Assembly (NCBI GenBank): GCA_963816145.1
Contig: CAWFJP010000030.1
Coordinates: 192,001 to 256,000 of the forward strand
Length of the DNA: 64,000 nucleotides
Direction: 5' to 3'
DNA from: an uncultured delta proteobacterium
GTDB taxonomy: Bacteria; Desulfobacterota; Binatia; UBA9968
Position numbers and translations under genes: made by a program
Part shown: piece by piece, positions 1 through 64,000 of the stretch
Layout of the letters: the number at the start of each line of letters is the position of its first letter
Numbering within the stretch: position 1 is the first letter of the stretch
The notes under the pieces: model-generated
Seen by the model: the letters and a program-made list of their open reading frames with translations, nothing else
The model's database searches: none
Told to the model about the DNA's origin: nothing

Positions 1-203
1 CGCTCGGCTTGTTCGATGGTCAGTTGCGTGCCTTCGATATGCGTCGTGTGGTGTGCTTCCAAAAGCAACGCGCGTTGACTCATGCGCCGCACCCACGCCT
101 CCGACAGCGTCGCCGCCTCCAAAAACCCGCGCGCCCGCTCGATCGTCGTCAGCCCGGCGGTGATGGCGTTGGTAATCGTGAAGCGCGGAGCGAACGCCGT
201 CAT
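1..203 (-). CDS. Fic family protein, N-terminal part (runs off window)
   Basis: Manual translation from ATG 203: [67 protein letters not shown]; the TxIEG..LT pattern is typical of Fic N-termini; starts 1 nt after hsdS stop; not in ORF track. Confidence 0.75.
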
Positions 204-204
204 T

Positions 205-1471
205 TTATAGCTCCCCTCGAAAAGCACGGTGCTGTAGCGAGGCGAAGAGCGCGTCCAGCTCCGCCAGCGACGCGCGCTGCGCCGTCTTCAGCTTCTCCAC
301 GGCTCGAACTCGACGGGCAGAATTCGCGCTGCAACTCGATGGGGGGAATGGAACATGGTCGTCGTATCTGCTCGAAGTTCAAGCCCGGTTTGGTTTACGG
401 CCGTATTGGGCTTTTGCAACCTCTGTCGCATGTCCTCCTGCTCTCAAGAGCTCAGGAAGAACGAAAGGAAACTCGGTTCGATGCGCGTTTGAATCCACGC
501 GGAGCAATGGACGACGTGCTGACGATGAAAGAACCTTCGGGCAGATCACTCGGCACGGGTGCAACGCGACCGAATTCGTGTAGTCGCGTAATCGTGAGCG
601 AGAACGTCGCCGGCTTGTCGCACTTCTCTGTTCGCTGCGCCTCGGCGTTAGTCACGGCGCGGCAACTTCGATAAGCGACGGTCATCACGGTGACAGCGCT
701 AAGATGTTGATGCATCTGAACATCGATGATGATGGCGTATGATCACCTGCTTCCTGTCCGAAGCGAAGACTTCGCCCAACCTCTGACCTCGCTTGAGACA
801 AACAACAAGTGCTCGCGAAGCGACTGAACCGGCCAAGCCTCTTCGGATTGGTGGATGGGTCGCCGAAGAGTTCGAGGAAGAGGGATTGGGTGAGGGAGTC
901 GAGTTGGGCGAGGGCGGCGCGGCGCTTGGCCCGCAACGCCTCCGCCCGGTCCAGCACCTCCGCAATCCGACGCTGCTCCGCCAGGCGGCGAGGAACATGA
1001 AGTCATGAATCGGCACTGCAGTTCCATTGCGCCGTTGACCGAGATATCGTCCTGGTCGCGTCGGTCATGGCGTGACGGGTCAAGCTTCGTCAGCGACTCG
1101 CATTCGCGAGATTCTGATACGCTGGTTCGCGTGCGCGACAAAACGGCGACGTTCCGACAGGTCCAGATATTCGCCGCGTCAATTAACCTTCATCTCCGGC
1201 ATTGCCGAGGCTAGCCTGTGCGATTGCGCCCGGCAGACGGTGCGCGCGTCTCGGCACGACGTAGCTTTCGCATTGAGCGAGATTGTATCGAGCCCTGCGC
1301 GGCTCTGTCGGCTTGGCACACGGTAAGTCTTTGTGCCTGCGCGCGAGTCATTTCTCCGATTACGGAGCCTTTGGCTCACGCGAGGAACGCTCCGCCGCTT
1401 CGGGCTTGTCGCCCGAGTGAAGCACATCGGCGATGAAACTGCTACATCGTTAGGCGTGGACAGCGCGTCAC
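205..1471 (-). pseudogene. hsdS: Type I restriction-modification specificity subunit, multiply frameshifted
   Basis: Fragments [30 protein letters not shown] (central conserved region), IPPIELQREF, and C-terminal [32 protein letters not shown] (stop 205-207) lie in different frames. Confidence 0.85.
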
Positions 1472-3027
1472 CTGCAGCATCCCCTCCAGTTCCTTCATCC
1501 CCTGCTGAATCTCCGCTTCCAGTTTGCCGAGGCTGGCGAGGAATTTCGCCCGGCGGGCGGTGCGCGACTTCTTCGTGGACGACTTCCTTGTAGCGGTTGA
1601 GCGAGAGATCGTAGCCCTGCGCGGCGATGTCGGCCTTGGGCACACAGAAGCTTTGCGCGGTGCGCGAGCCGGCTCATCTCTTGCGTTTGGATTTTGCGTC
1701 TGCGGGGCGCTGGATTTGGATGTCGTCGAGCGCGAAGTTGTCGGGGAGATTATTTTGCGCGTTCGTCGGCGCTGAGCGCGACTTGGAACCGGGCCGAGTT
1801 TTTCTTCCGGCAACAGCGGCGTGCGTTTGTCGTCGAGGGACAGGCCGTCGGCGTCTACGTCGTAGAACCAGACATGATCCGTGCCACCGGAGTTGGTCTT
1901 GGTGAAAAGGAGAATCGCGGTGGAGACGCCGGCGTAGGGCTTGAAACACCGCCCGGCAGCGAGATGACCGCGTCGAGTTTCTGTTCTTCGACAAGTATCT
2001 TGCGCAGCGTCTTGTGCGCGTTGGACGAGCCGAAGAGCACGCCGTCGGGGACGATGACGGCGGCGCGTCCGCCGGGCTTGAGCAGGCGCAGGAAGAGGGC
2101 GAGGAAGAGCAGTTCGGTTTTCTTCGTCTTCACGATCTGCAGCAGATCCTTGGCGAGTTCTCGTAGTCGAGCGATCCGGCGAACGGGGAGGTTGGCGGGA
2201 CCAGCGTGTATTTCTCCTCCTCGCCGGCGTGGTCCTGCGCCAGCGAGTCGCGGTAGCGGATGTCGGGGTCTCCACGCCGTGCAACAGCATGTTCATGCTG
2301 CCGATGCGCAGCATGGTGTTGTCGAAGTCGAAGCCTGGAAAAAGCCATGATGAAAGTGCGCATCAGCTTCGGGTCGCGAAAAATCTCCGGGTGCTGGCGC
2401 AGATACTCGCCGACCGCCACAAGAAAGCCGCAAGTGCCGCAGGCCGGATCGCACATAATGTCCGTGGGCCAGGCCGGACGATTTCGACCATTAGCGAATA
2501 ATGTGACGCGGCTGCGGAACTGGCCGTTTTGACCGGCGCTGGCGATCTTGGCGAGCATGTACTCGTAGAGGTCGCCCTTGGTGTCGCGCTCCTCCATCGG
2601 CACCTTGTCGATCATGTCGACGACCCGCGCCAGCAGTCCGGGATGTGGAATGGTGAAGCGCGCGTCCTTCATGTGATGCGCGTAGGTCGACTCATCGCCG
2701 CCTAAGTTGCGCAGAAACGGAAACACATGCTCGCCCACCACTGCGTACATGTCGGGGGGCGAAATGCTTGAAGTGCGACCAGCGATAGTCCGCGTAGGGA
2801 CGCGGCGAGCGCGGATGATCGTCATCGCCTTCGGGAAACAAGCGCCGCTCGATGGGCGCCTTCAGCCTTGTGGCTTTCAACTCTTCGAGCGTCTGCAGCT
2901 CATCGAGCCGCTTGATGAACAGCAGGTAGGTAATCTGCTCGATCACTTCCAGCGGATTGGAAATCCCGCCGGACCAGAAGGCATTCCAGATTTGATCGAT
3001 TTGGCTGCGAATCTCGTTGGTCAGCAT
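1468..3027 (-). pseudogene. hsdM: Type I RM N6-adenine methyltransferase, multiply frameshifted (decay or read error)
   Basis: MLTNEIRSQIDQIWNAFWSGGISNPLEVIEQITYLLF, DPACGTCGFL, broken NPPF (..[10 protein letters not shown]), [33 protein letters not shown] spread over five or more frames. Confidence 0.9.
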
Positions 3028-3091
3028 AAGTCTACAGACGACCTCCGCTCCTTCCCTTCGCTGAAGGCAGGCGGCGAGGTTCGCGCTCTCG

Positions 3092-4099
3092 CTACTTCAT
3101 GCCGAGATTTTTTAGAAAGCCAGACTTAGTTAAGGCATCGACGAAGGAGTTGTCGTAAAAATCCTTCGGATCGGCGCTCTTCACCTTGGGAAATTCCTTT
3201 TCGTCGATATATTCGAATTGGCCGCGGATCGCTTCCGGCCGCACCGCGAGACTCATCGCCCAGTACGGTGCAAACGCATCATAGGTGCCGTCGATGGTCG
3301 GCGCGTCGTCGATCTTGGCGTATTTGCCGATGGCTTTCTTGGCCACCGCCGGGTCTTGGCGCGACAGCACCACGCCTTCGGCGATCGCTTTCAAGAAGGC
3401 GTACACCGTGTTGGGGTTATTTTTTAAATATTTTTCCGTGGCACCGTAGGTCACTTGAAACGCCGGGATATTGAGCTTGCCGACATCGACCAGCAAATTA
3501 AGTCCCGACTCTTTAGCCTTGATGGTGTTGGGCGCCGACAGCGTGCCGGCGGCGGTCTTGCCGCCAAGAATTGAACTCAAGATCGCCGGCACCGACTGCA
3601 CGTAGAGGATCTGCACGTCCTTGTCCGGGACCAGGCCGTTTTTCTTGAGCGCCTCCCGCGTAGCCGTATCGAGAGCAGCGCGCGGTGTGCTCGCCGCCAC
3701 CGCTTTGCCTTTTAAGTCTTGAATGGTCTTGATCTCCTTGGCGCCCCAAATTTGAAACACTAGCTGTTGCATCGTGCCGCCAAAATATTTCACCTGCCCG
3801 CCATGCAAGCGCGCGTTGATCAGATCCGGTCCGTCGGTGTAAAAGTCCGCTTCCTCGGAGATGACCGCCTGAGCCGACACCTGCGGCGTTAACAGCTGCA
3901 AGCTGGCATTCAAGCCATACTTCTTGAACAGCCCGGCTTCATAGGCTACCCAAATTGGCGTGAACGCGCCGCTAGGCTGCGCGTAGGTGACAACCACATC
4001 GGACTTCTCTGGCTTACCGCCGGGTTCGGCCGCGCGCGCTAACTGGACTAAACCAAACATCAAAACCGTGCTAGATACGATCGCGTGCAGAAATTTCAT
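3092..4099 (-). CDS. ABC-type substrate-binding protein, NMT1/SsuA/THI5-like
   Basis: Signal peptide, AGLFKKYGL, DLKGK, DNSFVDAL..SGF; clear paralog of 59327..60361. Confidence 0.85.
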   Translation of the reverse strand: MKFLHAIVSSTVLMFGLVQLARAAEPGGKPEKSDVVVTYAQPSGAFTPIWVAYEAGLFKKYGLNASLQLLTPQVSAQAVISEEADFYTDGPDLINARLHGGQVKYFGGTMQQLVFQIWGAKEIKTIQDLKGKAVAASTPRAALDTATREALKKNGLVPDKDVQILYVQSVPAILSSILGGKTAAGTLSAPNTIKAKESGLNLLVDVGKLNIPAFQVTYGATEKYLKNNPNTVYAFLKAIAEGVVLSRQDPAVAKKAIGKYAKIDDAPTIDGTYDAFAPYWAMSLAVRPEAIRGQFEYIDEKEFPKVKSADPKDFYDNSFVDALTKSGFLKNLGMK

Positions 4100-4124
4100 A
4101 CCATTCCCTCGCCTATTTGAACTC

Positions 4125-4160
4125 TCCGAAACTGATCACTGACAACTAGCCACTAAGCAC
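4125..4160. repeat. Degenerate 7-mer tandem (ACTGATC/ACTGACA/ACTAGCC/ACTAAGC) preceded by TCCGAA
   Basis: tccgaa actgatc actgaca actagcc actaagc ac. Confidence 0.55.
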
Positions 4161-4166
4161 GATCCT

Positions 4167-5894
4167 CTATTTTGCCTGCCGCACATCGGCGATCTTCAAC
4201 TCGACGCTGGTGTTGCCGTTCCACTGGTTTTCCGTCAACCGGTAGGCGACGTCAAGAGTCTCACCGGGCCGGCCGGGGTAGTCGTCGCCGACGCCGAAGA
4301 TGACGCCGCTGACGATCTTGCCCCCGTGGCGCAAGCGCAGCCGTACACCGGCGGAAAAAACCTTGCGCTCGCAAACCTCGGCGCCGAACGTCGCGAACAG
4401 CGGTTCCGGATTGCCGACGCCGAAGGGTTGCATAACTTCCAGTTCGCGCATCAACGGCAAAGATAATTGCGAGAAATCCAACTGCGCATCGATCTCCAAG
4501 AGCGGCGAAAGTTGCTCGGCGGAAAGAGTGTGCCGTGCCGCCGCTTCGAAAGCCTCGGTGAACGGCGCCAATTGCTCCGGGCGCATCGACAAGCCGCCGG
4601 CGAACTCATGACCGCCGAACTTTTCCAAATGTTCGGCGCAGCCGCGGAACGCCTCGACCATGTGAAAGCCGCGGATGCTGCGCGCCGAGCCTTTGCCGAC
4701 GCCGTCGTTGAATCCAATCACCACTGTCGGCCGATAAAAACGCTCGACCACGCGCGACGCGACGATGCCGAGCACACCGGGATGCCAACCCTCGCCGGCC
4801 AGGACCAAAGAATGGCGGTCGCCGCCAGCAACCGCCGCTTCTGCCTGCGCCAGGGCATGCAGCTGCACCTGCGCTTCGATGGCACGCCGTTCGAGATTAT
4901 GTTCTTCCAATTCCTGGGCGATGCGCTGCGCGGTTTCGCTGGAGTCCGTCGTCAAGAGTTCGACGACTTTGATGCCGTAATCGACCCTGCCGGCGGCATT
5001 GATGCGCGGTCCCAAGCGAAATCCCACTTGCCCAGCGCTGACTTCGCCATCGCCAATCCCGGCGACACGTTTGAGTGCCACCACGCCGGGCCGTGTCGAA
5101 GTAGCCAGCTCACTGAGCCCACGTTTGATCAACGTCCGATTGACGCCCTTGAGCGGCACCATATCGGCGATGGTGCCAAGCGTGACGATGTCGAGGAAAT
5201 GGCGGATATCCGGAGCGGCGCCGTTCTTGAACCAGCCGGCCTCACGCAGCTTGGCGCGCAAACCGATTACCAAGTAGAAGGCCAGCCCAGCGGCGCACAT
5301 GCCTTTGTCCGGGAAAGTACAGTCCTTGCGATGGGGATTTACCACCGCCACCGCCGGCGGCAGTTCGTCGGGCGGCTGGTGATGATCGATGACGACGAGA
5401 TCGAGCCCGAAGTCGTTCGCCGCGGCGACTTCTTTGGCATTGGAGATGCCGCAATCGACGGTGACAACAAGCCGGGCGCCGCGTTCTTGAAGCCGCTTCA
5501 GCCCTTCGACATTAAGGCCGTACCCCTCTTCGATGCGATGCGGCACATGATAGATCGGCTTGGCGCCAACCTCGCGCAAAAACGACACCAACACCGACGC
5601 GCCGGTGGTGCCGTCGACATCGTAGTCGCCCCAGATGCCGATCTGTTCCTGGTTGCGCACGGCATCGACGATACGACGTACGGCCGCGTCCATATCCGCC
5701 ATCTCAAAGGGCGATGGTAAATCCGAGCGTAAACTCGATGACAGGTAGCAGCGGGTCGCGTCGTTGTCGGTAAAGCCGCGCAGGGTCAGGATGCGCGCGA
5801 TCAGCGGTGAGAGATTAAGTTCTTCGGCGAAGCGATCGGCGGTCGCTTGGTCGACCGGTTTCAGTCGCCAACGCTTGGCGTGATCATGGGGCAT
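4167..5894 (-). CDS. recJ: ssDNA-specific exonuclease RecJ
   Basis: GDYDVDG, TVDCGI, DHH, GPRINAAGR, GSARS, FGGH, PFGxGNPEP motifs. Confidence 0.97.
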   Translation of the reverse strand: MPHDHAKRWRLKPVDQATADRFAEELNLSPLIARILTLRGFTDNDATRCYLSSSLRSDLPSPFEMADMDAAVRRIVDAVRNQEQIGIWGDYDVDGTTGASVLVSFLREVGAKPIYHVPHRIEEGYGLNVEGLKRLQERGARLVVTVDCGISNAKEVAAANDFGLDLVVIDHHQPPDELPPAVAVVNPHRKDCTFPDKGMCAAGLAFYLVIGLRAKLREAGWFKNGAAPDIRHFLDIVTLGTIADMVPLKGVNRTLIKRGLSELATSTRPGVVALKRVAGIGDGEVSAGQVGFRLGPRINAAGRVDYGIKVVELLTTDSSETAQRIAQELEEHNLERRAIEAQVQLHALAQAEAAVAGGDRHSLVLAGEGWHPGVLGIVASRVVERFYRPTVVIGFNDGVGKGSARSIRGFHMVEAFRGCAEHLEKFGGHEFAGGLSMRPEQLAPFTEAFEAAARHTLSAEQLSPLLEIDAQLDFSQLSLPLMRELEVMQPFGVGNPEPLFATFGAEVCERKVFSAGVRLRLRHGGKIVSGVIFGVGDDYPGRPGETLDVAYRLTENQWNGNTSVELKIADVRQAK

Positions 5895-5926
5895 GGGAGA
5901 TTACCAATACGAGGAAAGACCCGATC

Positions 5927-5999
5927 TCACCACGAAGATCACGAAGGTTTCGGAAGATTAAATCTCCAAACTTCGTGATCTTCGTGTCCTTCGTGGTGA
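5927..5999. repeat. 9-mer-based palindrome (CACGAAG arms / CTTCGTG arms)
   Basis: tcaccacgaagatcacgaagg-ttcgga...cttcgtgatcttcgtgtccttcgtggtga; related copies at 33066, 54222, 55516. Confidence 0.8.
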
Positions 6000-6042
6000 A
6001 ACTATTCTTTTATGACTTGGCTGCGGCGACACAACAAACCGC

Positions 6043-6966
6043 CTACTTCTTAAAGGACTTATCCCACAAAAGAATGACCGGGCTGGCGATAAAAATCGTC
6101 GAATAGACGCCCGAGGTGAAGCCCACCAAAAGCGCGAATGCGAAGGGCCGGATCACCGCGCCGCCGAGCAGATAGAGCGCCAACAACACCAGCAATGCCG
6201 TGCCGGTGGTCAGAATCGTCCGGCTTAGGGTTTCGTTAATGCTGGTATTGATGATGTTTTCCAAACTTTCGCGGCGGACTTTGCGCAGATTCTCGCGGAT
6301 ACGATCGCAAATAACCACGGTGTCGTTGACCGAGAAACCGACGATGGTGAGCAGCGCCGCCACCACCGTCAGATCGAATTCGTAGTTCGCCAGCATCAAG
6401 GCGCCGACGGTTACCAGCACGTCATGGATCAACGCGATCACCGCGCCGACGCCAAAATGCAGACCGAACCGCGCGCCGAAAGCCGAGGCGAAGCGAATCC
6501 AAATGTACACCCCCATCATCACCGTCGAAGCGATGACCGACCAGGTGCCGCGCCAACGCAGATCCTCGCCGATTTTCGGACCGACATATTCGATCCGGCG
6601 GATCTCGAATTTGTCGGCGCCGAATTTCGCGCCGAGCCCCTTTTTCAACTGATCGCCCAGGGCCGTCACTTTCACCCCGGCCTTTTCGACGCGCACGAGA
6701 AATTCGTTGGCGCCTTCCTGACCGAAATCTTGAATCGTGCTGCCGCCCATTTGGATCGTCTCCAAGGCTTGGCGAATATCCGGGATCGTGGTCTTTTGTT
6801 GGAACTTCAACTGCACGATGGTGCCGCCGGCAAAGTCGACACCCATGGTCGGCCCTTTGAAAAACAGAAATGCCAGGACGATAACGTTGACCAAGGTCGA
6901 CAGAATGATCGCGATCTTGCGATAGTGGGTAAACGGAATTTTGGTTCCGGACCGAATGAGTTCCAT
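6043..6966 (-). CDS. secF: Protein translocase subunit SecF
   Basis: GVDFAGG, VGPKIG, HDV, GFSVNDTVVICDRIREN, TLSRTILT. Confidence 0.97.
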   Translation of the reverse strand: MELIRSGTKIPFTHYRKIAIILSTLVNVIVLAFLFFKGPTMGVDFAGGTIVQLKFQQKTTIPDIRQALETIQMGGSTIQDFGQEGANEFLVRVEKAGVKVTALGDQLKKGLGAKFGADKFEIRRIEYVGPKIGEDLRWRGTWSVIASTVMMGVYIWIRFASAFGARFGLHFGVGAVIALIHDVLVTVGALMLANYEFDLTVVAALLTIVGFSVNDTVVICDRIRENLRKVRRESLENIINTSINETLSRTILTTGTALLVLLALYLLGGAVIRPFAFALLVGFTSGVYSTIFIASPVILLWDKSFKK

Positions 6967-6975
6967 TGCTAGCCT

Positions 6976-8604
6976 CTAGATGCTGATTCGCTCAAGGCGC
7001 CGGGCGCCGATGCGGTAATCATAGTAAACACGCGTCAAGTAGACCGCGGTGATGATGGTAGTTAAGATGCCGACGCATAGGGTTACGGCAAAGCCCTTGA
7101 TAGGTCCGGTGCCGAATTGAAACAAGATCACTCCGGAAAGAAATGTCGTGATGTTGGAATCCAAGATGGCCGGCAAGGCGTTTTGATAGCCGGCCTCGAT
7201 GGCCGAACGCACCGCGCGCCCGGCGCGGATTTCCTCGCGAATGCGCTCGTTGATGAGCACGTTGGCATCCACCGCCATACCGATGGTCAAGACGATACCG
7301 GCAATGCCGGGAAGCGTAAGCACGGCCTGGAAACCGGCGAGGATCGCGACCATGAACAAGACGTTGAATAACAGCGCCACATCCGCCACCAAGCCTGCAC
7401 CCTTGTAGTAGGCAACCATGAACAGAATTACCAACGCGCCGCCGACGGCAAATGAGGTCAAACCCTGAGTAATCGAGTCGCGTCCCAGCGAAGGTCCCAC
7501 CGTGCGCTCTTCGACGATCTCCACCGGCGCCGGCAGCGCGCCGGCGCGCAGGACGATCGACAGATCGCGCGCTTCCTTGATATCGAAGCTGCCGGTGATC
7601 GAGGCGCGGCCGCCGCCGATCCGCTCTTGGATCACCGGCGCCGAGTAGACGTTGTTGTCGAGAACGATCGCCATGCGCCGCTTGACGTTGGCGGCGGTAA
7701 TCTGCTCAAAAAGCCGCGCCCCCTGATCATTGAGAATCAGCTCGACGTACGGGCCTTGCAGCTGTTGGCCGGGACGGACCTTGGCGTCTTGAATATATTC
7801 CCCGGTCATCAGCGTCCGTGCTTCCAAGACATAAGGAATCTTCGCCGTACTCGCCCCAGCGACACCTTTGCCGGCCTGGCCATACAACACCTGGCGCCCC
7901 GGCGGGGCGCCGTTCTTGACCGCCTCTTCCGGATTGACGTTGTCGTCGACCAGCTTGAACTCCAATAGCGCGGTCTTGCCGATGATATCCTTGGCCCGTT
8001 GCGGGTCTTGGATGCCGGGAAGTTGGACCAGAATATGATCGATTCCCTGGCGCTGAATCACCGGTTCGCTGACGCCGAACTGATCGATGCGATTACGGAT
8101 GGTTTCCAGCGATTGATCGACGATATAGTCGCGTAGCGCCCGCGTCTCTTCCCGGCTGAGCGTCATGTAAAATTCGGTGCCGGCGGCGCTCGTCTGGGGC
8201 GTCTTGGCTTCAACCAAGTTGCCGAAGTCGGCTTTGAGGATGCTGCGCACGCGCTCGACGCTGGCAGGTGCGACTTTGAGCTGCAGCTGTGTCCCTTCAA
8301 CGCGCTCCACCGAGACCCCCGATATACCCTTGTCGCGAAAACTGTTGGTGAGATCGACCTTCAAACGCTCCATGTGATTCTCGATCGCCTTGTCGAGCTT
8401 CACCTCGAGAACCAAATGGCTGCCGCCCTGCAGGTCAAGGCCCAGATGAATGACATCCGACGGCAAGAATCCGGGCCACCAGCCAGGCATTTCCGCTCTG
8501 CCAGTGCTGTCTCTTTTGCCGAGAAAGTTGGGCGCAAGAAAGAGCAACGACAACAGAGCCAGTACCGAGAAAGTTATGACTCGGGTAAGAACGCCCCGTC
8601 GCAT
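6976..8604 (-). CDS. secD: Protein translocase subunit SecD
   Basis: LGLDLQGG, RIDQFGVSEP, LRAGALPAP, TVGPSLG, GMAVDANVLI.ERIREE. Confidence 0.97.
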   Translation of the reverse strand: MRRGVLTRVITFSVLALLSLLFLAPNFLGKRDSTGRAEMPGWWPGFLPSDVIHLGLDLQGGSHLVLEVKLDKAIENHMERLKVDLTNSFRDKGISGVSVERVEGTQLQLKVAPASVERVRSILKADFGNLVEAKTPQTSAAGTEFYMTLSREETRALRDYIVDQSLETIRNRIDQFGVSEPVIQRQGIDHILVQLPGIQDPQRAKDIIGKTALLEFKLVDDNVNPEEAVKNGAPPGRQVLYGQAGKGVAGASTAKIPYVLEARTLMTGEYIQDAKVRPGQQLQGPYVELILNDQGARLFEQITAANVKRRMAIVLDNNVYSAPVIQERIGGGRASITGSFDIKEARDLSIVLRAGALPAPVEIVEERTVGPSLGRDSITQGLTSFAVGGALVILFMVAYYKGAGLVADVALLFNVLFMVAILAGFQAVLTLPGIAGIVLTIGMAVDANVLINERIREEIRAGRAVRSAIEAGYQNALPAILDSNITTFLSGVILFQFGTGPIKGFAVTLCVGILTTIITAVYLTRVYYDYRIGARRLERISI

Positions 8605-8608
8605 TCGA

Positions 8609-8944
8609 TTAATCCTTTCCGTCTTTAGCGGGTGACTTGTCGACGGTAGTAACGGCTGAAATCTGCGGACGATTCACGCGGATGCGCACGTTCGGCGCAA
8701 CTTCGAGGGTCACCACCTGATCTTTGAGTTCCGTCACCTTACCGTAAATTCCGCCGGAGGTCATCACTTCGTCGTTTCTTTTTAGTTTGTTGAGCATCTC
8801 CTGATGCTCTTTCTGCTTCTTCTGCTGCGGCCGAAAAACCATGAAATACATGATGACGAGAATAACGATGAACGGGAATATCGTCATCAACGGACCCGGC
8901 CCGCCGATGCCCGGCCCCGCCTGTGCATAAGCAAAATCGACCAT
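8609..8944 (-). CDS. yajC: Preprotein translocase subunit YajC
   Basis: YFMVFRPQQKKQKEH, VMTSGGIYG; ATG 8944 with GGAGGAG RBS; tgt-yajC-secD synteny. Confidence 0.95.
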   Translation of the reverse strand: MVDFAYAQAGPGIGGPGPLMTIFPFIVILVIMYFMVFRPQQKKQKEHQEMLNKLKRNDEVMTSGGIYGKVTELKDQVVTLEVAPNVRIRVNRPQISAVTTVDKSPAKDGKD

Positions 8945-8966
8945 GACTCCTCCTAAAAGGTTTTTT

Positions 8967-10076
8967 TTATGAAGCTTCGGCAAATTTGACGAGTTCAGCC
9001 CAAGGTTCCGGACGCCCGTCGCGAATCGCTTCCCGACACTTATCCATGAGGCGGTGGTAAAAGTAAAGATTGTGCAGCGAATTTAGCTGCGCCGACAGGA
9101 TCTCGCCGGCCATAAACAAATGGCGCAGATAAGCACGCGAGAAGTTTTTACAACTGTAACAGCCGCAAGTTTCATCGAGCGGGCGCGGATCGTCGGCAAA
9201 CTCGGCGCGCTTGATACTGACCTTGCCCTGCCAAGTAAACAGCGTGCCGTTGCGGCCGTTGCGGGTCGGGATCACACAGTCGAACATGTCGAAGCCGGCG
9301 CGCACGGCGTGAATAATATCCTGAGGGCGGCCGACGCCCATCAAATAGCGCGGCTTATTCTCGGGTAAAAACTGCACGGTGAAAGCACCGACGGAATTGA
9401 GCTTCTCCTCGCCCTCGCCCACCCCAAGGCCGCCGACGGCAAAGCCCTCGAAATTCAGCGCCGACAGTTCGTCTACACACCAGCGTCGTAAATCCTCGAA
9501 CATGCCGCCCTGAACGATACCGAACATCAATTGCTCCGGCCTGTTTCGGGCATTCAAGCAACGCTCGGCCCAGCGGATCGTCCGTTCCGTCGACTCGCGC
9601 ACGTAACTGCGCGCCGCGTCATGGGGAATGCACTCGTCAAAAACCATCGCGATGTCGCTGCCCAGGGCTTCCTGAATCTCCACCGCCTTTTCCGGTGTCA
9701 GCAAATGGGACGAGCCATCGATATGCGATTGAAAGCGCGCACCATCCTCGGTGATCTTGCGCATGGTTCCGAGACTGAAAACTTGATAACCGCCGCTGTC
9801 GGTCAAGATCGGCCCCGGCCAATTCATGAATCGATGCAGCCCGCCCAGCTTGCGTATCAGCTCATGCCCAGGGCGCAGATAAAGATGGTAAGTATTGCCG
9901 AGCAGGATCTGGCACCCGAGCTCATGTAAATCCCGCGGCAGCACCGCCTTCACCGTACCCTGCGTCCCTACCGGCATGAAGCAAGGGGTTTCGATCACAC
10001 CATGAGCCGTCGTCAAACGGCCGAGACGGGCTTTAGTAACAGTGTCCTTTTTGAGGAGAGTGAAATGATCAGCCAT
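8967..10076 (-). CDS. tgt: Queuine tRNA-ribosyltransferase
   Basis: TPCFMPVGT, GNTYHL, TDSGGYQVFSL, YLMGVG, CxCxxC Zn site. Confidence 0.97.
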   Translation of the reverse strand: MADHFTLLKKDTVTKARLGRLTTAHGVIETPCFMPVGTQGTVKAVLPRDLHELGCQILLGNTYHLYLRPGHELIRKLGGLHRFMNWPGPILTDSGGYQVFSLGTMRKITEDGARFQSHIDGSSHLLTPEKAVEIQEALGSDIAMVFDECIPHDAARSYVRESTERTIRWAERCLNARNRPEQLMFGIVQGGMFEDLRRWCVDELSALNFEGFAVGGLGVGEGEEKLNSVGAFTVQFLPENKPRYLMGVGRPQDIIHAVRAGFDMFDCVIPTRNGRNGTLFTWQGKVSIKRAEFADDPRPLDETCGCYSCKNFSRAYLRHLFMAGEILSAQLNSLHNLYFYHRLMDKCREAIRDGRPEPWAELVKFAEAS

Positions 10077-10083
10077 AAAAATC

Positions 10084-10154
10084 GGCATGAGGCGCGAGGC
10101 ATGAGGCGCGAGTAAGAATCCGGACTCATGCCTCGCGCCTCACGCCTCGTGCCT
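10084..10154. repeat. 7-mer-based palindrome (GAGGCAT/GAGGCGC arms) with central TCCGGA
   Basis: ggcatgaggcgcgaggcatgaggcgcgag-taagaatccgga-ctcatgcctcgcgcctcacgcctcgtgcct. Confidence 0.8.
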
Positions 10155-10156
10155 TC

Positions 10157-11197
10157 CTAAAGAATCAGCATCGCGTCGCCATAACTATAAAATCGATACT
10201 GCCGCTCGATCGCCTCACGATAAGCCCGCCGCACCAAATCGAGACCGGCAAATGCGGCGACCAGAATCAGCGGCGTCGACCCGGGCAGATGAAAATTGGT
10301 GATCAGGGCATCGAGCACGCGAAACTTGTCGCCGGGTCGCATATATAGCCTGGCGATGCCTTCATCGGCGGCCACCTCGCCCTTTTGCAGAGCGATCCAT
10401 TCCAAGGTGCGCGTGCTGGTCGAGCCGACGGCGATGACTCTGTGGCCGGCCTGCTTCGTACGATTGATTTTTTCCGCGCTGGCGGCGCTGAGCGAGTAGC
10501 GCTCCCCTTCCATGCGGTGATTTTCGATCTCCGCCGTGCGCACCGGCTGAAACGTACCGGGCCCGACATGCAGGGTCAACAACGTATGATCGATGCCCTG
10601 GGACCCAAGCCCCCTCAGCAACTCCGGCGTGAAGTGAAACCCAGCCGTGGGCGCCGCGATGGCGCCGCGATGGGCCGCATAAACGGTCTGGTAACGTTCG
10701 CGGTCGAGGGACTCGGCGCCGCGCTCGCGCCGCACATACGGCGGTAAAGGCGGCTCACCAAGAGCTTCCAACCGCTCATCGAATTCGCCGTCGTGGTGGA
10801 AATCCAAACCGTATCGGCCGCGCCCAAGGTCGCCGATCACTTCCGCCGTCATGTTCGCGCCGAAACCCAGAACGCTTCCCACCTGTGGTTTTTTGGCGGC
10901 ATCGACCATAGCGATCCACAAACTTCGACCGTCGTCGGGGAACCGCTCGATCAACAGGACTTCGACTTTGCCGCCGCTATTCTTTGTGCCGCGCAAGCGC
11001 GCCGGAAAGACTTTGGTATCGTTGAGCACCAGCAAATCGCCGACATCGAGAAAGTTGCCGAGTTCACCAAACACGCTATGAATAATCTCGCCCGTGGCGC
11101 GGCGCATCACCAACAAGCGCGAGCCAGCGCGCTCCCGGCTGGGAAAGGCCGCGATCAGCGACTCGGGCAACTGGTAATCGAATTCCTTGAGATCCAT
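10157..11197 (-). CDS. queA: S-adenosylmethionine:tRNA ribosyltransferase-isomerase
   Basis: FDYQLP, NDTKVFPARL, YQTVYA, AAPTAG.HF, HVGPGTF, TNFHLP, FYSYGDAML. Confidence 0.97.
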   Translation of the reverse strand: MDLKEFDYQLPESLIAAFPSRERAGSRLLVMRRATGEIIHSVFGELGNFLDVGDLLVLNDTKVFPARLRGTKNSGGKVEVLLIERFPDDGRSLWIAMVDAAKKPQVGSVLGFGANMTAEVIGDLGRGRYGLDFHHDGEFDERLEALGEPPLPPYVRRERGAESLDRERYQTVYAAHRGAIAAPTAGFHFTPELLRGLGSQGIDHTLLTLHVGPGTFQPVRTAEIENHRMEGERYSLSAASAEKINRTKQAGHRVIAVGSTSTRTLEWIALQKGEVAADEGIARLYMRPGDKFRVLDALITNFHLPGSTPLILVAAFAGLDLVRRAYREAIERQYRFYSYGDAMLIL

Positions 11198-11270
11198 CGA
11201 AACCGATAAGGTAAAAGAAATTATGGCTGGCTTACTGCAATGACATTTTCACCACGCGGGGCGCGAACCT

Positions 11271-11300
11271 GTAGGGGGCAAGGCGTGCCCTGCCCCCCTA
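11271..11300 (+). repeat. GTAG-type REP hairpin
   Basis: gtagggggcaaggcgtgccctgcccccctaa; similar GTAG hairpins at 31594 and 34218. Confidence 0.6.
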
Positions 11301-11356
11301 AGGGTGTCAATTATGCCCCGAAGCGACTATTAGGCTGGATGCGTACAGATCGGGAA

Positions 11357-12109
11357 TCAAGTGTCCTTCTTCAAGAACGGCGTCAGGAGATCGATCGGCA
11401 CCGGAAAAATCGTCGTCGAGTTTTTCTCCGAGGCGATTTCGACCAGACTCTGCAGATAACGGAGCTGCAACGCCATCGGTTGCGAAGCCATCACTCCCGC
11501 CGCATCGGAGAGCTTCTGCGATGCCTGGTACTCGCCCTCTGCGTGGATGACTTTGGCACGCCGCTCGCGCTCGGCTTCCGCCTGCTTCGCCATTGCGCGC
11601 TGCATCTCCTGCGGCAGATCGATATGCTTCAACTCGACGAGCACCACCTTGATGCCCCAGGGATCGGTCTGTCGATCCAAGATGTCCTGGATGCGGCTGT
11701 TGATCTTTTCCCGTTCGGACAAGAGTTCGTCCAATTCGCCCTGACCGCAGACACTACGCAGTGTCACCTGGGCGAGCTGCGAGGTAGCAAAAAGATAATT
11801 TTCGACTTCCCGCACCGCCAAATTGGGGTCAATGACCCGAAAATAAAGCACGGCGTTGACCTTGACCGAGACGTTGTCGCGAGTGATCACGTCCTGCGGT
11901 GGGATATCCATGGTCACCGTGCGCAGATCCAGTTTGACCATTTTTTCGATGCCCGGAATGACGTAAATCATGCCGGGGCCGCGCGCGCCGACCATGCGGC
12001 CGAGCCGGAACACTACACCGCGTTCGTACTCTTTGAGAATCTTGATGCCGCTAATAAGCGCGGCCGCCGCGATAATGATAAACGTCGCTATCGGTCCGAA
12101 TCCAAACAT
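11357..12109 (-). CDS. SPFH/stomatin (slipin) family protein
   Basis: [35 protein letters not shown]; paired with NfeD. Confidence 0.95.
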
Positions 12110-12145
12110 GTCGCCCTCCTGTTGTTAGTCCGCCGCTTAGCCGCC

Positions 12146-13438
12146 CTAAACCCGGCGCACTTTTAGCATCATTCCATCGTAACCGATCACTTCGACCTTG
12201 GCGTTCACTTCGATGGGGTTATCCGCCCGGGCGTTCCAATACTCACCACGAACAAATATCTGTCCCGCCGGCGCCAGCGCCAATCTAACCTCGCCAACCT
12301 TCCCGACCAAGGCGTCCATTCCCATGCTCGGCTTAGTCTGTTGGGTGCGGAAAACTAAATAGCTCAGCGCCAGCATAATCGCGCCCACCGTGCCCACTGC
12401 GGTGAAAATGATGGTTTTGTCGACGATCAGATCCGAGCTCTCAGTATCGAACAGAAGCAGCGATCCGATGGCCAGCGCAATGATCCCGCCGATACCCAAG
12501 AAGCCGAAACTAGGCACGAACATCTCGGCAACCAGCAACCCTACACCCAATGCGATCAGCGTGAGACCGGTGTAGTTTAGCGGTAATAGTTGAAACGACG
12601 CCAATGCCAGCAACAAGCAGATCGCCCCCACCACGCCGGGGAAGATCACCCCGGGATGGGAGAACTCCATGTACAAGCCGAGCAGCCCGGCCATCATCAG
12701 CAGATATGCGATGTTGGGATCGGCCAGAGTATTTAACACTTTCTGCTTCAGGCTCATCTCATGACGATTTACTTTGGCGCCTTTAAGCGCCAGTACGTGC
12801 GGTATGCCATCAAGGTCGACCTTGCGGCCATCGGCTTGCTTGAGCAGGTCGTCGATGTCTTTGGCGACGATATCGATGACGTTTTTCTTGAGGGCATCGC
12901 TTTCGGTGATCGCCACGCTTTTGCGCACCGCCTGGATCGCCCATTCGGTGTTACGACCGCGCTTCTTGGCGATGCTCTCGCTGAACGATGCGGTGAAGTT
13001 CTCGATCTTCTCGCCCATCACGCCCTTGACCTCCTGGCCGCCGCCCGACACCGGATGGGCCGCGCCGATGTTGGTGCCCGGCGCCATCGCCGCCACATGG
13101 GCCGCCAGCGTGATGAACACGCCCGCGGAGCCCGCCCCGGCACCGCTCGGTCCGACCCAAACCATTACCGGCACCTGCGCGCCGAGCATCTCTTTGACAA
13201 TCGTGCGGGTTGAAGTCAGCAGCCCGCCGGGGGTGTCGAGCTGCACGATCAGAGCGCGGGCGCCCTTGTTTTTCGCACGCGCGATGCCCTCGCGGATGAA
13301 ATCATCCACCGCCGGATTGATGCTGCCGTCGATGGCGATCAAATCGACATGCGGCGCTGCGGCGTCCTTGGACTGCGCAAAGACACCGGCGCCAAGCGTG
13401 ATCAGCACAAGCAACAGAATGGTTTTAAGCGTTTTCAC
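12146..13438 (-). CDS. nfeD: NfeD-family membrane-bound serine protease
   Basis: LDTPGG, AGSAG, AAMAPGTNIGAAHP, TM region, C-terminal OB fold (GEYWNA). Confidence 0.92.
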   Translation of the reverse strand: MKTLKTILLLVLITLGAGVFAQSKDAAAPHVDLIAIDGSINPAVDDFIREGIARAKNKGARALIVQLDTPGGLLTSTRTIVKEMLGAQVPVMVWVGPSGAGAGSAGVFITLAAHVAAMAPGTNIGAAHPVSGGGQEVKGVMGEKIENFTASFSESIAKKRGRNTEWAIQAVRKSVAITESDALKKNVIDIVAKDIDDLLKQADGRKVDLDGIPHVLALKGAKVNRHEMSLKQKVLNTLADPNIAYLLMMAGLLGLYMEFSHPGVIFPGVVGAICLLLALASFQLLPLNYTGLTLIALGVGLLVAEMFVPSFGFLGIGGIIALAIGSLLLFDTESSDLIVDKTIIFTAVGTVGAIMLALSYLVFRTQQTKPSMGMDALVGKVGEVRLALAPAGQIFVRGEYWNARADNPIEVNAKVEVIGYDGMMLKVRRV

Positions 13439-14189
13439 CGCGCATCACTTTAATGACTTGTTTGATGTCTTCCCAGACCAGCTTTTTGTCCGCCGGATTG
13501 CGCAACAAGTATGCCGGATGAAAGGTCGGCATGAGTTGAATGCCATGGTAGCTGGCCCAGATACCACGCAGCTTGCTGATCGGCACTTTGCTATTGAGCA
13601 ACGTCTGCACGGCGAATTTGCCCAAGCCGACGATGATGTCAGGACCAATGATGTCAATCTGTTTTTTCAGGAACGGTTCGCAGGCGGCCACTTCGTCCGG
13701 CTCGGGATTGCGGTTCTCCGGCGGCCGACATTTGACCACGTTACAGATGTAAACATCTTCCCGTTTGAGCCCCATGCCCTTGGTGATGATGTCGGTCAAC
13801 AGCTGCCCCGCCCGGCCGACGAACGGCTCGCCCGTGAGATCTTCGTCGCGTCCCGGGCCTTCGCCGACAAACATCAACTTGGCGTGAGGATTGCCGACGC
13901 CGAAAACGATATTCGTCCGGCCCGAGCACAGCTTACAGCGCTGGCAATCTCCGATCGCGGCGCGCAGATCTTCCAAGCTCGCCGCTTGTACAGCCACAGA
14001 AGTCTCTGCAAGCATGTCGAATTCGGTACCAGCCAAGACGTTGGGAATTTCACTGGGAGTCATGGGTTTCGGTAGCGCTGCCGAAGCTTTCGGCAGGTAG
14101 CGCAGCCCGGCCTGTTGGCGCCGCTCTAGATGGCGCTTGAGCGTGGCGCTTAACTCAGCCAGTTCTTCGCCGTCACTGGGCTCGGACAT
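13425..14189 (-). CDS. Uracil-DNA glycosylase family 4
   Basis: CQRCKLC, GEGPG, PFVGRAG, VVKCRPP.NR.P, HPAYLLR; start placed at MSEPSD (14189). Confidence 0.93.
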   Translation of the reverse strand: MSEPSDGEELAELSATLKRHLERRQQAGLRYLPKASAALPKPMTPSEIPNVLAGTEFDMLAETSVAVQAASLEDLRAAIGDCQRCKLCSGRTNIVFGVGNPHAKLMFVGEGPGRDEDLTGEPFVGRAGQLLTDIITKGMGLKREDVYICNVVKCRPPENRNPEPDEVAACEPFLKKQIDIIGPDIIVGLGKFAVQTLLNSKVPISKLRGIWASYHGIQLMPTFHPAYLLRNPADKKLVWEDIKQVIKVMRGENA

Positions 14190-14256
14190 TGGGAGAATCC
14201 TTTCACCGCCGGATCGTACCACCCGACACCAGCGCGAAGCAATAACAGTAGAAACA

Positions 14257-14811
14257 CTAATGGATCGAGGTGCGCACGACCAAGTGGCGCAACTGCTCGA
14301 CATAGATCGAGCGAATTCGATTCAGAAACTCGGTCGCCTGCGGCGTCGAATAGTCCGAATAGGTGTAAGACAATCCGTGAAATGCGCCATGGTGATAAAA
14401 CAGGGTGGCTTCGGCGAAAATCCCTGAGTTGAGATAGATGCGCTGGTTGGCGTTTTTGGTCGAGGCAAGAACGACTTTGAGTGTGTCGAGATAACCGGGA
14501 TCGAGATTGACCCGGCGACTGCCGGAAACTGAATCGCGGAACTTATCTTCGATCGCTTGGGTCTGGAGTTTGGCGGCAGCGAGTTCCGCCGCGCCGCGCA
14601 GCGACCGCAACGACCAGTATCCGCGCCAGAGGCGTTCGCCCATCTCCTTTTCGTAGTACTTCGACTCTTGCCAAGGCGTGACCACGCTCCGCGCATCGAT
14701 CTCCCCCAGCGTCGCCAGAAGCTCTGCTTCGACACCGGCAAGCAGCGCGAGCTCGGAAACCAAAAAGGAGATAAAATACTTCGCTGGCTTGGGCTCGACC
14801 GGCGCGCCCAT
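14257..14811 (-). CDS. DUF4416 family protein
   Basis: YYEKEMG, RRVNLDPGY, LASTKN..RIYL..GIFAE, YTYxDY. Confidence 0.85.
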   Translation of the reverse strand: MGAPVEPKPAKYFISFLVSELALLAGVEAELLATLGEIDARSVVTPWQESKYYEKEMGERLWRGYWSLRSLRGAAELAAAKLQTQAIEDKFRDSVSGSRRVNLDPGYLDTLKVVLASTKNANQRIYLNSGIFAEATLFYHHGAFHGLSYTYSDYSTPQATEFLNRIRSIYVEQLRHLVVRTSIH

Positions 14812-14814
14812 TTT

Positions 14815-16020
14815 TCAGCACCGGCTCTTGAGCGCGAGGAAGTGATCGTAGATGCGGTCTGCCAATTCGTCTTTGCTCATGAGCGGTAGTGATTGCGACA
14901 CGCCGGTGCGGTCGAGAAGGGTGGCAATATTCGTATCGCCGTCGAAACCGCTGCCCGCTTCGGCGACGTTATTGGCGACGATCATGTCGAGATTTTTTTC
15001 GCGCAACTTCTTGGCGGCGTTAGCGGTCAAATCTTGAGTTTCAGCGGCAAATCCGATCAACACTTTGCCGTCTTTGTTCTGACCAAGCTCTTTAACGATA
15101 TCGGGATTGGGTTCCAGGCGCAGCTCGATGGGGCCTTTGCCGCGCTTTATTTTTTGATCCGCCGTAACGACCGGCCGATAATCGGCCACTGCCGCTGCCA
15201 TCACCACCGCCGTCGACATGGCAAACTCTTTGAACACGGCGTCATGCATTTCCGCGGCCGTCGTGACTGGAATCCTGCGCACGTCCGAGGGACATTCCAG
15301 CGCCGTGGGGCCGCTTACCAGTACCACCGCGGCGCCCCGGCGCGCCGCGGCCCGCGCCAACGCATAACCCATCTTTCCGGATGAACGATTGGAGAGGTAG
15401 CGCACTGGATCGAGCGGCTCGCGGCTGGGCCCGGCGGTGATCAAGATCCGCTCTCCTGACAGATCCTTTTTTCTGAGCAACCGCTCGACCTCATCGGCAA
15501 TTTTTTCCGGCTCGGGCAGCCGGCCTTTACCCTCGTAGCCGCAAGCCAGGAATCCTTCCGCCGGTTCCAAAATGTGATAGCCGACCCGGCGCAGTTTGCG
15601 TAGGTTTTCCTGCAGGATCGGATTCCCAAACATATGGATATTCATGGCCGGCGCGATCAGCACCGGCGCCTGGGTCGCCATAATTACCGTCGTCAAAAGA
15701 TCGTCGGCGATGCCGCTGGCGATCTTACCGATGATGTTCGCCGTCGCCGGCGCGATCACGAACAAATCGGCCGAATCGGCCAGGTTGATATGGCCGATCT
15801 CGGACTCTTGGGTGAGATTGAAGGTTTCGCTAGCCACAGGATTGCCGGAAAGGGTTTGAAACGTCAGCGGCGTGACAAACTCCATGGCGCCGCGGGTCAT
15901 GATGACCTGAACGCGATAACTTGCTTTGACAAGCAAACGCACCAGTTCCACCGCCTTGTAACAGGCGATGCCGCCGGTCACACCGAGAACGATGGTTTTA
16001 CCTTTATCGATCTTCCCCAC
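14815..16020 (-). CDS. coaBC: Bifunctional phosphopantothenoylcysteine decarboxylase/ligase
   Basis: GVTGGIACYK, APATAN, PAMN, ITAGP.RE.LDPVRY..NRSSGKMG, GFAAET. Confidence 0.97.
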   Translation of the reverse strand: MGKIDKGKTIVLGVTGGIACYKAVELVRLLVKASYRVQVIMTRGAMEFVTPLTFQTLSGNPVASETFNLTQESEIGHINLADSADLFVIAPATANIIGKIASGIADDLLTTVIMATQAPVLIAPAMNIHMFGNPILQENLRKLRRVGYHILEPAEGFLACGYEGKGRLPEPEKIADEVERLLRKKDLSGERILITAGPSREPLDPVRYLSNRSSGKMGYALARAAARRGAAVVLVSGPTALECPSDVRRIPVTTAAEMHDAVFKEFAMSTAVVMAAAVADYRPVVTADQKIKRGKGPIELRLEPNPDIVKELGQNKDGKVLIGFAAETQDLTANAAKKLREKNLDMIVANNVAEAGSGFDGDTNIATLLDRTGVSQSLPLMSKDELADRIYDHFLALKSRC

Positions 16021-16228
16021 AGCGATAAACTAACCGATCCCGCCGGTCGGCGCAAACTTTTAGACAAGATGCAAAGCCGAGCGCCGATGACTGATAATGT
16101 ACCCGCAGTTGCAGCGATGGGACATTTTGTCACTAACCGTTGGCAAAACAGCTCAGCGTTTTGACCGTTCGCTGGCCCTAACTTCTCTATTTTGCTATCG
16201 GTGCCGCTGCCATTGGAAGGGTTCAGTG

Positions 16229-16244
16229 TGGCATGAATTTAGCT
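16229..16244 (+). promoter_or_regulatory. Possible sigma-54 (-24/-12) promoter upstream of mlaA/vacJ
   Basis: TGGCATGAATTTAGCT: GG-N10-GC spacing. Confidence 0.35.
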
Positions 16245-16346
16245 CCTGTTTCAGCCACCGACGCAGAGAAGTTTGAAAGGAAATAAAGCGCATGAAGACC
16301 GTTTCAGCTTGACCGTTTGCCGTGGTACATATAAGTCAAGTTAAAC

Positions 16347-17192
16347 ATGGTGAAGGAGTTGAGGATGTTTAGAACGTTTCGCCGATGGTTACCGAGAATA
16401 AGAGCGGCTGGAGCGCGAGTCGCCGTAATCAGCCTTTTGGCCCTCGCCGTTGGATCAGTACAGGCACAGGAAATTACCGCAACTGACGAGGCGGGAAGTC
16501 CGGAGTTGAGCGTTGTGGTCGCTAGCGACACAACCACCGAAATGGCCGCCCAACCAAACCTGACGGCCGCCGCCCCAGGGGATGACTTCGATGAGGACCC
16601 TTGGGAGGGATTTAACGAGAAAATGTTTAACTTCAACCGCGAAGTTCTCGACCGCTTCCTATTGAAGCCGATCGCCACGGGCTGGGACTTTGTGTTTCCT
16701 GACCTGGTGCAACGTGGCATCCGCAACATGTTCGACAACCTCTGGGTAGTCCGCCGCGTGGTCAATAATACCCTCCAGCTGAAGCTCGCCGGTGCCGGCA
16801 CCGAGCTTGCCAGATTCACCATCAACAGCACGATCGGATTAGCCGGCTTCTTCGATATTGCAAAGGACGGCTTCGGCATTGAGCAGAAGGATGAAGATAC
16901 CGGCCAGACCTTCGGTACTTGGGGCATGGGCCCTGGCCCCTATCTCGTGTTGCCCTTCCTGCCGCCACTGACCGTGCGCGACGGCGTCGGCTACGCCTTT
17001 GATGGAGCGATGTTCCCAGCCTCTTACTTTCTCCCGTGGTGGAGCACCCTCGCCGGGACTTTGACCGAGACGGTTAACGAGCGCTCGCTCAATCTCGACC
17101 GCTTCGAACGGGTCACAGAGAGTACTGTCGACCTCTACGGCGCTGTGCGCAATGCCTACCTGCAACGGCGCGCCGCCGCGATCAAACAATAA
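16347..17192 (+). CDS. mlaA: VacJ/MlaA family lipid-asymmetry protein
   Basis: DPWEGFNEKMFNFN, RFTINSTIGLAG.FD.A, EDTGQT.G.WG...GPYLVLPFL.P.T.RD; true start may be slightly downstream. Confidence 0.9.
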   Translation: MVKELRMFRTFRRWLPRIRAAGARVAVISLLALAVGSVQAQEITATDEAGSPELSVVVASDTTTEMAAQPNLTAAAPGDDFDEDPWEGFNEKMFNFNREVLDRFLLKPIATGWDFVFPDLVQRGIRNMFDNLWVVRRVVNNTLQLKLAGAGTELARFTINSTIGLAGFFDIAKDGFGIEQKDEDTGQTFGTWGMGPGPYLVLPFLPPLTVRDGVGYAFDGAMFPASYFLPWWSTLAGTLTETVNERSLNLDRFERVTESTVDLYGAVRNAYLQRRAAAIKQ

Positions 17193-17413
17193 TTGAACGC
17201 CTTCCATTCGGTACCAACGCGGAAGATCGGCAACGGTCTTCCGCGTTGCTGTTTTAGGGGAAAGTTGCTGGGAGATCTCATCTCATAGGTGATCCCAAGT
17301 AGTCGGCGAGTTCGAATCGGCGGCCTTTCGAGCCAGCAGACTTTTAATTCAGCTGCAAAGACTGTAAGGATTAGCCGAACCGACCAGCGCAATCGTAAAC
17401 AATCGAGACATCG

Positions 17414-18247
17414 ATGCCCATCGCAAGTCTGCCCACAGGCACCGAGCTTTACTTCGAGACCCACGGCGTCGGCGAAGCGCTGTTGCTGTTTCCCTCGACG
17501 GCGTTTTCCGGCGAGGTCTGGAAGCCCTTCCAAGTGCCGGCACTCGCCCCGGCCATGCGGCTGATCCTGCACGATCCGCGCGGCTGTCCGCGCACCAAAG
17601 CGAACCAGCAAGTCTACACCATCGAGCAGATGGCCAACGACGCGGTCGCCCTGCTCGATCACCTGGAAATTTCCAAAGCCCACTTGCTTGGCCACTCCAT
17701 GGGCGGCCGGGTCGCTTTGACCGTGGCGCTAAACTTTCCCGGCCGCGTCAATAGTTTGATCATGGCCGCCAGCGGCTCGGGTCTGGTCACTCGCGCCGGG
17801 CCCGATTGCATTCCCGGTTTGCCGCACTGGCTCGTGTTCGGCTTGGTCGAGAAAGGCTTCGAGAAATTTCTCCGCGACGAGTACTGTGAGTCCGAGGTAT
17901 TTTTCACCAAGGAGTTTCGCGCCGCCCATCCGGAGCGCATCGAAGAGTTCTTCAAATTAGCGCGCGCGACTCACGCCAATCTGTCCGAATACGTCCACTT
18001 GAGCATCGCCCGCCACAACTGGGAAGCCAGTCATCGTCTCGGCGATGTCCGCGTGCCCACTCTGGTGCTGATCGGCAATAACGACAAAGCGCGCAGCAAC
18101 CATCTGCTCCAAGCCGAAGCTTTGAAGAATCGAATTCCCGGTGCGGAGCTCACGATACTCGAAGGCCAGTCCCACGGCTTTTTCTGGCAAGCCCCCGATG
18201 AAACCAACGCGGTGATTCTCGACTGGGTATCGCGGCACGCATCCTGA
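17414..18247 (+). CDS. Alpha/beta fold hydrolase
   Basis: GHSMGG nucleophile elbow, C-terminal HGFFW; paralog of 37478..38305. Confidence 0.9.
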   Translation: MPIASLPTGTELYFETHGVGEALLLFPSTAFSGEVWKPFQVPALAPAMRLILHDPRGCPRTKANQQVYTIEQMANDAVALLDHLEISKAHLLGHSMGGRVALTVALNFPGRVNSLIMAASGSGLVTRAGPDCIPGLPHWLVFGLVEKGFEKFLRDEYCESEVFFTKEFRAAHPERIEEFFKLARATHANLSEYVHLSIARHNWEASHRLGDVRVPTLVLIGNNDKARSNHLLQAEALKNRIPGAELTILEGQSHGFFWQAPDETNAVILDWVSRHAS

Positions 18248-18352
18248 CTCGTTGGGTGAAGCGCCAAACTCTTATCTTTCTTCCGTAACGCGACTCCAGC
18301 ATTTGTCCTTCAGTCGATATTTGCGCTACAAAGAGCCGCAAGGAGACCGACG

Positions 18353-19243
18353 ATGCCTTACTGTTATCCACCCGATCCCAACACGCGCAGACCCAAGTTC
18401 ACGCCGCCGCCTAACGCCTGCGACACGCACTTTCATGTCTTCGGCCCGCCCGAAGTGTTTCCGTTCGTCTCGACTCATGAATACACGCCGCCGGCGGCGC
18501 CACTGGAACATTACCGAAGAATGCTCGCGGTGATCGGCATCGACCGCGCCGTCGTTGTCCAACCAAGCGTGCATGGCCTCGACAACTCAGCGACCCTGGA
18601 CGCAATCAAAAACTCCAACGGCAAGTTTCGCGGCGTCGGCCGCATAGACGACAAGACGCCGAACAGCGAACTCAAACGCCTGCACGACGGCGGCATCCGC
18701 GGTGTTCGCTTCAACCTGCTCGACCGCCCGCGCGGCAACGTCAACCTCGAGGGGCTCGACCGCTGTATCGAGAACATCGCGCAACTCGGCTGGTCCTTGG
18801 ACCTGCATATCGACATGAAAAATTTGATCGCTCAGGAACAGCGCATTCGCGCCTGCCCGGTGCCGGTGATCATCGATCACATCGCGCGCGTCAAGCCGGC
18901 GCAAGGTTTGAACCAACCGGGTTTTCAGCTGTTACTTGACTTGATGAAACTCAAACATGTCTGGACCAAAGTCAGCGGCGCCGACAAGATTTGCGAGACC
19001 CTCGTGCATTCCTACTACGGCTTGCCGTTCGTCGAAGTGATCCCCTACGCCCAGGCGGTGATCGCCGTCGCTCCCGACCGGGTGATCTGGGGCACCGACT
19101 GGCCGCACTCGAATAACTTCGCCCCCGGCCACACGCCCAACGATGGCGATCTAGTGGATCTGCTCGCGGCTTTCGCTCCCGATGAGTCGATCAGACGCAA
19201 GATCCTTGTCGACAATCCCGCCGCACTGTATGGTTTCAAGTGA
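18353..19243 (+). CDS. Amidohydrolase_2, LigI-like (2-pyrone-4,6-dicarboxylate lactonase family)
   Basis: ACDTHFHVFGP, VQPS.HG.DN, GIRGVRFN, IDH, WGTDWPH, LVDNPA.LYGF. Confidence 0.85.
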   Translation: MPYCYPPDPNTRRPKFTPPPNACDTHFHVFGPPEVFPFVSTHEYTPPAAPLEHYRRMLAVIGIDRAVVVQPSVHGLDNSATLDAIKNSNGKFRGVGRIDDKTPNSELKRLHDGGIRGVRFNLLDRPRGNVNLEGLDRCIENIAQLGWSLDLHIDMKNLIAQEQRIRACPVPVIIDHIARVKPAQGLNQPGFQLLLDLMKLKHVWTKVSGADKICETLVHSYYGLPFVEVIPYAQAVIAVAPDRVIWGTDWPHSNNFAPGHTPNDGDLVDLLAAFAPDESIRRKILVDNPAALYGFK

Positions 19244-19290
19244 TTTCCCAACTCTTGGGAGGAATTTGCCGTGATCAAAATGTCCGACGA

Positions 19291-19370
19291 GATGAAACGC
19301 AAGGGTGAAGGATGAAGTTAGGTATCAACCGAAGCAGAATTTTTTCCTTCCGCCTTCACCCAGCATCCTT
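19291..19370. repeat. Degenerate 7-mer palindrome (TGAAGGA / TCCTTC) overlapping the predicted SBP start
   Basis: gatgaaacgcaagggtgaaggatgaag...ttccttccgccttcacccagcatcctt; same family as 35764. Confidence 0.55.
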
Positions 19371-20334
19371 AGTGATGTTTGGCGCGCCGCTACTTTTGCT
19401 GGCTACCACACTTGTGATCACGCACCGCGCCTTTGCTGCGGATCGCATCCGCATCGCCGTCTCCAACCCCAACATGCCAAATCTGACCTCACAGATGGCG
19501 CTGAAACGCGGCTTCTTCAAGGACGAAAATCTCGACGCCGAAATTATCCGCATGAATCCCAACGTCGCCATTACAGCGCTGGCCACTGGCGATATCGATT
19601 ATTGCCAACTCTTCGGCGCCGTGGTCGGCGGCGCGGTTTCCGGGCTGCCGGTGCGGATCGTTGCCGGCTTTCTCGACAACTGGCCGATGACGCTGATCGC
19701 CCAACCGGAGATCAAAACGCTCAAAGATCTCAAGGGCAAAACCCTCGGCATCAGCAGTTTCGGGGCGACTCCCGACGTCGCCGCGCGGATGATGATCAAA
19801 CAGGCCGGCATCGATAGTGAGAAAGAAATCAAAGTGCTCGCCTTGGGCTCCGACGCGGCGCGGATGACCGCGCTGACCCAGCGCATCGTCGACGTCGTCG
19901 TCATGTCGCCCCCCGCCGACACCCAACTGGAAAAACAAGGTTACAAAATCTTGGCGCGAGCTTACGAGCTATTCAGTTTTCCCTACCTCGGCCTGGGAAC
20001 GAATCTGCGTAAAATCAAAGAGAAGCCATTAGAGATTCGCCGAACCATCAAAGCGACCGTCAGGGCCAATCGTTTCATTCGCGATAATCGGGACGAATCG
20101 GCGCGCACGCTGATCGCGTGGGGCAAGGTCGAGCGCGAATTCGCCTACGCTTCCTACGACGCGCTGCGGGTCTTGTTCAACAGCGACGGCGCCGTGCCCG
20201 ATGAAGGCTTGAAGCTGGTCATCGACCAAGCCCGGCGCAATGCCAAAGTAAGCCGCGAGATCGCGCCGAACGAAGTAGCGGATCTAACCTTCCTGCGCGA
20301 AGCCCAGGTGGAATTGGGAATAAAGGGGCGGTAG
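19312..20334 (+). CDS. NMT1/SsuA-like substrate-binding protein (true start possibly 19375)
   Basis: KRGFFKDENL, DLKGKTLGISSFG, ADLTFLREAQ.ELG. Confidence 0.85.
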   Translation: MKLGINRSRIFSFRLHPASLVMFGAPLLLLATTLVITHRAFAADRIRIAVSNPNMPNLTSQMALKRGFFKDENLDAEIIRMNPNVAITALATGDIDYCQLFGAVVGGAVSGLPVRIVAGFLDNWPMTLIAQPEIKTLKDLKGKTLGISSFGATPDVAARMMIKQAGIDSEKEIKVLALGSDAARMTALTQRIVDVVVMSPPADTQLEKQGYKILARAYELFSFPYLGLGTNLRKIKEKPLEIRRTIKATVRANRFIRDNRDESARTLIAWGKVEREFAYASYDALRVLFNSDGAVPDEGLKLVIDQARRNAKVSREIAPNEVADLTFLREAQVELGIKGR

Positions 20335-20357
20335 TGAACGGAGCGCAGCCCAACGAA

Positions 20358-20391
20358 TTGAACGTCTGGAACGGTTTGAACGACTTGAACA
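20358..20391. repeat. 9-mer tandem TTGAACGNN
   Basis: ttgaacgtc tggaacggt ttgaacgac ttgaac; related at 22054, 31681, 37431, 38328. Confidence 0.7.
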
Positions 20392-20407
20392 AATTCAGGA
20401 GCACTTA

Positions 20408-21331
20408 ATGATCATCGACTGGCATGCCCATGTTTATCCGCCCGAGTTGGCGAAAGAGCGGCGCTGGGGCGGCGCGTCGCCGCTGACCATTGAAAACCTC
20501 CTCGAAGCCCATGAAAAAGCCGGCATCGAGCGCTGTGTGGTCAGCAACACGATTCATTACTTGAAAGACAAAACCGCCGACGAGTCGCTCGCCTTCCTGC
20601 GCCGCTGGAACGAATACGGCGCGGAGATTCAGCAAAAATTTAAAGATCGCATTATCGTTTTCACCAGCACGATCCCCTGCGGCGGCGTGCCGTTCAACAA
20701 AGAATTGGAGCGCGCCATCACCGAGTACGGCCTGCGCGGCGTGCTGATCAATTCGAGCCACCAGCATGCCTATCCCGACGATGACGAAGCCAAGCCGTTT
20801 TTCGAACTGGTATCGGGCCTCGGCATCCCGATGATGATGCACGCGCCGTCGGTCGGTTACGGCGAGGAGCGCATGCGCGACTACCGGCTGGCGTCGAGTG
20901 TCGGCCGGCCCTTCGATGAATGCTTGAGCATCGCGCGCATGATCGTGCGGGGCGTGTTCGAGCGCCACCCGAATTTGAAATTCGTCGGCTGTCACCTGGG
21001 CGGCGGCATCTGCGACGTCATCGGCCGCATGGACTACGCCTACGAGCTGGGCGATCAAGCCTCGGGGCTGGGCAGCTACGAACCCATGCTGATCACGAAA
21101 AAGCCCAGCGAATATTTGAAAACCCTTCACATGGACACGGTCGCCTACCACCCGCCGGCGGTGATGTGCGCTTATCAAACCGTAGGCGCCAGGCAACTGC
21201 TCTTTGGCAGCGACGCGCCGCCGCTCTTGTCGCTGCTGCCGCGCGCCAAGCAGCTCATCGAAGAGCTGCCAATCGGCGCCGCCGAGCGCGAAGCGATCTT
21301 CAGCGGCAATGCCCTGCGCTTGCTCGGGTGA
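20408..21331 (+). CDS. Amidohydrolase_2, ACMSD/decarboxylase-like
   Basis: IIDWHAH, MHAP, HLGGG, LFGSDAP, GNALRLL. Confidence 0.85.
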   Translation: MIIDWHAHVYPPELAKERRWGGASPLTIENLLEAHEKAGIERCVVSNTIHYLKDKTADESLAFLRRWNEYGAEIQQKFKDRIIVFTSTIPCGGVPFNKELERAITEYGLRGVLINSSHQHAYPDDDEAKPFFELVSGLGIPMMMHAPSVGYGEERMRDYRLASSVGRPFDECLSIARMIVRGVFERHPNLKFVGCHLGGGICDVIGRMDYAYELGDQASGLGSYEPMLITKKPSEYLKTLHMDTVAYHPPAVMCAYQTVGARQLLFGSDAPPLLSLLPRAKQLIEELPIGAAEREAIFSGNALRLLG

Positions 21332-21400
21332 CTGCAGCGGGCGATTGACCTTTGACCGAAGGCAAGCTAAGGAAAGCTAAAACCAGCGGAACGAAACAGC

Positions 21401-21691
21401 ATGAGCGCTAATCTGTCATCTCGCACCGGCCTGATCGGCGCCCTGATCATTCTCAGCTTGATCTATGCCGTCGCGCCCATCACCGGAACGGAGCCGGCGG
21501 CAAACCAAAGCATTCGCGAGCTGCTCGAAAAGAGCTAGAAAGAGCGCAAGGGTTTGATGTTCTACGTGAAGGGCCAAACCATCGGCGGCGCGGTGACCAA
21601 AATCGGCACAGACTACGTCGAAGTGAAAAATCAGACCTACAGCCGCATCATCATTCGCTTCGACAGCATCGATGCCATTGCGATTAATTAA
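21401..21691 (+). pseudogene. Small exported protein interrupted by an in-frame TAG (codon 46)
   Basis: MSANLSSRTGLIGALIILSLIYAVAPITGTEPAANQSIRELLEKS*KERKGLMFYVKGQTIGGAVTKIGTDYVEVKNQTYSRIIIRFDSIDAIAIN*; host-like codons on both sides of TAG 21536-21538. Confidence 0.7.
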
Positions 21692-21731
21692 CTGAGCGGC
21701 AAAATATCTCTGGACAACGAAGGGAACCCTC

Positions 21732-22007
21732 ATGGCCGGATTATCCTACGACGATCTGATCGAACCAACGATCGTCAAACAGGTATCGAAAAGCGTCGCC
21801 TACTGCCGCTGCACCCGCAGCAAGAATCTGCCGTTTTGCGACGGTTCCCACGAGGGCACCAATATGCAGCCGGCGATGATAGAGCTTGCCAGCCCGGAAA
21901 CCATCGCCATCTGTCGTTGCTGGAGGTCCAAAGACCACCCCTACTGCGACGGCACCCACGGCAGGTTAGTCAAACCGAAAGAACGCCCGCCCAGAGCCCA
22001 TGGTTAA
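21732..22007 (+). CDS. Tandem CDGSH iron-sulfur domain protein
   Basis: CRCTRSKNLPFCDGSH and CRCWRSKDHPYCDGTH. Confidence 0.92.
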   Translation: MAGLSYDDLIEPTIVKQVSKSVAYCRCTRSKNLPFCDGSHEGTNMQPAMIELASPETIAICRCWRSKDHPYCDGTHGRLVKPKERPPRAHG

Positions 22008-22053
22008 TATGGTCCAAGCCCATCGAGCTCCTGTGCGTTAGGCAACCTGTCCA

Positions 22054-22087
22054 TTGGAACGATTGGAACATTTGCAACGATTGGAAC
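22054..22087. repeat. 9-mer tandem TTGGAACNA
   Basis: ttggaacga ttggaacat ttgcaacga ttggaac. Confidence 0.65.
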
Positions 22088-22106
22088 AAAACCGAGGAGG
22101 TTATTT

Positions 22107-22493
22107 ATGGTTGAAATGAAAAATCCGGTTAAGGAAGCCGACGGTAATCCAGAGATCGGCCATCTCCAGCTCTGGCGCACCGACTTAGCCTACTACTGGG
22201 TGATCAACTGCGAGCCGGGCCTGCAAGATGACATGCATTATCACGACAACGACGACCACATCTTCATGGTCCTCGAAGGCCGGTGCATTGTGCGCACGCC
22301 GCACAAAGAGTTCGACTTGAAACAATTCGACACCGTGCTGCTCAAGTCCGGCGATTCCTATCAGCTCTGCAATCCCGGTCCGGGCAGAATGCTATTACTG
22401 GGCGCCGGCAACAGCCATGTCGATGGCAAGCCGCGCTCCCGCGTGCCGAAGATTCCCAGCCACACGCCAATGAAGCAGCCGGTCGTGGCCTAG
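22107..22493 (+). CDS. Cupin domain protein
   Basis: MHYHDNDDHIF.VLEG; GAGGAGG RBS. Confidence 0.8.
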   Translation: MVEMKNPVKEADGNPEIGHLQLWRTDLAYYWVINCEPGLQDDMHYHDNDDHIFMVLEGRCIVRTPHKEFDLKQFDTVLLKSGDSYQLCNPGPGRMLLLGAGNSHVDGKPRSRVPKIPSHTPMKQPVVA

Positions 22494-22602
22494 CGATCTG
22501 ACGCGTACTTCACCCGCAGCTGCGACTCTTCCGTCGTACGAATCGACTAGATAGGCTGCCGCGCCCGTTTGATTTGCAAAAAGGTTGGGTGACGCCAACC
22601 AC

Positions 22603-22642
22603 AAAAAAAACCGGCGGTGCATGAACTCACGCACTGCCGGTT
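22603..22642 (-). terminator. Rho-independent terminator of the Tim44-domain gene
   Basis: Minus strand aaccggcagtgc-gtgagttcat-gcaccgccggtt followed by a T run. Confidence 0.75.
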
Positions 22643-22664
22643 CGAACTGGTCTAGGTAATCGAC

Positions 22665-23648
22665 TTAGGCCTGCTGCACCGCTGTCAGCTTCCAGCCATT
22701 CGGCCCCACAGGGCGGCTGAAGGTCCAGAACTCCTCGAACTCCACCGGGTCGCTGTCACTACCGTTCAGCACCTTGCCGCTCTTCTCATCGACAGTGAAA
22801 TCGAGCAAGTTGGCATGTAAGCGCACGGTGATGAAGTCCTCGCCGCTCTCGGTCCAGACTTCGGTGATCTCACTCTCGCGCAGGGCTATATTGTCCATGC
22901 GATTGCGCTGGCCGCGCAACTTGTGCTGAGCCAACTCTTCTTCCCAGCTTTTCATCAACTCGCCGCCGCAGAGCGTGCGCAGAGCGGTAACATCCTGCTT
23001 GTTCCAAGCGCCTTGGATCTTGAAAAAACTATCCTGCGCGGTTTTCAAAAACTTGTTGGCGTCGAAGCCCGGATCCATCATCGTCAGCGAGCGATAGTCG
23101 GCACCGTTGAAAGGCAGCGGCTCCTGCACGGGCGGATTGCCGGAATAACTCGGCGACGGCGCTTGATAGGAACTGTCTTGATACGGCATCGAGCCGCCGC
23201 CCGTCGCGAGAGCCGGCGTAGTGGCTGATTTGTATTTGCGATAGAGAAAAAACGCCAAGCCGCCGAACAGCAAGATTTCCAGCATGCCAAAGCCGCTGCC
23301 GCCGAGACCGCCGCCGAAACCGCTGGCACCAGCCAAACCCGAAAACAGCATCGAGCCCAAGAACCCGCCGAGCACGGCCGTGCCCAAGCCGCGCATAAAG
23401 CCGCCCGGTTGCGGCATCATCGGCGTCGGTTGCCGCGCCTGTTGTTGCGGCATGGCATCCTGTCGTTGTGGCGATGTCGGAGTTGTCGAGCGACTTGGAG
23501 CTTGGTAACTGCGCGAACCGCGGAAACCGCCGGAGCGGCCGCCGCCGGCACGCGCCTCGGCCAAAGTTTCAAGAGCAATTTGGCTCAGCGCGAAGACCGC
23601 GAAAAGCCCCACGGCCATGACAAATGATTTACGCTGGGGAATGGACAT
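22665..23648 (-). CDS. Tim44 domain-containing protein
   Basis: ARAGGGRSGGFRGSRS, Gly-rich TM region, FFKIQGAW, EFEEFWTFSRP..W.L..VQQ; AGGAGG RBS before ATG 23648. Confidence 0.9.
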   Translation of the reverse strand: MSIPQRKSFVMAVGLFAVFALSQIALETLAEARAGGGRSGGFRGSRSYQAPSRSTTPTSPQRQDAMPQQQARQPTPMMPQPGGFMRGLGTAVLGGFLGSMLFSGLAGASGFGGGLGGSGFGMLEILLFGGLAFFLYRKYKSATTPALATGGGSMPYQDSSYQAPSPSYSGNPPVQEPLPFNGADYRSLTMMDPGFDANKFLKTAQDSFFKIQGAWNKQDVTALRTLCGGELMKSWEEELAQHKLRGQRNRMDNIALRESEITEVWTESGEDFITVRLHANLLDFTVDEKSGKVLNGSDSDPVEFEEFWTFSRPVGPNGWKLTAVQQA

Positions 23649-23752
23649 AGATACTCTTCCTCCTAAGGAGTTTGATCTCAGTGCCGGAAGTCTAACCATG
23701 CCAAGAAATCGAGTCAATGCACTATTTTTAATAATTCCCAAGCGAAAAATGC

Positions 23753-25066
23753 GTGTCCACGAGAGACCAAGACACTGGTTTCGGCGTTGCCTTTTTCAGC
23801 CTGTTATGGCACTTGAGCCCAACCGTGGCCGAATCCAAGTGGTATCAAGAACTCACGACCTACCAGTGGCGCGTGCTGCTGTGCGCTTGCCTGGGTTGGG
23901 CGCTCGACATCATGGACGGCTACCTATACGCCATCATCCTGTTCCCCGCCATGAGCGACTTACTCGGCACCGCCGAGAGTGCCGTTATCGGCTGGTACGG
24001 CGGCATTGTCCTGAGCATCTTTATGATCGGCTGGGCCCTGGGCGGGCTGATCTTCGGTCCCATCGCCGACCGCTACGGTCGCGCCAAAACCATGGCGATT
24101 ACGATCCTGATCTACGCCACTTTCACCGGCCTCTGCGGTATCGCCAGTGGCTGGTGGGAGTTGGCGATCTTCCGGTTCCTCACCGGCTTGGGCATCGGCG
24201 GCGAGTGGGCCGCCGGCGCAGCGCTCATCGCCGAGAGTTTTCCGGAAAAATCGCGCGCCAAGGCCGCGGGCATTATGCAAGCCTCGGGCGGCCTCGGCTT
24301 TTTTCTCGCCACGGCGCTTTATTTGATCATCGGACCCTACGGCTGGCGCTGGGTCTTTGCCCTCGGCGTCTTGCCCGCCATCGTGGCCTTCTACGTGCGT
24401 CACTCGTTGGAAGAGCCGGCGCGCTGGACCCAATCCAAACAGACCGGCAACCCCTATCCCGCCCTATTTGCACGCGGGGTACGCCGCGATGTGCTGGTCG
24501 GCACCGGCCTCGCCGTGGTCGCGACCTTCGGCTATCAAGGTGCGGTGCAATGGGTCCCCAGCTGGATCGCCGCCATGCTCCACGCCCAGGGCGCCCGCGC
24601 GGTGATCCCCCAGGTAAGTTTGATCACGACGACTCTAACCACCGGCGGCATCATCGGCTGCCTGTGCATGCCGTTCATCGCCGAGCGCTGGGGGAGAAAG
24701 GGCGCGTTGTTTATTTATTTCCTCGGCGCGTTGCTCACTGTGCCGACGACCTTTTTGTTCGCCAAGGAGTTCAACCACGCCGTCTTCGCTTCGCCGGTGA
24801 TGGGCTTTTTCGCCGCCGGCGTGACCACCGCCTTCGCGATCTATTTGCCGGAACTTTTCCCGACCAAAATTCGCGCCACGGCACAAGGCTTTTGCTTCAA
24901 CTTCGCCCGCTTCTTTTCCGCCGCAGGCCCGCTGCTCGCCGGAGTGCTCACCTCCGCCCACGGCTCCTTCGCCCCCGCGATCGCCATTGTCGGTATGGTT
25001 TACTTGCTGGGTTTGATAGTTTTGATTTTCGCGCGGGAAACTCGCGGACAGCCATTGCCTGAATAA
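23753..25066 (+). CDS. MFS transporter (aromatic acid/sialate-like)
   Basis: GWALDIMD, GPIADRYGR, RFLTGLGIGGEW, PELFPT.IRAT. Confidence 0.9.
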   Translation: MSTRDQDTGFGVAFFSLLWHLSPTVAESKWYQELTTYQWRVLLCACLGWALDIMDGYLYAIILFPAMSDLLGTAESAVIGWYGGIVLSIFMIGWALGGLIFGPIADRYGRAKTMAITILIYATFTGLCGIASGWWELAIFRFLTGLGIGGEWAAGAALIAESFPEKSRAKAAGIMQASGGLGFFLATALYLIIGPYGWRWVFALGVLPAIVAFYVRHSLEEPARWTQSKQTGNPYPALFARGVRRDVLVGTGLAVVATFGYQGAVQWVPSWIAAMLHAQGARAVIPQVSLITTTLTTGGIIGCLCMPFIAERWGRKGALFIYFLGALLTVPTTFLFAKEFNHAVFASPVMGFFAAGVTTAFAIYLPELFPTKIRATAQGFCFNFARFFSAAGPLLAGVLTSAHGSFAPAIAIVGMVYLLGLIVLIFARETRGQPLPE

Positions 25067-25128
25067 TTCGTCAACGTGCAGTTAGCGAACCAACCCTGCA
25101 ACGGCCGGGAAGTCGAGCGCGAGTGTTT

Positions 25129-26406
25129 TTATTCGGCAGACTTCGGCTCCAGGGCGCGCGCGGCTTCATGCTGCATCGCTTCGGCGCGTTGCCGGCGGCT
25201 GACGATCAACAAAGCGGCCGCGGCGGTGGTGCAAACGACACCGCAGACCGCGAAGGTCCAGTCGATGCCGATGGCGGAAGCCGAGGTGCCAATGATCAAA
25301 CCGCCGAGGGACCACAACCCGCGGTCCATGAAGAACAAGCTCAAGACTCGCCCGAGTAATTCCTGCGGCGTTGCGGTTTGAATCACCGTATTGGTCAACG
25401 CCCGCTCGCCCACCTGGCAAAAACCCACCATGGCCAAAAACAAAATCGACAAAATAAACGAATGAGAAAAGGCGAACAGGGTCAAAGACAGCGCGAATCC
25501 GAGCACGCAAAAACAGATCGAGCGGGTGCCGACGCGTAGTTTATTCACCGTGGCGAGCGACAAGGATGCCACCGTGGCGCCGATTCCTGGCGCGGACATG
25601 AGTATGCCGAATCCCGACGCGCCGACATGCAGCACATTGGTCGCGAACATCGGCAAAAACCGGTTATAGGGCGCGCCGAACAGCGCCATGACGTAGGAAA
25701 TCCCGACAATATAGAGCATGCGGCGGTTGCCGCGGAGATAGACAAATCCCTCCTTGATGTCGGCCAACAAGCCTTGCTTGTGGTGGCGACCTTCCCAGGG
25801 CGGCAGTTCCATCTGATAGAGATTGAAAATCAGATAAACAAAACTGAGCGCGTTGATCAGAAAACAGCCGGCGATGCCGATGTAGGCAATAATCAAACCA
25901 CCCGCCGACGGCCCCATGATTTTCGAGAAATTGAAGACCGAGGACTGCAAGCCGATGGCGTTGAGCAGCTCATCCTTCGGTACCAAACTGTTGACCAGCG
26001 ATTGCCGCGCCGTCTGGTTGATCGTGTTGACGACACCGAGAAAGAAGGCCAGAAGAGCGATATGCCAGAGTTCGATTCCTTCAAACTTCACCAGCAGCCA
26101 ATAGGTGAATGCTTGCAACATTGCCAAGCTTTGCGTGATCATCAAGACGCGCCGACGGTCGAACCGATCGGCGATGGCGCCGCCCACGGCGCCGATCAGA
26201 AGCCGTGGCACGGTGTCGAATACCGCGATCACACCGATGGCGACCGGCGATTGCGACAGATGCCACACCAACCAGCTCTGCGCGACGTTCTGCATGAAAT
26301 CGCCGGAGCTGGAAACCAAAGCCCCTTCCATCAATAGACGGAAGTTCCGATGGCGCAGGGAACGGAGAGTTCTCAATGATGACAGCGACAGCATGATGTT
26401 CGACAA
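25129..26406 (-). CDS. MFS transporter (MFS_3 type)
   Basis: SLRHRNFRL, AQSWLV, GAIADRFDRR, LLGRVLS. Confidence 0.9.
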   Translation of the reverse strand: MSNIMLSLSSLRTLRSLRHRNFRLLMEGALVSSSGDFMQNVAQSWLVWHLSQSPVAIGVIAVFDTVPRLLIGAVGGAIADRFDRRRVLMITQSLAMLQAFTYWLLVKFEGIELWHIALLAFFLGVVNTINQTARQSLVNSLVPKDELLNAIGLQSSVFNFSKIMGPSAGGLIIAYIGIAGCFLINALSFVYLIFNLYQMELPPWEGRHHKQGLLADIKEGFVYLRGNRRMLYIVGISYVMALFGAPYNRFLPMFATNVLHVGASGFGILMSAPGIGATVASLSLATVNKLRVGTRSICFCVLGFALSLTLFAFSHSFILSILFLAMVGFCQVGERALTNTVIQTATPQELLGRVLSLFFMDRGLWSLGGLIIGTSASAIGIDWTFAVCGVVCTTAAAALLIVSRRQRAEAMQHEAARALEPKSAE

Positions 26407-26581
26407 ATCTCAGCGGTGACAACCCTATTGTTATTCCAAATGCGCCGACAACGCAAAACGTCTTGCGAATCGCTGGTGAATCGGTTGATTCATCCGGCCG
26501 CCGGTCATAGAGTTTAATGCGAATAGATTACTCTAAGGGGACAACGCGGATGTCCTTCGTATCTGGCCTTCCTACGAGATT

Positions 26582-26622
26582 TCCGAATCCGAACCTTGAA
26601 CCTTGAATTTTGAACTCTTGAA
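26582..26622. repeat. 7-mer tandem (CTTGAAC) preceded by TCCGAA x2
   Basis: tccgaatccgaac cttgaac cttgaat tttgaac tcttgaac; same family as 51345. Confidence 0.65.
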
Positions 26623-26639
26623 CAAAGGAGACAAAGCCG

Positions 26640-27158
26640 ATGTTTTCCATGCCCATCGTCAACTTACTGGCTGAAGGCAGCAAACTTGCCGCAACGGGCA
26701 AACGCGTCAACGTCCTGTGGCAGCACGACGACTGTCTCGCCTTCGTCGCGCGCGGGCGAGAATACCGCAGCGAGTTCCATATCAATCCGAGCGACGAAAC
26801 CATGTACATGATCAAAGGCGAAATGCGCCTCCACTACCGCACGCCGGAAGGCAAAGAAGCTGTCGCGGTAATCGCCGAAGGCGCGATGATCTACACCCCC
26901 GCCGGCACACCGCACTCGCCGCGCTTCCCGCCCGACGCCTTCGCGCTTATTTCGGAACGAAAACGCCGCCCCGGCGAGATCGACAAGTTTCACTGGTATT
27001 GCCCGAAGTGCGACACGCTGCTGCACGAACAACAGTTCATCGTCGACGACTACGCCAAAGACCCGGTGTCGAAAGCCTATCGGCAATTTTTTGAAAGTTT
27101 GGAATTCAGAACCTGCAAACAATGCGGCGAAGTCATGCCGGCGCCACAAGCGCTATGA
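26640..27158 (+). CDS. nbaC: 3-hydroxyanthranilate 3,4-dioxygenase family
   Basis: R.EFHINPSDE, PHSPR, ERKR, rubredoxin-like CPKC...CKQC. Confidence 0.85.
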   Translation: MFSMPIVNLLAEGSKLAATGKRVNVLWQHDDCLAFVARGREYRSEFHINPSDETMYMIKGEMRLHYRTPEGKEAVAVIAEGAMIYTPAGTPHSPRFPPDAFALISERKRRPGEIDKFHWYCPKCDTLLHEQQFIVDDYAKDPVSKAYRQFFESLEFRTCKQCGEVMPAPQAL

Positions 27159-27218
27159 CTTCACATCTGGAGCATTGGGAACCAAACAAACAGACTCGAC
27201 GCATTTGTCCACATTGCG

Positions 27219-28202
27219 TTATTTCAATGTACGGGCGAGCTTTTGTGCGATGCTAAAATCAAACACTTGGTCGGGCAGCACCGGCTGTTTCGGCTTCACC
27301 CGCTCGGAAGCGTCCGCGATCATTTGGCGCTGAATATCTTCACTCACCGTGCCGTCGTCCAATAGCGCTGGGCCGGCAATATCATAGACGCGACTAGCGA
27401 TTTTGTCCGGGTCTTTCCCGATGTCCACCCACGGCCCCTTGAGAAACTCAATGGCGTACTTGCGATCGGTTTTGATCAGCCGCATCGCCTTCAACATCGC
27501 GCGCACCACCTTGGTCACCAGCTCGGGCTGCTCGGTCAACATCGCCTTGGTCGTTGCAAGTCCCCCCTGCACCGATCGATACACGTCAGCCGCAGAAACG
27601 AGCTTGCGAAACCCTTCGTCTTGCGCGGTAAACGTCAAGGGCATTTGCAGCGGCGCGGCATCGATCACTTTAGCCTTCAACGCGGTATAGGTAACGTGGC
27701 TGGGGCCAGTTGCAAGAATAGCGACGTCTTCAAGGCGTACGTTATGCGCAATAAGAATTCGGCGCGCGAGTATTTCCGCTAAGGATCCGACTCCGCCGGT
27801 GCCGATTTTCTTGCCTTTCAATTGCTGGACACTGGTAATGTTGGGCTGGACGATGAGGTCGAAAGACGGTTGGTCCGTGACTGCCAATATCACCCTGATG
27901 TCAGCGCCCCTGACAGCGGCGGCGACGGCCGATCCAGTTGCCGAAGCGAACTGCGTGCTGTTTCCCAGAGTGGCCTGTATGGTTTGGATCGCTTGCATCA
28001 CAATCAACTCTACATCGAGACCTTCCTCACGGAAAAAACCGCGCTCCTTGGCGACGAAATAGGGCATCGAAGTCGTGCTTCTCGCCGCCAAGCCCATGCG
28101 CATAGGGATTAGCTTGTCAGCACTCTCAGCCACACCGAGATTCTTAAGAAGGCATGACACGACGATGAAAGCGCCCACTAAGATTGGTCTTAGACTCATC
28201 AT
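27219..28202 (-). CDS. NMT1/SsuA-like substrate-binding protein
   Basis: AKERGFFREEGLDVELI, LKGKKIG, VFDFS; GGAGG RBS before ATG 28202. Confidence 0.85.
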   Translation of the reverse strand: MMSLRPILVGAFIVVSCLLKNLGVAESADKLIPMRMGLAARSTTSMPYFVAKERGFFREEGLDVELIVMQAIQTIQATLGNSTQFASATGSAVAAAVRGADIRVILAVTDQPSFDLIVQPNITSVQQLKGKKIGTGGVGSLAEILARRILIAHNVRLEDVAILATGPSHVTYTALKAKVIDAAPLQMPLTFTAQDEGFRKLVSAADVYRSVQGGLATTKAMLTEQPELVTKVVRAMLKAMRLIKTDRKYAIEFLKGPWVDIGKDPDKIASRVYDIAGPALLDDGTVSEDIQRQMIADASERVKPKQPVLPDQVFDFSIAQKLARTLK

Positions 28203-28346
28203 TGGATCCTCCGAAACTCTGTGCATCACCAAGCGACTTGCGGCCGAATCATGATGATTAGCCAACTTTTGCAAGTTTGAGTCAATGGGCTTTTAAAATC
28301 GGCGCTGCGAAATCATCCCTCGACAATGAGAATTTAGCCGCTCCTA

Positions 28347-28583
28347 CGCTTCCAGCCCAATGCCTTCGCCTTGATCTCAGAAAGAAAACGCCGCCCCGGC
28401 GAGGTCGACAAATTCCATTGGTACTGCCCGAACTGCGACACGCTCCTGCACGAAGAACAGTTCGTCGTCGACGACTACGCCACAGACCCGGTGTCAAAGG
28501 CGTACCAGCGATTCTTTGAGAGTTTAGAATTCAGAACCTGCAAGCAATGCGGCGAAATCATGCCGGCGCCGGATGCGCTTTGA
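28347..28583 (+). pseudogene. Orphan copy 1 of the nbaC 3' half
   Basis: RFQPNAFALISERKRRPGEVDKFHWYCPNCD...CKQCGEIMPAPDAL* matches about 26922-27158; no 5' half. Confidence 0.92.
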
Positions 28584-28653
28584 ATAGGACCCTAGAGAAG
28601 AATTCGCCGCTAGTCAGGATTAGGTCGATGGAGATATCAATTTAATCCTAGCA

Positions 28654-28743
28654 TCAACGAATCACCCGATCCGCTCGCACAAGCACGTTCGGCGGAATCG
28701 TCACACTGATCTGCTTGGCGGCCTTCAGATTGACCACGAGCTC
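28654..28743 (-). pseudogene. C-terminal 29-aa fragment of an ABC_sub_bind-family binding protein
   Basis: ELVVNLKAAKQISVTIPPNVLVRADRVIR*. Confidence 0.8.
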
Positions 28744-28949
28744 ACCTGCGACTGCCCGCTAACGGGCAGCGCAACGTCAAACATGGTGTCTACGACAACT
28801 GCGGCACGCCACCGCAGCTTGGGCAATGCTCCGAGTCAATATCGAACAACACGATTCCGACTTTGAGCCTTCGTCGAAAGGTATAGAGTGACAAAGATCG
28901 AGGTGCTAACGTGACGCCAGCACAAGTCTAGAAACCCACGGAGGCGCAC

Positions 28950-29468
28950 ATGTCCTTCCTTACTGACGAACAGAAAGACCTTGCGAACGAGATCGCCGCC
29001 CTACTGACCGAGCGAGGCGAGACGGTCTGTGTGGCGGAGTCCACCACTGGAGGCCTCGTGTCCGCGGCACTACTGTGGGTGGCCGGAGCGTCCAAGTACT
29101 ACGCCGGTGGCAGCGTGCTCTACACGCTTGTCTCGCGCACGGCGCTGGCGGGTGTGCCGGCATCAATGTTTGAGAACTACCGCGGCACCACGCCGGAGAT
29201 GATCACCGCTATCGCCGACGCCATGCGCCAGCGACTGGGCACCACCTGGTGCATCGCCGAATCCGGCCTCGCCGGCCCCACCCGCGGCCGATCCGGCCTG
29301 CCGCCCGGCCGCACGACGATCTGCGTCTCCGGCCCTGTAACGCGTGTCAACGTGCAGCAGACCGGCCTGCCGGACCGAGAGCCCAACATGATCGCCTTCA
29401 CGACTCTGACGCTACGCTATCTGCGGGACGCGATTAAAGAGGGAGCACTAGTGTCGAGAAATATGTGA
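28950..29468 (+). CDS. CinA/PncC family protein
   Basis: VAESTTGGLVSA.L...GAS.YY.GG..YT, AESGLAGP. Confidence 0.88.
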   Translation: MSFLTDEQKDLANEIAALLTERGETVCVAESTTGGLVSAALLWVAGASKYYAGGSVLYTLVSRTALAGVPASMFENYRGTTPEMITAIADAMRQRLGTTWCIAESGLAGPTRGRSGLPPGRTTICVSGPVTRVNVQQTGLPDREPNMIAFTTLTLRYLRDAIKEGALVSRNM

Positions 29469-29583
29469 TAGCGAGGGCCTTCTGCCATCGCTTCGAGTTC
29501 CCTCTCATGGATGCCCAACGACTCAACGCTCAGCCGCGAGCGGTGCGGGAGTTGACGAACGTAAAGCCGCAACTGTCACGCGC

Positions 29584-29829
29584 CACTCGCCGCGCTTCCC
29601 CCCCGACGCCTTCGCGTTAATTTCCGATCGCAAACGCCGCCCCGGCGAGATCGACAAGTTTCACTGGTATTGCCCGAAGTGCGACACGCTGCTGCACGAA
29701 CAACAGTTCATCGTCGACGACTACGCCAAAGACCCGGTGTCGAAGGCGTATCAGCGTTTCTTTGAGAGTTTAGATTTCAGAACCTGCAAACAGTGCGGCG
29801 AAGTCATGCCGGCGCCGGACGCGCTCTGA
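29584..29829 (+). pseudogene. Orphan copy 2 of the nbaC 3' half
   Basis: HSPRFPPDAFALISDRKRRPGEIDKFHWYCPKCD...MPAPDAL*; 29632-29744 identical to 26961-27073. Confidence 0.93.
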
Positions 29830-30138
29830 TTGCGTACGGGTGTTCGTTCTAGCTTGAAGGTTTGAGATTTGACACGTGAAGGTTCCAATCAATGGAAATT
29901 TTTGAGCAACTGAAACTGTTGGCACTACTCATTGCCGCATTTCCTAATCCTCCCGGGCAATGAATTGAAGTCTATTCCAGAATAGCCTCGACTCGATCCC
30001 AGCGCGACGACAATGACAGACATGTCGACGTGAACGATGACAATGTCACAATCATGCTCGAGAACAATCGCACCGCAATCTATCATAGAAGATCCGTCGC
30101 GGACAAATTTTACCGAAAATTCCGGCGGTGCCATGGAC

Positions 30139-30154
30139 TGGCATTCCTTGTGCA
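30139..30154 (+). promoter_or_regulatory. Possible sigma-54 promoter of the response regulator
   Basis: TGGCATTCCTTGTGCA, GG-N10-GC. Confidence 0.4.
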
Positions 30155-30167
30155 GTTCCTTTCTCTC

Positions 30168-30560
30168 ATGAGAAACATGGTTAACAAAGTATTGATCGTA
30201 GATAGTAACGATACCTTTCGGGGAACGCTCATGACCTTTATCGAGGGTTTGGGCCACCAAGTCTTCGAAGCCACTACAGGGCCAGAGGCGCTCGAAAAAG
30301 CCTCAAGCATTCATCCCAACTTGATCATGATGGACGTTCGCTTGCCGGGAATGAACGGCGATGAGGTCACCGCAAAATTGAAGTCGAATTCCGCCACACG
30401 AAACATACCAGTGGTGATAAACACCGGCTGGACCACGTCCTGTAACGTTGAAGACCGCATCCACCGCGCCCTCAATGCCGGGGCGGCGGAAATTATGTAC
30501 AAGCCAATCCAGATGCCGGAGCTTCGCGGCGTCCTGCGCAACTATTTATTAGCCTGCTAG
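30168..30560 (+). CDS. Single-domain response regulator (CheY-like)
   Basis: KVLIVD, LIMMDVRLPGMNG, IPVVINT, KPI; start 30168 or 30177. Confidence 0.85.
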   Translation: MRNMVNKVLIVDSNDTFRGTLMTFIEGLGHQVFEATTGPEALEKASSIHPNLIMMDVRLPGMNGDEVTAKLKSNSATRNIPVVINTGWTTSCNVEDRIHRALNAGAAEIMYKPIQMPELRGVLRNYLLAC

Positions 30561-30655
30561 ACCGCCAGATGGGTGAGCGCACCCGGCTGACAGATTATCG
30601 GTCCCAAGTCCTGCGCATTTACATCCGACCTTGAAACTGGTGAAACTTGAACGTA

Positions 30656-31567
30656 TTACCTCTGCATCTCCATAATGAAATCTCTGAGTCCCGCTTCCAC
30701 ATCAAACTTCGACACGTAGCCCAATTCACTCCGCGCCCTGGTAATGTCCAGAGCTGGCCGCGGGCGTGACGATACTTCGCGCGTGAAGCGCACAGCGCCG
30801 AGAACTTTCTTCAACCCCAGCTGAATGTCGGCGATCGTCGCCGCTACGCCGGTGCCGAGATTGTAGGCTTGGTGCGGCAGATTCGCGGCATGCGTCATTA
30901 AGTTTAGTCCTTGGGCGATATCTTTAACGTAAACGAAGTCGTTGGCGTCGGCGATGCCCGGCCCCATGGGCGCCGGTTTGCCGGCGAGCGCGGCTTGCAG
31001 CATCGCGTACATGTCCATGCCGACGTTGCCGCCACCGGTGTAGGGGCCGTAGCCGTAGACCGACGCGAAGCGCGGCAGGGCGAGTTCGAACTTGTACGTC
31101 GCCGCGTAAGCGGTCAGCACTTCCTCGCACGCCGCCTTTCCTGCTTGATAGACCCGCGCGCCGCCGTCGCGCCACGCCTCTTCGTGAATCGGCACCGGCG
31201 GATTGCGCAGATCGTAAACGCCTTGACTGCTGGCATGGATCAATCGGCGCACTCCGGTGAGCCGCACCGCCTCGGCAACGTTCAATGTCCCAATCAAGTT
31301 CACCTGAAAGCCGAAGTACGGCGTCCGATTGCCTTGCAGCCCGGCGGTGTGAATCACCACCTCGGCGCGCGTGCGCTGCATCGCCTCGATCAACGCCGGC
31401 AGCTCCCGAATATCGCCGCGAATCATCGGCAACTCTCGTCCAAGAACTTTGCGCAAATAATCCAAGTTGGGCTGCAAGTCGAAAAACGTCACCTCATCAC
31501 CGCGCTCCGTCAACTCCTTGGCCGTGTAGCAGCCGATCAAACCACATCCGGTAATCAAGACTCGCAT
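30656..31567 (-). CDS. NAD-dependent epimerase/dehydratase
   Basis: MRVLITGCGLIG, ASS..VY, YxxxK, DFVYVKD. Confidence 0.88.
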   Translation of the reverse strand: MRVLITGCGLIGCYTAKELTERGDEVTFFDLQPNLDYLRKVLGRELPMIRGDIRELPALIEAMQRTRAEVVIHTAGLQGNRTPYFGFQVNLIGTLNVAEAVRLTGVRRLIHASSQGVYDLRNPPVPIHEEAWRDGGARVYQAGKAACEEVLTAYAATYKFELALPRFASVYGYGPYTGGGNVGMDMYAMLQAALAGKPAPMGPGIADANDFVYVKDIAQGLNLMTHAANLPHQAYNLGTGVAATIADIQLGLKKVLGAVRFTREVSSRPRPALDITRARSELGYVSKFDVEAGLRDFIMEMQR

Positions 31568-31593
31568 GACAGTCCCCTCATCAAAATCCCGGA

Positions 31594-31617
31594 AGGGCGA
31601 CCGCCGGTCGCCCCTAC
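31594..31617 (-). repeat. GTAG-type REP hairpin
   Basis: Minus strand gtaggggcgaccggcggtcgccct. Confidence 0.65.
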
Positions 31618-31629
31618 GCTCCTTGAGAA

Positions 31630-31678
31630 CCCCCACCTCTCTCCTCCCCCGCGTCGCGGGGGAGGAGAGAGGTGGGGG
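31630..31678. repeat. Perfect 24-bp inverted repeat (REP-like), followed by a 9-mer GGAAC tandem to 31723
   Basis: cccccacctctctcctcccccgcg-t-cgcgggggaggagagaggtggggg. Confidence 0.75.
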
Positions 31679-31727
31679 ATTGAACGATTTGGAACATCTG
31701 GAACCTCTGGAACAACTGGAACGAGCT

Positions 31728-32714
31728 TTAGATATTGAGTTCTTTCGACCGATCATAATCATGCCGCCCACCCGCCGCCGCACCGAGCGGGAAGATCCGG
31801 TCGATCGCCGCCAGATCGTCTGGCGTTAACGAAACATCCGCCGCCGCGGCGTTGGCTTCGAGATTGGCGATCTTGTACGTGCCGGGGATCGGCACGAAGA
31901 AGTCGCCTTGATGGAGAATCCACGCCAGCGCCAATTGCGCCACCGTGCATTTCTTAGCTCTGGCAATCCCTTCCAATTGCTTGAGCAAGCCTACGTTATG
32001 CTGAAAATTCTCAGCGTGAAAGCGCGGTCCGCGCCGCTTGGCTTCCTTCTCGCCCAGGTCCGCGAAGTCGTTCCATTTGCCGCTCAAGAATCCTCGCCCC
32101 AGAGCATAGTAAGCGACATAACCAATACCCAACTCCCGGCAAACCGGAATCGTGTTTCGTTCGTAATCGCGCGTCCACAAAGAATACTCGCTCTGCACGG
32201 CAGCAATCGGATGGATCGCGTTGGCGCGGCGCAACGTCTCCGGTCCGGCTTCGCTCAAACCGAGATGGCGCACTTTCCCTTGCTCGACGAGACGCTTCAT
32301 CGCGCCGACGGTTTCTTCGATGGTCACTTTGGGATCGACGCGGTGAAGGTAATAAAGATCGATATAGTCGGTTTGCAGCCGGCGCAGGGAATTGTCGCAT
32401 GCCCAGGCCACGTACTCGGGCCGGCCTTCGACTTCGCGTCCCTCCGCCCAGGGCTGGCCGCGCAGGTTGCCGAACTTGCTGGTCAGGACGACTTCGCCGC
32501 GCCGGCCTTTCAAGACTTTGGCGAGGATCTCTTCGTTGTTGCCGTTGTTATGGTCGGCGGTGTCGATGAAATTCATGCCGATGTCGATGGCCCGGTGCAG
32601 CACGGCGATCGCCTGTTGCTCGTCGGCGTCGCTGAGCTTGCCCTGAAACGGCGGACAGCCGTAGCCGATGGCGGAGACTTTCAAACCCTCCTTGCCGAGA
32701 AAACGGTATTGCAT
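31728..32714 (-). CDS. Aldo/keto reductase
   Basis: LG..GLKVSAIGYG, DTAD, SLRRL.TDYIDLYYLHRVD, GLSEA, QSEYSLW, PIPGT. Confidence 0.93.
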   Translation of the reverse strand: MQYRFLGKEGLKVSAIGYGCPPFQGKLSDADEQQAIAVLHRAIDIGMNFIDTADHNNGNNEEILAKVLKGRRGEVVLTSKFGNLRGQPWAEGREVEGRPEYVAWACDNSLRRLQTDYIDLYYLHRVDPKVTIEETVGAMKRLVEQGKVRHLGLSEAGPETLRRANAIHPIAAVQSEYSLWTRDYERNTIPVCRELGIGYVAYYALGRGFLSGKWNDFADLGEKEAKRRGPRFHAENFQHNVGLLKQLEGIARAKKCTVAQLALAWILHQGDFFVPIPGTYKIANLEANAAAADVSLTPDDLAAIDRIFPLGAAAGGRHDYDRSKELNI

Positions 32715-32859
32715 GTGAAACCCCTCCCGGCGAAATAATGGTCCACAACGGCATAGCGATTCAAGTTGCAATAACGACTATTTGTTTGCTAACAATCGCG
32801 CCAGTCCGGATAGTCGCTTAGCGCCGAATTTATCGGAAGTGGTTTTCATCAGGAAGTGA

Positions 32860-33064
32860 CCATGAGCTGACACTCGTCTACAGAATGTGAAATTGGAGGA
32901 TTTCCCTCGACATGATTCTCTTTTCGAATCGTCATTCCCGCGCAGGCGGGGAATCCAGGTTTGTTTTCCGCCAAATTAGCCTGGATACCCGCTTCCGCGG
33001 GTATGACGGAGCTGAGCGGTTTCTTCGTTCGGGAGATCATCTTCACATGCCTATTTTCGATGGA
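32860..33064. mobile_element. About 205-bp MITE-like element, copy A, with internal GTCATTCCCGC REP hairpin (32931-33007)
   Basis: Colinear similarity to 55528-55738 (ccatg..acactcgtctacag ... gtcattcccgcgcaggc.ggaatccagg...gcctggata..cgc....gcgggtatgac ... tattttcga.gga). Confidence 0.65.
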
Positions 33065-33065
33065 G

Positions 33066-33127
33066 AGCACGAAGGGTTCAGATATCAAATTTCCGAACTT
33101 CGTGATCTTCGTGTCCTTCGTGGTGAA
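33066..33127. repeat. 9-mer CACGAAG palindrome
   Basis: agcacgaaggg...tccgaacttcgtgatcttcgtgtccttcgtggtgaa. Confidence 0.75.
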
Positions 33128-33152
33128 CAAGTCTTTCCCATAAGGAGTTGCC

Positions 33153-34178
33153 ATGACGGCAAAGTTGTTCGCAACGTTCGGTGCAATCGCATTGCTCTTC
33201 GGGGTTTCGTCTCAGCCATCCGCCCAGGACTCGTTCTATAAAGGCAAAACCGTACGCATCATGGTCGGCGGCTCGGCCGGCGGCGGCTACGACACCTACA
33301 CGCGCACCATCGCACGGCATCTCGGCAAACATATTCCCGGCAATCCCAGCTTCGTCGTCGAAAACATGACCGGCGCTGGCAGTTTGATCGCCGCTAATTA
33401 CACCTACAAGATCGCCAAGCCGGACGGACTCACCATCGGCCACTTCATCGGCGGCCTGATGCTGCAACAGGTCATGGGCAAACCGGGAATAGAGTTCGAG
33501 GGACAAAAATTCGAATACCTGGGCGTGCCGGCACAGGATTCCCTGGTGCTCGGCGTCACCAAGGCCGCCGGCATAACCAGCGTCGAACAATGGCTCGCGA
33601 CCAGGACGACGCTAAAATTTGGCGGTGTCGGCCCTGGCGCGGGCACCGACGATGTCCCCAAAGTCGTGCGCGCCACCGTCGGTGTGCCGATTCAACTGAT
33701 CTCCGGTTACAAAGGCACCGCCGACATCCGCCTGGCGATGGCCGCCGGAGAACTCCACGGCGTAACCAATTCATGGGAGTCGTATAAATCGGGATGGAGC
33801 AAAGAAATCGATTCCGGTTCGGTGCTCCTGCTGCTGCAGACACTGCCCCAGCGGCATCCCGAACTACCCAACGTTCCGGCGATCCTTGATTTCGTTAAGA
33901 ACGACGATGATCGCAAACTGGTGCAGACCGGCATCTTCGACTACAGCGCCATCGCCCGCCCCTACGCATTGCCACCCAAAACTCCTAAAGATCGAGTCCA
34001 GCTACTGCGCAAAGGACTAACCGACACCTACAAGGATCCGGAGTTTATCGCCGATGCGCGGCGCGCCCGTCTCGACATGAACCCGATCAGCGGAGAGGAG
34101 TTGGAGAAAGTCGTAGCGCGGGTTTATCAACTCGACAAAGCGCTGGTCGAAAAGCTTAAGGACATACTGCTCAAATAA
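33153..34178 (+). CDS. Bug/TctC tripartite tricarboxylate transporter substrate-binding protein
   Basis: FYKGKTVRI.VG.SAGGGYD, HIPGNP..VVENM.GAG, KPDGLT, GYKG, LPNVP. Confidence 0.88.
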   Translation: MTAKLFATFGAIALLFGVSSQPSAQDSFYKGKTVRIMVGGSAGGGYDTYTRTIARHLGKHIPGNPSFVVENMTGAGSLIAANYTYKIAKPDGLTIGHFIGGLMLQQVMGKPGIEFEGQKFEYLGVPAQDSLVLGVTKAAGITSVEQWLATRTTLKFGGVGPGAGTDDVPKVVRATVGVPIQLISGYKGTADIRLAMAAGELHGVTNSWESYKSGWSKEIDSGSVLLLLQTLPQRHPELPNVPAILDFVKNDDDRKLVQTGIFDYSAIARPYALPPKTPKDRVQLLRKGLTDTYKDPEFIADARRARLDMNPISGEELEKVVARVYQLDKALVEKLKDILLK

Positions 34179-34217
34179 AGCGGTGACAATTTCATTGCCA
34201 TTCCCAGCTGAACAGCC

Positions 34218-34244
34218 GTAGGGGGCGGGTTTTAAACCCGCCCT
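34218..34244 (+). repeat. GTAG-type REP hairpin
   Basis: gtagggggcgggttttaaacccgccct. Confidence 0.7.
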
Positions 34245-34278
34245 GACAAAATGCGCGAATACTCAAAAGCAAACCACC

Positions 34279-35001
34279 ATGGCTAACGCCAACGAATATC
34301 AAGGCCGCATCGCCGTGGTAACCGGCGGTAGCGGCGGCATCGGCGGCGCCATCGCCAAGCGGCTTGCCGCCGAAGGCGCCGTCGTCCATATACTCGATGT
34401 CAAACCAGGAAGCGTCGACGGTAGATTCCATGCGCTCGATGTCGGCGACGAAGCTTCGGTCAACCACGTCTTCGACGCCATTGGCGCCGAGCATGGCGCC
34501 ATCGATTATCTAATCTGCTGCGCCGGCATCTACCGGCCGCAACCGTTTCTCGAGCTGAGCCTCGACGCCTGGCGCCAGACGCTGGATGTCAATTTGACCG
34601 GCATGTTTCTCTCTTGCCGCGCCGCTTTGAAATACATGACGCCGCATAAGTTCGGCCGCATCGTCCTCTTCTCTTCTATGGCCGCGCGCACGGGGGGCAA
34701 GAACGTCGCCCACTACGCCGCATCCAAGGGCGGCATTCTGGGCCTAGCCCGCGCTCTCGCCGTCGAAGTCGCCGCCGATAATATCCGCGTCAACGCGATC
34801 TCGCCGGTCATCACCGATACGCCAATGCCGCGCGCAGTGGTGTCGAAAGAATATTTACTCTCGCGCAAGGATAAGATTCCGCTAGGCCGCATCGGCGACG
34901 TCCAAGACATGGTCGAAGCCTGCTTGTTTCTGCTCAGCGAGGACAGCGCTTACATGACCGGCCAGGACCTGCGCGTGAATGGAGGCTCGACGCTATGGTA
35001 A
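34279..35001 (+). CDS. SDR oxidoreductase
   Basis: TGGSGGIG, YAASK, IRVNAISP. Confidence 0.92.
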   Translation: MANANEYQGRIAVVTGGSGGIGGAIAKRLAAEGAVVHILDVKPGSVDGRFHALDVGDEASVNHVFDAIGAEHGAIDYLICCAGIYRPQPFLELSLDAWRQTLDVNLTGMFLSCRAALKYMTPHKFGRIVLFSSMAARTGGKNVAHYAASKGGILGLARALAVEVAADNIRVNAISPVITDTPMPRAVVSKEYLLSRKDKIPLGRIGDVQDMVEACLFLLSEDSAYMTGQDLRVNGGSTLW

Positions 35002-35756
35002 CGGCGGCGCACTCGCGTGTCACCGTCATCACTGGCGGCGGCAGCGGCTTGGGTCGAGCCGCGGCGGTTCGCTTAGCGCGCAAAGGCGACCAGGTCTGCA
35101 TCTGCGATCTGAAAGCCGACGCGGCTAACGACACCGCCGAGCTGATTCGATCCTCGGGCGGCAGCGTATTTACCGGTGTCGTCGACGTGCGCGAGCAATC
35201 TCAAGTGAACGCGTGGATCGCCAAGGTGATCGACGAGTTCGGCAAGATCGACTGTTTGTTCAGCAATGCCGGCGTCAACGCTCGCGCCTTGGTCGCCAAC
35301 ATGACGCTGGCGCAATGGTCGCTGCTCATCGATACCCATGTCACGGGAACTTTCAATTTCTGCCAGGCGGTGCTGCGCCACATGGTGGCGCGACAATCCG
35401 GCGCCATCGTCATCACCTCTTCGGACTTCGCCATCATCGGCGTGGCCAACGCGGCGAACTATTGCGCCGCCAAAACCGCTCTCTATTCGCTGACCAAATC
35501 CCTGGCTTTGGAATTCGCGCCGCATATTCGCGTCAACGCCATCGGTCCCGGCCCCATCGACACGCCGCTCCTACGCGCCAACCGCACCCCGGAAGAATTC
35601 GAAACCGCCCGGCGCGCCTTCGAGAGCCGCTTGCCAATGAAAAGATTAGGTCAGCCGGAAGAAATCGCCGCCGTTGTGGATTTCCTGTTAAGCGACCGCG
35701 CGTCGTTTATCACCGGCCAACTGCTTCAGCCCAACGGCGGCCAAGTAATGTGGTAA
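34995..35756 (+). CDS. SDR oxidoreductase
   Basis: TGGGSGLG, SNAG, YCAAK; overlaps upstream SDR. Confidence 0.92.
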   Translation: MVTAAHSRVTVITGGGSGLGRAAAVRLARKGDQVCICDLKADAANDTAELIRSSGGSVFTGVVDVREQSQVNAWIAKVIDEFGKIDCLFSNAGVNARALVANMTLAQWSLLIDTHVTGTFNFCQAVLRHMVARQSGAIVITSSDFAIIGVANAANYCAAKTALYSLTKSLALEFAPHIRVNAIGPGPIDTPLLRANRTPEEFETARRAFESRLPMKRLGQPEEIAAVVDFLLSDRASFITGQLLQPNGGQVMW

Positions 35757-35763
35757 AAAACAA

Positions 35764-35845
35764 GATGAAGCTCGAAGGATGAAGGATGAATTATCCGGAT
35801 TAGGAATCGACGGCTTTCACTTCATCCTTCTGCCTTCATCCTTCA
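35764..35845. repeat. 7-mer palindrome (TGAAGGA/TCCTTCA) with central TCCGGA, between convergent genes
   Basis: gatgaagctcgaaggatgaaggatgaa-ttatccggat...ttcacttcatccttctgccttcatccttca. Confidence 0.75.
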
Positions 35846-35848
35846 TAC

Positions 35849-37315
35849 TTATTTCAAAAGGTAGCCGAACATCTCCCTTGCCTTGCGCACCACATCCTGG
35901 CTCGGCGCGTTGACCTTGGGGAACTTGTCGCCCCACTCGAAGGGGCGGGTGGCGTCGATGATCATGCGCGAATTGGTAAAGTCGCGAATTTTTCTCTGGT
36001 CCGGCGTCAAGCGCGGATCGGCCGGCGTGCTGCGCATGCGCTTAACGATCTCGACGGAAGTCTCCGGATCGTAGCGCGACAAGGTCGCCCACATAAGCTG
36101 GTCGAGATTCGACACATCGATATCGTCGTCGACGACGATGACCATCTTCAAACCGTAGACGCTGGCGCCGCAGCTCGACGCCAACGTCGCCACTTGTTTG
36201 GCGTGGCCGGGATAGCGCTGCTTGATCGCCAGCGCCACCAGCATGCGCGACGCGCCGATCTCGTGCGGCCAGACTTGCGTCACGTCGGGCACGCCGGCGC
36301 TCCGCAGTTCGTTTTTGAGCATGGCCGAGCGCATGATGGCGCGATAACGCGCCATCTCGTCCGAGCCGCCGCCGATGGGCGGCACGCCGAGAATGATCGG
36401 ATCGTTGCGGTGGTAGATCGCTTCGATCTCAAGCACCGGCTGGGCGCTCTCGTCCGAGGCGTAGTAACCGGTCCACTCGCCAAAGGGTCCTTCGAACTTG
36501 CGGTTGTCGTTGTTGAGAAAACCTTCGAAGACGATCTCGGAATTGGCCGGAAACGGCAGCCCGGTGATCTTGCCGCGCACCACTTCCACCGCCTTCCGCC
36601 GCATGCCGCCGACCACATCGTACTCGCAGACGCCGTAGGGATGCTCGGTGCCGGCCATGAAGAAAAACAACGGATCGCCGCCGAGCACCAGCGCGATTGG
36701 CATGCGCTCGCCTTTGCGAAAATATTTTTGCCGGTGCATATAGCCATGCTTGCCGGGAACCATCAATAGGCTCACCGACTTCTTGTCTTGAATCATCGCG
36801 CGGTAGCAGCCGGCGTTGATCCATTGCTCGTCCGGGTCCATGGTCACCGAATAACACCCGGTGCCGATGTAGCGGCCGCCGTCGTCGCGGTGCCAGACCG
36901 GCGTCGGAAACTTCTCGATGTCGATGTCGTCTTTCTGGACGATGTTCTCGAACACCGGCCCGTTGTCGACGAACACCGGAGCGAGATGCTTGGCATCGGT
37001 CTGGTAATGCGCGAAATAAGCGTCGCTCAAATCTTGCTTGGTCAATCCTTGAGGAAAGCCGAAGGTCATGGCGCGCCGCTTGCCGGCAAAGGTGTTGATG
37101 ATCACGCGAAAGCCCTTGGGGCAGCCCGGCACCTCGTCAAAGATCACCGCCGGCCCATCATCGGGCGGCACCACCACATCGGTGGCCAGGCCGATATCTT
37201 CCTGCCACGACGCGCCGCGCACGGTCTTCAATTCGCCGAGCTTGTCCGCCTCCGCCATCCACTCGCGCAGGTCGGTAAAAGCGATATGCGGTTGAATCTT
37301 TGAACTGTCGAACAT
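35849..37315 (-). CDS. UbiD-family (prFMN) decarboxylase
   Basis: DLREW, DGGRYIGT, N.GCYR, EGPFGEWTGYY, VVDDDID. Confidence 0.92.
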   Translation of the reverse strand: MFDSSKIQPHIAFTDLREWMAEADKLGELKTVRGASWQEDIGLATDVVVPPDDGPAVIFDEVPGCPKGFRVIINTFAGKRRAMTFGFPQGLTKQDLSDAYFAHYQTDAKHLAPVFVDNGPVFENIVQKDDIDIEKFPTPVWHRDDGGRYIGTGCYSVTMDPDEQWINAGCYRAMIQDKKSVSLLMVPGKHGYMHRQKYFRKGERMPIALVLGGDPLFFFMAGTEHPYGVCEYDVVGGMRRKAVEVVRGKITGLPFPANSEIVFEGFLNNDNRKFEGPFGEWTGYYASDESAQPVLEIEAIYHRNDPIILGVPPIGGGSDEMARYRAIMRSAMLKNELRSAGVPDVTQVWPHEIGASRMLVALAIKQRYPGHAKQVATLASSCGASVYGLKMVIVVDDDIDVSNLDQLMWATLSRYDPETSVEIVKRMRSTPADPRLTPDQRKIRDFTNSRMIIDATRPFEWGDKFPKVNAPSQDVVRKAREMFGYLLK

Positions 37316-37418
37316 GGTTGGCTCCTTTGAGTTCAGAATTGCTTGTTTGTGGAAAAACTTATCACATCGGAATCGCCAAAGGGAATTCTCGGGCAGGCTG
37401 GAACTCCCTCGCCCGGAT

Positions 37419-37473
37419 TCCGAAAACGTTTTGAACGGAGTGAAGCGGTTGAACGACTTGAACGTTTTGAACG
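37419..37473. repeat. 9-mer TTGAACG tandem preceded by TCCGAA
   Basis: tccgaaaacgttttgaacggagtgaagcggttgaacgacttgaacgttttgaacg; inverted partial copies at about 38328-38452. Confidence 0.65.
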
Positions 37474-37477
37474 CGAC

Positions 37478-38305
37478 TCAGTGCCGATCCACCCATTCGC
37501 GAATGATTCGGTTGGTCTCCTCCGGCTTTTGCCAGAAAAAGCCGTGGCCACAGCCCTCGATGACTCTAAATTCCGCACCCTTGATGTTGTCGCGCAGATG
37601 TTCGGTAGTGGCGACATGATTGCCGGTGTCTGCGTCGACTTTATCCTCGCTGCCAACCAGGCAGAGCGTCGGCGCTGTGATCTTGGGCAAATGCTCGCCG
37701 GTCTCATGACGGTTGCGCGCAATGACATGCTCCAGGTAAGGTTCGAGCTTCGGCGCGTTATCCCAGAAGGCCGCGAATAATTTTGACAGCACTTCGGGAT
37801 GGGCCTTAACGAACGCCTCAGGAAAAAAGAACTTACTCTGAAAGTGATGCCACATATGTTCTTTGTAGCCGCGCGTGATCAAGCTCTCGGTGGCATTGAC
37901 GGTCAGCCCGCGCGGATAGTTGGGCAATCCCATGAAGCCTGAACCGGAAGCCGCTTGGATCATGCTGCGCACCCGCGTCGGATGATCAATGGCCATCCAC
38001 TGGCAAACCCGCCCACCCATGGAGTGGCCGATAATATGCGCCGGCTCTTTGACGCCAATAGCGTCTAGTAAATTGATCGCATCGTCAGAGAACTGCCTCG
38101 TCGAGTATGGTCCCTTCGGCGCATCGGATTTGCCGACACCGCGATGATCGTAGACGATCACCCGATACCGGTCGACCAACGCCGGCACCTGCTTCAACTT
38201 CCACGGCTCTCCCGGCCATCCCGTGCCCGAGACAAACAGAAACGGCACGCCGTTGCCGAAAGATTCGTAGTGCAACTTTACTGCGCCTGTCTGTGCGTAG
38301 GGCAT
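37478..38305 (-). CDS. Alpha/beta fold hydrolase
   Basis: YDHRGVGKS, GHSMGG, HGFFWQ. Confidence 0.9.
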   Translation of the reverse strand: MPYAQTGAVKLHYESFGNGVPFLFVSGTGWPGEPWKLKQVPALVDRYRVIVYDHRGVGKSDAPKGPYSTRQFSDDAINLLDAIGVKEPAHIIGHSMGGRVCQWMAIDHPTRVRSMIQAASGSGFMGLPNYPRGLTVNATESLITRGYKEHMWHHFQSKFFFPEAFVKAHPEVLSKLFAAFWDNAPKLEPYLEHVIARNRHETGEHLPKITAPTLCLVGSEDKVDADTGNHVATTEHLRDNIKGAEFRVIEGCGHGFFWQKPEETNRIIREWVDRH

Positions 38306-38616
38306 CTTCGCTTCGCTCCTCGATCAAATCGTTCAAGCCGTTCAACCGCTTCCCTTTAATTACCCTCAGGTACATGAGGCTCACGAACAGCGCTTCGTTC
38401 AAACTGTTCGGCCCCGCTAAACGTGAGTGGTTCGGCGTTCAAAGGTTCAACGTCTATGACTGAGTGTTCCCACCTTCTTCCGACAGAATGAATGCTTGGA
38501 AATCTATTGTTATTGATATTAGCTGTCAACTGAGGATTTCCTAAGAATCGAGCAAAAAGGGTTGATGCAAAACGCAGAAATCAGCTAATGTCAGCGCCGG
38601 AAAGGACCCTGCCCAC

Positions 38617-39576
38617 ATGCTCATTCAGGTGATCCGCAGCCTCGTTGCGGTGTTGGTCATCACCGCGTTGACCTACCCCGTGCCAGTTCGTGCCGCCGCC
38701 GAGTTGACCACCATCCGCATCGCTCACAACGGCTTTTCGAGCGAGATGCCCTTCTACGTCGGCAAGGACGCCGGTATCTTCGTCAAGCATGGCTTCAACG
38801 TCGAACCGATCTTTATCCTCGGCGGCTCGACAACCATCCAGGCGCTGATCGGCAAGAGCCTTGATCTGCTCATGGGCGGCGCCACGCCCATGCTTTCAGC
38901 GGTGATCAACGGCGCGCAATTGAAAATTATCGGTGGCATGAACAATCGCATTCCGTTCACCCTCTTGGCCCAACCGGAAATCAAAACTGGTGCCCAACTC
39001 AAAGGCAAAAAAATCGGCATCACCCGCTTTGGCAGCAACACCGACTTCATCGCCCGCTTAGCGGCGCAGGAATTTGGGCTAAATCCGAAAAGCGATATTA
39101 CCATCGTCCAAGCCGGCGCGCCGGAAAGCCGCTTGCTCGCGCTCAAGACGCGAACCGTGGACGCGACGCTGTTTAACATCGAGCAGGCCGTGGTGGCGCG
39201 CAAGATGGGTTACAACGTGCTGGTCAATTTTCTCGAAAAAGACATCGACTATACCCACATCGCGATCATCGCCCGCGACGAGACGATCAAAACCCAGCCC
39301 GACATGCTGCGCCGCTTCATGCGCGTCTACGTCGAATCGATCCGTTATTTCAAATCGCACAAAGAAGAAGCGATCAAGAAAAGCATGCAATTACAAAAGC
39401 TGGCCGACCGCGAAGCGATCGAGACCGGATATCTGAGCAACGTCAAAGCGCTGCCCGACGACGGCCGGCCGACGGTCAAAGGCACCCAGTTAGTGATCGA
39501 CGCTGCAGTCCTCGACGATCCGCGGGCTAAGAATTACACGCCGCAGCAGTTGATGGATCTGAGCTTTCTGCCGTAG
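38617..39576 (+). CDS. NMT1/SsuA-like substrate-binding protein
   Basis: AGIFVKHG, LKGKKIGITRFGS.TD, DLSFL. Confidence 0.88.
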   Translation: MLIQVIRSLVAVLVITALTYPVPVRAAAELTTIRIAHNGFSSEMPFYVGKDAGIFVKHGFNVEPIFILGGSTTIQALIGKSLDLLMGGATPMLSAVINGAQLKIIGGMNNRIPFTLLAQPEIKTGAQLKGKKIGITRFGSNTDFIARLAAQEFGLNPKSDITIVQAGAPESRLLALKTRTVDATLFNIEQAVVARKMGYNVLVNFLEKDIDYTHIAIIARDETIKTQPDMLRRFMRVYVESIRYFKSHKEEAIKKSMQLQKLADREAIETGYLSNVKALPDDGRPTVKGTQLVIDAAVLDDPRAKNYTPQQLMDLSFLP

Positions 39577-39583
39577 AAGATAG

Positions 39584-39664
39584 TGGAGTGATGGAGTATT
39601 AGCTGTGTTGGGTTAAAAATCCGGAATACCCGTCACTCCAACACTCCGTTACTCCAATATTCCC
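39584..39664. repeat. 8-9-mer palindrome (GGAGT arms / ACTCC arms) with central TCCGGA
   Basis: tggagtgatggagtattag...aaaaatccggaatacc...tcactccaacactccgttactccaatattccc. Confidence 0.7.
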
Positions 39665-39678
39665 GCTACCAAGGAGCC

Positions 39679-40695
39679 GTGATGAAACTTAATCTACGAT
39701 TGATAACACTGGCCACACTACTCACAACCACCACCGCGTTCGCCCAAGACTCGTTTTTTCGTGGCAAGACCGTCCGCATCATCGTGCCTTTCGCCGCCGG
39801 CGGCGGCTATGACATCTACTCGCGTATCATGGGCCGGCATATGGGCAAGTATGTTCCCGGCAATCCGGTCTTCGTCGTCGACAACATGACCGGCGCCGGC
39901 GGTTTGATCGGGGTCAATCATGTCTACAAAGTCGCCAAGCCCGATGGCCTGACCATGGCGACGCCCATCGGCACTATGTTCGTCGACCAATTGATCGGCA
40001 AGCCGGGCATCGAGTTCGACGGCAGAAAATTCGAGTATATCGGCGCACCGGCACAAGACACCCAGCTGCTGATCGTCCACAAACGCACGGGATTAAAAAG
40101 CGTCGAACAATGGCTGGCGCATCCGACGCCGGTGAAATTCGGCAGCACCGGCCCTGGCTCCGCCAATGAATCGATTCCGAAAATCGCCAAGGAAGCGCTC
40201 AATCTGCCGCTGCAAGTGGTGTCCGGCTACAAGGGCAGTTCGGTGATCCGCCTGGCGTTCAACAGCGGCGAAGTCGACGGGGTGGCGAATGCCTGGGAAT
40301 CGATGGTCTCGACCTGGCCGCAAGAGACGCAAAATGGCGACGCCGTGGTCCTGCTGCAAGCCGCCGGTAAACGCCATCCCGACTTGCCCAACGTGCCGCT
40401 GGTCATCGACTACGCTAAAACCGACATGGCGAAGAAACTCGTCCAAGGCGTGATCAACAACTTCGGTGCCACCGCGCGTCCCTACGTCGTCACCCCAGGC
40501 ACGCCCAAAGCGCGCGTCGAGATATTGCGCAAAGCCTTCATGGATACCATGCGCGATCCCGAATTCGCTACGGAGTTGAAACGGGCCAAACTCGACTTGA
40601 ACCCGCTCGACGGCGCGACCTTGGAGAAAAACATCGGAGAGTTGTTCGCTTTGGATAAAGCCTTGATTCCTAAGTTGACGGAGATTCTGAAATAA
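39679..40695 (+). CDS. Bug/TctC substrate-binding protein
   Basis: FFRGKTVRIIVPFAAGGGYD; paralog of 33153. Confidence 0.88.
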   Translation: MMKLNLRLITLATLLTTTTAFAQDSFFRGKTVRIIVPFAAGGGYDIYSRIMGRHMGKYVPGNPVFVVDNMTGAGGLIGVNHVYKVAKPDGLTMATPIGTMFVDQLIGKPGIEFDGRKFEYIGAPAQDTQLLIVHKRTGLKSVEQWLAHPTPVKFGSTGPGSANESIPKIAKEALNLPLQVVSGYKGSSVIRLAFNSGEVDGVANAWESMVSTWPQETQNGDAVVLLQAAGKRHPDLPNVPLVIDYAKTDMAKKLVQGVINNFGATARPYVVTPGTPKARVEILRKAFMDTMRDPEFATELKRAKLDLNPLDGATLEKNIGELFALDKALIPKLTEILK

Positions 40696-40745
40696 GAAAG
40701 AATCAGGCCGATACGAGTTCCTGGTTTTTGCATAAGGAGTAACCA

Positions 40746-41813
40746 ATGATTATCGATGCCGATGCCCATGTGGTGGAGACCGAACAGACCTGGAGTTATC
40801 TCGACGGCTCGGACAAAAAGTTTCGCCCGCAGCTGTTCAGCTCCGCCGACAACTCCGCCATGCAGTATTGGTTTTGCGAAGGCAAAGCCATTGGCTTTCG
40901 GCCGCCGACTCTCACCGAGCAAGAATTGATCGCGCTCTCGAAAGAAACTGGCCGCGAGTTGAATACCGCCGCCAGCGCGCGCGAGCTGCGCGATGTCGAG
41001 CTGCGCTTGGCGCATATGGATAGGCTGGGCATCGACGTCCAGGTGCTCTTCAACACCATGTGGATCGCTCGGGTCGCCGACAAGGCGGAGGCGGAAATCG
41101 CCCTTTGCGGTTCATGGAACCGCTGGATGGCCGACATGTGGAAGCAGGGGAAAAACCGCTTGCGCTGGTCCTGCGTCGTGCCGGCAATGACCATTAACGA
41201 AGCCTTGCAGCAGATGCGCTTCGCCAAGCAGAACGGCGCCGTGGCGGTGAGCCTGCGACCCTTCGAAGACGACAAGCACTTGGTCGATCCTTATTTCTAT
41301 CCGATCTACCAAGAGGCGACCAAACTCGATCTCGCCATCGCCGTGCATATCGCCAACGGCAGCCCGCAGTTGCTCGATCAATTCAAACCGCGCTACGACA
41401 AGATGGGCGGCTTCGCCCAGTTCCGCGTGCCGACGGTGATCACCTGCCTATCGTTGATGATGAGCGATCTGCCGAAAACCTTTCCCAACTTGCGTTGGGG
41501 CTTCATCGAAGCCTCCGCCCAGTGGGTGCCGTGGGTGGTCAAGGAAGCAACGCGCCGCACGGGAGCGAAAGGTTTTCCCAAGCTGCCGTTCAAAGATTTC
41601 AATATCTACGTCACCACCGAAACCAACGACGACTTCGACTACGTGCTGCGCTACGCCGGCGAGGACAACGTCGTCATCGGCACCGACTTCGGCCACACCG
41701 ACGCCTCGAGCGAAATCGACGCCATCGATATCTTCAGAGCCAACAACGAAGTCACCGACCCGGTGAAAAAGAAAATCCTCGACGACAACCCGCGTAGGCT
41801 TTACGGGTTGTAA
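40746..41813 (+). CDS. Amidohydrolase_2 family protein
   Basis: IIDADAHVVE, GIDVQVLF, AVH, GFIEA...WVP, GTDFGH.D, DNPRRLYGL. Confidence 0.9.
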   Translation: MIIDADAHVVETEQTWSYLDGSDKKFRPQLFSSADNSAMQYWFCEGKAIGFRPPTLTEQELIALSKETGRELNTAASARELRDVELRLAHMDRLGIDVQVLFNTMWIARVADKAEAEIALCGSWNRWMADMWKQGKNRLRWSCVVPAMTINEALQQMRFAKQNGAVAVSLRPFEDDKHLVDPYFYPIYQEATKLDLAIAVHIANGSPQLLDQFKPRYDKMGGFAQFRVPTVITCLSLMMSDLPKTFPNLRWGFIEASAQWVPWVVKEATRRTGAKGFPKLPFKDFNIYVTTETNDDFDYVLRYAGEDNVVIGTDFGHTDASSEIDAIDIFRANNEVTDPVKKKILDDNPRRLYGL

Positions 41814-41917
41814 GGCGAACAGACCTTAAGCACGATGCAGCCTGCCGGAGCAAAACGACCACGGCGGCGCCGCTTCAACCCTCTGTGCGAGCAAAGATTG
41901 ACTCCGGTGGCACCGCC

Positions 41918-43789
41918 TTAACGCTCGGGATCTTTCTGCTCTTCGATTACTAGCCGCTGAGCCTCTTCGTCGGACAACGACTCCAATTCGTCGAGTAGCG
42001 TCATCAGGCCCTGGCCATCCAAAGTCTTTCCTCGATGGGCTGAGATTACCGCCGCCATAGCCTGGACGGTCGGAGATTCGAATATCGCTCGCAGCGGTAT
42101 TGCCAGCTGGAAATCATGGATCACTCGGTACACGACTCGATTGGCGGTCAGGGAATGGCCTCCCAGGTCGAAAAAATTGTCGTGGATGCCAATCGGTCGC
42201 ACATCGAGCACGTCCTCCCAGACTTGGACTAATGTCGATTGCGTCTCGTTCTGCGGCGCGGCGTATGACACGGCGAGCTTCGGCCGTCCACGATCGGGTT
42301 TAGGCAATGACCGGCGATCCAACTTCCCGTTCGTCAGCGGCAAACTGTCCATAAATACAAAAGTAGACGGCACCATGTAATCGGGCAGTTTGCTTCTGAT
42401 AAAGTTTTTCAGGTCGCTCACATTGAGAACAGCTTCCGGGCGCGCGACGATGTAACCGACCAAATACTCCTCTCCGAGCTCGCGGTTCCATGCCGTGACG
42501 CCGGCGTCCTTGACCTGAGGGTGGGCGAGCAATGCCCTCTCAATTTCGCCCAACTCCACCCGGAAACCGCGAATCTTCACCATCAGATCCTTTCGTCCCA
42601 GGTGGATCACGAATCCGTCCGGCAACATTCGGCCGAGATCGCCGGTCGGAAATAGGGTCTCGTCGGCGTTGTGAGAGTTCAGGGTTGTGGAAGACGGACG
42701 GCGGAACGGCCGGTTGAGGTATCGAGTTCGGACTGTGATCTCGCCGGTCTGCCCGGGTTGCGCTATGTTTCCATCCTCGCCGACTATCAGGATTCCCCTT
42801 CCGGGCCGCGGATATCCGACGGGAACCCCCTCCGCCGGCAGCTTGAAGTCTTGATCTATGAGGAAGGAAGCGAAGGTGTGCGTTTCCGTCGAGCCGATGG
42901 AAATTTCGCAGGTCGTTCTCGCCGGGAAATGCTTTCTATAGAGCTCGATTTCGACGTTGGACACGGGAGCGCCCGACAGATTGATCAGGCGCAAGGCGGA
43001 AAAGTTCATGCCGACCGGCAGCGACTGCGCGAACTGGCGAAACACCGCCGGCGTCGAATGAAAGCATGTGATTTGCTCCTCAAGCAACCAGTGCGGTATT
43101 CGATCTACCCCTTCGGTGCTGATATCGAAGGGATATATCGAGGCTCCGTTCAGCAAGGATTGATAGAGGTTTATGTGAGATGAACCAAAAGCAATGGAAT
43201 GAAACAGGGTGAGCTTGTCGTCAACACCGATCTTGTTTATCCGGCCGTGGATGACGCCGTTGAACACGATATTCTTATGGGGGCATACGATACCCTTGGG
43301 CGTTCCTGTCGATCCTGAAGTATACAGGAGACACGCCGGATCCTCGCCTTCGATGGAAAGTCCCGGGTTGTCGGCGGCAATCGACTGATCGAGCTGGTCA
43401 ACATTCAACCAACCCATCGACCGGCGCAGCTTCGGATTGGCGAGCCGCTCACCGCGGCTATTCGATAGCAACAAGCTAGCCCCGGTATCCGCGAGCATTC
43501 GAGCCTGTCTTTCGTCTGGAAGCGAGGGGTCCAGTCCTAGGTAGAATTTGCCGGCCTTTAACACTCCTAAGATTGCCGGGAACATGTCGATTCCATGTTG
43601 GAACAACAAAGGTATCGGCTCGCTCGTCGCGCCTCGCTGACTCAGGACTGCGTGCGCGATAAGATTCGCGGCGCGGTTGAGCTGATCGTAGGTCAGCGAC
43701 TGGCCCCCGTCCTTGACTGCCAGGCGTTCGGGATAAAGGCGCGCGATGCTCTCAAAGCGCGCGGGAATCGACGTTTCCACATTCTCCAT
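41918..43789 (-). CDS. Stand-alone NRPS-like adenylation + carrier (A-T) protein
   Basis: LTYDQLN, YTSGSTGTPKG, TGDLG, GRKD.MVKIRGFRVELGEIE, LPDYMVPS, NGKLDR, NFFDLGGHSL. Confidence 0.92.
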   Translation of the reverse strand: MENVETSIPARFESIARLYPERLAVKDGGQSLTYDQLNRAANLIAHAVLSQRGATSEPIPLLFQHGIDMFPAILGVLKAGKFYLGLDPSLPDERQARMLADTGASLLLSNSRGERLANPKLRRSMGWLNVDQLDQSIAADNPGLSIEGEDPACLLYTSGSTGTPKGIVCPHKNIVFNGVIHGRINKIGVDDKLTLFHSIAFGSSHINLYQSLLNGASIYPFDISTEGVDRIPHWLLEEQITCFHSTPAVFRQFAQSLPVGMNFSALRLINLSGAPVSNVEIELYRKHFPARTTCEISIGSTETHTFASFLIDQDFKLPAEGVPVGYPRPGRGILIVGEDGNIAQPGQTGEITVRTRYLNRPFRRPSSTTLNSHNADETLFPTGDLGRMLPDGFVIHLGRKDLMVKIRGFRVELGEIERALLAHPQVKDAGVTAWNRELGEEYLVGYIVARPEAVLNVSDLKNFIRSKLPDYMVPSTFVFMDSLPLTNGKLDRRSLPKPDRGRPKLAVSYAAPQNETQSTLVQVWEDVLDVRPIGIHDNFFDLGGHSLTANRVVYRVIHDFQLAIPLRAIFESPTVQAMAAVISAHRGKTLDGQGLMTLLDELESLSDEEAQRLVIEEQKDPER

Positions 43790-43939
43790 GAACTAACTCA
43801 ACGAACATTTCGAGGGATGAACCTTCCCTCAATCGTCCTTCGGCAAGACCGGAAATTAAGGGCACCCGACCAGCCTGCCGATTCGTTTCTGTCCGGACCT
43901 TGCCCATTCCGTCAGAACTTATTGTAGGCCATGTCGATG

Positions 43940-44049
43940 CGCTGCGACAAGCCGGCGGCTTCGCCTAGTTCCGCGTGCCGACTGTGATCACCTGCCTGTC
44001 GTTGATGATGAGCGAGCTGCCGAAAACCTTTCCCAAGCTGCCGTTCAAA
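43940..44049 (+). pseudogene. Orphan copy of part of the 3' half of amidohydrolase 40746..41813
   Basis: Matches 41391-41488 then 41574-41594 (93-bp deletion between tttcccaa repeats); CAG>TAG at 43966. Confidence 0.88.
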
Positions 44050-44064
44050 TGTTTAGTCCGTTCG

Positions 44065-44661
44065 TTACAGCGGCCGAATTTGCAGCTTGCGGAACTTTAC
44101 CAGGCCACGGGTGTACTGGATAGCGATCCGCCCACTGGTGAATCTGCTGTCCCGGCCTTCGGCTGTGCGCTCGCCGTTGAGCATGACGGTCATCAGCGAA
44201 CCTTTCGCAGTGATCTCCATGGTGTTCCATCGTCCGCCCGCCTTCGGAATGGGTGGCGACACTTTGGCAATGTCGACGATTGCGCCGGTGCTATAAGCGG
44301 CCTCCGGACGATCGTCGTTGATATTCACTTCGTAGCAGATGGCCGAGCTGATCTTTTGCGGATCGCCGCAGCGAATGAAAATGCCGCTATTGGCCGGCGT
44401 ATCGACCCAGAACTCCGCGCGGATCTGCAAGTCGGTATACGAGTTCTTCGACACCAAATAGCCATTGCCCTGATCCGCTTGCACGACGCCGTCCAGCACC
44501 CGCCAATTGGCTTTACCGACGGTGGTCCAGTGATCCAAGTTGGTGCCGTCGAGCAGCGTGATCCAGCCGGAGTCCGTCGGCTCGCCTGCCTGGTGAACGC
44601 AGCCGGAGATTGGCAGACCGAACAAAGCCAGCAGCACCCCCATCGCTCGCAAATGATTCAT
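44065..44661 (-). CDS. DUF1080 (3-keto-disaccharide hydrolase-like) protein
   Basis: GW..L.DG..L..W, W.V.DG, NSGIFIR, YEVNI.D, TGAI, WNT.EI.A.G, G.IAIQ, VKFR.LQIR.L. Confidence 0.88.
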   Translation of the reverse strand: MNHLRAMGVLLALFGLPISGCVHQAGEPTDSGWITLLDGTNLDHWTTVGKANWRVLDGVVQADQGNGYLVSKNSYTDLQIRAEFWVDTPANSGIFIRCGDPQKISSAICYEVNINDDRPEAAYSTGAIVDIAKVSPPIPKAGGRWNTMEITAKGSLMTVMLNGERTAEGRDSRFTSGRIAIQYTRGLVKFRKLQIRPL

Positions 44662-44682
44662 GTTAAATCCCCCGCGCGATCC

Positions 44683-45069
44683 TTATATGACCTTGGCGCC
44701 GCGCTCGACCAACAATCGACGGAGCAACGAACGATGGCAGCGCGCCTCATCGTCGCAGTAGCAACCGACCGAGAAGTCGGTTCCATGAGAGAGAGCCGCC
44801 AGCAAATCGAGCACCCGACTATTTTCAGGACTGGCCATCTCGTGGCGATAGCGCTTCACGAAAGCGGCCCACTGGCGGTCGTTTTCAGCCGTGAGCGCAA
44901 GTTTGACCGTTGCAGACGTGGGGGACAAATTGGGCAGCCAGACGTCGTACCAGTTGCCTGATGAAAACTTGGACTTGGATACGCCGCGCGGCGGCCTGCG
45001 CACCGTACCGATGCGCAAGCCCTCATTGGGAAATCTTTTACTGCCAAGACGAACGATTCGGATAGCCAT
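44683..45069 (-). CDS. DUF488 family protein
   Basis: IRIVRLG, RIGTVRRPPRGV.K, YDVWLP.LSP, CYC.DE..CHRS.L. Confidence 0.85.
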   Translation of the reverse strand: MAIRIVRLGSKRFPNEGLRIGTVRRPPRGVSKSKFSSGNWYDVWLPNLSPTSATVKLALTAENDRQWAAFVKRYRHEMASPENSRVLDLLAALSHGTDFSVGCYCDDEARCHRSLLRRLLVERGAKVI

Positions 45070-45229
45070 AGGGTTCCGCCTTTCAGGCGCTGGACTCAGC
45101 ACACAGAAAATAGTCTCGTAGCATTTTTTCAGCGCAATCCACCAACCCGTTTGTAGCACGATTTGACATGCACAATCTGCTAATTAATAGTCAACCGAGC
45201 CCAATTCATCAGAGAAGGACATTGCCCGC

Positions 45230-46621
45230 ATGCCCAAAGACCTGCGCAGTTTCATCGCTGAAATCGAAGTCAAACATCCCGAAGAACTGGCGCGGGTGGC
45301 GAGAGCGATCTCGCCGCGCTATGAGATCACGGCGTTATTGACACAGTTGGAAAAGGCCAAACGATTTCCACTGCTCTACTGCGAGAAGGTCGAAGGCGGT
45401 GATGCCCCGGTGGTGATCAACGCGCAAGCGAGCCGCAAGCTGATGGCGCTGGCGCTGGAGTGCAAGCCGGAAGAGCTGGCGGCGAAGTTCACCGAGCGCC
45501 AAGGCAAGCCGATCGCGCCGGTGGAAGTTGCCGACGCGCCGGTGCAGCAAGTCGTCAAGCTTGGCGACGACATCGATCTGACCAAAGTGCCGCTCCTCAC
45601 CCACTACGATGTCAACGCCGCGCCCTACGTTACCGCCGGCATCGTCGTCGCGGCCGATCCCGATAGCGGCGTGCGCAACACCAGCTACAACCGCTTGATG
45701 ATGGCGGGCAAACGCGAGCTGCGCATCTTCATGGCCATCGGCCGCCACCTATGGACGCTGCACAACAAGATGGAGCGGCACAACGAAGCCCTGCCCATCG
45801 CCATCGTCGTCGGCGTCCATCCGCTCTTTTCGCTTGGCGCTCAGGCTTTCACACCATCCACCGACGATGAATACGCCGTCATCGGCGGCATGATGAACGA
45901 ACCGCTGCGCGTCGTGAAAGCCAAAACCATCCCCGTGCTCGTGCCCGCCGACGCGGAGCTGATCATTGAAGGGAAGATTCTGCCGGATATTCGACGCGAA
46001 GAAGGCCCCTTCGGTGAGTTCACCGGCCATGCGGTCTCCAAAGATGAACGCCCGGTGGTCGAGGTGACGGCGATCACGCACCGTAAGAACTATATTTTCC
46101 AAGACGTCCATGCCGGTTACACTGAGCATAAACTCATGGGCGCGGTGCCGCGCGAAGCGGCGCTCATCCGCGCCGTGCGCCAAACCGTGCCGACAGTGAA
46201 AAACGTCTGTATGCCGGTGTCGGGCAACTGCCGTTTTCACGCCTATATTTCGATAGCCAAGCGCGGCCCCGGCCAGGCGAAAAACGCCATTTGCGCCGCC
46301 TTCGCCTCAGACATGCTGCTCAAACATGTCGTCATTGTCGACGACGACATCGATGTCTTCGATGAAGAACAAGTGCTCTGGGCGGTGTCGAACCGCTTTC
46401 AAGCCGACAAAGACCTGGTAGTCATCGCCCACGCTCAGGGCAGCGAACTCGATCCCTCCGCCGGCCCCGGCGGTGTCAACGCCAAGATGGGCCTGGACGC
46501 GACCAAACCGCTAACTGGCTTCGCGCCGGAACTGCGTGTGCCGGATGACGTGATGCGGAAAATTCGGCTGGAAGATTTCTTGCCGACAAAAACTCGGTCA
46601 GGGGTGAAGGGTCAGGGGTGA
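45230..46621 (+). CDS. UbiD-family decarboxylase
   Basis: DLRSFI, PYVTAG, N.SYNR, EGPFGEFTGH, VDDDID, KMGLDAT. Confidence 0.92.
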   Translation: MPKDLRSFIAEIEVKHPEELARVARAISPRYEITALLTQLEKAKRFPLLYCEKVEGGDAPVVINAQASRKLMALALECKPEELAAKFTERQGKPIAPVEVADAPVQQVVKLGDDIDLTKVPLLTHYDVNAAPYVTAGIVVAADPDSGVRNTSYNRLMMAGKRELRIFMAIGRHLWTLHNKMERHNEALPIAIVVGVHPLFSLGAQAFTPSTDDEYAVIGGMMNEPLRVVKAKTIPVLVPADAELIIEGKILPDIRREEGPFGEFTGHAVSKDERPVVEVTAITHRKNYIFQDVHAGYTEHKLMGAVPREAALIRAVRQTVPTVKNVCMPVSGNCRFHAYISIAKRGPGQAKNAICAAFASDMLLKHVVIVDDDIDVFDEEQVLWAVSNRFQADKDLVVIAHAQGSELDPSAGPGGVNAKMGLDATKPLTGFAPELRVPDDVMRKIRLEDFLPTKTRSGVKGQG

Positions 46622-46670
46622 GGCGACCTCTCATCCGCCCAACGCTTTATCCTTCACCCCTAACCCCTTT
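46600..46670. repeat. 7-mer palindrome (AGGGGTG/CACCCCT) overlapping the UbiD stop
   Basis: aggggtgaagggtcaggggtgaggcga...tttatccttcacccctaacccctt. Confidence 0.7.
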
Positions 46671-46685
46671 CGATTTGCCCCAATG

Positions 46686-47657
46686 TTACTCCAACGAAAA
46701 CCTCACACCAGCACCCTGCTCCACCGCCCAGCGATACGCCCACGCCGCCGCCACGGTATCCCAGATCGCCATTCCGACGGATTCGAAGACGACGGTTTGG
46801 TTTTCGCGCACGCGGCGGGGAATTTTTCCCAGGATGACGTCGCCCAGCTCGCCGGCGATTTTCTCCGCCGACCAACTACCGTCGGCGATCATCGCCATGT
46901 AGGGCTGGCGCGGTGCTTCGCCGCCGAGGAGCTCTTCTTTCCAGGACACGATGACACGGGAGTGTGTCACCGTCTGGCGCGGCAGTTGCCCGCTGGTGAT
47001 GGAAACAACCAGCGCGCCCGGTTCGATCCATTCCGATTCGATCACGGTCGAGCGCGAACTGGTTGCCAAGCTGACGATCGGTTGGTTTTCGACCGCATTT
47101 TTTGCACTCTCGACAGCTTCGACTTCAATATTAAGAAATGCGCTCATCTCCTTGGCGAACGACTCGCGATGCTCTTTCGTCGAGCTGAAAACTTTTACTT
47201 TCTTCAGCCCCGGCAGCGCCCGGGCGACCGCGGTGATTTGACCGCGGGCTTGCCGACCGCTGCCGACCAGGCCGAGGGTATCCGCCCCTTTGGGCGCCAG
47301 ATATTTACAGGCAACACCGCCCGGTGCGCCAGTGCGCCAAATGTTCAGATTTTTCCCGGCCACGAGCGCGAGCAGATCGCCGCTCTCGCCGTCGAAGAGC
47401 ACGATAAAATACGCATCCTTGGCGCCCCGGAAAAGCGCGCTAACACGCATGCCCTGGCCCGCCCCCGGCACGGCGGAAGTCATAATGCGGTATTTATTCT
47501 TGGGTTCGAGCAGGCTGGTTTCGATGCGCGCCTGTCCGGCAATTTTGGCGCTGTTGAAATCTCCCATCGAAGCTTCGATCAACGGCAGTAGCGCGTCCAT
47601 ATTCTCCGGCTGGTAGTATAAGGGAGCCAAATCTTTCTCACCGAGCAGTAATGGCAT
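46686..47657 (-). CDS. Ornithine cyclodeaminase / mu-crystallin family
   Basis: LFDGESG.LLA, RTGA, GLVGSGRQA, ELGDVI.G, FESVGMAIWD; GGAGGA RBS before ATG 47657. Confidence 0.88.
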   Translation of the reverse strand: MPLLLGEKDLAPLYYQPENMDALLPLIEASMGDFNSAKIAGQARIETSLLEPKNKYRIMTSAVPGAGQGMRVSALFRGAKDAYFIVLFDGESGDLLALVAGKNLNIWRTGAPGGVACKYLAPKGADTLGLVGSGRQARGQITAVARALPGLKKVKVFSSTKEHRESFAKEMSAFLNIEVEAVESAKNAVENQPIVSLATSSRSTVIESEWIEPGALVVSITSGQLPRQTVTHSRVIVSWKEELLGGEAPRQPYMAMIADGSWSAEKIAGELGDVILGKIPRRVRENQTVVFESVGMAIWDTVAAAWAYRWAVEQGAGVRFSLE

Positions 47658-47741
47658 GGTATAATCCTCCAGATTCAATCGACATTCTAAGTCCAGTCGG
47701 GGTGGTCGCTGTTAAGCCCCGGCCAAAGGGTAAAGTTCTAG

Positions 47742-47770
47742 TTGACATACTGGTATCTGACGGATAGCTT
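47742..47770 (+). promoter_or_regulatory. Sigma-70-like promoter of the amidase-actin operon
   Basis: TTGACA-N17-TAGCTT, 38 nt before ATG 47809. Confidence 0.55.
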
Positions 47771-47808
47771 TTTCTCAATTCGCGCGAGCTTTCTCGACAA
47801 TTTTTTAA

Positions 47809-48804
47809 ATGGCGGTCTCTGACAATACCAAGGCGAAACTCCTGCGCGGCGTGGTGCAGGATAACGTCGACATCGTCCAGGGCGTTCGGACCAAACGCGC
47901 CAGCAAGCGCAAAGTGTCGCTACGCTACTGGTTTTCAGCGGGCATCGGCGTCGCAGGGCTGGCCTATTTGACGGCCCCCTCGCAAGTGGTTTCCACGGCC
48001 AACACGACGCCAACCGATGCGATCGGCACAGTTTCTGCCACCAATATCGCGCAAACACCGGAATCCGCGGCGCCGCTCGATTCGCCCCGGCCGTTGGACA
48101 AAAAAGCAGTGCCGCTGGCGATCAAGCGGATCGTTATCGATCCTGGCCATGGCGGCGAGCCCGGCGCCATATCGGACTCGGGCGTCATGGAAAAAGAAAT
48201 CACCCTGGACGTGGCACTGCGCCTGCGCCGGCTCATGGCGAAAGAGCCCTATGAAATCCTCCTCACGCGCCAAACCGACCAATTGGTGTCGCTCGACAAG
48301 CGGGTGGCGTTTGCCAATGAAAACAAGGGCGATCTATTCGTCTCGATCCATGTCAACTCGATGGAACCGAAAACCCTTCGCGCCCTGGAAACTTATTATG
48401 TCGGCCCCACTGACGACCCGGCGACGCTCAGGCTGGCAAGCATCGAGAACAAGGACTCGGGCTACTCGCTATCGGACTATAAGAAGATCTTGGAAAAGAT
48501 CTATGTCGACGAGCGCCATGACGAATCCAGGATCTTGGCCAAAACGATCCAAGCCCAGCTGCATCATTCACTTAAACCCGTCAATCCGGCACTGGAAAAC
48601 CGCGGCGTCAAAACCGCCCCGTTTGTGGTCCTGATCGGCACGCAAATGCCGGCTATCCTGGTCGAGATCTCGGCGCTATCCAACGGGGAAGAAGTGAAGT
48701 TATTGACAAAAGAAGATTATCGCGAAAATATCGCCCTGGCCCTGCTCCAGGGCATCAAGAACTACGCGCGCAATTTCAACGTTCCCGCGAGGAAAGGCAA
48801 TTAG
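47809..48804 (+). CDS. N-acetylmuramoyl-L-alanine amidase (Amidase_3) with N-terminal tail and hydrophobic anchor
   Basis: IVIDPGHGG, EKEITL, LTR, FVSIHVN, GVKTAPFVVL....PAILVE...LSN. Confidence 0.93.
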   Translation: MAVSDNTKAKLLRGVVQDNVDIVQGVRTKRASKRKVSLRYWFSAGIGVAGLAYLTAPSQVVSTANTTPTDAIGTVSATNIAQTPESAAPLDSPRPLDKKAVPLAIKRIVIDPGHGGEPGAISDSGVMEKEITLDVALRLRRLMAKEPYEILLTRQTDQLVSLDKRVAFANENKGDLFVSIHVNSMEPKTLRALETYYVGPTDDPATLRLASIENKDSGYSLSDYKKILEKIYVDERHDESRILAKTIQAQLHHSLKPVNPALENRGVKTAPFVVLIGTQMPAILVEISALSNGEEVKLLTKEDYRENIALALLQGIKNYARNFNVPARKGN

Positions 48805-48807
48805 GTC

Positions 48808-49839
48808 ATGGAAGAAAGCAACGAACCCCTTTGTGTCGGCATCGATCTCGGCACCTCACGCAGCTCGATCTCCGCGTCCAACGGCGAACGCCATGTGATC
48901 GACAGCTACGTCGGTTGGCCCCTGGACATGGTGGCGCGCAAGATCGTCAAGAAAAGCGTATTAATCGGTCGCGAGGCGCTCGATAACCGCTCCATGCTCG
49001 ATCTGCGCCGCCCGCTCGAACGGGGCATCATGAAAGAAGGCTCGGAAAAGGACCAAGAAGCCGTGCAGGAGATCTTGAAACATCTAATCAATCTGGCCGG
49101 CATCAAACAAAAGGGTAAAAACAAGTCGAAAGTTCGCGCCGTGGTCGGCGTCCCCGCGGAAGCCTTTCGGGTCAGTCGGCAGAACTTGCGCAATACCATG
49201 GAAGGTATCGCCGACAGCGTCATGCTGGTTTCCGAGCCCTTTGCCGTGGCCTATGGGCTGGAAGCGCTGCTGCACGCCCTGGTGATCGACATCGGCGCTG
49301 GGACGGCGGACTTTTGCGTCATGCAAGGGCGCTATCCCACCGAAGACGACCAGCGAACTTTATCTGCCGCCGGTGATTCCATCGATGAGCAGTTGGAAAA
49401 ATTGATTCGCGAACACTACCCTGAGGCGCAGTTCTCGGTGCACATGATTCGCCAATGGAAGGAACGTTATAGCTTTGTCGGTGAACCCAAAGACCGGATT
49501 ATCGTTACCGCGCCGGTAAAGGGCAAAGTCACCGACCTCGATATTACTACTGAGATGCGCGCCGCCTGCGAAAGTATCCTGCCGCCGATCTGCGAGACCT
49601 TGCAAGATATACTATCGAAAGTGGAGCCGGACTTCCAGGACAAAGTCCGCAACAATGTCATCCTCGCCGGCGGGAGCTCCCTGATTAGCGGATTGACCGA
49701 TGCGATCCAGAAATCGCTGGCCGAACTTGGCGGCGGCCGGGCGACGGTAGTCAAAGATCCGGTATTCGCCGGCTGCGACGGCGGCTTGGCCATCGCCCGC
49801 GATGCGTCAAGTTCGGATTGGGAGAAGCTGTCGCTGTAA
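48808..49839 (+). CDS. MamK-like bacterial actin
   Basis: GIDLGTS, S.VGWP.D, R..LDLR.PL..G, VVGVPA, VSEPFAVAYGL, IDIGAGT.D.C.M.G..P...DQ.TL..AG, KE..SFVG, ACE...P, L....P..Q.....NVILAGG.S.I.GL, VKDP.F.GC.G.L..A; from memory these match MamK better than MreB. Confidence 0.85.
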   Translation: MEESNEPLCVGIDLGTSRSSISASNGERHVIDSYVGWPLDMVARKIVKKSVLIGREALDNRSMLDLRRPLERGIMKEGSEKDQEAVQEILKHLINLAGIKQKGKNKSKVRAVVGVPAEAFRVSRQNLRNTMEGIADSVMLVSEPFAVAYGLEALLHALVIDIGAGTADFCVMQGRYPTEDDQRTLSAAGDSIDEQLEKLIREHYPEAQFSVHMIRQWKERYSFVGEPKDRIIVTAPVKGKVTDLDITTEMRAACESILPPICETLQDILSKVEPDFQDKVRNNVILAGGSSLISGLTDAIQKSLAELGGGRATVVKDPVFAGCDGGLAIARDASSSDWEKLSL

Positions 49840-49865
49840 GTTCCGCCGGCGAATAATCCCAAGCC

Positions 49866-50210
49866 ATGGAAAGTTGGACGAACTGCTCGCTGGCGTTCGC
49901 CGCCGGCATAGGCGTGGGCATCGCCCTGATACACGTAAAGCCCTATCTATTCGCCGCCAAGAAACGCCGCACCGAGCTAGTCGTCGCGCGCAGCCGTATT
50001 CTTGCCGGTATCAAAGAAAAACATGAGGAAGAAATCTTAGATGAAGCCTTTCGCACCACCGAAGCGATTAAAGGCGAACTAGATAAATCGCTGCAAACAC
50101 TGCGACGCACTCTAAACGCGGTCACGATCCCGACGGTTCCCGACTCCCCACAGCTCAAACCGATCATTCAATTATCGAACCCAGTCAAGTCGGGGCCATC
50201 GACATCCTAG
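49866..50210 (+). CDS. Hypothetical small membrane protein with predicted helical/coiled region
   Basis: N-terminal hydrophobic LAFAAGIGVGIALIHV, then a charged helix; 26 nt after the actin gene. Confidence 0.6.
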   Translation: MESWTNCSLAFAAGIGVGIALIHVKPYLFAAKKRRTELVVARSRILAGIKEKHEEEILDEAFRTTEAIKGELDKSLQTLRRTLNAVTIPTVPDSPQLKPIIQLSNPVKSGPSTS

Positions 50211-50357
50211 GTTTGCCGCAGACTTTGCTTGCGCCCGCCGCTAGGCACGGCGCACTTTGCAACTCAGCATATTGACAAGCAGCGGCGGGAATTGGATAAG
50301 TGCCTGCGGAGGCTTTGCGAATGAAATTTTGAAGGGAGTGTTGGCGACACTGCTCGC

Positions 50358-51302
50358 GTGTTGCCGATGGAACTTATGGCTCAAGACTTGATTAAAATCG
50401 GTTTATTCAATCGTGACGCAGCGATCATCGCGGCTGTCGATAAAGGCTTTCTCAAGCAAGAGAACATCAACGTCGAGATCAACACAGTAACCGACTCGCC
50501 GACCCTGCTGAGAAATTTGATCAAGGGCAACTATGATTTGATCCTGAACAACGCAGACAACGTCATCGCTTGGGCTGAAGGCCAGGGCGAAGACCCTCAG
50601 AAAAACGACTTTGTGATCTTTCTCGGCGGTAGCCAGGGAGTCGATCAGAAATTGGTCGTGACCTCCGCCATCAACGATTACCAGGATCTTAAAGGCAAAG
50701 TCTTGGCCGCTGACGCGGTCACCACCGGCTATGCGGTGGTCGCCATGGCGATTTTGAAAAAGTATGGGCTCGAATGGAAGCGCGACTACACCGTGACATC
50801 TTTTGGAAATACCGGGGCGCGTGCCGATGCCATGAGTCGAGGCGACGCGGTAGCAGCCATGATGAGCATGGCCGACGCCGATATCAAAAAACGCGGCTTC
50901 AAAGTGCTAACCGAAGCCAAGGATCACGTCAAGAATTATGCCCGCGGCCTGGGCGCGACCCGGCGCGACTGGGCGAACAAAAGCGAAGACCTAGTCGTTC
51001 GCTTCAATCGCGCCATGATCCGCGCCACCGATTGGCTCCAAGACAAAAACAACAAAGATGCAGCGGTGCAAATGTTGCTCACCGAGACCAACGGCAACAA
51101 AGCCCGCGCCGAATCGATGTACGCCAACACGCTAAGCCCGACCATGGGCCTGACACCGCGCAGCCGCATCGACATGGCGGGCATCCGGACGGTCATTGAG
51201 CTGCGCGAGGTCGCCGGCTTGATGAAACCCGGTGAAACCAAAGCCGAGAAATACGTCGACGAACGCTTCTACAACAAGGCGCTGGCGACATTGGGAAAGT
51301 AG
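50358..51302 (+). CDS. NMT1/SsuA-like substrate-binding protein (signal peptide frameshifted; probable start 50321)
   Basis: KGFLKQENI.VE, DLKGKVLA.DA..TGYA, KYVDERFY. Confidence 0.82.
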   Translation: MLPMELMAQDLIKIGLFNRDAAIIAAVDKGFLKQENINVEINTVTDSPTLLRNLIKGNYDLILNNADNVIAWAEGQGEDPQKNDFVIFLGGSQGVDQKLVVTSAINDYQDLKGKVLAADAVTTGYAVVAMAILKKYGLEWKRDYTVTSFGNTGARADAMSRGDAVAAMMSMADADIKKRGFKVLTEAKDHVKNYARGLGATRRDWANKSEDLVVRFNRAMIRATDWLQDKNNKDAAVQMLLTETNGNKARAESMYANTLSPTMGLTPRSRIDMAGIRTVIELREVAGLMKPGETKAEKYVDERFYNKALATLGK

Positions 51303-51344
51303 CTGCTGATTCCCAAGACCCAGCCGTCTGAGTCTTGTTCCGAG

Positions 51345-51382
51345 TTCGGAAACCTTGAACTTTGAACGCTTGAACCTTGAAC
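51345..51382. repeat. 7-mer tandem (CTTGAAC) preceded by TTCGGA
   Basis: ttcggaaac cttgaac tttgaac gcttgaac cttgaac. Confidence 0.65.
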
Positions 51383-51389
51383 GACCATT

Positions 51390-51608
51390 GTGATGATCGC
51401 CCGCTACCACAACGACATGTCGGTGTGCGTCCAGAAGGTGCGCATGACTTTGGCCGAGCAGCAGCTTGAGTGGCAAAGTCATCCTCTCGACCTGCGCACC
51501 GGCGATCAGCAGAAGTCTGAATATGAAATACTCAATCCCAACGCCGTTGTGCCGACGCTAGTCGACGACGGTGCGGTGATTATCCAGTTGACGGTCGTCT
51601 GCGAATAG
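51390..51608 (+). pseudogene. Glutathione S-transferase N-terminal fragment
   Basis: YHNDMSVCVQKVRMTLAE..LEW....LDL..GDQ...EY..LNPNAVVPTLVDDG; stops before the C-terminal domain. Confidence 0.8.
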
Positions 51609-52160
51609 GGAGACGCGAAGCACGTGACCATTTGCAAGCGAGACTGCGCGGTACGTGACCCGATCCTTCAAGCGCGACACGGCAGACGCATCCTTCTCGC
51701 AAAACGGTCATTAACCATTTCCAGCAATCGATAACGCTCGCTGTTCTCGGCGTTTGCGATGACATGCGAAGCGACCACCACGCTGCTGGCAAATCTTTGC
51801 TCACTCCATGATTTAGGGCAGTAAAATTCCATTCGCCCAAGAACCTAAACTGTCGGCTGACGAGTTCTCCCGCAAAACTGCCGACGAGAATATTTCACGG
51901 GCGTGAAACCAATTAACTCGATGATTTAATTGGAGCGACCGTCAGATTTCCCGGCTCACCGGCAACCACTAGTAATAGTTGATTGTCTCAATATACCGCA
52001 GGATATTGGCCAATATCTTGTGCTAACAGCTAAAATAATGTTCCCGAATTTTCCTTTTACTGCCAGGAAGCTCCGACAAACACCTTGACAGCATTATAAA
52101 ATCTTTATAAACGCTGATCTTCAAGACGAATTATTTGCCAACGGCGAAAGGAGCGTCGCC

Positions 52161-52346
52161 ATGGACAATCATCAGATCTCGCAGGGAGCCGACGACGAAC
52201 AACCGCTTGCAACGAACCACCAGAGTCCAGTTCTGAGCTTTCCGGCAAATCCCAACTCGTGGTTTCGCAAGCGGTTGGACCATGTCCGCAGCGAAGCTAG
52301 AAAAGATATCCAGCTCAAGTCGATTCGACCGCTTGATGAAAAATGA
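52161..52346 (+). CDS. Hypothetical small protein
   Basis: AAGGAG RBS and upstream TTGACA; no recognisable family. Confidence 0.35.
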   Translation: MDNHQISQGADDEQPLATNHQSPVLSFPANPNSWFRKRLDHVRSEARKDIQLKSIRPLDEK

Positions 52347-52488
52347 TTCGGTGCCGCCGCGCCGGATCAACCCGAGCTCAAACCCCTTCTAAAAAAGTGC
52401 CGTGCCAGTGCGGTCAGGCCGCCGTTCATGCTAGCTTCCTAAAGCAGTCGTGATCGACGTCCGGAGTTATGCGAACAGGAAGAATACC

Positions 52489-53529
52489 ATGAACTTTACC
52501 GTCATATTGCTCTTTATCCTGTTTTTGATCGGCGCCTCGCCCGCGCTGCACGCAGCCAATCCCTACCTAGCCAAGCCTGGCGAGACACCAACATCGATCC
52601 GTGTCGCCACTTGCGCGATTAGCGGTGGGTTTATGCATCTGTACACGGCGATAGACAACCGGTTGTTCGAAAAGTACGGCTTGAAAGTCGAGTTCTTGCT
52701 GGTGCGTGGCGCCGGCGTTTCAATGGCGGCGTTGGCGTCCAATGAACTTCAGTTTCTCTATTGCACCGCCGACGCGATCATCCCGAGCCTCGCCGCTGGC
52801 GCCGACGCCAAGATGGTCGCGTCTCCTTTGGTTGGCCTGCCCTGGGTGATCATCGCGCGCAAAGACATCCGGCGGGTCGAAGATTTGAAGGGCAAGATTT
52901 TCATCGCCACCCGTCCCGGTGGTACGCCGGACACGCTAATCCGCGTCCTGATGAAGCGTCTTAACTTCGGCGCCAACGATCTAAGTATTCGCCACATCGG
53001 CGGCGCCGGCCAGACCGAGGTTTATAACGCGTTGCTGCAAGATCTGGGACACGCGACCATGGTCACGCCGCCGCTCGACGCGCGCGCCCGGCGCGATGGA
53101 CTCAACGTCATCTATCAACTCGACGATCTCAATCTGCCGGCGATCTACAGCAGCATCTTTACAAACAACCGCTTGCTCAAGGAACGGCCGGAAGTCGTGC
53201 AAAAATTCGTCGCCGCCATGGCCGAAGCGATTCATTTTGTCGAAAAGAACCCTGAACGTGCCAGAGCATCGGTGGGCAAAGTGCTGGCAATCAAGGACTC
53301 GGAATCGTTACAGGCCGCTTACGACGCCTATGCCAAGCAGTTGGTGAATCGGCGCGTCACCATCCCCGCGTCTCGGGTCGCCGATACCATTGAAGCGGCC
53401 CGTCAAGCCGGCGCCCAAGTGCGCCGCAAGCCCAGCGAGACCTACGACAACAACTTTGCGGAGAATTTAGAAAGAAGCGGCTTCCTCAAAGAGCTTTGGG
53501 GTAGCGAAGCACTGGGGAAGCGCTGGTAA
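52489..53529 (+). CDS. NMT1/SsuA-like substrate-binding protein
   Basis: Signal peptide, LFEKYGLKVE, DLKGK, DNNFAENLERSGFLKELW. Confidence 0.87.
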   Translation: MNFTVILLFILFLIGASPALHAANPYLAKPGETPTSIRVATCAISGGFMHLYTAIDNRLFEKYGLKVEFLLVRGAGVSMAALASNELQFLYCTADAIIPSLAAGADAKMVASPLVGLPWVIIARKDIRRVEDLKGKIFIATRPGGTPDTLIRVLMKRLNFGANDLSIRHIGGAGQTEVYNALLQDLGHATMVTPPLDARARRDGLNVIYQLDDLNLPAIYSSIFTNNRLLKERPEVVQKFVAAMAEAIHFVEKNPERARASVGKVLAIKDSESLQAAYDAYAKQLVNRRVTIPASRVADTIEAARQAGAQVRRKPSETYDNNFAENLERSGFLKELWGSEALGKRW

Positions 53530-53633
53530 TACTACCGAGATTTTCGCCGACGGAATCGTTCCCCCGGCGCGAACCTGGGAACCAATCCTAGCTGAGCAGA
53601 GTTATCGTCCTAGCCCATGGAAGGAATGGAACT

Positions 53634-54203
53634 ATGACCAGACGAAATCTTTTCTTAGGCATGCTGGCAGCAGGACTTTCGACCATTTGGAAGTCACGCT
53701 CCGTCGTCACCGCCGCAGCCTCGGCAAAAAACCTCGACGGGCTGCAAAAAAATTGGCGCGCGCTGCTTGCCGACGGCGTCAAAGTGCCGCTACCCAGCGA
53801 ACCGCTGACGTTATCGAAAGACGAATGGCGCAAACGACTGACGCCCGAACAGTTCTACATTCTCCGCGAGGAAGGTACCGAGCGACCGGGATCGAGCCCG
53901 CTCAACGACGAGAAACGACCCGGCATCTTCGCCTGTGCTGGCTGCGGCCTGCCGCTATTTACCTCGGAGATGAAATACGAGAGCGGCACCGGTTGGCCAA
54001 GCTTCTTCACCACTATCCCCGGCGCCTTCGGCAAGACCACCGATTACAAGCTGATCCTGCCGCGCACCGAATACCACTGCATCCGTTGCGGCGGCCACCA
54101 TGGCCATGTTTTTGACGACGGCCCGAAACCGACAGGGCAGCGCTGGTGCAACAACGGCGTCGCCTTGAAGTTCATCGCTAAGAGCGCCAAAGCGGCGACC
54201 TAG
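53634..54203 (+). CDS. msrB: Methionine-(R)-sulfoxide reductase with Tat-like signal (MTRRNLFL)
   Basis: LTPEQFYILREEGTERP, CxxC, KYESGTGWPSF, GHVFDDGP.PTG.RWCNN. Confidence 0.95.
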   Translation: MTRRNLFLGMLAAGLSTIWKSRSVVTAAASAKNLDGLQKNWRALLADGVKVPLPSEPLTLSKDEWRKRLTPEQFYILREEGTERPGSSPLNDEKRPGIFACAGCGLPLFTSEMKYESGTGWPSFFTTIPGAFGKTTDYKLILPRTEYHCIRCGGHHGHVFDDGPKPTGQRWCNNGVALKFIAKSAKAAT

Positions 54204-54221
54204 CAAAGCGAACCGGATCTC

Positions 54222-54436
54222 GCCACGAAGGACACGAAGAGCACGAAGTTCGGAAGAAGAACTTTCCGAGACCTTCGTGTCCTTCGTGCCTTCGAGGCTG
54301 TGTCGTAATGCGCGAACGCCCCACATCTGTCATCCCGAGCGCAGCGAGGGATCTCGTGTTTTCAGCCACATACGAAGAAGATATTTCTCGGCTTCACCTC
54401 GAAATGACAGTTGCGACACAGTCTGTTCGTGGTGGA
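54222..54436. repeat. 9-mer CACGAAG palindrome interrupted by a MITE
   Basis: gccacgaaggacacgaagagcacgaag-ttcgga..ttccgag-accttcgtgtccttcgtgccttcg[MITE]ttcgtggtg. Confidence 0.75.
54295..54424. mobile_element. 130-bp MITE with 14-bp imperfect TIRs and an internal GTCATCCCGAGC hairpin
   Basis: aggctgtgtcgtaa ... ttgcgacacagtct (12/14 complementary), flanked by TTCG at 54291 and 54426. Confidence 0.7.
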
Positions 54437-54526
54437 AGGCATTCTCCCAAGGTTTCTAACAACGCTTTCGCGCCAAGCCTCAATATGCTAACTGACCTGA
54501 CAGCAGGCTAGTTTTGGAGGCGCCGA

Positions 54527-55480
54527 ATGTCTTTAGTCAAACTTCTCATCCCTCTCGTGCTCTTCGCACTGCTAATCGGCCAGCCCTTCTTGAGCCGCGC
54601 CGAAGTGGTCTACGTCGGCATCTCCACCCCCGGACTCTACGAGATTCCCACCGAGATCGCCCAGCGCAAAGGATTCTACCGGGATGAAAATCTCGATGTC
54701 CGCAAAGTGGTCATCCGCACCAACCTGCAAGTCCCGGCGCTGATCGCCGGCGAACTCGATTACTCCACGGTCAGCGGCCTGATCGCGCGCGCTTCGATTC
54801 AAAACCTGCCGGTCAAAGGCGTCATGGGCTGGTTCGACCGGCCGCTGCATATCTTGATCGCCAAACCGAACTTCAAACGGCTCACCGATTTCAAAGGCAA
54901 GAGAATCGGTGTGAGCGGATTGGGTTCAGCGCCGCATATTATTTTGCGCGAAGCCCTCGCCCAAGCGGGAATGAATCCGGACCGCGATGTCACCACCATC
55001 ACCATCGGCGGTTCGGGCGATCGGTTGGCGGCACTGATCGCTGGAACAGTGGATGGCACACCACTCGATGTTGCCTATGTCGAGAAAGCCGAAAAGCTCG
55101 GCCTGGTTCCGGTGATCTACTTTGGCGATGTCGTGCACACGCGGCTTGGCGGATTCGGCGTTTCCATTGAGAAGATTCGCAAAAACCCAGGGCAGATCAC
55201 CCGCATGATCCGCGCCACGCTCAAAGGCGTGCGCTTCATCCGCGACAATAAACCGGAAACGCTGGCGATCATGCGCGATTATCTGCACGTCAGCGCCGAA
55301 GCCGCGGTGAAAGTCCATGACTTCGCCATGCGATCCCTCAACACCGACGGCCTCGTCGCCAAGAACACCATGGACACGGAAATCCGCCTGGCCAAGGAAC
55401 AGCTCAAACTCACCGAAGATATCCCGGAAGATAAACTGATGGACTGGCGCTTTCTCAAAGAAGTCCTCGGCCAGAAGTGA
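54527..55480 (+). CDS. NMT1/SsuA-like substrate-binding protein
   Basis: KGFYRDENLDV, FKGKRIGVS..GS, DWRFLKEV. Confidence 0.87.
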   Translation: MSLVKLLIPLVLFALLIGQPFLSRAEVVYVGISTPGLYEIPTEIAQRKGFYRDENLDVRKVVIRTNLQVPALIAGELDYSTVSGLIARASIQNLPVKGVMGWFDRPLHILIAKPNFKRLTDFKGKRIGVSGLGSAPHIILREALAQAGMNPDRDVTTITIGGSGDRLAALIAGTVDGTPLDVAYVEKAEKLGLVPVIYFGDVVHTRLGGFGVSIEKIRKNPGQITRMIRATLKGVRFIRDNKPETLAIMRDYLHVSAEAAVKVHDFAMRSLNTDGLVAKNTMDTEIRLAKEQLKLTEDIPEDKLMDWRFLKEVLGQK

Positions 55481-55527
55481 TAACGTCAGCAACTGCCCCC
55501 TCAAGATATTTTGCTTTCACCACGAAG

Positions 55528-55738
55528 TATCCATGGGCTTACACTCGTCTACAGGTTATGGAATTAGCGGGACTTCCCTACCACAGGCTTCTCTTTTCGA
55601 TTTGTCATTCCCGCGCAGGCAGGAATCCAGGTTTGTTCTCCGCCCAATTAGCCTGGATAGCCGCTTTCGCGGGTATGACGGAATCTAGGAGATCTCTTCT
55701 TTTCACAGAACATCCCCCCCATAGGTATTTTCGAAGGA
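55528..55738. mobile_element. About 210-bp MITE-like element, copy B, inserted in a CACGAAG palindrome (55516-55809)
   Basis: Colinear with 32860-33064; ttcaccacgaag|element|cgcacgaaggac. Confidence 0.65.
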
Positions 55739-55877
55739 CGCACGAAGGACATGAAGGGTTCGGAGAGTTTTAGTTCTAACCTTCTTGCTCTTCGTGTTGT
55801 TCGAGGTGATTAAAAATTGCTCAGCCAACGGCAGAAGGCTGATTGCATCTCTCAAAACCCCAGATTATAACCCGTCT

Positions 55878-56888
55878 ATGTTTCTGCTCCAGCTCCTGCT
55901 CGTGTTGATTCTTTTCATCGCCACTAGCACCACCTATGTTTCGGCCCTCGAACGCCACATTCATGCCGGCGCGGGCGGTAGCAGTCCACAGGAGTTGCCG
56001 CTGTTTGTCGCCAAGGATCTGGGCATCTTCGAAAAGTACGGCCTCGATGTCGATCTCGTGGTGATCAGCGGCGGTTCGCGCTTGATGCAAGCGCTGGTCG
56101 GCCGCAGTCTGGACTCGGCCAATGTCGCGGCAATGGCGCCGATCCGCGCCAATCTCGCCGGCGCGAACGTCGTCATCACCGGCGCCTTTCTCAATCGCAA
56201 TCTCTATAAATTCGTCACGCGCAAGGAAATCCAAAAACCGGCCGACCTGCGCGGCAAGAAACTCGGCGTGGTCAATTTCGGCGGCGCCAACGAGTTCAGC
56301 ATTCTGATGGCGCTCAAATCCTGGGGACTACCGCCCGAGTCGGTGAAAATCGTTCCCGCCGGCGACAGCATGACGCGCCTCACAGCGCTAGAAATCGCCG
56401 GCGGCATCGACGGTACCGTGGTGCCCTATAGCAACGCCGTCATCGCGCAGCAACGGGGTCACAACATCCTCGCCGATCTCGGCGAGATCGTGAAGGAGTT
56501 CCCCGACCGCGCGTTTATCACCGAGCGGACGTTCCTGGACAGAAAGCGCGATAACGCCAAACGGTTTTTCCAGGGCATCAGCGAAGCGCTCTATCGATTG
56601 CGCTACCAACCTCAGCTCAAAGACAAAATCGTCGCGATCACGGCGAAGCGCTTACGCATCAACAGCAAACTCGCCGAGGAAGCCTACGACGGCTATTACA
56701 ACGTATTTTCATTCCCGCCGCGGGTTGGCCAGCGCGGCGTTCAGGACGTGATTGAAATCATCCAACGCGAGCCGGGACGGGCTAAAATCGATACGGACTT
56801 GAACCGCTTCGTCGACGAGAGCATCTTGGACCAGCTCGACCGCGAAGGTTTTTTTAAAAAACTCGAAAGCGAATTTCTCCGCAAATAA
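55878..56888 (+). CDS. NMT1/SsuA-like substrate-binding protein
   Basis: GIFEKYGLDVDLV, DLRGKKLGV..FGG, FVDESILDQL.REGFF. Confidence 0.87.
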   Translation: MFLLQLLLVLILFIATSTTYVSALERHIHAGAGGSSPQELPLFVAKDLGIFEKYGLDVDLVVISGGSRLMQALVGRSLDSANVAAMAPIRANLAGANVVITGAFLNRNLYKFVTRKEIQKPADLRGKKLGVVNFGGANEFSILMALKSWGLPPESVKIVPAGDSMTRLTALEIAGGIDGTVVPYSNAVIAQQRGHNILADLGEIVKEFPDRAFITERTFLDRKRDNAKRFFQGISEALYRLRYQPQLKDKIVAITAKRLRINSKLAEEAYDGYYNVFSFPPRVGQRGVQDVIEIIQREPGRAKIDTDLNRFVDESILDQLDREGFFKKLESEFLRK

Positions 56889-56916
56889 AAACATCTCAAT
56901 TCAGGAGGCCAGCATC

Positions 56917-57795
56917 ATGCCATCGAGAATCAAACATGTCGCCATCATGAGTCAGAACGCGCCGCGGATGTTTAAGTTTTATGAATGCTTGTTCGATCTC
57001 CGTAAAGCGGCGTCGGAAGCGACACCATCCTTGGAAACCGAGCAGGGTCGTTCCTTCGGCTATCCAATCTTGGCTTCCAAACGTGTCGCCGCACCGTTCG
57101 ACCGCACGGTGATCGCCAGCGACGGCAACATCGGCGTGGCGTTTAACCGGCGCCGCCCCGGCTACAAAGGCGGGCTGGATCATTTCGGCATTCAGGTCGA
57201 CGAACTCGAGGCGACCTTCGATCGCATCAAAAACAAATATCCCGAAGTCGGCGTCGTCAAGCGGCCGTCCAATCGTCCCTTCGCCGACTACAGCACCCAC
57301 GATCCAGAAGGAAATATTTTCGATCTAATGCAGCCCGGCAAGACCAACGTCAAAGGCGTCTGGCTTGACGGCGAGCGCAAGCAAGAGCGTTGGATCGAAC
57401 ATATCACCATGCGCTCACTGCATCCGGAAAAGCTCGCGCAATTCTACGTCGACATTTATCAGTTCGAATACCAGGACAAGGCGCTGGAAGATCCGAATTT
57501 TTATCTCACCGACGGCAAGGTAAATTTGGTCTTCGCACCGTGGAAGATTCAAGACTACCTGGGCACCGAGCACAAAGGCCCCGGCCTCGACCACATCGGT
57601 TTCCACGTCGAGAACGTCGCGGCTTTGAAGAACGATCTGGAGATTCTCTCGAAAGCCGATCCCGAATGGCTGGCTCCGAAGTCGCCGAATTTGGCATCCG
57701 AATACGCCGTCGTGCTGGGATTGCTTCAGTCCTGTCGCTACGGCGAACATCAGCTTTGCGATCCGGAAGGCAACCTCATGGATGTATCGCATTAG
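56917..57795 (+). CDS. Tandem VOC/glyoxalase-domain protein
   Basis: IKHVAI, GLDHFGIQV, HDPEGN, IEHITM, GLDHIGFHV, DPEGN. Confidence 0.85.
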   Translation: MPSRIKHVAIMSQNAPRMFKFYECLFDLRKAASEATPSLETEQGRSFGYPILASKRVAAPFDRTVIASDGNIGVAFNRRRPGYKGGLDHFGIQVDELEATFDRIKNKYPEVGVVKRPSNRPFADYSTHDPEGNIFDLMQPGKTNVKGVWLDGERKQERWIEHITMRSLHPEKLAQFYVDIYQFEYQDKALEDPNFYLTDGKVNLVFAPWKIQDYLGTEHKGPGLDHIGFHVENVAALKNDLEILSKADPEWLAPKSPNLASEYAVVLGLLQSCRYGEHQLCDPEGNLMDVSH

Positions 57796-57913
57796 CCGAC
57801 CTGCGGAGTCGGACAGCGAAGTGCCGATGGCGATGCCGGGAAACCGATCGACGCACTTTACTAAAGAACCTGTCGCCAGCGAAGCAGGTGATAGCACCCA
57901 CGCGGTTGGCGTT

Positions 57914-58066
57914 CTACTTCAGCCAAGACTGTGCAAGAAGCCGGAAGTTTTTAGGTGATTTGCGGAAAAATCATCGATGAACCTGCCGAGCGCGCGCCTT
58001 TCGCGGGGGAAATCTCTTTTGCGTCGATATAACTCAATTGGCCCTGAATCGGGTCTTGGCGGACAA
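57914..58066 (-). pseudogene. Decayed orphan copy of the 3' end of SBP 59327..60361
   Basis: VRQDPIQGQLSYIDAKE vs VRSEPIQSQLSYLDEKE; nt atcgatgaac-ctgccgagcgcgcgcc..ggggaaatctcttttgcgtcga..ctcaattggccctgaatcgg aligns to about 59390-59470. Confidence 0.8.
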
Positions 58067-58431
58067 GCCTACTTGCGACCTTTTCATGGATGCCACCGAC
58101 CGCTCGTAGCACACCGTTCCCAAGATAAAGCTTCACGTCACCGTCCCGAAGCTCTGCGGCCTCGCCTTTACCTGTAGAAGCGCCGGCTGGAGTTGTAACT
58201 CCCGCAACTAGATCGTGATCGAAAATGACTTCTGTCTGGACTTGGGTACGCCGCCGGAGTCGAGAGCCTCTCGCGCCGCAAGTTTTTCACTTTTCATTGT
58301 CATTAACTCCGGTTCCTTTCAGGTAAAGAGGGGCTCAGAAACTATTTCTTCGAGGGGAAATTCTGTTTCACTGACGTTTACCAATGCCCTAGAATCAGCA
58401 TCCTGTTTCCGACTTGATAAGATCCGGGTCC

Positions 58432-58770
58432 TTAGTGTTTCCCGCTTCGGTAAAAAAGTATCTGAACCTTCTCGACAGTGGCCATCCCGTCCAAGATCGC
58501 GCCGTCGATGATGGGAAGGAAAGCATCGATCTTTTCGAGAGTATCGACAATTTCAACCACGATCGGAAGATCGGTCGACAGATCGAGGATTTTAGCCGTA
58601 CGCACGCGACTCCGCGCCCCAAAGCCTTCTACTCCGCGCAATACCGTGGCTCCCGCCAAGCCATTCTCCCTTGCCGTCCGAACGATCCATTCGTACAACA
58701 GCATGCCGGCATGTCGATCGCTTTCGCCGATAAATATTCGCAGCAGAGAACCTTCACTCGGAAGTGTCAT
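58432..58770 (-). CDS. DUF190 (PII-like) protein
   Basis: LLRIFIGESD, LYEWIV, GLAGATVLRG.EGFG, LSTDLP.VVEIVD; usual crcB partner. Confidence 0.92.
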   Translation of the reverse strand: MTLPSEGSLLRIFIGESDRHAGMLLYEWIVRTARENGLAGATVLRGVEGFGARSRVRTAKILDLSTDLPIVVEIVDTLEKIDAFLPIIDGAILDGMATVEKVQILFYRSGKH

Positions 58771-58772
58771 GG

Positions 58773-59156
58773 TCAACCTCCTATGACATGGGCTATTATA
58801 TTACCGACCCACACCGCCGCTAGGCCGAGCACCAACTGGAGACCGATATTGAGCAACGCAGCGGCACTTTGAGTGTCGCGGGCCAAGGAGAACGTTTCGA
58901 GCGCAAAAGACGAAAACGTGGTAAAGCCGCCGAGGATTCCAACAAAGATAAATAGACGGGCTTCCGACGTGAAAGCCAACCGACTCTCCGCCAGGCCCGC
59001 CAAAAATCCGATCACCAGGCAGCCCAACCCATTGACTGCGAGCGTACCATATGGGAACCACGGATTATCGAGCACCCGATAAACCCAAGTGCTGAGACTG
59101 TAACGCAGGACTCCGCCGATTAGACTGCCCACGCCGACTATAACAATTGGCAACAT
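58773..59156 (-). CDS. crcB: Fluoride efflux channel
   Basis: GGVLRY, FPYGTLAVN..GC..IG, GILGGFTTFSSF. Confidence 0.96.
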   Translation of the reverse strand: MLPIVIVGVGSLIGGVLRYSLSTWVYRVLDNPWFPYGTLAVNGLGCLVIGFLAGLAESRLAFTSEARLFIFVGILGGFTTFSSFALETFSLARDTQSAAALLNIGLQLVLGLAAVWVGNIIAHVIGG

Positions 59157-59182
59157 AGTCCTCCCGATCTCACCGTGAAAAT

Positions 59183-59219
59183 AAAAAACCCCTACTTCAA
59201 TTCACTCGAAGTAGGGGTT
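59183..59219 (-). terminator. Riboswitch-controlled intrinsic terminator
   Basis: Minus strand aacccctacttc-gagtgaatt-gaagtaggggtt plus T run, overlapping the aptamer 3' end. Confidence 0.85.
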
Positions 59220-59266
59220 ATCAACTCGCAGTCGCGAATGGTTTAACTGGCGAACCCCATCGCCGT
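59211..59266 (-). ncRNA. Fluoride riboswitch (crcB motif)
   Basis: GGCGAUGGGGUUCGCC..UAAACC...GUUGAUAACCCCUAC directly upstream of crcB. Confidence 0.92.
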
Positions 59267-59277
59267 TGTTTTTTTTT

Positions 59278-59307
59278 ATTATGAGTATAAAGCTGGCGCC
59301 GAGTCAA
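59278..59307 (-). promoter_or_regulatory. Sigma-70-like promoter of the riboswitch-crcB unit
   Basis: TTGACT-N18-CATAAT just upstream of the aptamer. Confidence 0.5.
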
Positions 59308-59326
59308 GCTAGGCGCCGCTCACCAA

Positions 59327-60361
59327 TTACTTTGTCAGTCCCAGCCCCTGCAAAAATCCCGAGATCTTTAGATAGTCCGCAAACGAATTATCGATGAACT
59401 CTGCCGGGTGCGCGTCTTTGGCGCGGGGAAACTCTTTTTCGTCGAGGTAGCTCAACTGGCTCTGAATCGGCTCGCTGCGCACAGCGAGAGCATTGTCCCA
59501 GTAGGGCGAGAATTGTTCGTAGGTGCCGTCGATGATTTTGGCATCGTCGCTGTCGGTGTATTTAGCGATCGCTTTTTTCGCTATAGCCGGACTTTGTTTC
59601 GCTAACACCGTCGCTTCGGCAACGGCTTGGAGAAAAGCGTAGAGCGCATTGGGATAAGCTTTGATAGTCTTTTCCGTGGTGCCGTAAGCCAGATGAAATC
59701 CCGGCACATTGGCCTGGGCGATATCGATCAGCAGACTCAGTCCGGCGTCGCGCGCTTTCAGCGTGTTCGGCGCCGACAAGGTCCCAGCCGCGGTGTTACC
59801 GTTGATCACCGCGGTAAGGATCGCCGGAATGGTTTGCAGATAGATGAAGCTCACGTCCTTTTCCGAAATCACCGCGGTCTTCTTGAGCGCTTCGCGGGTC
59901 GCTATTTCCGTCGATGTTTTGGGCGTCGTCACCGCGACGGTTTTGCCCTTGAGGTCGGCCAGCGATTTAACCCCCTTGCCACCCCAAAGTTGAAAGACAA
60001 AGCGTTGCAGCGTGCCGCCGATGTATTTCGCCGGCACGCCTTGTAAGCGCGCGTTGACCAACTCCGGGCCGGTGGAAATCACATCCAACTCGCCGGCTAT
60101 CAGTGCTTGATGCGCGACCTGTGAGTTGAGAATTTTCAAAGTCGCATCGAGGCCATGTTTTTTGAACAGCCCCGCTTCCTGCGCCAGCCAGAGCGGCGTG
60201 AACGCGCCGCTCGCTTGGGTGTATGACAGCGTGAAATTGCTTTTCTCCGGTTTGCCGCCGAGCTGGGCGAGACTGAGCGCCGGGAAGGACGCGATCAAGA
60301 ACAAAACGAATGACAATGCGTCGATCACACTGCGACGATGGCTGCGATCTGACAATAACAT
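59327..60361 (-). CDS. NMT1/SsuA-like substrate-binding protein
   Basis: Paralog of 3092..4099 (GKPEKS, SGAFTP.W, AGTLSAPNT, DGTY..F.PYW). Confidence 0.87.
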   Translation of the reverse strand: MLLSDRSHRRSVIDALSFVLFLIASFPALSLAQLGGKPEKSNFTLSYTQASGAFTPLWLAQEAGLFKKHGLDATLKILNSQVAHQALIAGELDVISTGPELVNARLQGVPAKYIGGTLQRFVFQLWGGKGVKSLADLKGKTVAVTTPKTSTEIATREALKKTAVISEKDVSFIYLQTIPAILTAVINGNTAAGTLSAPNTLKARDAGLSLLIDIAQANVPGFHLAYGTTEKTIKAYPNALYAFLQAVAEATVLAKQSPAIAKKAIAKYTDSDDAKIIDGTYEQFSPYWDNALAVRSEPIQSQLSYLDEKEFPRAKDAHPAEFIDNSFADYLKISGFLQGLGLTK

Positions 60362-60506
60362 CGGTTCCCCCTTGCTGAAGCGTCGATATCAGATCGTCGA
60401 TGGCGCCGTCAATCCGGCTAGCCGCAGATGAGCCGGAGCAACGAAGAACTCTCACGCATTGCGGTCGGCTACCGCCACGTGGTAGACGAATCCGGAGGAT
60501 GAATTC

Positions 60507-60902
60507 ATGGCCAAGATCAAGCATATCGCGATCAGAACCAACGATATCGAAAAAACCGCCGCCTTCTACAGAGAAGCCTTCGGTCTCGAACAGGTCGGCG
60601 TCGGCCAGAGCGGTATCTATCTGACCGACGGCTATCTCAACATCGCAATCCTCAACATGCGCGGGGTGGTCGAGGGCGAGACCATGAAGTTGGGCGTTGA
60701 TCATGTCGGCTTTCAAGTCGATGATGTCGACGCGACGGTGGAAAAGATTCGCAGCCTCGGCGGCAAGCCGCTCAACCCGCGCAACGAAGTCCGCCACAGC
60801 GATCCGTCCAAGCCGCAGTCTTACTTCGAGGTCAAATGCGTCGCTCCTGACGATCAGGTCATCGATGTTTCCAACGCCGGCTGGGTCGGCGCCAGTAAGT
60901 AA
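60507..60902 (+). CDS. VOC/glyoxalase family protein
   Basis: IKHIAIRT.D, YLTDGYLNIAIL, GVDHVGFQVDD; GGAGG RBS. Confidence 0.87.
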   Translation: MAKIKHIAIRTNDIEKTAAFYREAFGLEQVGVGQSGIYLTDGYLNIAILNMRGVVEGETMKLGVDHVGFQVDDVDATVEKIRSLGGKPLNPRNEVRHSDPSKPQSYFEVKCVAPDDQVIDVSNAGWVGASK

Positions 60903-60992
60903 GTCTGCGCTCGAATCGATCCGCCGATTAGCTGGCAGTGCGCGCTAAAGCGAGATAACTATTATTTTCGTCCCAGCGATCGGCGACGCACC

Positions 60993-62282
60993 TTGGTGAA
61001 GCTCAACGACTTAAGAAAGCGCATCGCCGGCCTCTATTATGGGTGGCGCATGATCGGCGTCGTCTCGGCGCTGCGCATCCTCGGCGGCGGCCTGCATCAA
61101 TACGGCTTTACGGTTTTCTTTCTGCCGGTCACTCAGGACCTCGGCCTCACTCGCGCTTCCACCGCGCTCGCCTTTTCTCTGGCGCGGGCCGAGGGTTCGC
61201 TGACCGCGCCCATCGTCGGCTACTTGCTCGACCGCTATGGGCCGAAGCCGCTCATGCTCGCCGCCGCTGGATTTGCCGGCGTCGGCTATATTCTATTTTC
61301 GTTCGTAACCGATTACACGACTTTCTTGATCGTCTATTTGGGCGTGATCTCTCTCGCCTTCAATGCCGGCTTCGTCCATGCGCCCACGGTGGTCGCCAAC
61401 AGTTGGTTTATCGCCCTGCGCGCCCGCGCCATGACCGTCGTCAGCGCCGCTGTGCCGGTTGGCGGCGCGTTGATCACGCCCCTGCTGGCCATTGCAGTGC
61501 AGAATCTCGGCTGGCGCTGGGCGGCGCTGCTCGCCGGCGTGCTCTTTCTCGTCGCGGGTCTGCCATTGTGCCTGGGCATTCACCGCTCCCCTGAAAGCAT
61601 CGGCATGCAGCCGGACGGCGCGCCGCTCCAGTCCACAACGAACGACGGCAATGTAGACGAAAAACAGACGGCGCACGGCGCTGGTCCCGATGTCACCGCG
61701 CGGGAAGCGTTTCGCTCCCCGATCTTCTGGAATCTGATCTGCTCGATGACCTGCCGCTCGGTCGCGTTCACGACCGTGACGACTCATTTCATTCCGATGA
61801 TGGTCTGGAAAGGCATGAGTCAGACCGAAGCTTCGGTGCTGCTCGCCGGATTCGCGCTGATCAATCTGCCGATTCACTTTCTGCTCGGCTGGATCGCGGA
61901 CTTCGTCAACAAGCCCAAGCTGGTCACCATCTGCCTGTTCCTAGGTGTCGTCGCAGTCTTGCCGATGTTGTGGAGCAACTCGCTTTGGGCGTTGTGGTTC
62001 TTCACCGGACTCTACAGCGTGCTTGACGCGTCGATCCCGGTTTTTTGGGCTTCGGTGGGAGACTTCTTCGGCCGCAAATCCTTCGGCACAATCCGCGGCA
62101 ACATGAATCTCTTCTACACCTGGGGCTCAATCCTCGGCCCTTTCCTCGCCGGCGCGATCTACGATCAGACCCAGAGCTACGCTCTTGTCTTCACCGGCAT
62201 CACCGTATCGCTCGTCATCTCCACCGCCATGACGGCGCTCTTGATCAAACCGTGGGCGAAACTTGGAAATAGAGTTGGATGA
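60993..62282 (+). CDS. MFS transporter
   Basis: YYGW, GYLLDRYGPK, GWIAD, DFFGRKSFGTIRG, GP.LAG.IYD.TQSY. Confidence 0.9.
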   Translation: MVKLNDLRKRIAGLYYGWRMIGVVSALRILGGGLHQYGFTVFFLPVTQDLGLTRASTALAFSLARAEGSLTAPIVGYLLDRYGPKPLMLAAAGFAGVGYILFSFVTDYTTFLIVYLGVISLAFNAGFVHAPTVVANSWFIALRARAMTVVSAAVPVGGALITPLLAIAVQNLGWRWAALLAGVLFLVAGLPLCLGIHRSPESIGMQPDGAPLQSTTNDGNVDEKQTAHGAGPDVTAREAFRSPIFWNLICSMTCRSVAFTTVTTHFIPMMVWKGMSQTEASVLLAGFALINLPIHFLLGWIADFVNKPKLVTICLFLGVVAVLPMLWSNSLWALWFFTGLYSVLDASIPVFWASVGDFFGRKSFGTIRGNMNLFYTWGSILGPFLAGAIYDQTQSYALVFTGITVSLVISTAMTALLIKPWAKLGNRVG

Positions 62283-62391
62283 CCATATTTCTTCCCTTTG
62301 CGAGCGCGCCGTCGGCATGTATGCTAAGGGGAAGGAAGGGAAACGCCCCGTTGTATGCAATGACGCTGGCTGTTCCGAGGTAAGGTAAACC

Positions 62392-62670
62392 GTGGCCGCC
62401 GCCCCGATCGTCGACTTTATACTCACCGACCACGCAATCCGCGAGCTGGCAAGGCGGGGCATGGATAAACAAGACTTAGACGGCGTGCTAAAAAATCCGG
62501 GCCAGCGTTTGGACGTGCGGCCGGGTCGTGTCGTGGTGCAGTCCAAAACTCAACAGGATGGAACTGAATATTTGCTGAGGGTCTTTGTCGATATCGACCG
62601 TAACCCAGCCGAGATAGTGACGGCTTACCGGACGAGCAAAGTTACGAAATATTGGAGGGATCAGCCATGA
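62392..62670 (+). CDS. DUF4258 family (RelE-like putative toxin)
   Basis: LTDHA...L.RRG, LLRVFVD......IVTAYRTSK..KYW. Confidence 0.78.
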   Translation: MAAAPIVDFILTDHAIRELARRGMDKQDLDGVLKNPGQRLDVRPGRVVVQSKTQQDGTEYLLRVFVDIDRNPAEIVTAYRTSKVTKYWRDQP

Positions 62671-62867
62671 AAGTTTTCTACGATCCGCATACAGACACGC
62701 TGAACGTAATCCTGAAGGACAACGTAGCCGTTCACGAAAGCGACGAGGATAAGCCTGGCATTATTCTCGACTACGACAGGGAAGGTAATCTAATCTCACT
62801 AGAGATTCTCGACGCCTCGAAGCGTGTCACTGATACCCGTAAGGTGGATTTTCAACTGGCTGAATGA
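62667..62867 (+). CDS. DUF2283 family (putative antitoxin)
   Basis: MKV.YD..TD.L.V.L, ESDE.KPGIILDYD..GNL..LEILDAS; ATGA overlap. Confidence 0.85.
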   Translation: MKVFYDPHTDTLNVILKDNVAVHESDEDKPGIILDYDREGNLISLEILDASKRVTDTRKVDFQLAE

Positions 62868-62870
62868 CAC

Positions 62871-63072
62871 ATCCTTCGGCACGATCCGCGGCAACATGAA
62901 TCTCTTCTACACCTGAGGCGCCATCCTCGGCCCTTTCCTCGCCGGCGCGATCTACGATCAGACCCAGAGCTACGCTCTTGTCTTCACAGGGATCACGATA
63001 TCGCTATTGATCTCGACGGCGATGACAGCGCTGCTGATCAAGCCGTGGGCAAGACTTGGAACGTCAGCTTAG
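62871..63072 (+). pseudogene. Orphan copy of the 3' end of MFS 60993..62282
   Basis: Matches about 62078-62268; TGG>TGA at 62914; ends ..KPWARLGTSA*. Confidence 0.93.
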
Positions 63073-63256
63073 ATAGTAAATCACACGATTCCGTTAGATT
63101 GATAAGATTGTTATGTCAAACCCAGCGTGCTCCTTAGCGTATTAGCAGCGAGACCTACAGATCATTTCTGCCCTGTCGCAGGAGCGGCGCAAATAAGGAA
63201 ACAAACAAAGCCTGGCGCTGATGCGTCCCACGGAACAGAGCTCGAAACATAGCCTG

Positions 63257-64000
63257 TTAGTTATCCATTGGTCGCAGGTTAATTGCCCGAGCACCCTCCA
63301 TGGAAAAGCCAACCTCAAACGTTACCGGTGATCCTAGAGCCAAAGCGTCAAAATATCGCGGCAAAGAGCCCGTAACATGCCCTAAGACTTCTACCTCGAG
63401 TAGAGGTGTCTCGATCAACACATATGTAGCCTCCTTGCGGCGAATCTTGCCTTCAAAGCGAGAAACTATTCCGTTTTCGCCCTTAAGCGGTGCACGCACT
63501 CTTCTTCTAAACCGAGGCTCAATTGGCGCATTTTTTAGTGACTGAAAAATGCGGCCTGACTCGTCGTAACCCCTTGCCACGAACATTTCTCGGGCGTACC
63601 AAAATTGGGCATCGAAATTCGAATCACCCTCAGTGAAGCTTCGCTTCAAATGATCCAATATTAACTCCCGCGACGAGACATCTCCCTTTGCCATTAGAAT
63701 CCGGGCAAATTCTAAATGAGCGGCCTTACTACTCGGATTTTGGTTTAAACATTCACGCAAAAGTTTAATTGCTGCTTCATAATCCCCCCTCGCATTAAAT
63801 TTCCTGGCTAACCGTACAGCTATCCAGTCTTGTCTTGGATTCAAACTAAACGCGACACGAAGCGCACGCTCCGCCTTTTCGTGTTGGTCGATAAGCTCTC
63901 GGAACTGTGCTTCTGCTGTCTGCAATGCAGAGTCCTCTGGAAATCGTTGCAAACCCTCCTCAAGTATTCTTTCTGTCTCACGAGTAATCTCAACAACCTT
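63257..64000 (-). CDS. C-terminal part of a TPR + cold-shock/OB-fold protein (5' end off window), putative defence gene
   Basis: Frame open to 64000 (KVVEITRETERILEEGLQRFP..), TPR-like helices, C-terminal EG.I....TY..I...V.FEVGFS.EG.RA.NL; visibly lower GC than neighbours. Confidence 0.7.
   Translation of the reverse strand, partial: KVVEITRETERILEEGLQRFPEDSALQTAEAQFRELIDQHEKAERALRVAFSLNPRQDWIAVRLARKFNARGDYEAAIKLLRECLNQNPSSKAAHLEFARILMAKGDVSSRELILDHLKRSFTEGDSNFDAQFWYAREMFVARGYDESGRIFQSLKNAPIEPRFRRRVRAPLKGENGIVSRFEGKIRRKEATYVLIETPLLEVEVLGHVTGSLPRYFDALALGSPVTFEVGFSMEGARAINLRPMDN

Follow-up and report, generated by a model that had tools for sequence, protein, structure and literature searches.

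Integrase-driven islands enter at the 3' ends of tRNA or protein-coding genes, where a 3' end borne by the element restores the target; the displaced old end then forms one member of a pair of direct repeats. The structures that we describe here differ from such islands in having no integrase, no fixed crossover core, many unrelated targets and cargo that can be as small as 20-800 bp. Homology-facilitated illegitimate recombination, in which, as may be the case here, a homologous anchor and an illegitimate second junction import foreign DNA, has reportedly been described in transformable bacteria by de Vries & Wackernagel in 2002, by Prudhomme et al. in 2002 and by Meier & Wackernagel in 2003. 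Its experimental products, as described in citing work, are insertions with loss (deletion) of recipient DNA. In work on the 'dimorphic loci' of E. coli (Touzain et al. 2010, PMC2884548), this process has been put forward as a major origin of small variable segments. In rhs loci, as in the loci studied here, strings of start-less 3' fragments lie behind the intact gene on its own strand; there they have been read as sequential insertions shunting the old end downstream by homologous recombination via a shared segment, exchange being confined to related sequences (Jackson et al. 2009, PMC2935791). The rhs repeat is, however, a conserved core before a variable toxic tip and the new material lies within the protein, whereas here the repeat is the true gene end down to the stop codon, the protein stays the same in kind, complete neighbouring genes make up the new material, the hosts have ordinary metabolic, transport or housekeeping functions, and 5' counterparts in mirror image occur in addition. 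T6SS effector-immunity modules have been explained by sequential displacement through homology-facilitated illegitimate recombination (Kirchberger et al. 2017, PMC5361080) and resemble our case in that the upstream anchor is conserved, the incoming module is non-homologous, the old downstream element is kept, repeated events build up arrays and an integrase is lacking; yet what remains there, at one competitive locus type, is an orphan immunity gene that functions and is under selection, whereas here non-functional stumps lie behind dozens of unrelated genes. Under the name insertion with long target duplication, few-kb inserts without mobility genes are described that lie between direct repeats, each tens to hundreds of bp long, which both align to the same single copy where the insert is lacking (Furuta, Abe & Kobayashi 2010, PMC2853133). 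Some of those repeats overlap a gene 3' end, as ours do, the cargo consists of restriction-modification genes, and the repeats are mostly near-identical (417/423, 388/397) and treated as target duplications, whereas the repeats here differ by 8-21% with a synonymous bias that points to two alleles. This type of recombination scar is already known, and the process is not new, as it fits the published displacement and homology-facilitated models (rhs, T6SS and insertion with long target duplication); it is the genome-wide scale that is unusual here.

The window analysed is a stretch of 64,000 nucleotides from an uncultured delta proteobacterium, and the features concerned lie between its positions 26,640 and 63,072 (Table 1). 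The original prediction had counted five cases of a gene followed by cargo and by a copy of its own 3' end; three of them are solid (two nbaC orphans and the MFS orphan), whereas the amidohydrolase copy is internal and the SBP copy is weak. The repeated tail of nbaC comprises its last ~250 nt (26907-27158), and downstream of the gene its last ~80 codons recur twice on the same strand, both times without a start. The segment taken for a second nbaC (28950-29468) had to be rejected as such, being the CinA cargo, which leaves one nbaC gene with two orphans. Both orphans end at their own stop codon, where similarity to the gene ceases, and orphan A has no internal stops; the 5' ends of nbaC orphans cluster at nt 258, 267 and 283. 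The long identical tract that had been noted is better read as a gene-conversion patch, since the 112 nt of orphan B that are identical to the gene have diverged sequence on either side. The cargo 2 region is a mosaic of a tail fragment from the TctC-like family, whose full genes sit elsewhere in arrays on C3, C8 and C11, and of a CinA segment (28812-29519) that is 97% identical to relative G002, where its context is different, and that holds a CinA with no other close counterpart in the genome; some junctions, at the least, therefore go back to further illegitimate events.

Table 1. Positions of genes, cargo and orphan fragments, counted from the first letter of the window
Feature	Position	Strand	Evidence
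nbaC-like 3-hydroxyanthranilate 3,4-dioxygenase gene, intact	26640..27158	+	Pfam 3-HAO, E=1.2e-20
Cargo 1: NMT1-type substrate-binding protein gene	27219..28274	-	Pfam NMT1
Orphan A: start-less copy of nbaC codons 95-172	28347..28583	+	86% nt, 86% aa
Orphan last ~30 codons, TctC-like gene family	28653..28744	-	75-88% nt to 3' ends of >40 paralogues; blastx 83-90% aa
Cargo 2: CinA-domain gene	28950..29468	+	Pfam CinA
Orphan B: start-less copy of nbaC codons 90-172	29578..29829	+	92% nt, 93% aa
Response-regulator gene, native downstream neighbour	30030..30560	+	Pfam Response_reg; directly after nbaC in G002
Amidohydrolase_2 gene, intact	40746..41813	+	Pfam
Cargo: AMP-binding / carrier-protein gene	41918..43789	-	Pfam AMP-binding, PP-binding
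Internal amidohydrolase fragment, codons ~219-249	43939..44040	+	92% nt over 99 bp
Possible decayed, frameshifted copy of SBP codons 275-341 (weak)	57922..58106	-	tblastn 39% and 46% aa
crcB and DUF190 genes, between SBP and its possible copy	58432..59156	-	Pfam
NMT1-type substrate-binding protein (SBP) gene, intact	59327..60361	-	Pfam
MFS transporter gene, intact	60993..62282	+	Pfam MFS_1
Cargo: DUF4258 + DUF2283 gene pair	62392..62867	+	Pfam; 74% and 90% aa to L025
Orphan MFS tail, codons ~362-425	62868..63061	+	89% nt, dN/dS 0.10

At the amidohydrolase locus the fragment was rejected as a 3' end, because it matches internal residues 219-249; it carries an in-frame TAG, and its 3' side is cut off beside a minus-strand gene. 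The possible SBP copy amounts to no more than a pair of short tblastn matches, collinear but not in the same frame (E about 2e-4 when only the window is searched), and is absent from the genome-wide blastx results. The initial ~115 nt of the MFS orphan are nearly identical to the gene, a premature TGA stands at 62914, and the 63 bp 3' of the orphan match what lies behind the complete MFS gene in G017; its cargo pair is found in G012 too, and MFS orphan 5' ends in four genomes cluster within about 50-100 nt. None of the window cases has repeats more than 99% identical. In a Pfam scan of 58 window ORFs no integrase or transposase domain came up, in keeping with the original statement, and the whole 621-kb contig gave no PF00589 match. 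Neither inverted nor short direct repeats were found at the cargo ends, and no common sequence was visible by eye at 36 orphan 5' junctions; in 20 of the 36 orphans homology ends at most 7 nt from the stop codon.

The pattern exceeds chance in the genome as a whole, where local repeats within 6 kb are direct in 485 cases and inverted in 36. When non-genic DNA was compared by blastx with the proteins that this genome encodes, a fragment counting as local at up to 6 kb from its best full-length match, the census yielded 78 local fragments, 76 on the same strand and two inverted. Among the same-strand fragments those downstream comprise 35 tails, 7 heads and 6 internal pieces, and those upstream comprise 5 tails, 4 internal pieces and 19 heads, 8 of which have "cargo" of 0-250 bp and may be start-codon miscalls or intragenic repeats, gene calls being crude (tail-downstream/head-upstream polarity, Fisher p = 8.3e-7). 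At amino acid identities of at least 70% the numbers are 29 tails to 1 head downstream and 11 heads to 2 tails upstream. The bias is absent from the 806 fragments with a far-away best match (208 3', 318 5' and 280 internal), and an independent megablast census of 66 fragment loci gave 32 downstream tails and 13 upstream heads. The mirror-image class, with 5' heads lying upstream, had not been foreseen.

Divergence between gene and orphan is synonymous-biased, as had been claimed. The dN/dS values against the nbaC gene are 0.11 and 0.13 for orphans A and B; genome-wide, the pooled value is 0.26 and the median 0.23, with 29 of 40 scorable pairs below 0.35, although blastx detection prefers conserved protein sequence and so lowers dN/dS. 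Only 3 of 42 ungapped orphans contain a premature stop. These values agree with the idea that both tails come from functional alleles rather than from a decaying duplicate, but two orphans already carry stop codons. Paralogues can be ruled out as the source of the nbaC tails because the closest one in the genome is only 42% identical.

Relatives were searched for empty alleles, and these exist. In G002, 174 bp separate nbaC from the response regulator downstream of it, and this intergenic stretch can be aligned with the sequence that follows orphan B; in G008, nbaC lies without an insert 100 bp from an epimerase gene. Judged by the empty site of G002, orphan B holds the ancestral position before the response regulator, whose promoter region lies behind it just as it lies behind the G002 gene end. 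The same genes are affected repeatedly: an nbaC orphan with different cargo (a DUF4143 ATPase) occurs in G019, one of eight relatives fetched, MFS orphans occur in three of seven relatives and thyX orphans in three of five. In G004 the latter form a three-deep stack (thyX-X-tail1-cargo-tail2-tail3), to be compared with thyX-same cargo-tail in G000. Homologues of the SBP cargo 1 with 78-85% nucleotide identity are present in five relatives with no adjoining nbaC piece; within about 1.5 kb of a cargo homologue such a piece was found at 0 of 5 SBP loci and 0 of 4 CinA loci.

We propose, with a probability of about 0.6, that these scars go back to successive displacements of gene ends, in which the host's homologous recombination acted on diverged allelic DNA that entered through one-sided homology or as a circular intermediate; gene conversion and decay would have come afterwards. 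The DNA of another member of the genus (nucleotide divergence roughly 8-20%), carrying an allele of a conserved gene beside different neighbour genes, would enter the cell and undergo a single crossover within that gene, while its other end, without homology, would be joined illegitimately slightly upstream of the stop codon, as in homology-facilitated illegitimate recombination. Alternatively, a circle of the gene's end and cargo only could be inserted by a single crossover; no Ku gene having been found, a linear piece would have no obvious enzyme to close it into a circle by end-joining. Either route would leave an intact gene with an imported end, then the cargo, and the resident end stranded before the native neighbour; the direction of transfer, the identity of the imported tail and the nature of the second junction are inferred. 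An anchor on the opposite side would give the mirror image, with the old 5' head upstream, and repeated rounds would stack orphans with the oldest farthest. The core of the original prediction, in which cargo arrives with an allelic tail that restores the gene and pushes the old tail downstream, fits the position of orphan B at the G002 gene end, the G017 match of the MFS-orphan flank, the synonymous bias, the 42% paralogue and the genome-wide polarity, but not all five cases are 3' tails and the relatives examined show no donor arrangement. As both sub-models predict donors with an nbaC piece next to the cargo, the 0 of 5 and 0 of 4 loci count against this best explanation; the mosaic make-up of cargo 2 counts against it as well, and the clustered orphan 5' ends in nbaC and MFS are not predicted by a purely random illegitimate join. 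Gene-end displacement would probably need no dedicated recombinase, the host's own recombination being sufficient. Ordinary genes of this uncultured soil bacterium would then have recombination hotspots at their ends, repeated entry points for imported DNA, each event giving the gene a replacement end and new neighbours and leaving the old end stranded downstream.

A whole-gene allelic duplication (gene-cargo-gene, from an imported full allele plus cargo), in which deletions, kept to the redundant interior because outward ones would hit native neighbours, then remove the head of the downstream copy or the tail of the upstream one, predicts the same polarity and the same synonymous-biased divergence. 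Larger tail remnants do occur (252 of 374 codons on C4), and full-length local duplicates with cargo between them exist, albeit rarely: 7 pairs at amino acid identities of at least 70%, 4 of which stem from one 5-kb tandem duplication, leaving about 3 independent diverged pairs. We consider this course of events unlikely, as polar orphans exceed full duplicates about 10 to 1 (40 against about 3, at least 70%), remnant sizes are skewed short rather than even (below 20% of the gene in 51 of 71 orphans, above 50% in 2 of 71), and orphans sitting only 20-300 bp behind the gene demand very precise deletions. Copying of the resident tail at cargo insertion (tandem duplication, template switching or 'insertion with long target duplication') would be in line with the published inserts cited above, and random tandem duplications likewise yield downstream tails and upstream heads; neutral drift would, however, predict dN/dS near 0.5 and many stops or indels at the pS observed (about 0.34), against the median and the few stops observed, and no duplicated flank extends beyond the stop codon, so that we regard such in-situ duplication as very improbable.

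Self-perpetuating, integrase-free cassettes, with circles of gene tail and cargo that excise and re-insert at the same gene using the tails as portable attachment sites, would account for orphans with different cargo in the same genes of several species and for the thyX cargo gene and tail common to G000 and G004; gene-conversion tracts show that the repeats recombine, and a circular-intermediate model is published for rhs. Such cassettes are nonetheless quite improbable, since no circle or excised form was seen, CinA and SBP cargo occur in relatives without flanking nbaC tails, and the orphans behind the common thyX cargo differ in where they begin, the one in G000 about 75 nt after the one in G004, whereas an unchanged cassette would keep its junction. 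It is harder still to credit a recombinase acting in trans on gene 3' ends as att sites, with integrase-less satellites mobilised by an integrase encoded elsewhere. An intact gene, an insert and a displaced partial copy are the classical att outcome, the nbaC and MFS orphan 5' ends cluster within tens of nucleotides, and 11 tyrosine-recombinase matches lie elsewhere in the genome; but the hosts, 20 of about 33 genes with downstream tails having been scanned with Pfam, belong to at least 14 unrelated families without a shared junction sequence, events in one gene differ in junction position, the repeats are 60-460 bp long and 79-96% identical instead of a short exact core, every cargo checked lacks an integrase, as does the contig, and the mirror-image heads would be unexpected. 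A strain-chimeric assembly is suggested by the MAG-like record, its estimated contamination of 6.7% and the tendency of short-read contigs to break within repeats. Logan contigs from runs of three other studies nevertheless bridge each unique junction with 0-10 differing letters: orphan A is bridged in X1, X2 and X4 (gene tail, cargo and orphan A in X1 27044-28840 and X4 27044-28718), CinA into orphan B in X2 (28741-29658), orphan B into the response regulator in X1 (29715-31033) and X4 (29715-30659), and the amidohydrolase fragment in X2, X3 and X4 (gene, cargo and fragment in X2 41475-44028 and X4 41397-43995). No single contig covers a gene with all its orphans, breaks falling inside the repeated tails. 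Independently assembled related species have the same kind of structure; the architecture is not an artefact of this record's assembly, and a chimeric origin has next to no credibility.

Under gene-end displacement the repeats would later exchange patches by gene conversion and decay slowly, and conversion tracts do link gene and orphan in nbaC and MFS. Tails of one genome are more alike than positional counterparts in another genome, so that concerted evolution blurs their history, and head and tail affinities to eight relatives are noisy on 237 nt. Across species nbaC is itself a mosaic, the head of the G019 gene being 93% identical to G004 and its tail 91% identical to G003, and this mosaicism and the conversion tracts show that recombination within these genes is ongoing.

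Here we compared the window with itself and searched it by tblastn with the five genes of the original prediction, which had claimed five cases (nbaC twice, an amidohydrolase, SBP and MFS) of an intact gene followed by cargo and then by an orphan, that is a start-less, same-strand copy of the gene's own 3' end. The assembly of this genome amounts to 7.82 Mb in 31 contigs, with an estimated completeness of 99.5% and contamination of 6.7%. Three of the copies are solid, namely the two orphans (A and B) of nbaC, the 3-hydroxyanthranilate 3,4-dioxygenase gene, and that of the MFS gene. Both nbaC orphans correspond to the last 78-83 codons of the gene, and each of the three nbaC copies is closed by its own TGA, directly after which the sequences diverge. 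The nbaC counted twice in the prediction corresponds to the two orphans of one gene; the ORF at 28950-29468 equals nbaC in length but is CinA rather than a second nbaC. The amidohydrolase copy proved to be a fragment of another kind, an internal piece rather than a 3' end, and the copy of SBP, an NMT1-type substrate-binding protein, is kept as possible, as it consists of weak matches in the window and was absent from the genome-wide blastx results (E of at most 1e-4). A 16-nt stretch matching the end of nbaC, located 43 nt before orphan A, was judged to be due to chance.

Genes, orphans and fragments identified in the window
Feature	Position	Strand	Identity	Remarks
nbaC	26640-27158			Pfam 3-HAO
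NMT1-type binding-protein gene	27219-28274	minus		nbaC cargo
nbaC orphan A	28347-28583	same as nbaC	86% nt	
TctC-like family stump	28653-28744	minus		90 nt; full genes in arrays elsewhere in the genome
CinA-domain gene	28950-29468			nbaC cargo; Pfam CinA
nbaC orphan B	29578-29829	same as nbaC	92% nt	
Amidohydrolase fragment	43939-44040			internal piece of 29 codons; 6 differences, one an in-frame TAG
Possible SBP copy	57922-58106			two short collinear tblastn matches, E about 2e-4 within the window
MFS gene	60993-62282			
MFS orphan end copy	62868-63061		89% nt	behind a DUF4258/DUF2283 gene pair; TGG to TGA change at 62914

The TctC-like family to which the stump belongs (genes of about 984 nt, at 804-832 kb of contig C3 and on C8 and C11) shows several such orphan end copies, and its last 90 nt or so are 75-88% identical at the nucleotide level among over 40 paralogues and throughout the genus, the remainder of the gene being far more diverged.

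Public metagenomes were used to examine whether the arrangement is an artefact of assembly. At least half of the words sampled from 26400-30400 were present in 20 of the 24 listed public runs, from 18 studies, and the contigs of four runs from four studies (X1 to X4) were compared with the window over 26400-44400. Contigs of X1 (27044-28840) and X4 (27044-28718) start in the nbaC tail and pass through both the binding-protein gene and orphan A with 2 and 1 differing letters, respectively, one of X2 (28741-29658) leads from before CinA into orphan B, and others of X1 (29715-31033) and X4 (29715-30659) connect orphan B with the response regulator gene behind it. The amidohydrolase interior is likewise joined through an AMP-ligase gene to the fragment in X2 (41475-44028) and X4 (41397-43995). 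Each unique junction was thus seen independently, that into orphan B being bridged in one run only. None of the contigs of the four runs holds a gene together with all its orphans, the breaks falling inside the repeated tails; such breaks are the usual behaviour of short-read graphs at repeats. In X3, a wetland run, nbaC and the response regulator are covered and there is next to no contig cover at 27602-28202 and 28804-29404, within the nbaC cargo; this might reflect an empty allele in that population, but no joining contig crosses the gap and we do not count it as evidence.

Several contig joints in the compared runs begin at 31666-31667, within a 49-nt near-perfect palindrome (31630-31678) between convergent epimerase and aldo-keto reductase genes. 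An intergenic repeat family (32844-33136, 5931-6010, 54220-54295 in inverted orientation and 55515-55809) reaches a metagenome contig depth of 139-270 against about 8 around it; its unit of about 70 nt (33064-33136) occurs some 150-200 times in the genome and a longer form of about 280 nt some 25-40 times.

A genome-wide census showed that the arrangement extends beyond the window. Genes were called by a crude, non-standard procedure that took the longest ORFs without overlap, as scored by codon usage; it produced 7458 genes, with 86% of the sequence coding. All DNA outside genes of at least 150 amino acids was compared by blastx with the genome's own proteins, which yielded 884 fragments spanning less than 55% of proteins of at least 200 amino acids, a filter that leaves nbaC (172 amino acids) outside the census. 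For 78 of these fragments the best match was a full gene within 6 kb. Downstream of the gene and on the same strand there were 35 tails against 7 heads (the 5' counterparts) and 6 internal pieces; upstream there were 5 tails, 4 internal pieces and 19 heads, although 8 of these heads lie 0-250 bp from the gene and may be gene-start artefacts or intragenic repeats. The other 2 were inverted. The association between the part of the gene copied and the side on which it lies was highly significant (Fisher P = 8.3e-7), and restriction to identities of at least 70% left 29 tails, 1 head and 1 internal piece downstream, against 2 tails, 11 heads and 2 internal pieces upstream. No such bias was seen among the 806 fragments with a distant best match (208 tails, 318 heads and 280 internal pieces).

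Comparison of the genome with itself by megablast pointed in the same direction. Of the 521 same-contig repeat pairs within 6 kb, 485 were direct and 36 inverted; 340 pairs reached at least 78% identity and 60 bp, and 79 of these link a full gene to a fragment, representing 66 distinct fragment loci: on the same strand 32 3' ends downstream, 13 5' ends upstream, 6 5' ends downstream and 5 3' ends upstream, with 8 internal and 2 inverted loci besides. Contig C10 also holds a tandem segmental duplication of 5.2 kb and four genes (3345-8507 and 8878-14041, 97.6% identical). The full architecture, an intact gene followed by foreign DNA and a same-strand start-less 3' copy, is represented genome-wide by the 35 downstream tails. 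The cargo found in the census measures between 20 bp and 5.4 kb and holds 0-6 genes, which may point either way. Of about 33 host genes that have downstream tails, 20 were scanned with Pfam, which identified NMT1 binding proteins (5), amidohydrolases (2), a DsbA-like protein, GST, arylmalonate decarboxylase, ThyX, an Ldh_2 dehydrogenase, adenylate cyclase, shikimate dehydrogenase, a caspase-domain protein, an MFS transporter and others.

Analysis of the substitutions separating gene ends from their orphans was conducted on the 54 polar cases (tails downstream, heads upstream), 42 of which gave gap-free alignments and 40 a ratio. Pooled dN/dS was 0.26 and the median of the 40 pairs 0.23, with 29 of them below 0.35, values that protein-based detection biases downward somewhat; in the three clean cases of the window it was 0.11 (orphan A), 0.13 (orphan B) and 0.10 (MFS), so that the divergence is biased towards synonymous positions, as had been proposed. 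Median pS was 0.34 and a premature stop occurred in 3 of the 42 orphans. For a copy left drifting in place, dN/dS would be expected at about 0.5, with many stops at such pS. It follows that for most of the time since they separated both ends were parts of working genes, as in alleles of different strains or species. Nor are the nbaC orphans remnants of paralogues, since the closest paralogue in the genome is 42% identical. The long identical tract reported for nbaC and MFS does exist, but in nbaC it is a 112-nt block with diverged sequence on either side, and MFS shows the same; we read both as gene-conversion patches between the repeats. Identities of the nbaC head and tail to eight relatives were also compared as a sign of a foreign tail, an approach that we rejected, since over 237 nt the differences do not exceed noise and are confounded by gene conversion.

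The empty alleles expected in relatives were found. All eight same-genus relatives fetched share the nbaC neighbourhood. In G002 nbaC directly precedes, by 174 bp, the same response regulator that follows orphan B here, and the intergenic DNA between them aligns with that between orphan B and the regulator; in G008 an epimerase gene lies 100 bp from nbaC. In G019, nbaC is followed by a 1.45-kb insert with a minus-strand AAA_14/DUF4143 ATPase gene and then by its own nbaC tail, and the gene is a mosaic between species, its head being 93% identical to that of G004 and its tail 91% identical to that of G003. The G019 nbaC homologue (locus L012, 3479-4049) is readable only with frame changes, being either a pseudogene or affected by assembly indel errors. 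In the case of MFS, seven relatives were compared: downstream tails were found twice in G045 and once in G017, two pieces were present in the unpublished genome G005 (a result resting on that genome alone), and none was seen in G003, G019, G004 and G018. The 63 bp behind the MFS orphan of the window match the DNA behind the full MFS gene of G017. An orphan bearing the ancestral downstream flank was hence seen at the two loci tested, nbaC through G002 and MFS through G017.

A third locus, thyX (555 amino acids, Thy1 domain at 330-521), was chosen from the census and fetched from five relatives. In the genome under study (contig C12, 113020-116048) thyX is followed by a 377-amino-acid cargo gene and a tail. 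In G004 (locus L050) the order is thyX, 0.7 kb, a first tail, the same cargo gene, a second tail and a 45-bp third remnant, the adjacency of tail and cargo being common to both genomes. One tail each was found in G007 and G043 and none in G003 and G019 within the stretch fetched, so that four of the six genomes carry displaced thyX tails. Tails from the same genome are more alike than their positional counterparts in another genome, which points again to gene conversion. The orphans are also stacked, with two of nbaC here, three of thyX in G004 and two of MFS in G045.

As the original prediction had stated, no integrase or transposase was found in the window, Pfam scans of its 58 ORFs (the only search made for serine recombinases and transposases) detecting no such domain, and none of the 11 tyrosine-recombinase (PF00589) matches of the genome lies on the 621-kb contig C30 that includes the window. 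An integrase-mediated island at a gene's 3' end has a recombinase in or beside the insert and a fixed crossover core, whereas the scanned inserts hold no recombinase and nbaC orphans start at different points (nt 258, 267 and 283); inspection by eye of 36 orphan 5' junctions also yielded no shared motif. Integron cassette arrays have IntI, attI and attC, whereas contig C30 is without integrase and the cargo ends are without inverted repeats of at least 14 nt. The terminal inverted repeats and target-site duplications of transposons, insertion sequences and MITEs have no counterpart here either, none of the three cargo segments examined being bordered by inverted or short direct repeats. In tandem segmental duplication similarity would run on into the duplicated flank, whereas in 20 of 36 junction HSPs the end of similarity lies no more than 7 nt from the stop codon (in 9 it lies 9-49 nt before it and in 7 it lies 28-85 nt beyond it). 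A gene for the end-joining enzyme Ku was not found in the 99.5%-complete genome. ComEC is present, which says little because it is nearly universal in the control genomes.

Taking together the polarity, the allelic divergence, the ancestral flanks, the empty sites, the stacked orphans and the missing recombinase signature, the results fit a model in which host homologous recombination would bring in DNA of a diverged relative, with the conserved gene serving as the anchor. The main rival explanation, duplication of the full gene followed by interior deletion, predicts the identical polarity but fits poorly with two observations: full duplicates separated by cargo are scarce, with about 3 independent pairs against 40 polar orphans at identities of at least 70%, and the stumps are skewed toward short lengths, 51 of 71 being under 20% of the gene. 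For recombination anchored in the gene, the second junction could arise in two ways. One possibility is that DNA is joined illegitimately just upstream of the resident stop codon, and homology-facilitated illegitimate recombination of this kind was invoked for T6SS arrays (Kirchberger 2017, PMC5361080) and for dimorphic loci of E. coli (Touzain 2010, PMC2884548). Alternatively, a circle with only the gene end and the cargo may be inserted through one crossover, as in the model for rhs (Jackson 2009, PMC2935791). The thyX cargo common to two genomes, with unlike orphan starts, is more in line with independent joins, and the recurrence at the same genes more in line with reusable units.

Two results speak against both ways: no donor joining an allele to the cargo was found, and the second nbaC cargo is itself patched together. 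Its CinA segment (28812-29519) is 97%, 96%, 93% and 89% identical to sequences of G002, G018, G014 and G021, where it lies in other contexts, and the binding-protein gene of the nbaC cargo is 78-85% identical to genes of five relatives. In this small sample, confined to fetched relatives, none of five SBP loci and none of four CinA loci had a piece of nbaC beside the cargo homologue. We consider it unlikely that the displaced ends are working integrase-free attachment sites. In that reading RecA recombination between a gene's end and its orphan would release circles of tail and cargo, which would re-enter the same conserved gene in other species and form integron-like cassette arrays; were this true, such arrays behind dozens of ordinary core genes (nbaC, thyX, MFS and SBPs) would give this genus, poor in classical mobile elements, a major means of acquiring genes.

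Both the arrangement and the process suggested for it correspond to rhs C-terminal displacement and to sequential displacement in T6SS. Insertion with long target duplication (Furuta 2010, PMC2853133) is structurally alike, but its repeats are described as near-identical when young, whereas those of the window are 86-92% identical and synonymous-biased and the HSPs genome-wide range from 79 to 96%. Unlike in these systems, the hosts here are ordinary single-copy and family genes, the cargo consists of entire unrelated genes, ranging from a toxin-antitoxin-like pair to transporters, and there is a mirror-image class of heads and a genome-wide count; the four reports cited each concern particular types of loci. 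The mechanism is thus not new, and the value of the analysis lies in the census and the cross-species stacks. They provide a footprint by which integrase-free gene gain can be counted across the genome of an uncultured bacterium widespread in soil and wetland, with about 50 polar scars in 7.8 Mb, a density drawn from this genome alone. The signature (same-strand, synonymous-biased tails downstream and heads upstream) is simple enough to be scored in other genomes, whichever they are. Should the census hold more widely, it would quantify how much accessory DNA enters bacterial chromosomes via one-sided homology at conserved genes as opposed to dedicated mobile elements, a question so far argued mostly from toxin loci and laboratory transformation. 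In annotation it accounts for many short "hypothetical" ORFs and for pseudogene stumps beside intact genes.

The window also contains two isolated 5' heads whose source proteins lie on other contigs, at 51393-51605 (plus strand, amino acids 1-71, 70% identity) and 58053-58256 (minus strand, amino acids 15-81, 47%). At 1855-2825 (minus strand) a 231-amino-acid ORF aligns with the N6_Mtase profile over just the first 72 profile positions and has a further fragment beside it, which looks like the remnant of a DNA methylase gene.

Follow-up and report, generated by a model that had tools for sequence, protein, structure and literature searches.

What is an actin of the MamK family, known only as the filament that positions the magnetosome chain, doing beside a cell-wall amidase in a genome that shows no sign of magnetosomes? 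The question arose from a 64,000-nucleotide stretch of an uncultured delta proteobacterium of the Binatia (assembly GCA_963816145.1, contig CAWFJP010000030.1, positions 192,001 to 256,000), hereafter the window. An earlier note, made from the sequence alone, had described a promoter followed by genes for an Amidase_3 with a basic N-terminal tail and a hydrophobic anchor, an actin with MamK-type motifs and a small membrane protein, with no mreC/mreD, ftsZ or mam gene nearby. It inferred an undescribed cytoskeletal module in which the filament positions a membrane-tethered wall hydrolase through the cytoplasmic tail of the hydrolase or through the small protein as adaptor. The observation is confirmed, as the three open reading frames lie exactly where they had been placed, with 3 nt between the first two. 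The locus is organized as follows:

47742..47770 (+), promoter-like TTGACA-N17-TAGCTT about 40 nt upstream of the amidase start, unproven
47809..48804 (+), bitopic N-acetylmuramoyl-L-alanine amidase of the AmiA/B/C type, 331 aa
47812..47877 (+), cytoplasmic tail helix of the amidase (residues 2-23) with the conserved motif K8..L12R....N19.D...G25, the predicted actin-docking peptide
47923..47982 (+), membrane anchor (about residues 39-58), preceded by a Lys/Arg cluster at residues 27-38
47983..48126 (+), poorly conserved linker rich in Pro, Ala and Thr (about residues 59-106)
48127..48771 (+), Amidase_3 catalytic domain (residues 107-321), including an insertion at about residues 200-260 that aligns with the AmiA/B/C regulatory region
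48808..49839 (+), MamK-family actin-like ATPase of the amidase-linked subfamily, 343 aa
49866..50210 (+), lineage-restricted accessory protein of 114 aa (ORF3) with an N-terminal membrane helix, KKRR and then a helical cytoplasmic part

The promoter is present as letters but is not significant. A consensus scan did not list it, because TAGCTT matches only 3 of 6 positions; the scan found 1 promoter-like site in the region, on the other strand, compared to 1.4 +/- 1.2 in shuffled sequence, and no + strand terminator after ORF3. By our reading of an alignment with 8 relatives, a similarly placed TTGAC(A/T)-N17-TA..TT occurs in 3 of them (the related loci L010, L013 and L015) but not in the four closest. 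Contigs from four soil or sediment metatranscriptome runs carry short pieces of the amidase 5' end and the actin gene, most at least 99% identical and one per run only 90–95%, and one 271-nt contig bridges the actin-ORF3 junction. We do not count these as evidence, since contigs cannot prove transcription, a single transcript or a start site, and DNA carry-over is possible. The flanks encode 3-keto-disaccharide hydrolase, DUF488, UbiD, OCD/mu-crystallin, two NMT1 binding proteins and MsrB; no cell-shape, division or magnetosome gene is nearby.

We first asked which family the actin belongs to, since grouping with MreB or Hsp70-like proteins had been named in advance as an outcome that would overturn the proposal. 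The actin groups with MamK instead. The NCBIfam MamK model NF040964 was by far the best family at 381.2 bits, though 19 bits under its curated cut-off of 400, compared to 220.9 for BeeR (cut-off 530) and 72.5 and 59.5 for MreB models (cut-offs 293 and 365.75). Membership by the curated cut-off is thus missed, although the amidase-linked relatives L101, L104, L108 and L109 score 408–442 and pass. The best solved structure was MamK 5LJW (259 bits, E 5e-76), ahead of BeeR 8R2N at 149 and MreB 1JCE at 59. Pfam matches to MreB_Mbl (E 1.1e-23) and Actin (E 3.8e-16), end-to-end alignment with 5LJW, and the invariance of D13, G15, T16, D161, G163, G165, T166, G288 and G289 in 41 homologues place the protein in the actin/MreB/MamK superfamily; polymerization into filaments was not measured here. 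All six MamK-type motifs given in the earlier note (GIDLGTS, VSEPFAVAYGL, DIGAGT.D.C, DQ.TL..AG, KE..SFVG and VKDP.F.GC.G.L) are in the translation.

A full magnetosome island to which the gene belonged was a further outcome named beforehand as fatal to the proposal, and none was seen in this genome, which is 99.47% complete. Profile searches gave no match to MamI, a best MamP hit of 33.7 bits against a cut-off of 300 and a best MamQ hit of 85.9 against 250; MamB, MamM, MamE, MamO and MamL were not searched. Nor is the pair a replacement for housekeeping systems: FtsZ and FtsA are encoded on contig C1, MreB on contig C11 and a separate amidase with an AMIN domain (PF11741, E 1.9e-11) on contig C15, and 5 of 5 other genomes with the module also hold further Amidase_3 genes.

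We next examined whether the amidase linkage is conserved, the remaining condition that had been set for the proposal, and it is. The amidase lies directly upstream of the actin in 79 of 80 related loci, all from records titled as metagenome-assembled genomes, and in 25 of 25 Acidobacteriota genomes that carry such an actin in an even sample of 301. It does so as well in four distant loci with only 47–52% actin identity (L101, L104, L108 and L109) and in 3 of 3 carriers in the window's own family. In the window's own phylum, however, only 3 of 15 actin carriers have the pair, while the other 12 have other contexts. One locus of the window's clade, L024, has the actin without the amidase and an MFS transporter instead. 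The module is patchy, being carried by only 1 of 4 other genomes of the same genus and by 0 of 187 genomes in the other families of the class. In the best tree, the 27 rows of the two amidase-linked clades form one side of a branch, though with support of only 79, which is not significant; four of these rows have no demonstrated amidase (the representative proteins P0121, P0124 and P0162 have unknown context, and L024 lacks it). The tree does not locate the alphaproteobacterial MamK clade, including Magnetospirillum MamK: ten clusters looked up were labelled only "rod shape-determining protein", apart from one "MamK family actin-like protein [Nitrospira sp.]" and one Gemmatimonadota label, and four representatives (P0154, P0130, P0140 and P0126) scored 226–299 bits to 5LJW, about the same as the window protein.

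ORF3 is not part of this conserved core. A tblastn match follows the actin in 14 of the 80 loci, all among the closest relatives, and in locus L110, so ORF3 cannot be the general adaptor that the earlier note had allowed for. It matches no NCBIfam, PHROG or PADLOC family and gives only a weak sub-threshold Pfam hit to DUF4094. It shows no similarity to the 160-aa ORF between the tandem actins of locus L098, and its best protein-atlas score of 0.77 is below the lead threshold and uninformative. ORF3 was not modelled in complex with the actin.

The amidase appears to be an intact enzyme with an unusual N-terminus. Pfam Amidase_3 (PF01520) matches residues 108-318 with E 1.2e-47 (162.6 bits against a cut-off of 27), and H114, E128, H181 and E286, corresponding to the His-Glu-His plus Glu zinc-binding and catalytic residues, are invariant in 44 homologues. 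The best solved relatives by both sequence and fold are E. coli AmiA 8C2O (top Foldseek hit, E 5.2e-18), Bartonella AmiB 3NE8 and E. coli AmiC 4BIN. Alignments with these three run through residues 200-260, whereas matches to CwlV, CwlD and LytH stop near residues 197-208; whether the insertion blocks the active site was not examined. Unlike the E. coli amidases, the window protein has no AMIN domain and no twin-arginine signal, but a cytoplasmic tail and a membrane anchor. An AlphaFold model gave helices at 2-23 and 29-54, pLDDT below 50 for residues 53-86, no secondary structure for 55-106 and pLDDT mostly above 90 in the catalytic domain; the consensus in the linker (about residues 59-106) is almost all unconserved.

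The cytoplasmic tail carries a conserved helix, roughly K-x-x-L-L-R-x-x-V-x-x-N. N19 is invariant and K8, L12 and G25 are at least 90% conserved in 44 sequences, and the order of basic cluster then hydrophobic segment occurs in all 44 listed homologues. The motif is present in 4 of 4 amidases of the distant clade B and in no ORF of 9 loci whose actin has no amidase; in the whole genome, the only match at an N-terminus in front of a membrane helix is this amidase. To ask whether the tail could contact the actin, we modelled the complex. The ipSAE score was 0.79, 0.81 and 0.79 in three runs, while the best of 3 controls with unrelated partners scored 0.00; the runs share at least 73% of their contacts and the partner's pLDDT is at least 62. 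In calibration, the mark was reached by 58 of 80 solved complexes and 2 of 110 mismatched pairs, though these counts hold only roughly here because our own alignments were used. The score is a model's confidence, and the docking cleft is the generic partner-binding cleft of actins, so the pass may partly reflect likeness to solved actin-peptide complexes. Residues 4-26 of the amidase form the predicted interface, docking into a cleft formed by actin residues 138-155, 174-176 and the C-terminal helix 329-341, which we infer to be the cleft between subdomains IA and IIA, and N19 contacts actin residues 138-140 with the lowest expected error. Most interface residues are either shared with all MamK relatives or specific to clade A only. 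Position 128 alone separates the groups, being R or K in all 23 amidase-linked actins examined and L, V, I, A or F in the 11 actins shown from unlinked and magnetosome-like clades; since the groups are also clades, this is not independent evidence.

Taken together, these results support the interpretation of the earlier note, with the exception of ORF3 as the general adaptor and with the reservation that "positions" is an inference. We consider it more likely than not, with moderate confidence, that this is a two-gene cytoskeletal module and not a magnetosome gene. In this view, the actin presumably polymerizes in the cytoplasm, and the amidase reaches it through a tail helix, a basic cluster, one membrane helix and a flexible linker to the periplasmic catalytic domain. 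The filament would tether the enzyme across the membrane and decide where, and possibly when, the wall is cut, while the amidase would in turn tie the filament to the membrane. The analysis itself demonstrates the family assignments, the absence of magnetosome markers, the adjacency conserved across phyla, the tail motif with intact catalytic residues, and a complex model that passes its controls. Polymerization, real binding, binding to the side or the end of the filament, the process served (such as local wall splitting for separation, shape or a specialized structure) and a need for a LytM-type activator, as for AmiA/B/C, are our inferences, and no experiment addressed binding, filaments, localization or activity. 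If the docking cleft also makes the longitudinal filament contact, as in ParM-ParR, the tail could bind only monomers or one filament end, which would change the mechanism; a strand of two or three actin subunits with the tail, which bears on whether the cleft stays free in the polymer, was not modelled.

Several other explanations were considered. An unlikely but possible alternative is that control runs in the reverse direction: the tail would be a membrane anchor, nucleator or cap for the filament, whose real cargo is something else, or a wall-state signal would be passed inwards, with wall cutting secondary. The predicted site is a cleft that in ParM-ParR is free only on monomers or at one filament end, we saw no membrane-binding element in MamK-family actins themselves, and other MamK-family loci pair the actin with small membrane/coiled-coil proteins rather than enzymes, as with the 160-aa ORF of L098 and ORF3 of the window. 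However, the invariant catalytic residues, in a domain that is the best-conserved part of the protein, argue that enzyme activity is under selection together with the tail. Slightly less likely still, the genes may be co-transcribed and functionally related without direct contact, the tail binding another cytoplasmic partner or the membrane. Binding rests on a single structure-prediction job, and in many Thermoanaerobaculia loci (28) a PilZ-domain protein lies directly upstream and could be the tail's partner there, although the PilZ gene is absent from the window's clade, whereas the tail motif and the actin occur together, the unrelated controls scored 0.00, and R/K128 tracks the presence of the amidase. 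A mobile-element cassette of a ParM-like partition actin and a phage-type lysin is very unlikely: the amidase matches phage endolysin families (phrog_435, 96.8 bits) and the actin a phage partition family (phrog_691, 45.1 bits), the distribution is patchy, and the window's clade nests among acidobacterial sequences, suggesting transfer, but these scores are far below those for MamK and Amidase_3, the amidase is a bitopic AmiA/B/C-type enzyme, the flanks hold no integrase or phage genes, 12–13 close relatives share the UbiD and NMT1 neighbours, and no meaningful defence-family hit was found. Least likely is a genuine or remnant magnetosome MamK, for although MamK is the best-hit family and the amidase-linked clades sit in an unresolved group with a clade whose loci L099 and L107 were labelled magnetosome-like (a label resting on L099 alone, which has MamK at 481 bits, a FeoB-like gene and a CDF transporter whose best matches are MamB/MamM, below their cut-offs), this genome has no MamI and no MamP or MamQ above cut-off and the neighbour is an amidase in 79 of 80 loci.

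The module can be compared with several described systems. MamK (5LJW, 5LJV, 5JYG) shares about 45% identity by our reading of the alignment, as well as length, nucleotide-binding motifs and the lack of an N-terminal extension, but in the window the partner gene is an amidase and position 128 is basic where other MamK relatives have a hydrophobic residue. The closest match in working principle is bactofilin BacA with the M23 endopeptidase LmdC (Pohl et al. 2024, eLife, PMC10945521), in which a cytoskeletal polymer gene is clustered across many bacteria with a wall hydrolase gene and the hydrolase is recruited through a conserved cytoplasmic motif; here the polymer is a nucleotide-dependent actin, the enzyme an Amidase_3, the motif a predicted helix rather than a beta-hairpin, and the host phyla differ. 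Of the features of such a module, adjacency and the conserved motif were observed, while direct binding is only predicted, so the evidence stops short of assigning the pair to this type. BeeR, a three-stranded actin of Verrucomicrobiota (Bergeron et al. 2025, PMC11929497), is also a MamK-related actin of unknown function in non-magnetotactic bacteria, but the window protein lacks the disordered N-terminal extension of 30–50 residues that defines BeeR, its first actin motif starting at residue 10, and that paper reports no amidase partner. In FtsA-FtsN, MreB-RodZ and ParM-ParR, an actin-family polymer binds a short peptide or domain of a membrane or adaptor protein; none of those partners is itself a wall hydrolase, and sequence similarity to them was neither found nor sought. 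Literature searches, which did not cover supplementary files such as any gene-neighbourhood tables of PMC10945521 or PMC11929497, found no description of the amidase-actin pair.

A more speculative reading, which we think unlikely but which is not excluded, is that the tail docks in the barbed-end cleft and the amidase rides on growing or treadmilling filament ends, as ParR rides on ParM. The module would then be a cytomotive machine in which a cytoplasmic actin moves a periplasmic wall-cutting enzyme along the envelope, writing a line or pattern of cuts. This would be the first enzyme cargo of a MamK-type actin, and an ancestral-like use of the family from which magnetosome positioning could have been derived.

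Relatives of MamK outside magnetotactic bacteria, such as BeeR, have no known function, and the finding gives one large group of them a concrete, testable partner. The group is widespread, occurring in about 8% of sampled Acidobacteriota genomes (25 of 301), in some members of the window's own phylum (records titled Thermodesulfobacteriota or delta proteobacterium) and in records titled Binatia. One close cluster also holds a Nitrospira-labelled protein, for which no neighbouring genes were examined, and close relatives at 83–94% identity are abundant in public metagenome data. The placement of the amidase-linked clades beside a magnetosome-like clade also bears on how magnetosome positioning evolved. 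If the contact between tail and actin is real, it is a new answer to the old question of how bacteria aim dangerous wall hydrolases from inside the cell, one that parallels bactofilin-LmdC but uses a dynamic, nucleotide-driven polymer.

We identified three tightly spaced ORFs on the + strand between positions 47809 and 50210, with 3 nt between the first and the second and 26 nt between the second and the third:
47809-48804 (+), a 331-aa protein, Amidase_3
48808-49839 (+), a 343-aa protein, actin-fold ATPase, best family MamK
49866-50210 (+), a 114-aa protein without a family assignment

The first protein matches Pfam Amidase_3 over residues 108-318 (E 1.2e-47). The second is an actin-fold ATPase whose best family by far is NCBIfam MamK, at 381.2 bits against a cut-off of 400, compared to 220.9 bits for BeeR and 72.5 for MreB. 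Its best solved relative is MamK of Magnetospirillum (5LJW, 259 bits, E 5e-76), compared to 149 bits for BeeR 8R2N and 59 for MreB 1JCE, so that a grouping with MreB, singled out in advance as an outcome that would refute the interpretation, was not observed. All motifs that the earlier note had read from the sequence are in the translations. The promoter that the note had proposed, TTGACA-N17-TAGCTT, is present as letters at 47742-47770 but falls below the threshold of a consensus scan, which itself found no more sites than shuffled sequence gives, and by our reading a comparable element is visible in only 3 of 8 aligned relatives.

To determine whether the actin could belong to a magnetosome system, a possibility that had been set out beforehand as a test, we searched the whole assembly (G000, in which the window is C30:192001-256000) with profiles of magnetosome proteins. 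The assembly is 7.8 Mb in 31 contigs, with completeness of 99.47% and contamination of 6.72%. The MamI model found nothing, the best MamP match was 33.7 bits against a cut-off of 300, and the best MamQ match was 85.9 bits against 250. Four other genomes of the same genus are only 3.9-5.7 Mb and just one of them carries the module, suggesting that either the bin is mixed or the module is accessory. The flanks of the three ORFs encode a 3-keto-disaccharide hydrolase, DUF488, UbiD, an ornithine-cyclodeaminase-family protein on the opposite strand, two NMT1-type binding proteins and MsrB, and a fluoride riboswitch (RF01734) was detected elsewhere in the window at 59205-59273 (-), with 42.6 bits against a gathering score of 34. 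The genome also has its own MreB (contig C11), FtsA (contig C1, 464 bits) and FtsZ (contig C1, 444 bits), as well as a second Amidase_3 with an AMIN domain, the usual septal type (contig C15). The pair in the window is therefore a third actin plus an extra amidase.

We next asked whether the amidase-actin linkage is conserved elsewhere, which had likewise been posed beforehand as a condition for the interpretation. A scan of one genome per species found 176 relatives, of which the best 80 loci were kept. Their record titles name MAGs of 'delta proteobacterium', Thermodesulfobacteriota, Syntrophobacter and Binatia (75-95% identity) and of Acidobacteriota such as Thermoanaerobaculia and Holophagales (63-69% identity). 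An amidase homologue lies directly upstream of the actin in 79 of these 80 loci. The exception, locus L024 (832-3374), encodes an actin that is 75% identical and keeps all residues of the predicted interface, but has an MFS transporter gene in place of the amidase. The third gene is detectable after the actin in only 14 of the 80 loci, all close relatives, and in one further locus, L110. It is therefore an accessory. Even in the closest relatives (loci L004, L006 and L008, 94-95% actin identity) the match to this third protein covers only residues 52-85, 52-95 and 7-92 of the query, respectively, so this small gene changes quickly even within the clade. In 28 acidobacterial loci, including L029 (3472-4881), a protein of about 410-470 aa with an N-terminal PilZ domain is encoded directly upstream of the amidase on the same strand, which hints at c-di-GMP input to the module in Thermoanaerobaculia and Holophagales.

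Since the set of 80 loci is biased towards close relatives, we also examined even samples of genomes. Among 301 Acidobacteriota genomes, 25 have a match to the MamK model at E <= 1e-60, and all 25 have the amidase directly upstream (loci L029, L108 and L109 and 22 further loci). In the window's own phylum, 15 of 301 genomes have such an actin, 13 of them over the cut-off, but only 3 of the 15 have the amidase (G000 and two others, G026 and G294), while the other 12 have different neighbours. One of these 12, locus L099, has a magnetosome-like context, with a CDF transporter whose best matches are MamB/MamM, a FeoB-like gene and MamK at 481 bits. Two others, L098 (7726-10343) and L100 (7893-10719), hold tandem MamK-family paralogues (494 and 492 bits in genome G220), with a 160-aa membrane/coiled-coil ORF between them in L098, and neither an amidase nor, in the ORF list, any magnetosome gene was seen. 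One family of small genomes of 2.3-2.7 Mb in this phylum (f25; loci L102, L103 and L141-L143) carries a MamK-model match in 7 of 8 sampled genomes, six of them over the cut-off. In L102 (7745-11088) the match is preceded by 117-aa and 663-aa ORFs with no Pfam family, and this may be another non-magnetosome MamK module. In the window's own class, 4 of 201 genomes carry the actin, all of them in a single family, f1 (3 of 13 others; 1 of 4 others in the same genus), and all 3 are amidase-linked.

The amidase appears to be intact in its catalytic residues: in an alignment of 44 sequences, H114, E128, H181 and E286, the zinc and catalytic residues of the family, are invariant. The best solved relatives by sequence are E. 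coli AmiA (8C2O), Bartonella AmiB (3NE8) and E. coli AmiC (4BIN), whose alignments run through residues 200-260, whereas matches to CwlV, CwlD and LytH stop near residues 197-208. The same three structures lead the fold search. An AlphaFold model (mean pLDDT 76.9) gives a helix at residues 2-23, a helix at 29-54, no structure at 55-106 and a confident catalytic domain. The protein has no AMIN domain. Its order of parts, a conserved helix followed by a Lys/Arg cluster, a hydrophobic helix, a linker and the enzyme, is the same in all 44 listed homologues, and by the positive-inside rule we infer that the tail is cytoplasmic and the enzyme periplasmic.

The first ~25 residues of the amidase carry a motif of roughly K-x-x-L-L-R-x-x-V-x-x-N-V-D-x-x-x-G, in which N19 is invariant and K8, L12 and G25 are at least 90% conserved. 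Variants of this motif are present in the distant clade-B amidases (clade B being one of the two amidase-linked clades): KKVILREIYEQNL, RDNILKAVYEDNL, RTKILRGVLDQNR and RSRILRGIYEENQ. Among the 22 further loci of the even acidobacterial sample, 13 match by pattern and 8 more by eye, one of the 8 having D in place of N, while the remaining locus, L133, is cut off by its contig end. The pattern matches no ORF in 9 loci whose actin has no amidase. In the whole G000 genome it matches three ORFs, of which only the amidase has it at the N-terminus in front of a membrane helix.

To examine whether the tail could contact the actin, we performed a single complex prediction with the actin as a 41-row alignment and tail residues 1-40 as a 44-row alignment. 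The ipSAE was 0.79, 0.81 and 0.79 in three runs, compared to 0.00 for the best of three controls, with at least 73% of contacts shared between runs and a partner pLDDT of at least 62. In the calibration of the method, the mark was reached by 58 of 80 solved complexes and 2 of 110 mismatched pairs, though these counts hold only roughly for user-supplied alignments. The predicted interface places tail residues 4-26 against actin residues 124-128, 138-155, 174-176 and 329-341, with N19 lying against 138-140 with the lowest expected error. From what is generally known of actin folds, we read this surface as the hydrophobic cleft between subdomains IA and IIA, an assignment that was not tested. The model supports binding but does not show it. 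Among the interface positions, only 128 separates all 23 amidase-linked actins (R or K) from the unlinked and magnetosome-like ones shown (L, V, I, A or F), while R175, L155, A333 and D337 are specific to the window's larger clade only. These groups are also clades, so the pattern is suggestive and not independent evidence.

The relationships of the actin were examined by phylogeny. A search of 1.84 billion representative proteins found 187 clusters at E <= 1e-30, and a quick maximum-likelihood tree was built of 99 rows, comprising 66 full-length representatives, 32 locus-derived actins (the window's own among them) and the genome's MreB as outgroup. The amidase-linked actins fall into two clades starred in the tree, one of 22 rows (support 100) and one of 5 rows (support 96). 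In the best tree the two clades together form one side of a branch, though with support of 79, which is not significant, and the 27 rows include three representatives of unknown context (P0121, P0124 and P0162) as well as L024, which lacks the amidase. They sit in an unresolved 37-row group with the clade that contains the magnetosome-like loci L099 and L107, and the Magnetospirillum clade was not located among the representatives. Another starred clade consists of 14 proteins of 523-1232 aa (within P0137-P0170) with a C-terminal MamK-like domain, and the ten of these scanned with Pfam show no family in the long N-terminal part. The window's sequences nest among acidobacterial ones which, together with the patchy distribution, suggests transfer between phyla, though this is an inference.

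We found no description of this pairing in the literature searched, which did not extend to supplementary files: no paper joined MamK or MamK-like proteins with an amidase or N-acetylmuramoyl-L-alanine amidase, and none treated MamK homologs of non-magnetotactic Acidobacteria. A search for actin-like filaments together with an amidase, a cytoplasmic tail and peptidoglycan returned only work on the divisome and FtsN and one unrelated paper. MamK-related actins of unknown function have been described in Verrucomicrobiota as BeeR, without a named partner (PMC11929497), and passages of PMC10653835 do not mention non-magnetotactic MamK relatives with amidases. The nearest parallel is bactofilin-LmdC (PMC10945521).

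Taken together, the arrangement described in the earlier note, an amidase, a MamK-like actin and a small protein outside any magnetosome context, is confirmed. Its interpretation as a cytoskeletal module in which the filament positions a membrane-tethered wall hydrolase withstood the tests that the note itself had laid down. What the analysis establishes is the make-up and conservation of the gene pair, while polymerisation, real binding, side-binding versus end-binding and the cellular role all remain to be shown. The core is a two-gene module consisting of a tail-bearing bitopic amidase and a MamK-family actin, and we favour, with moderate confidence, the reading that the filament tethers and positions the amidase through the tail.
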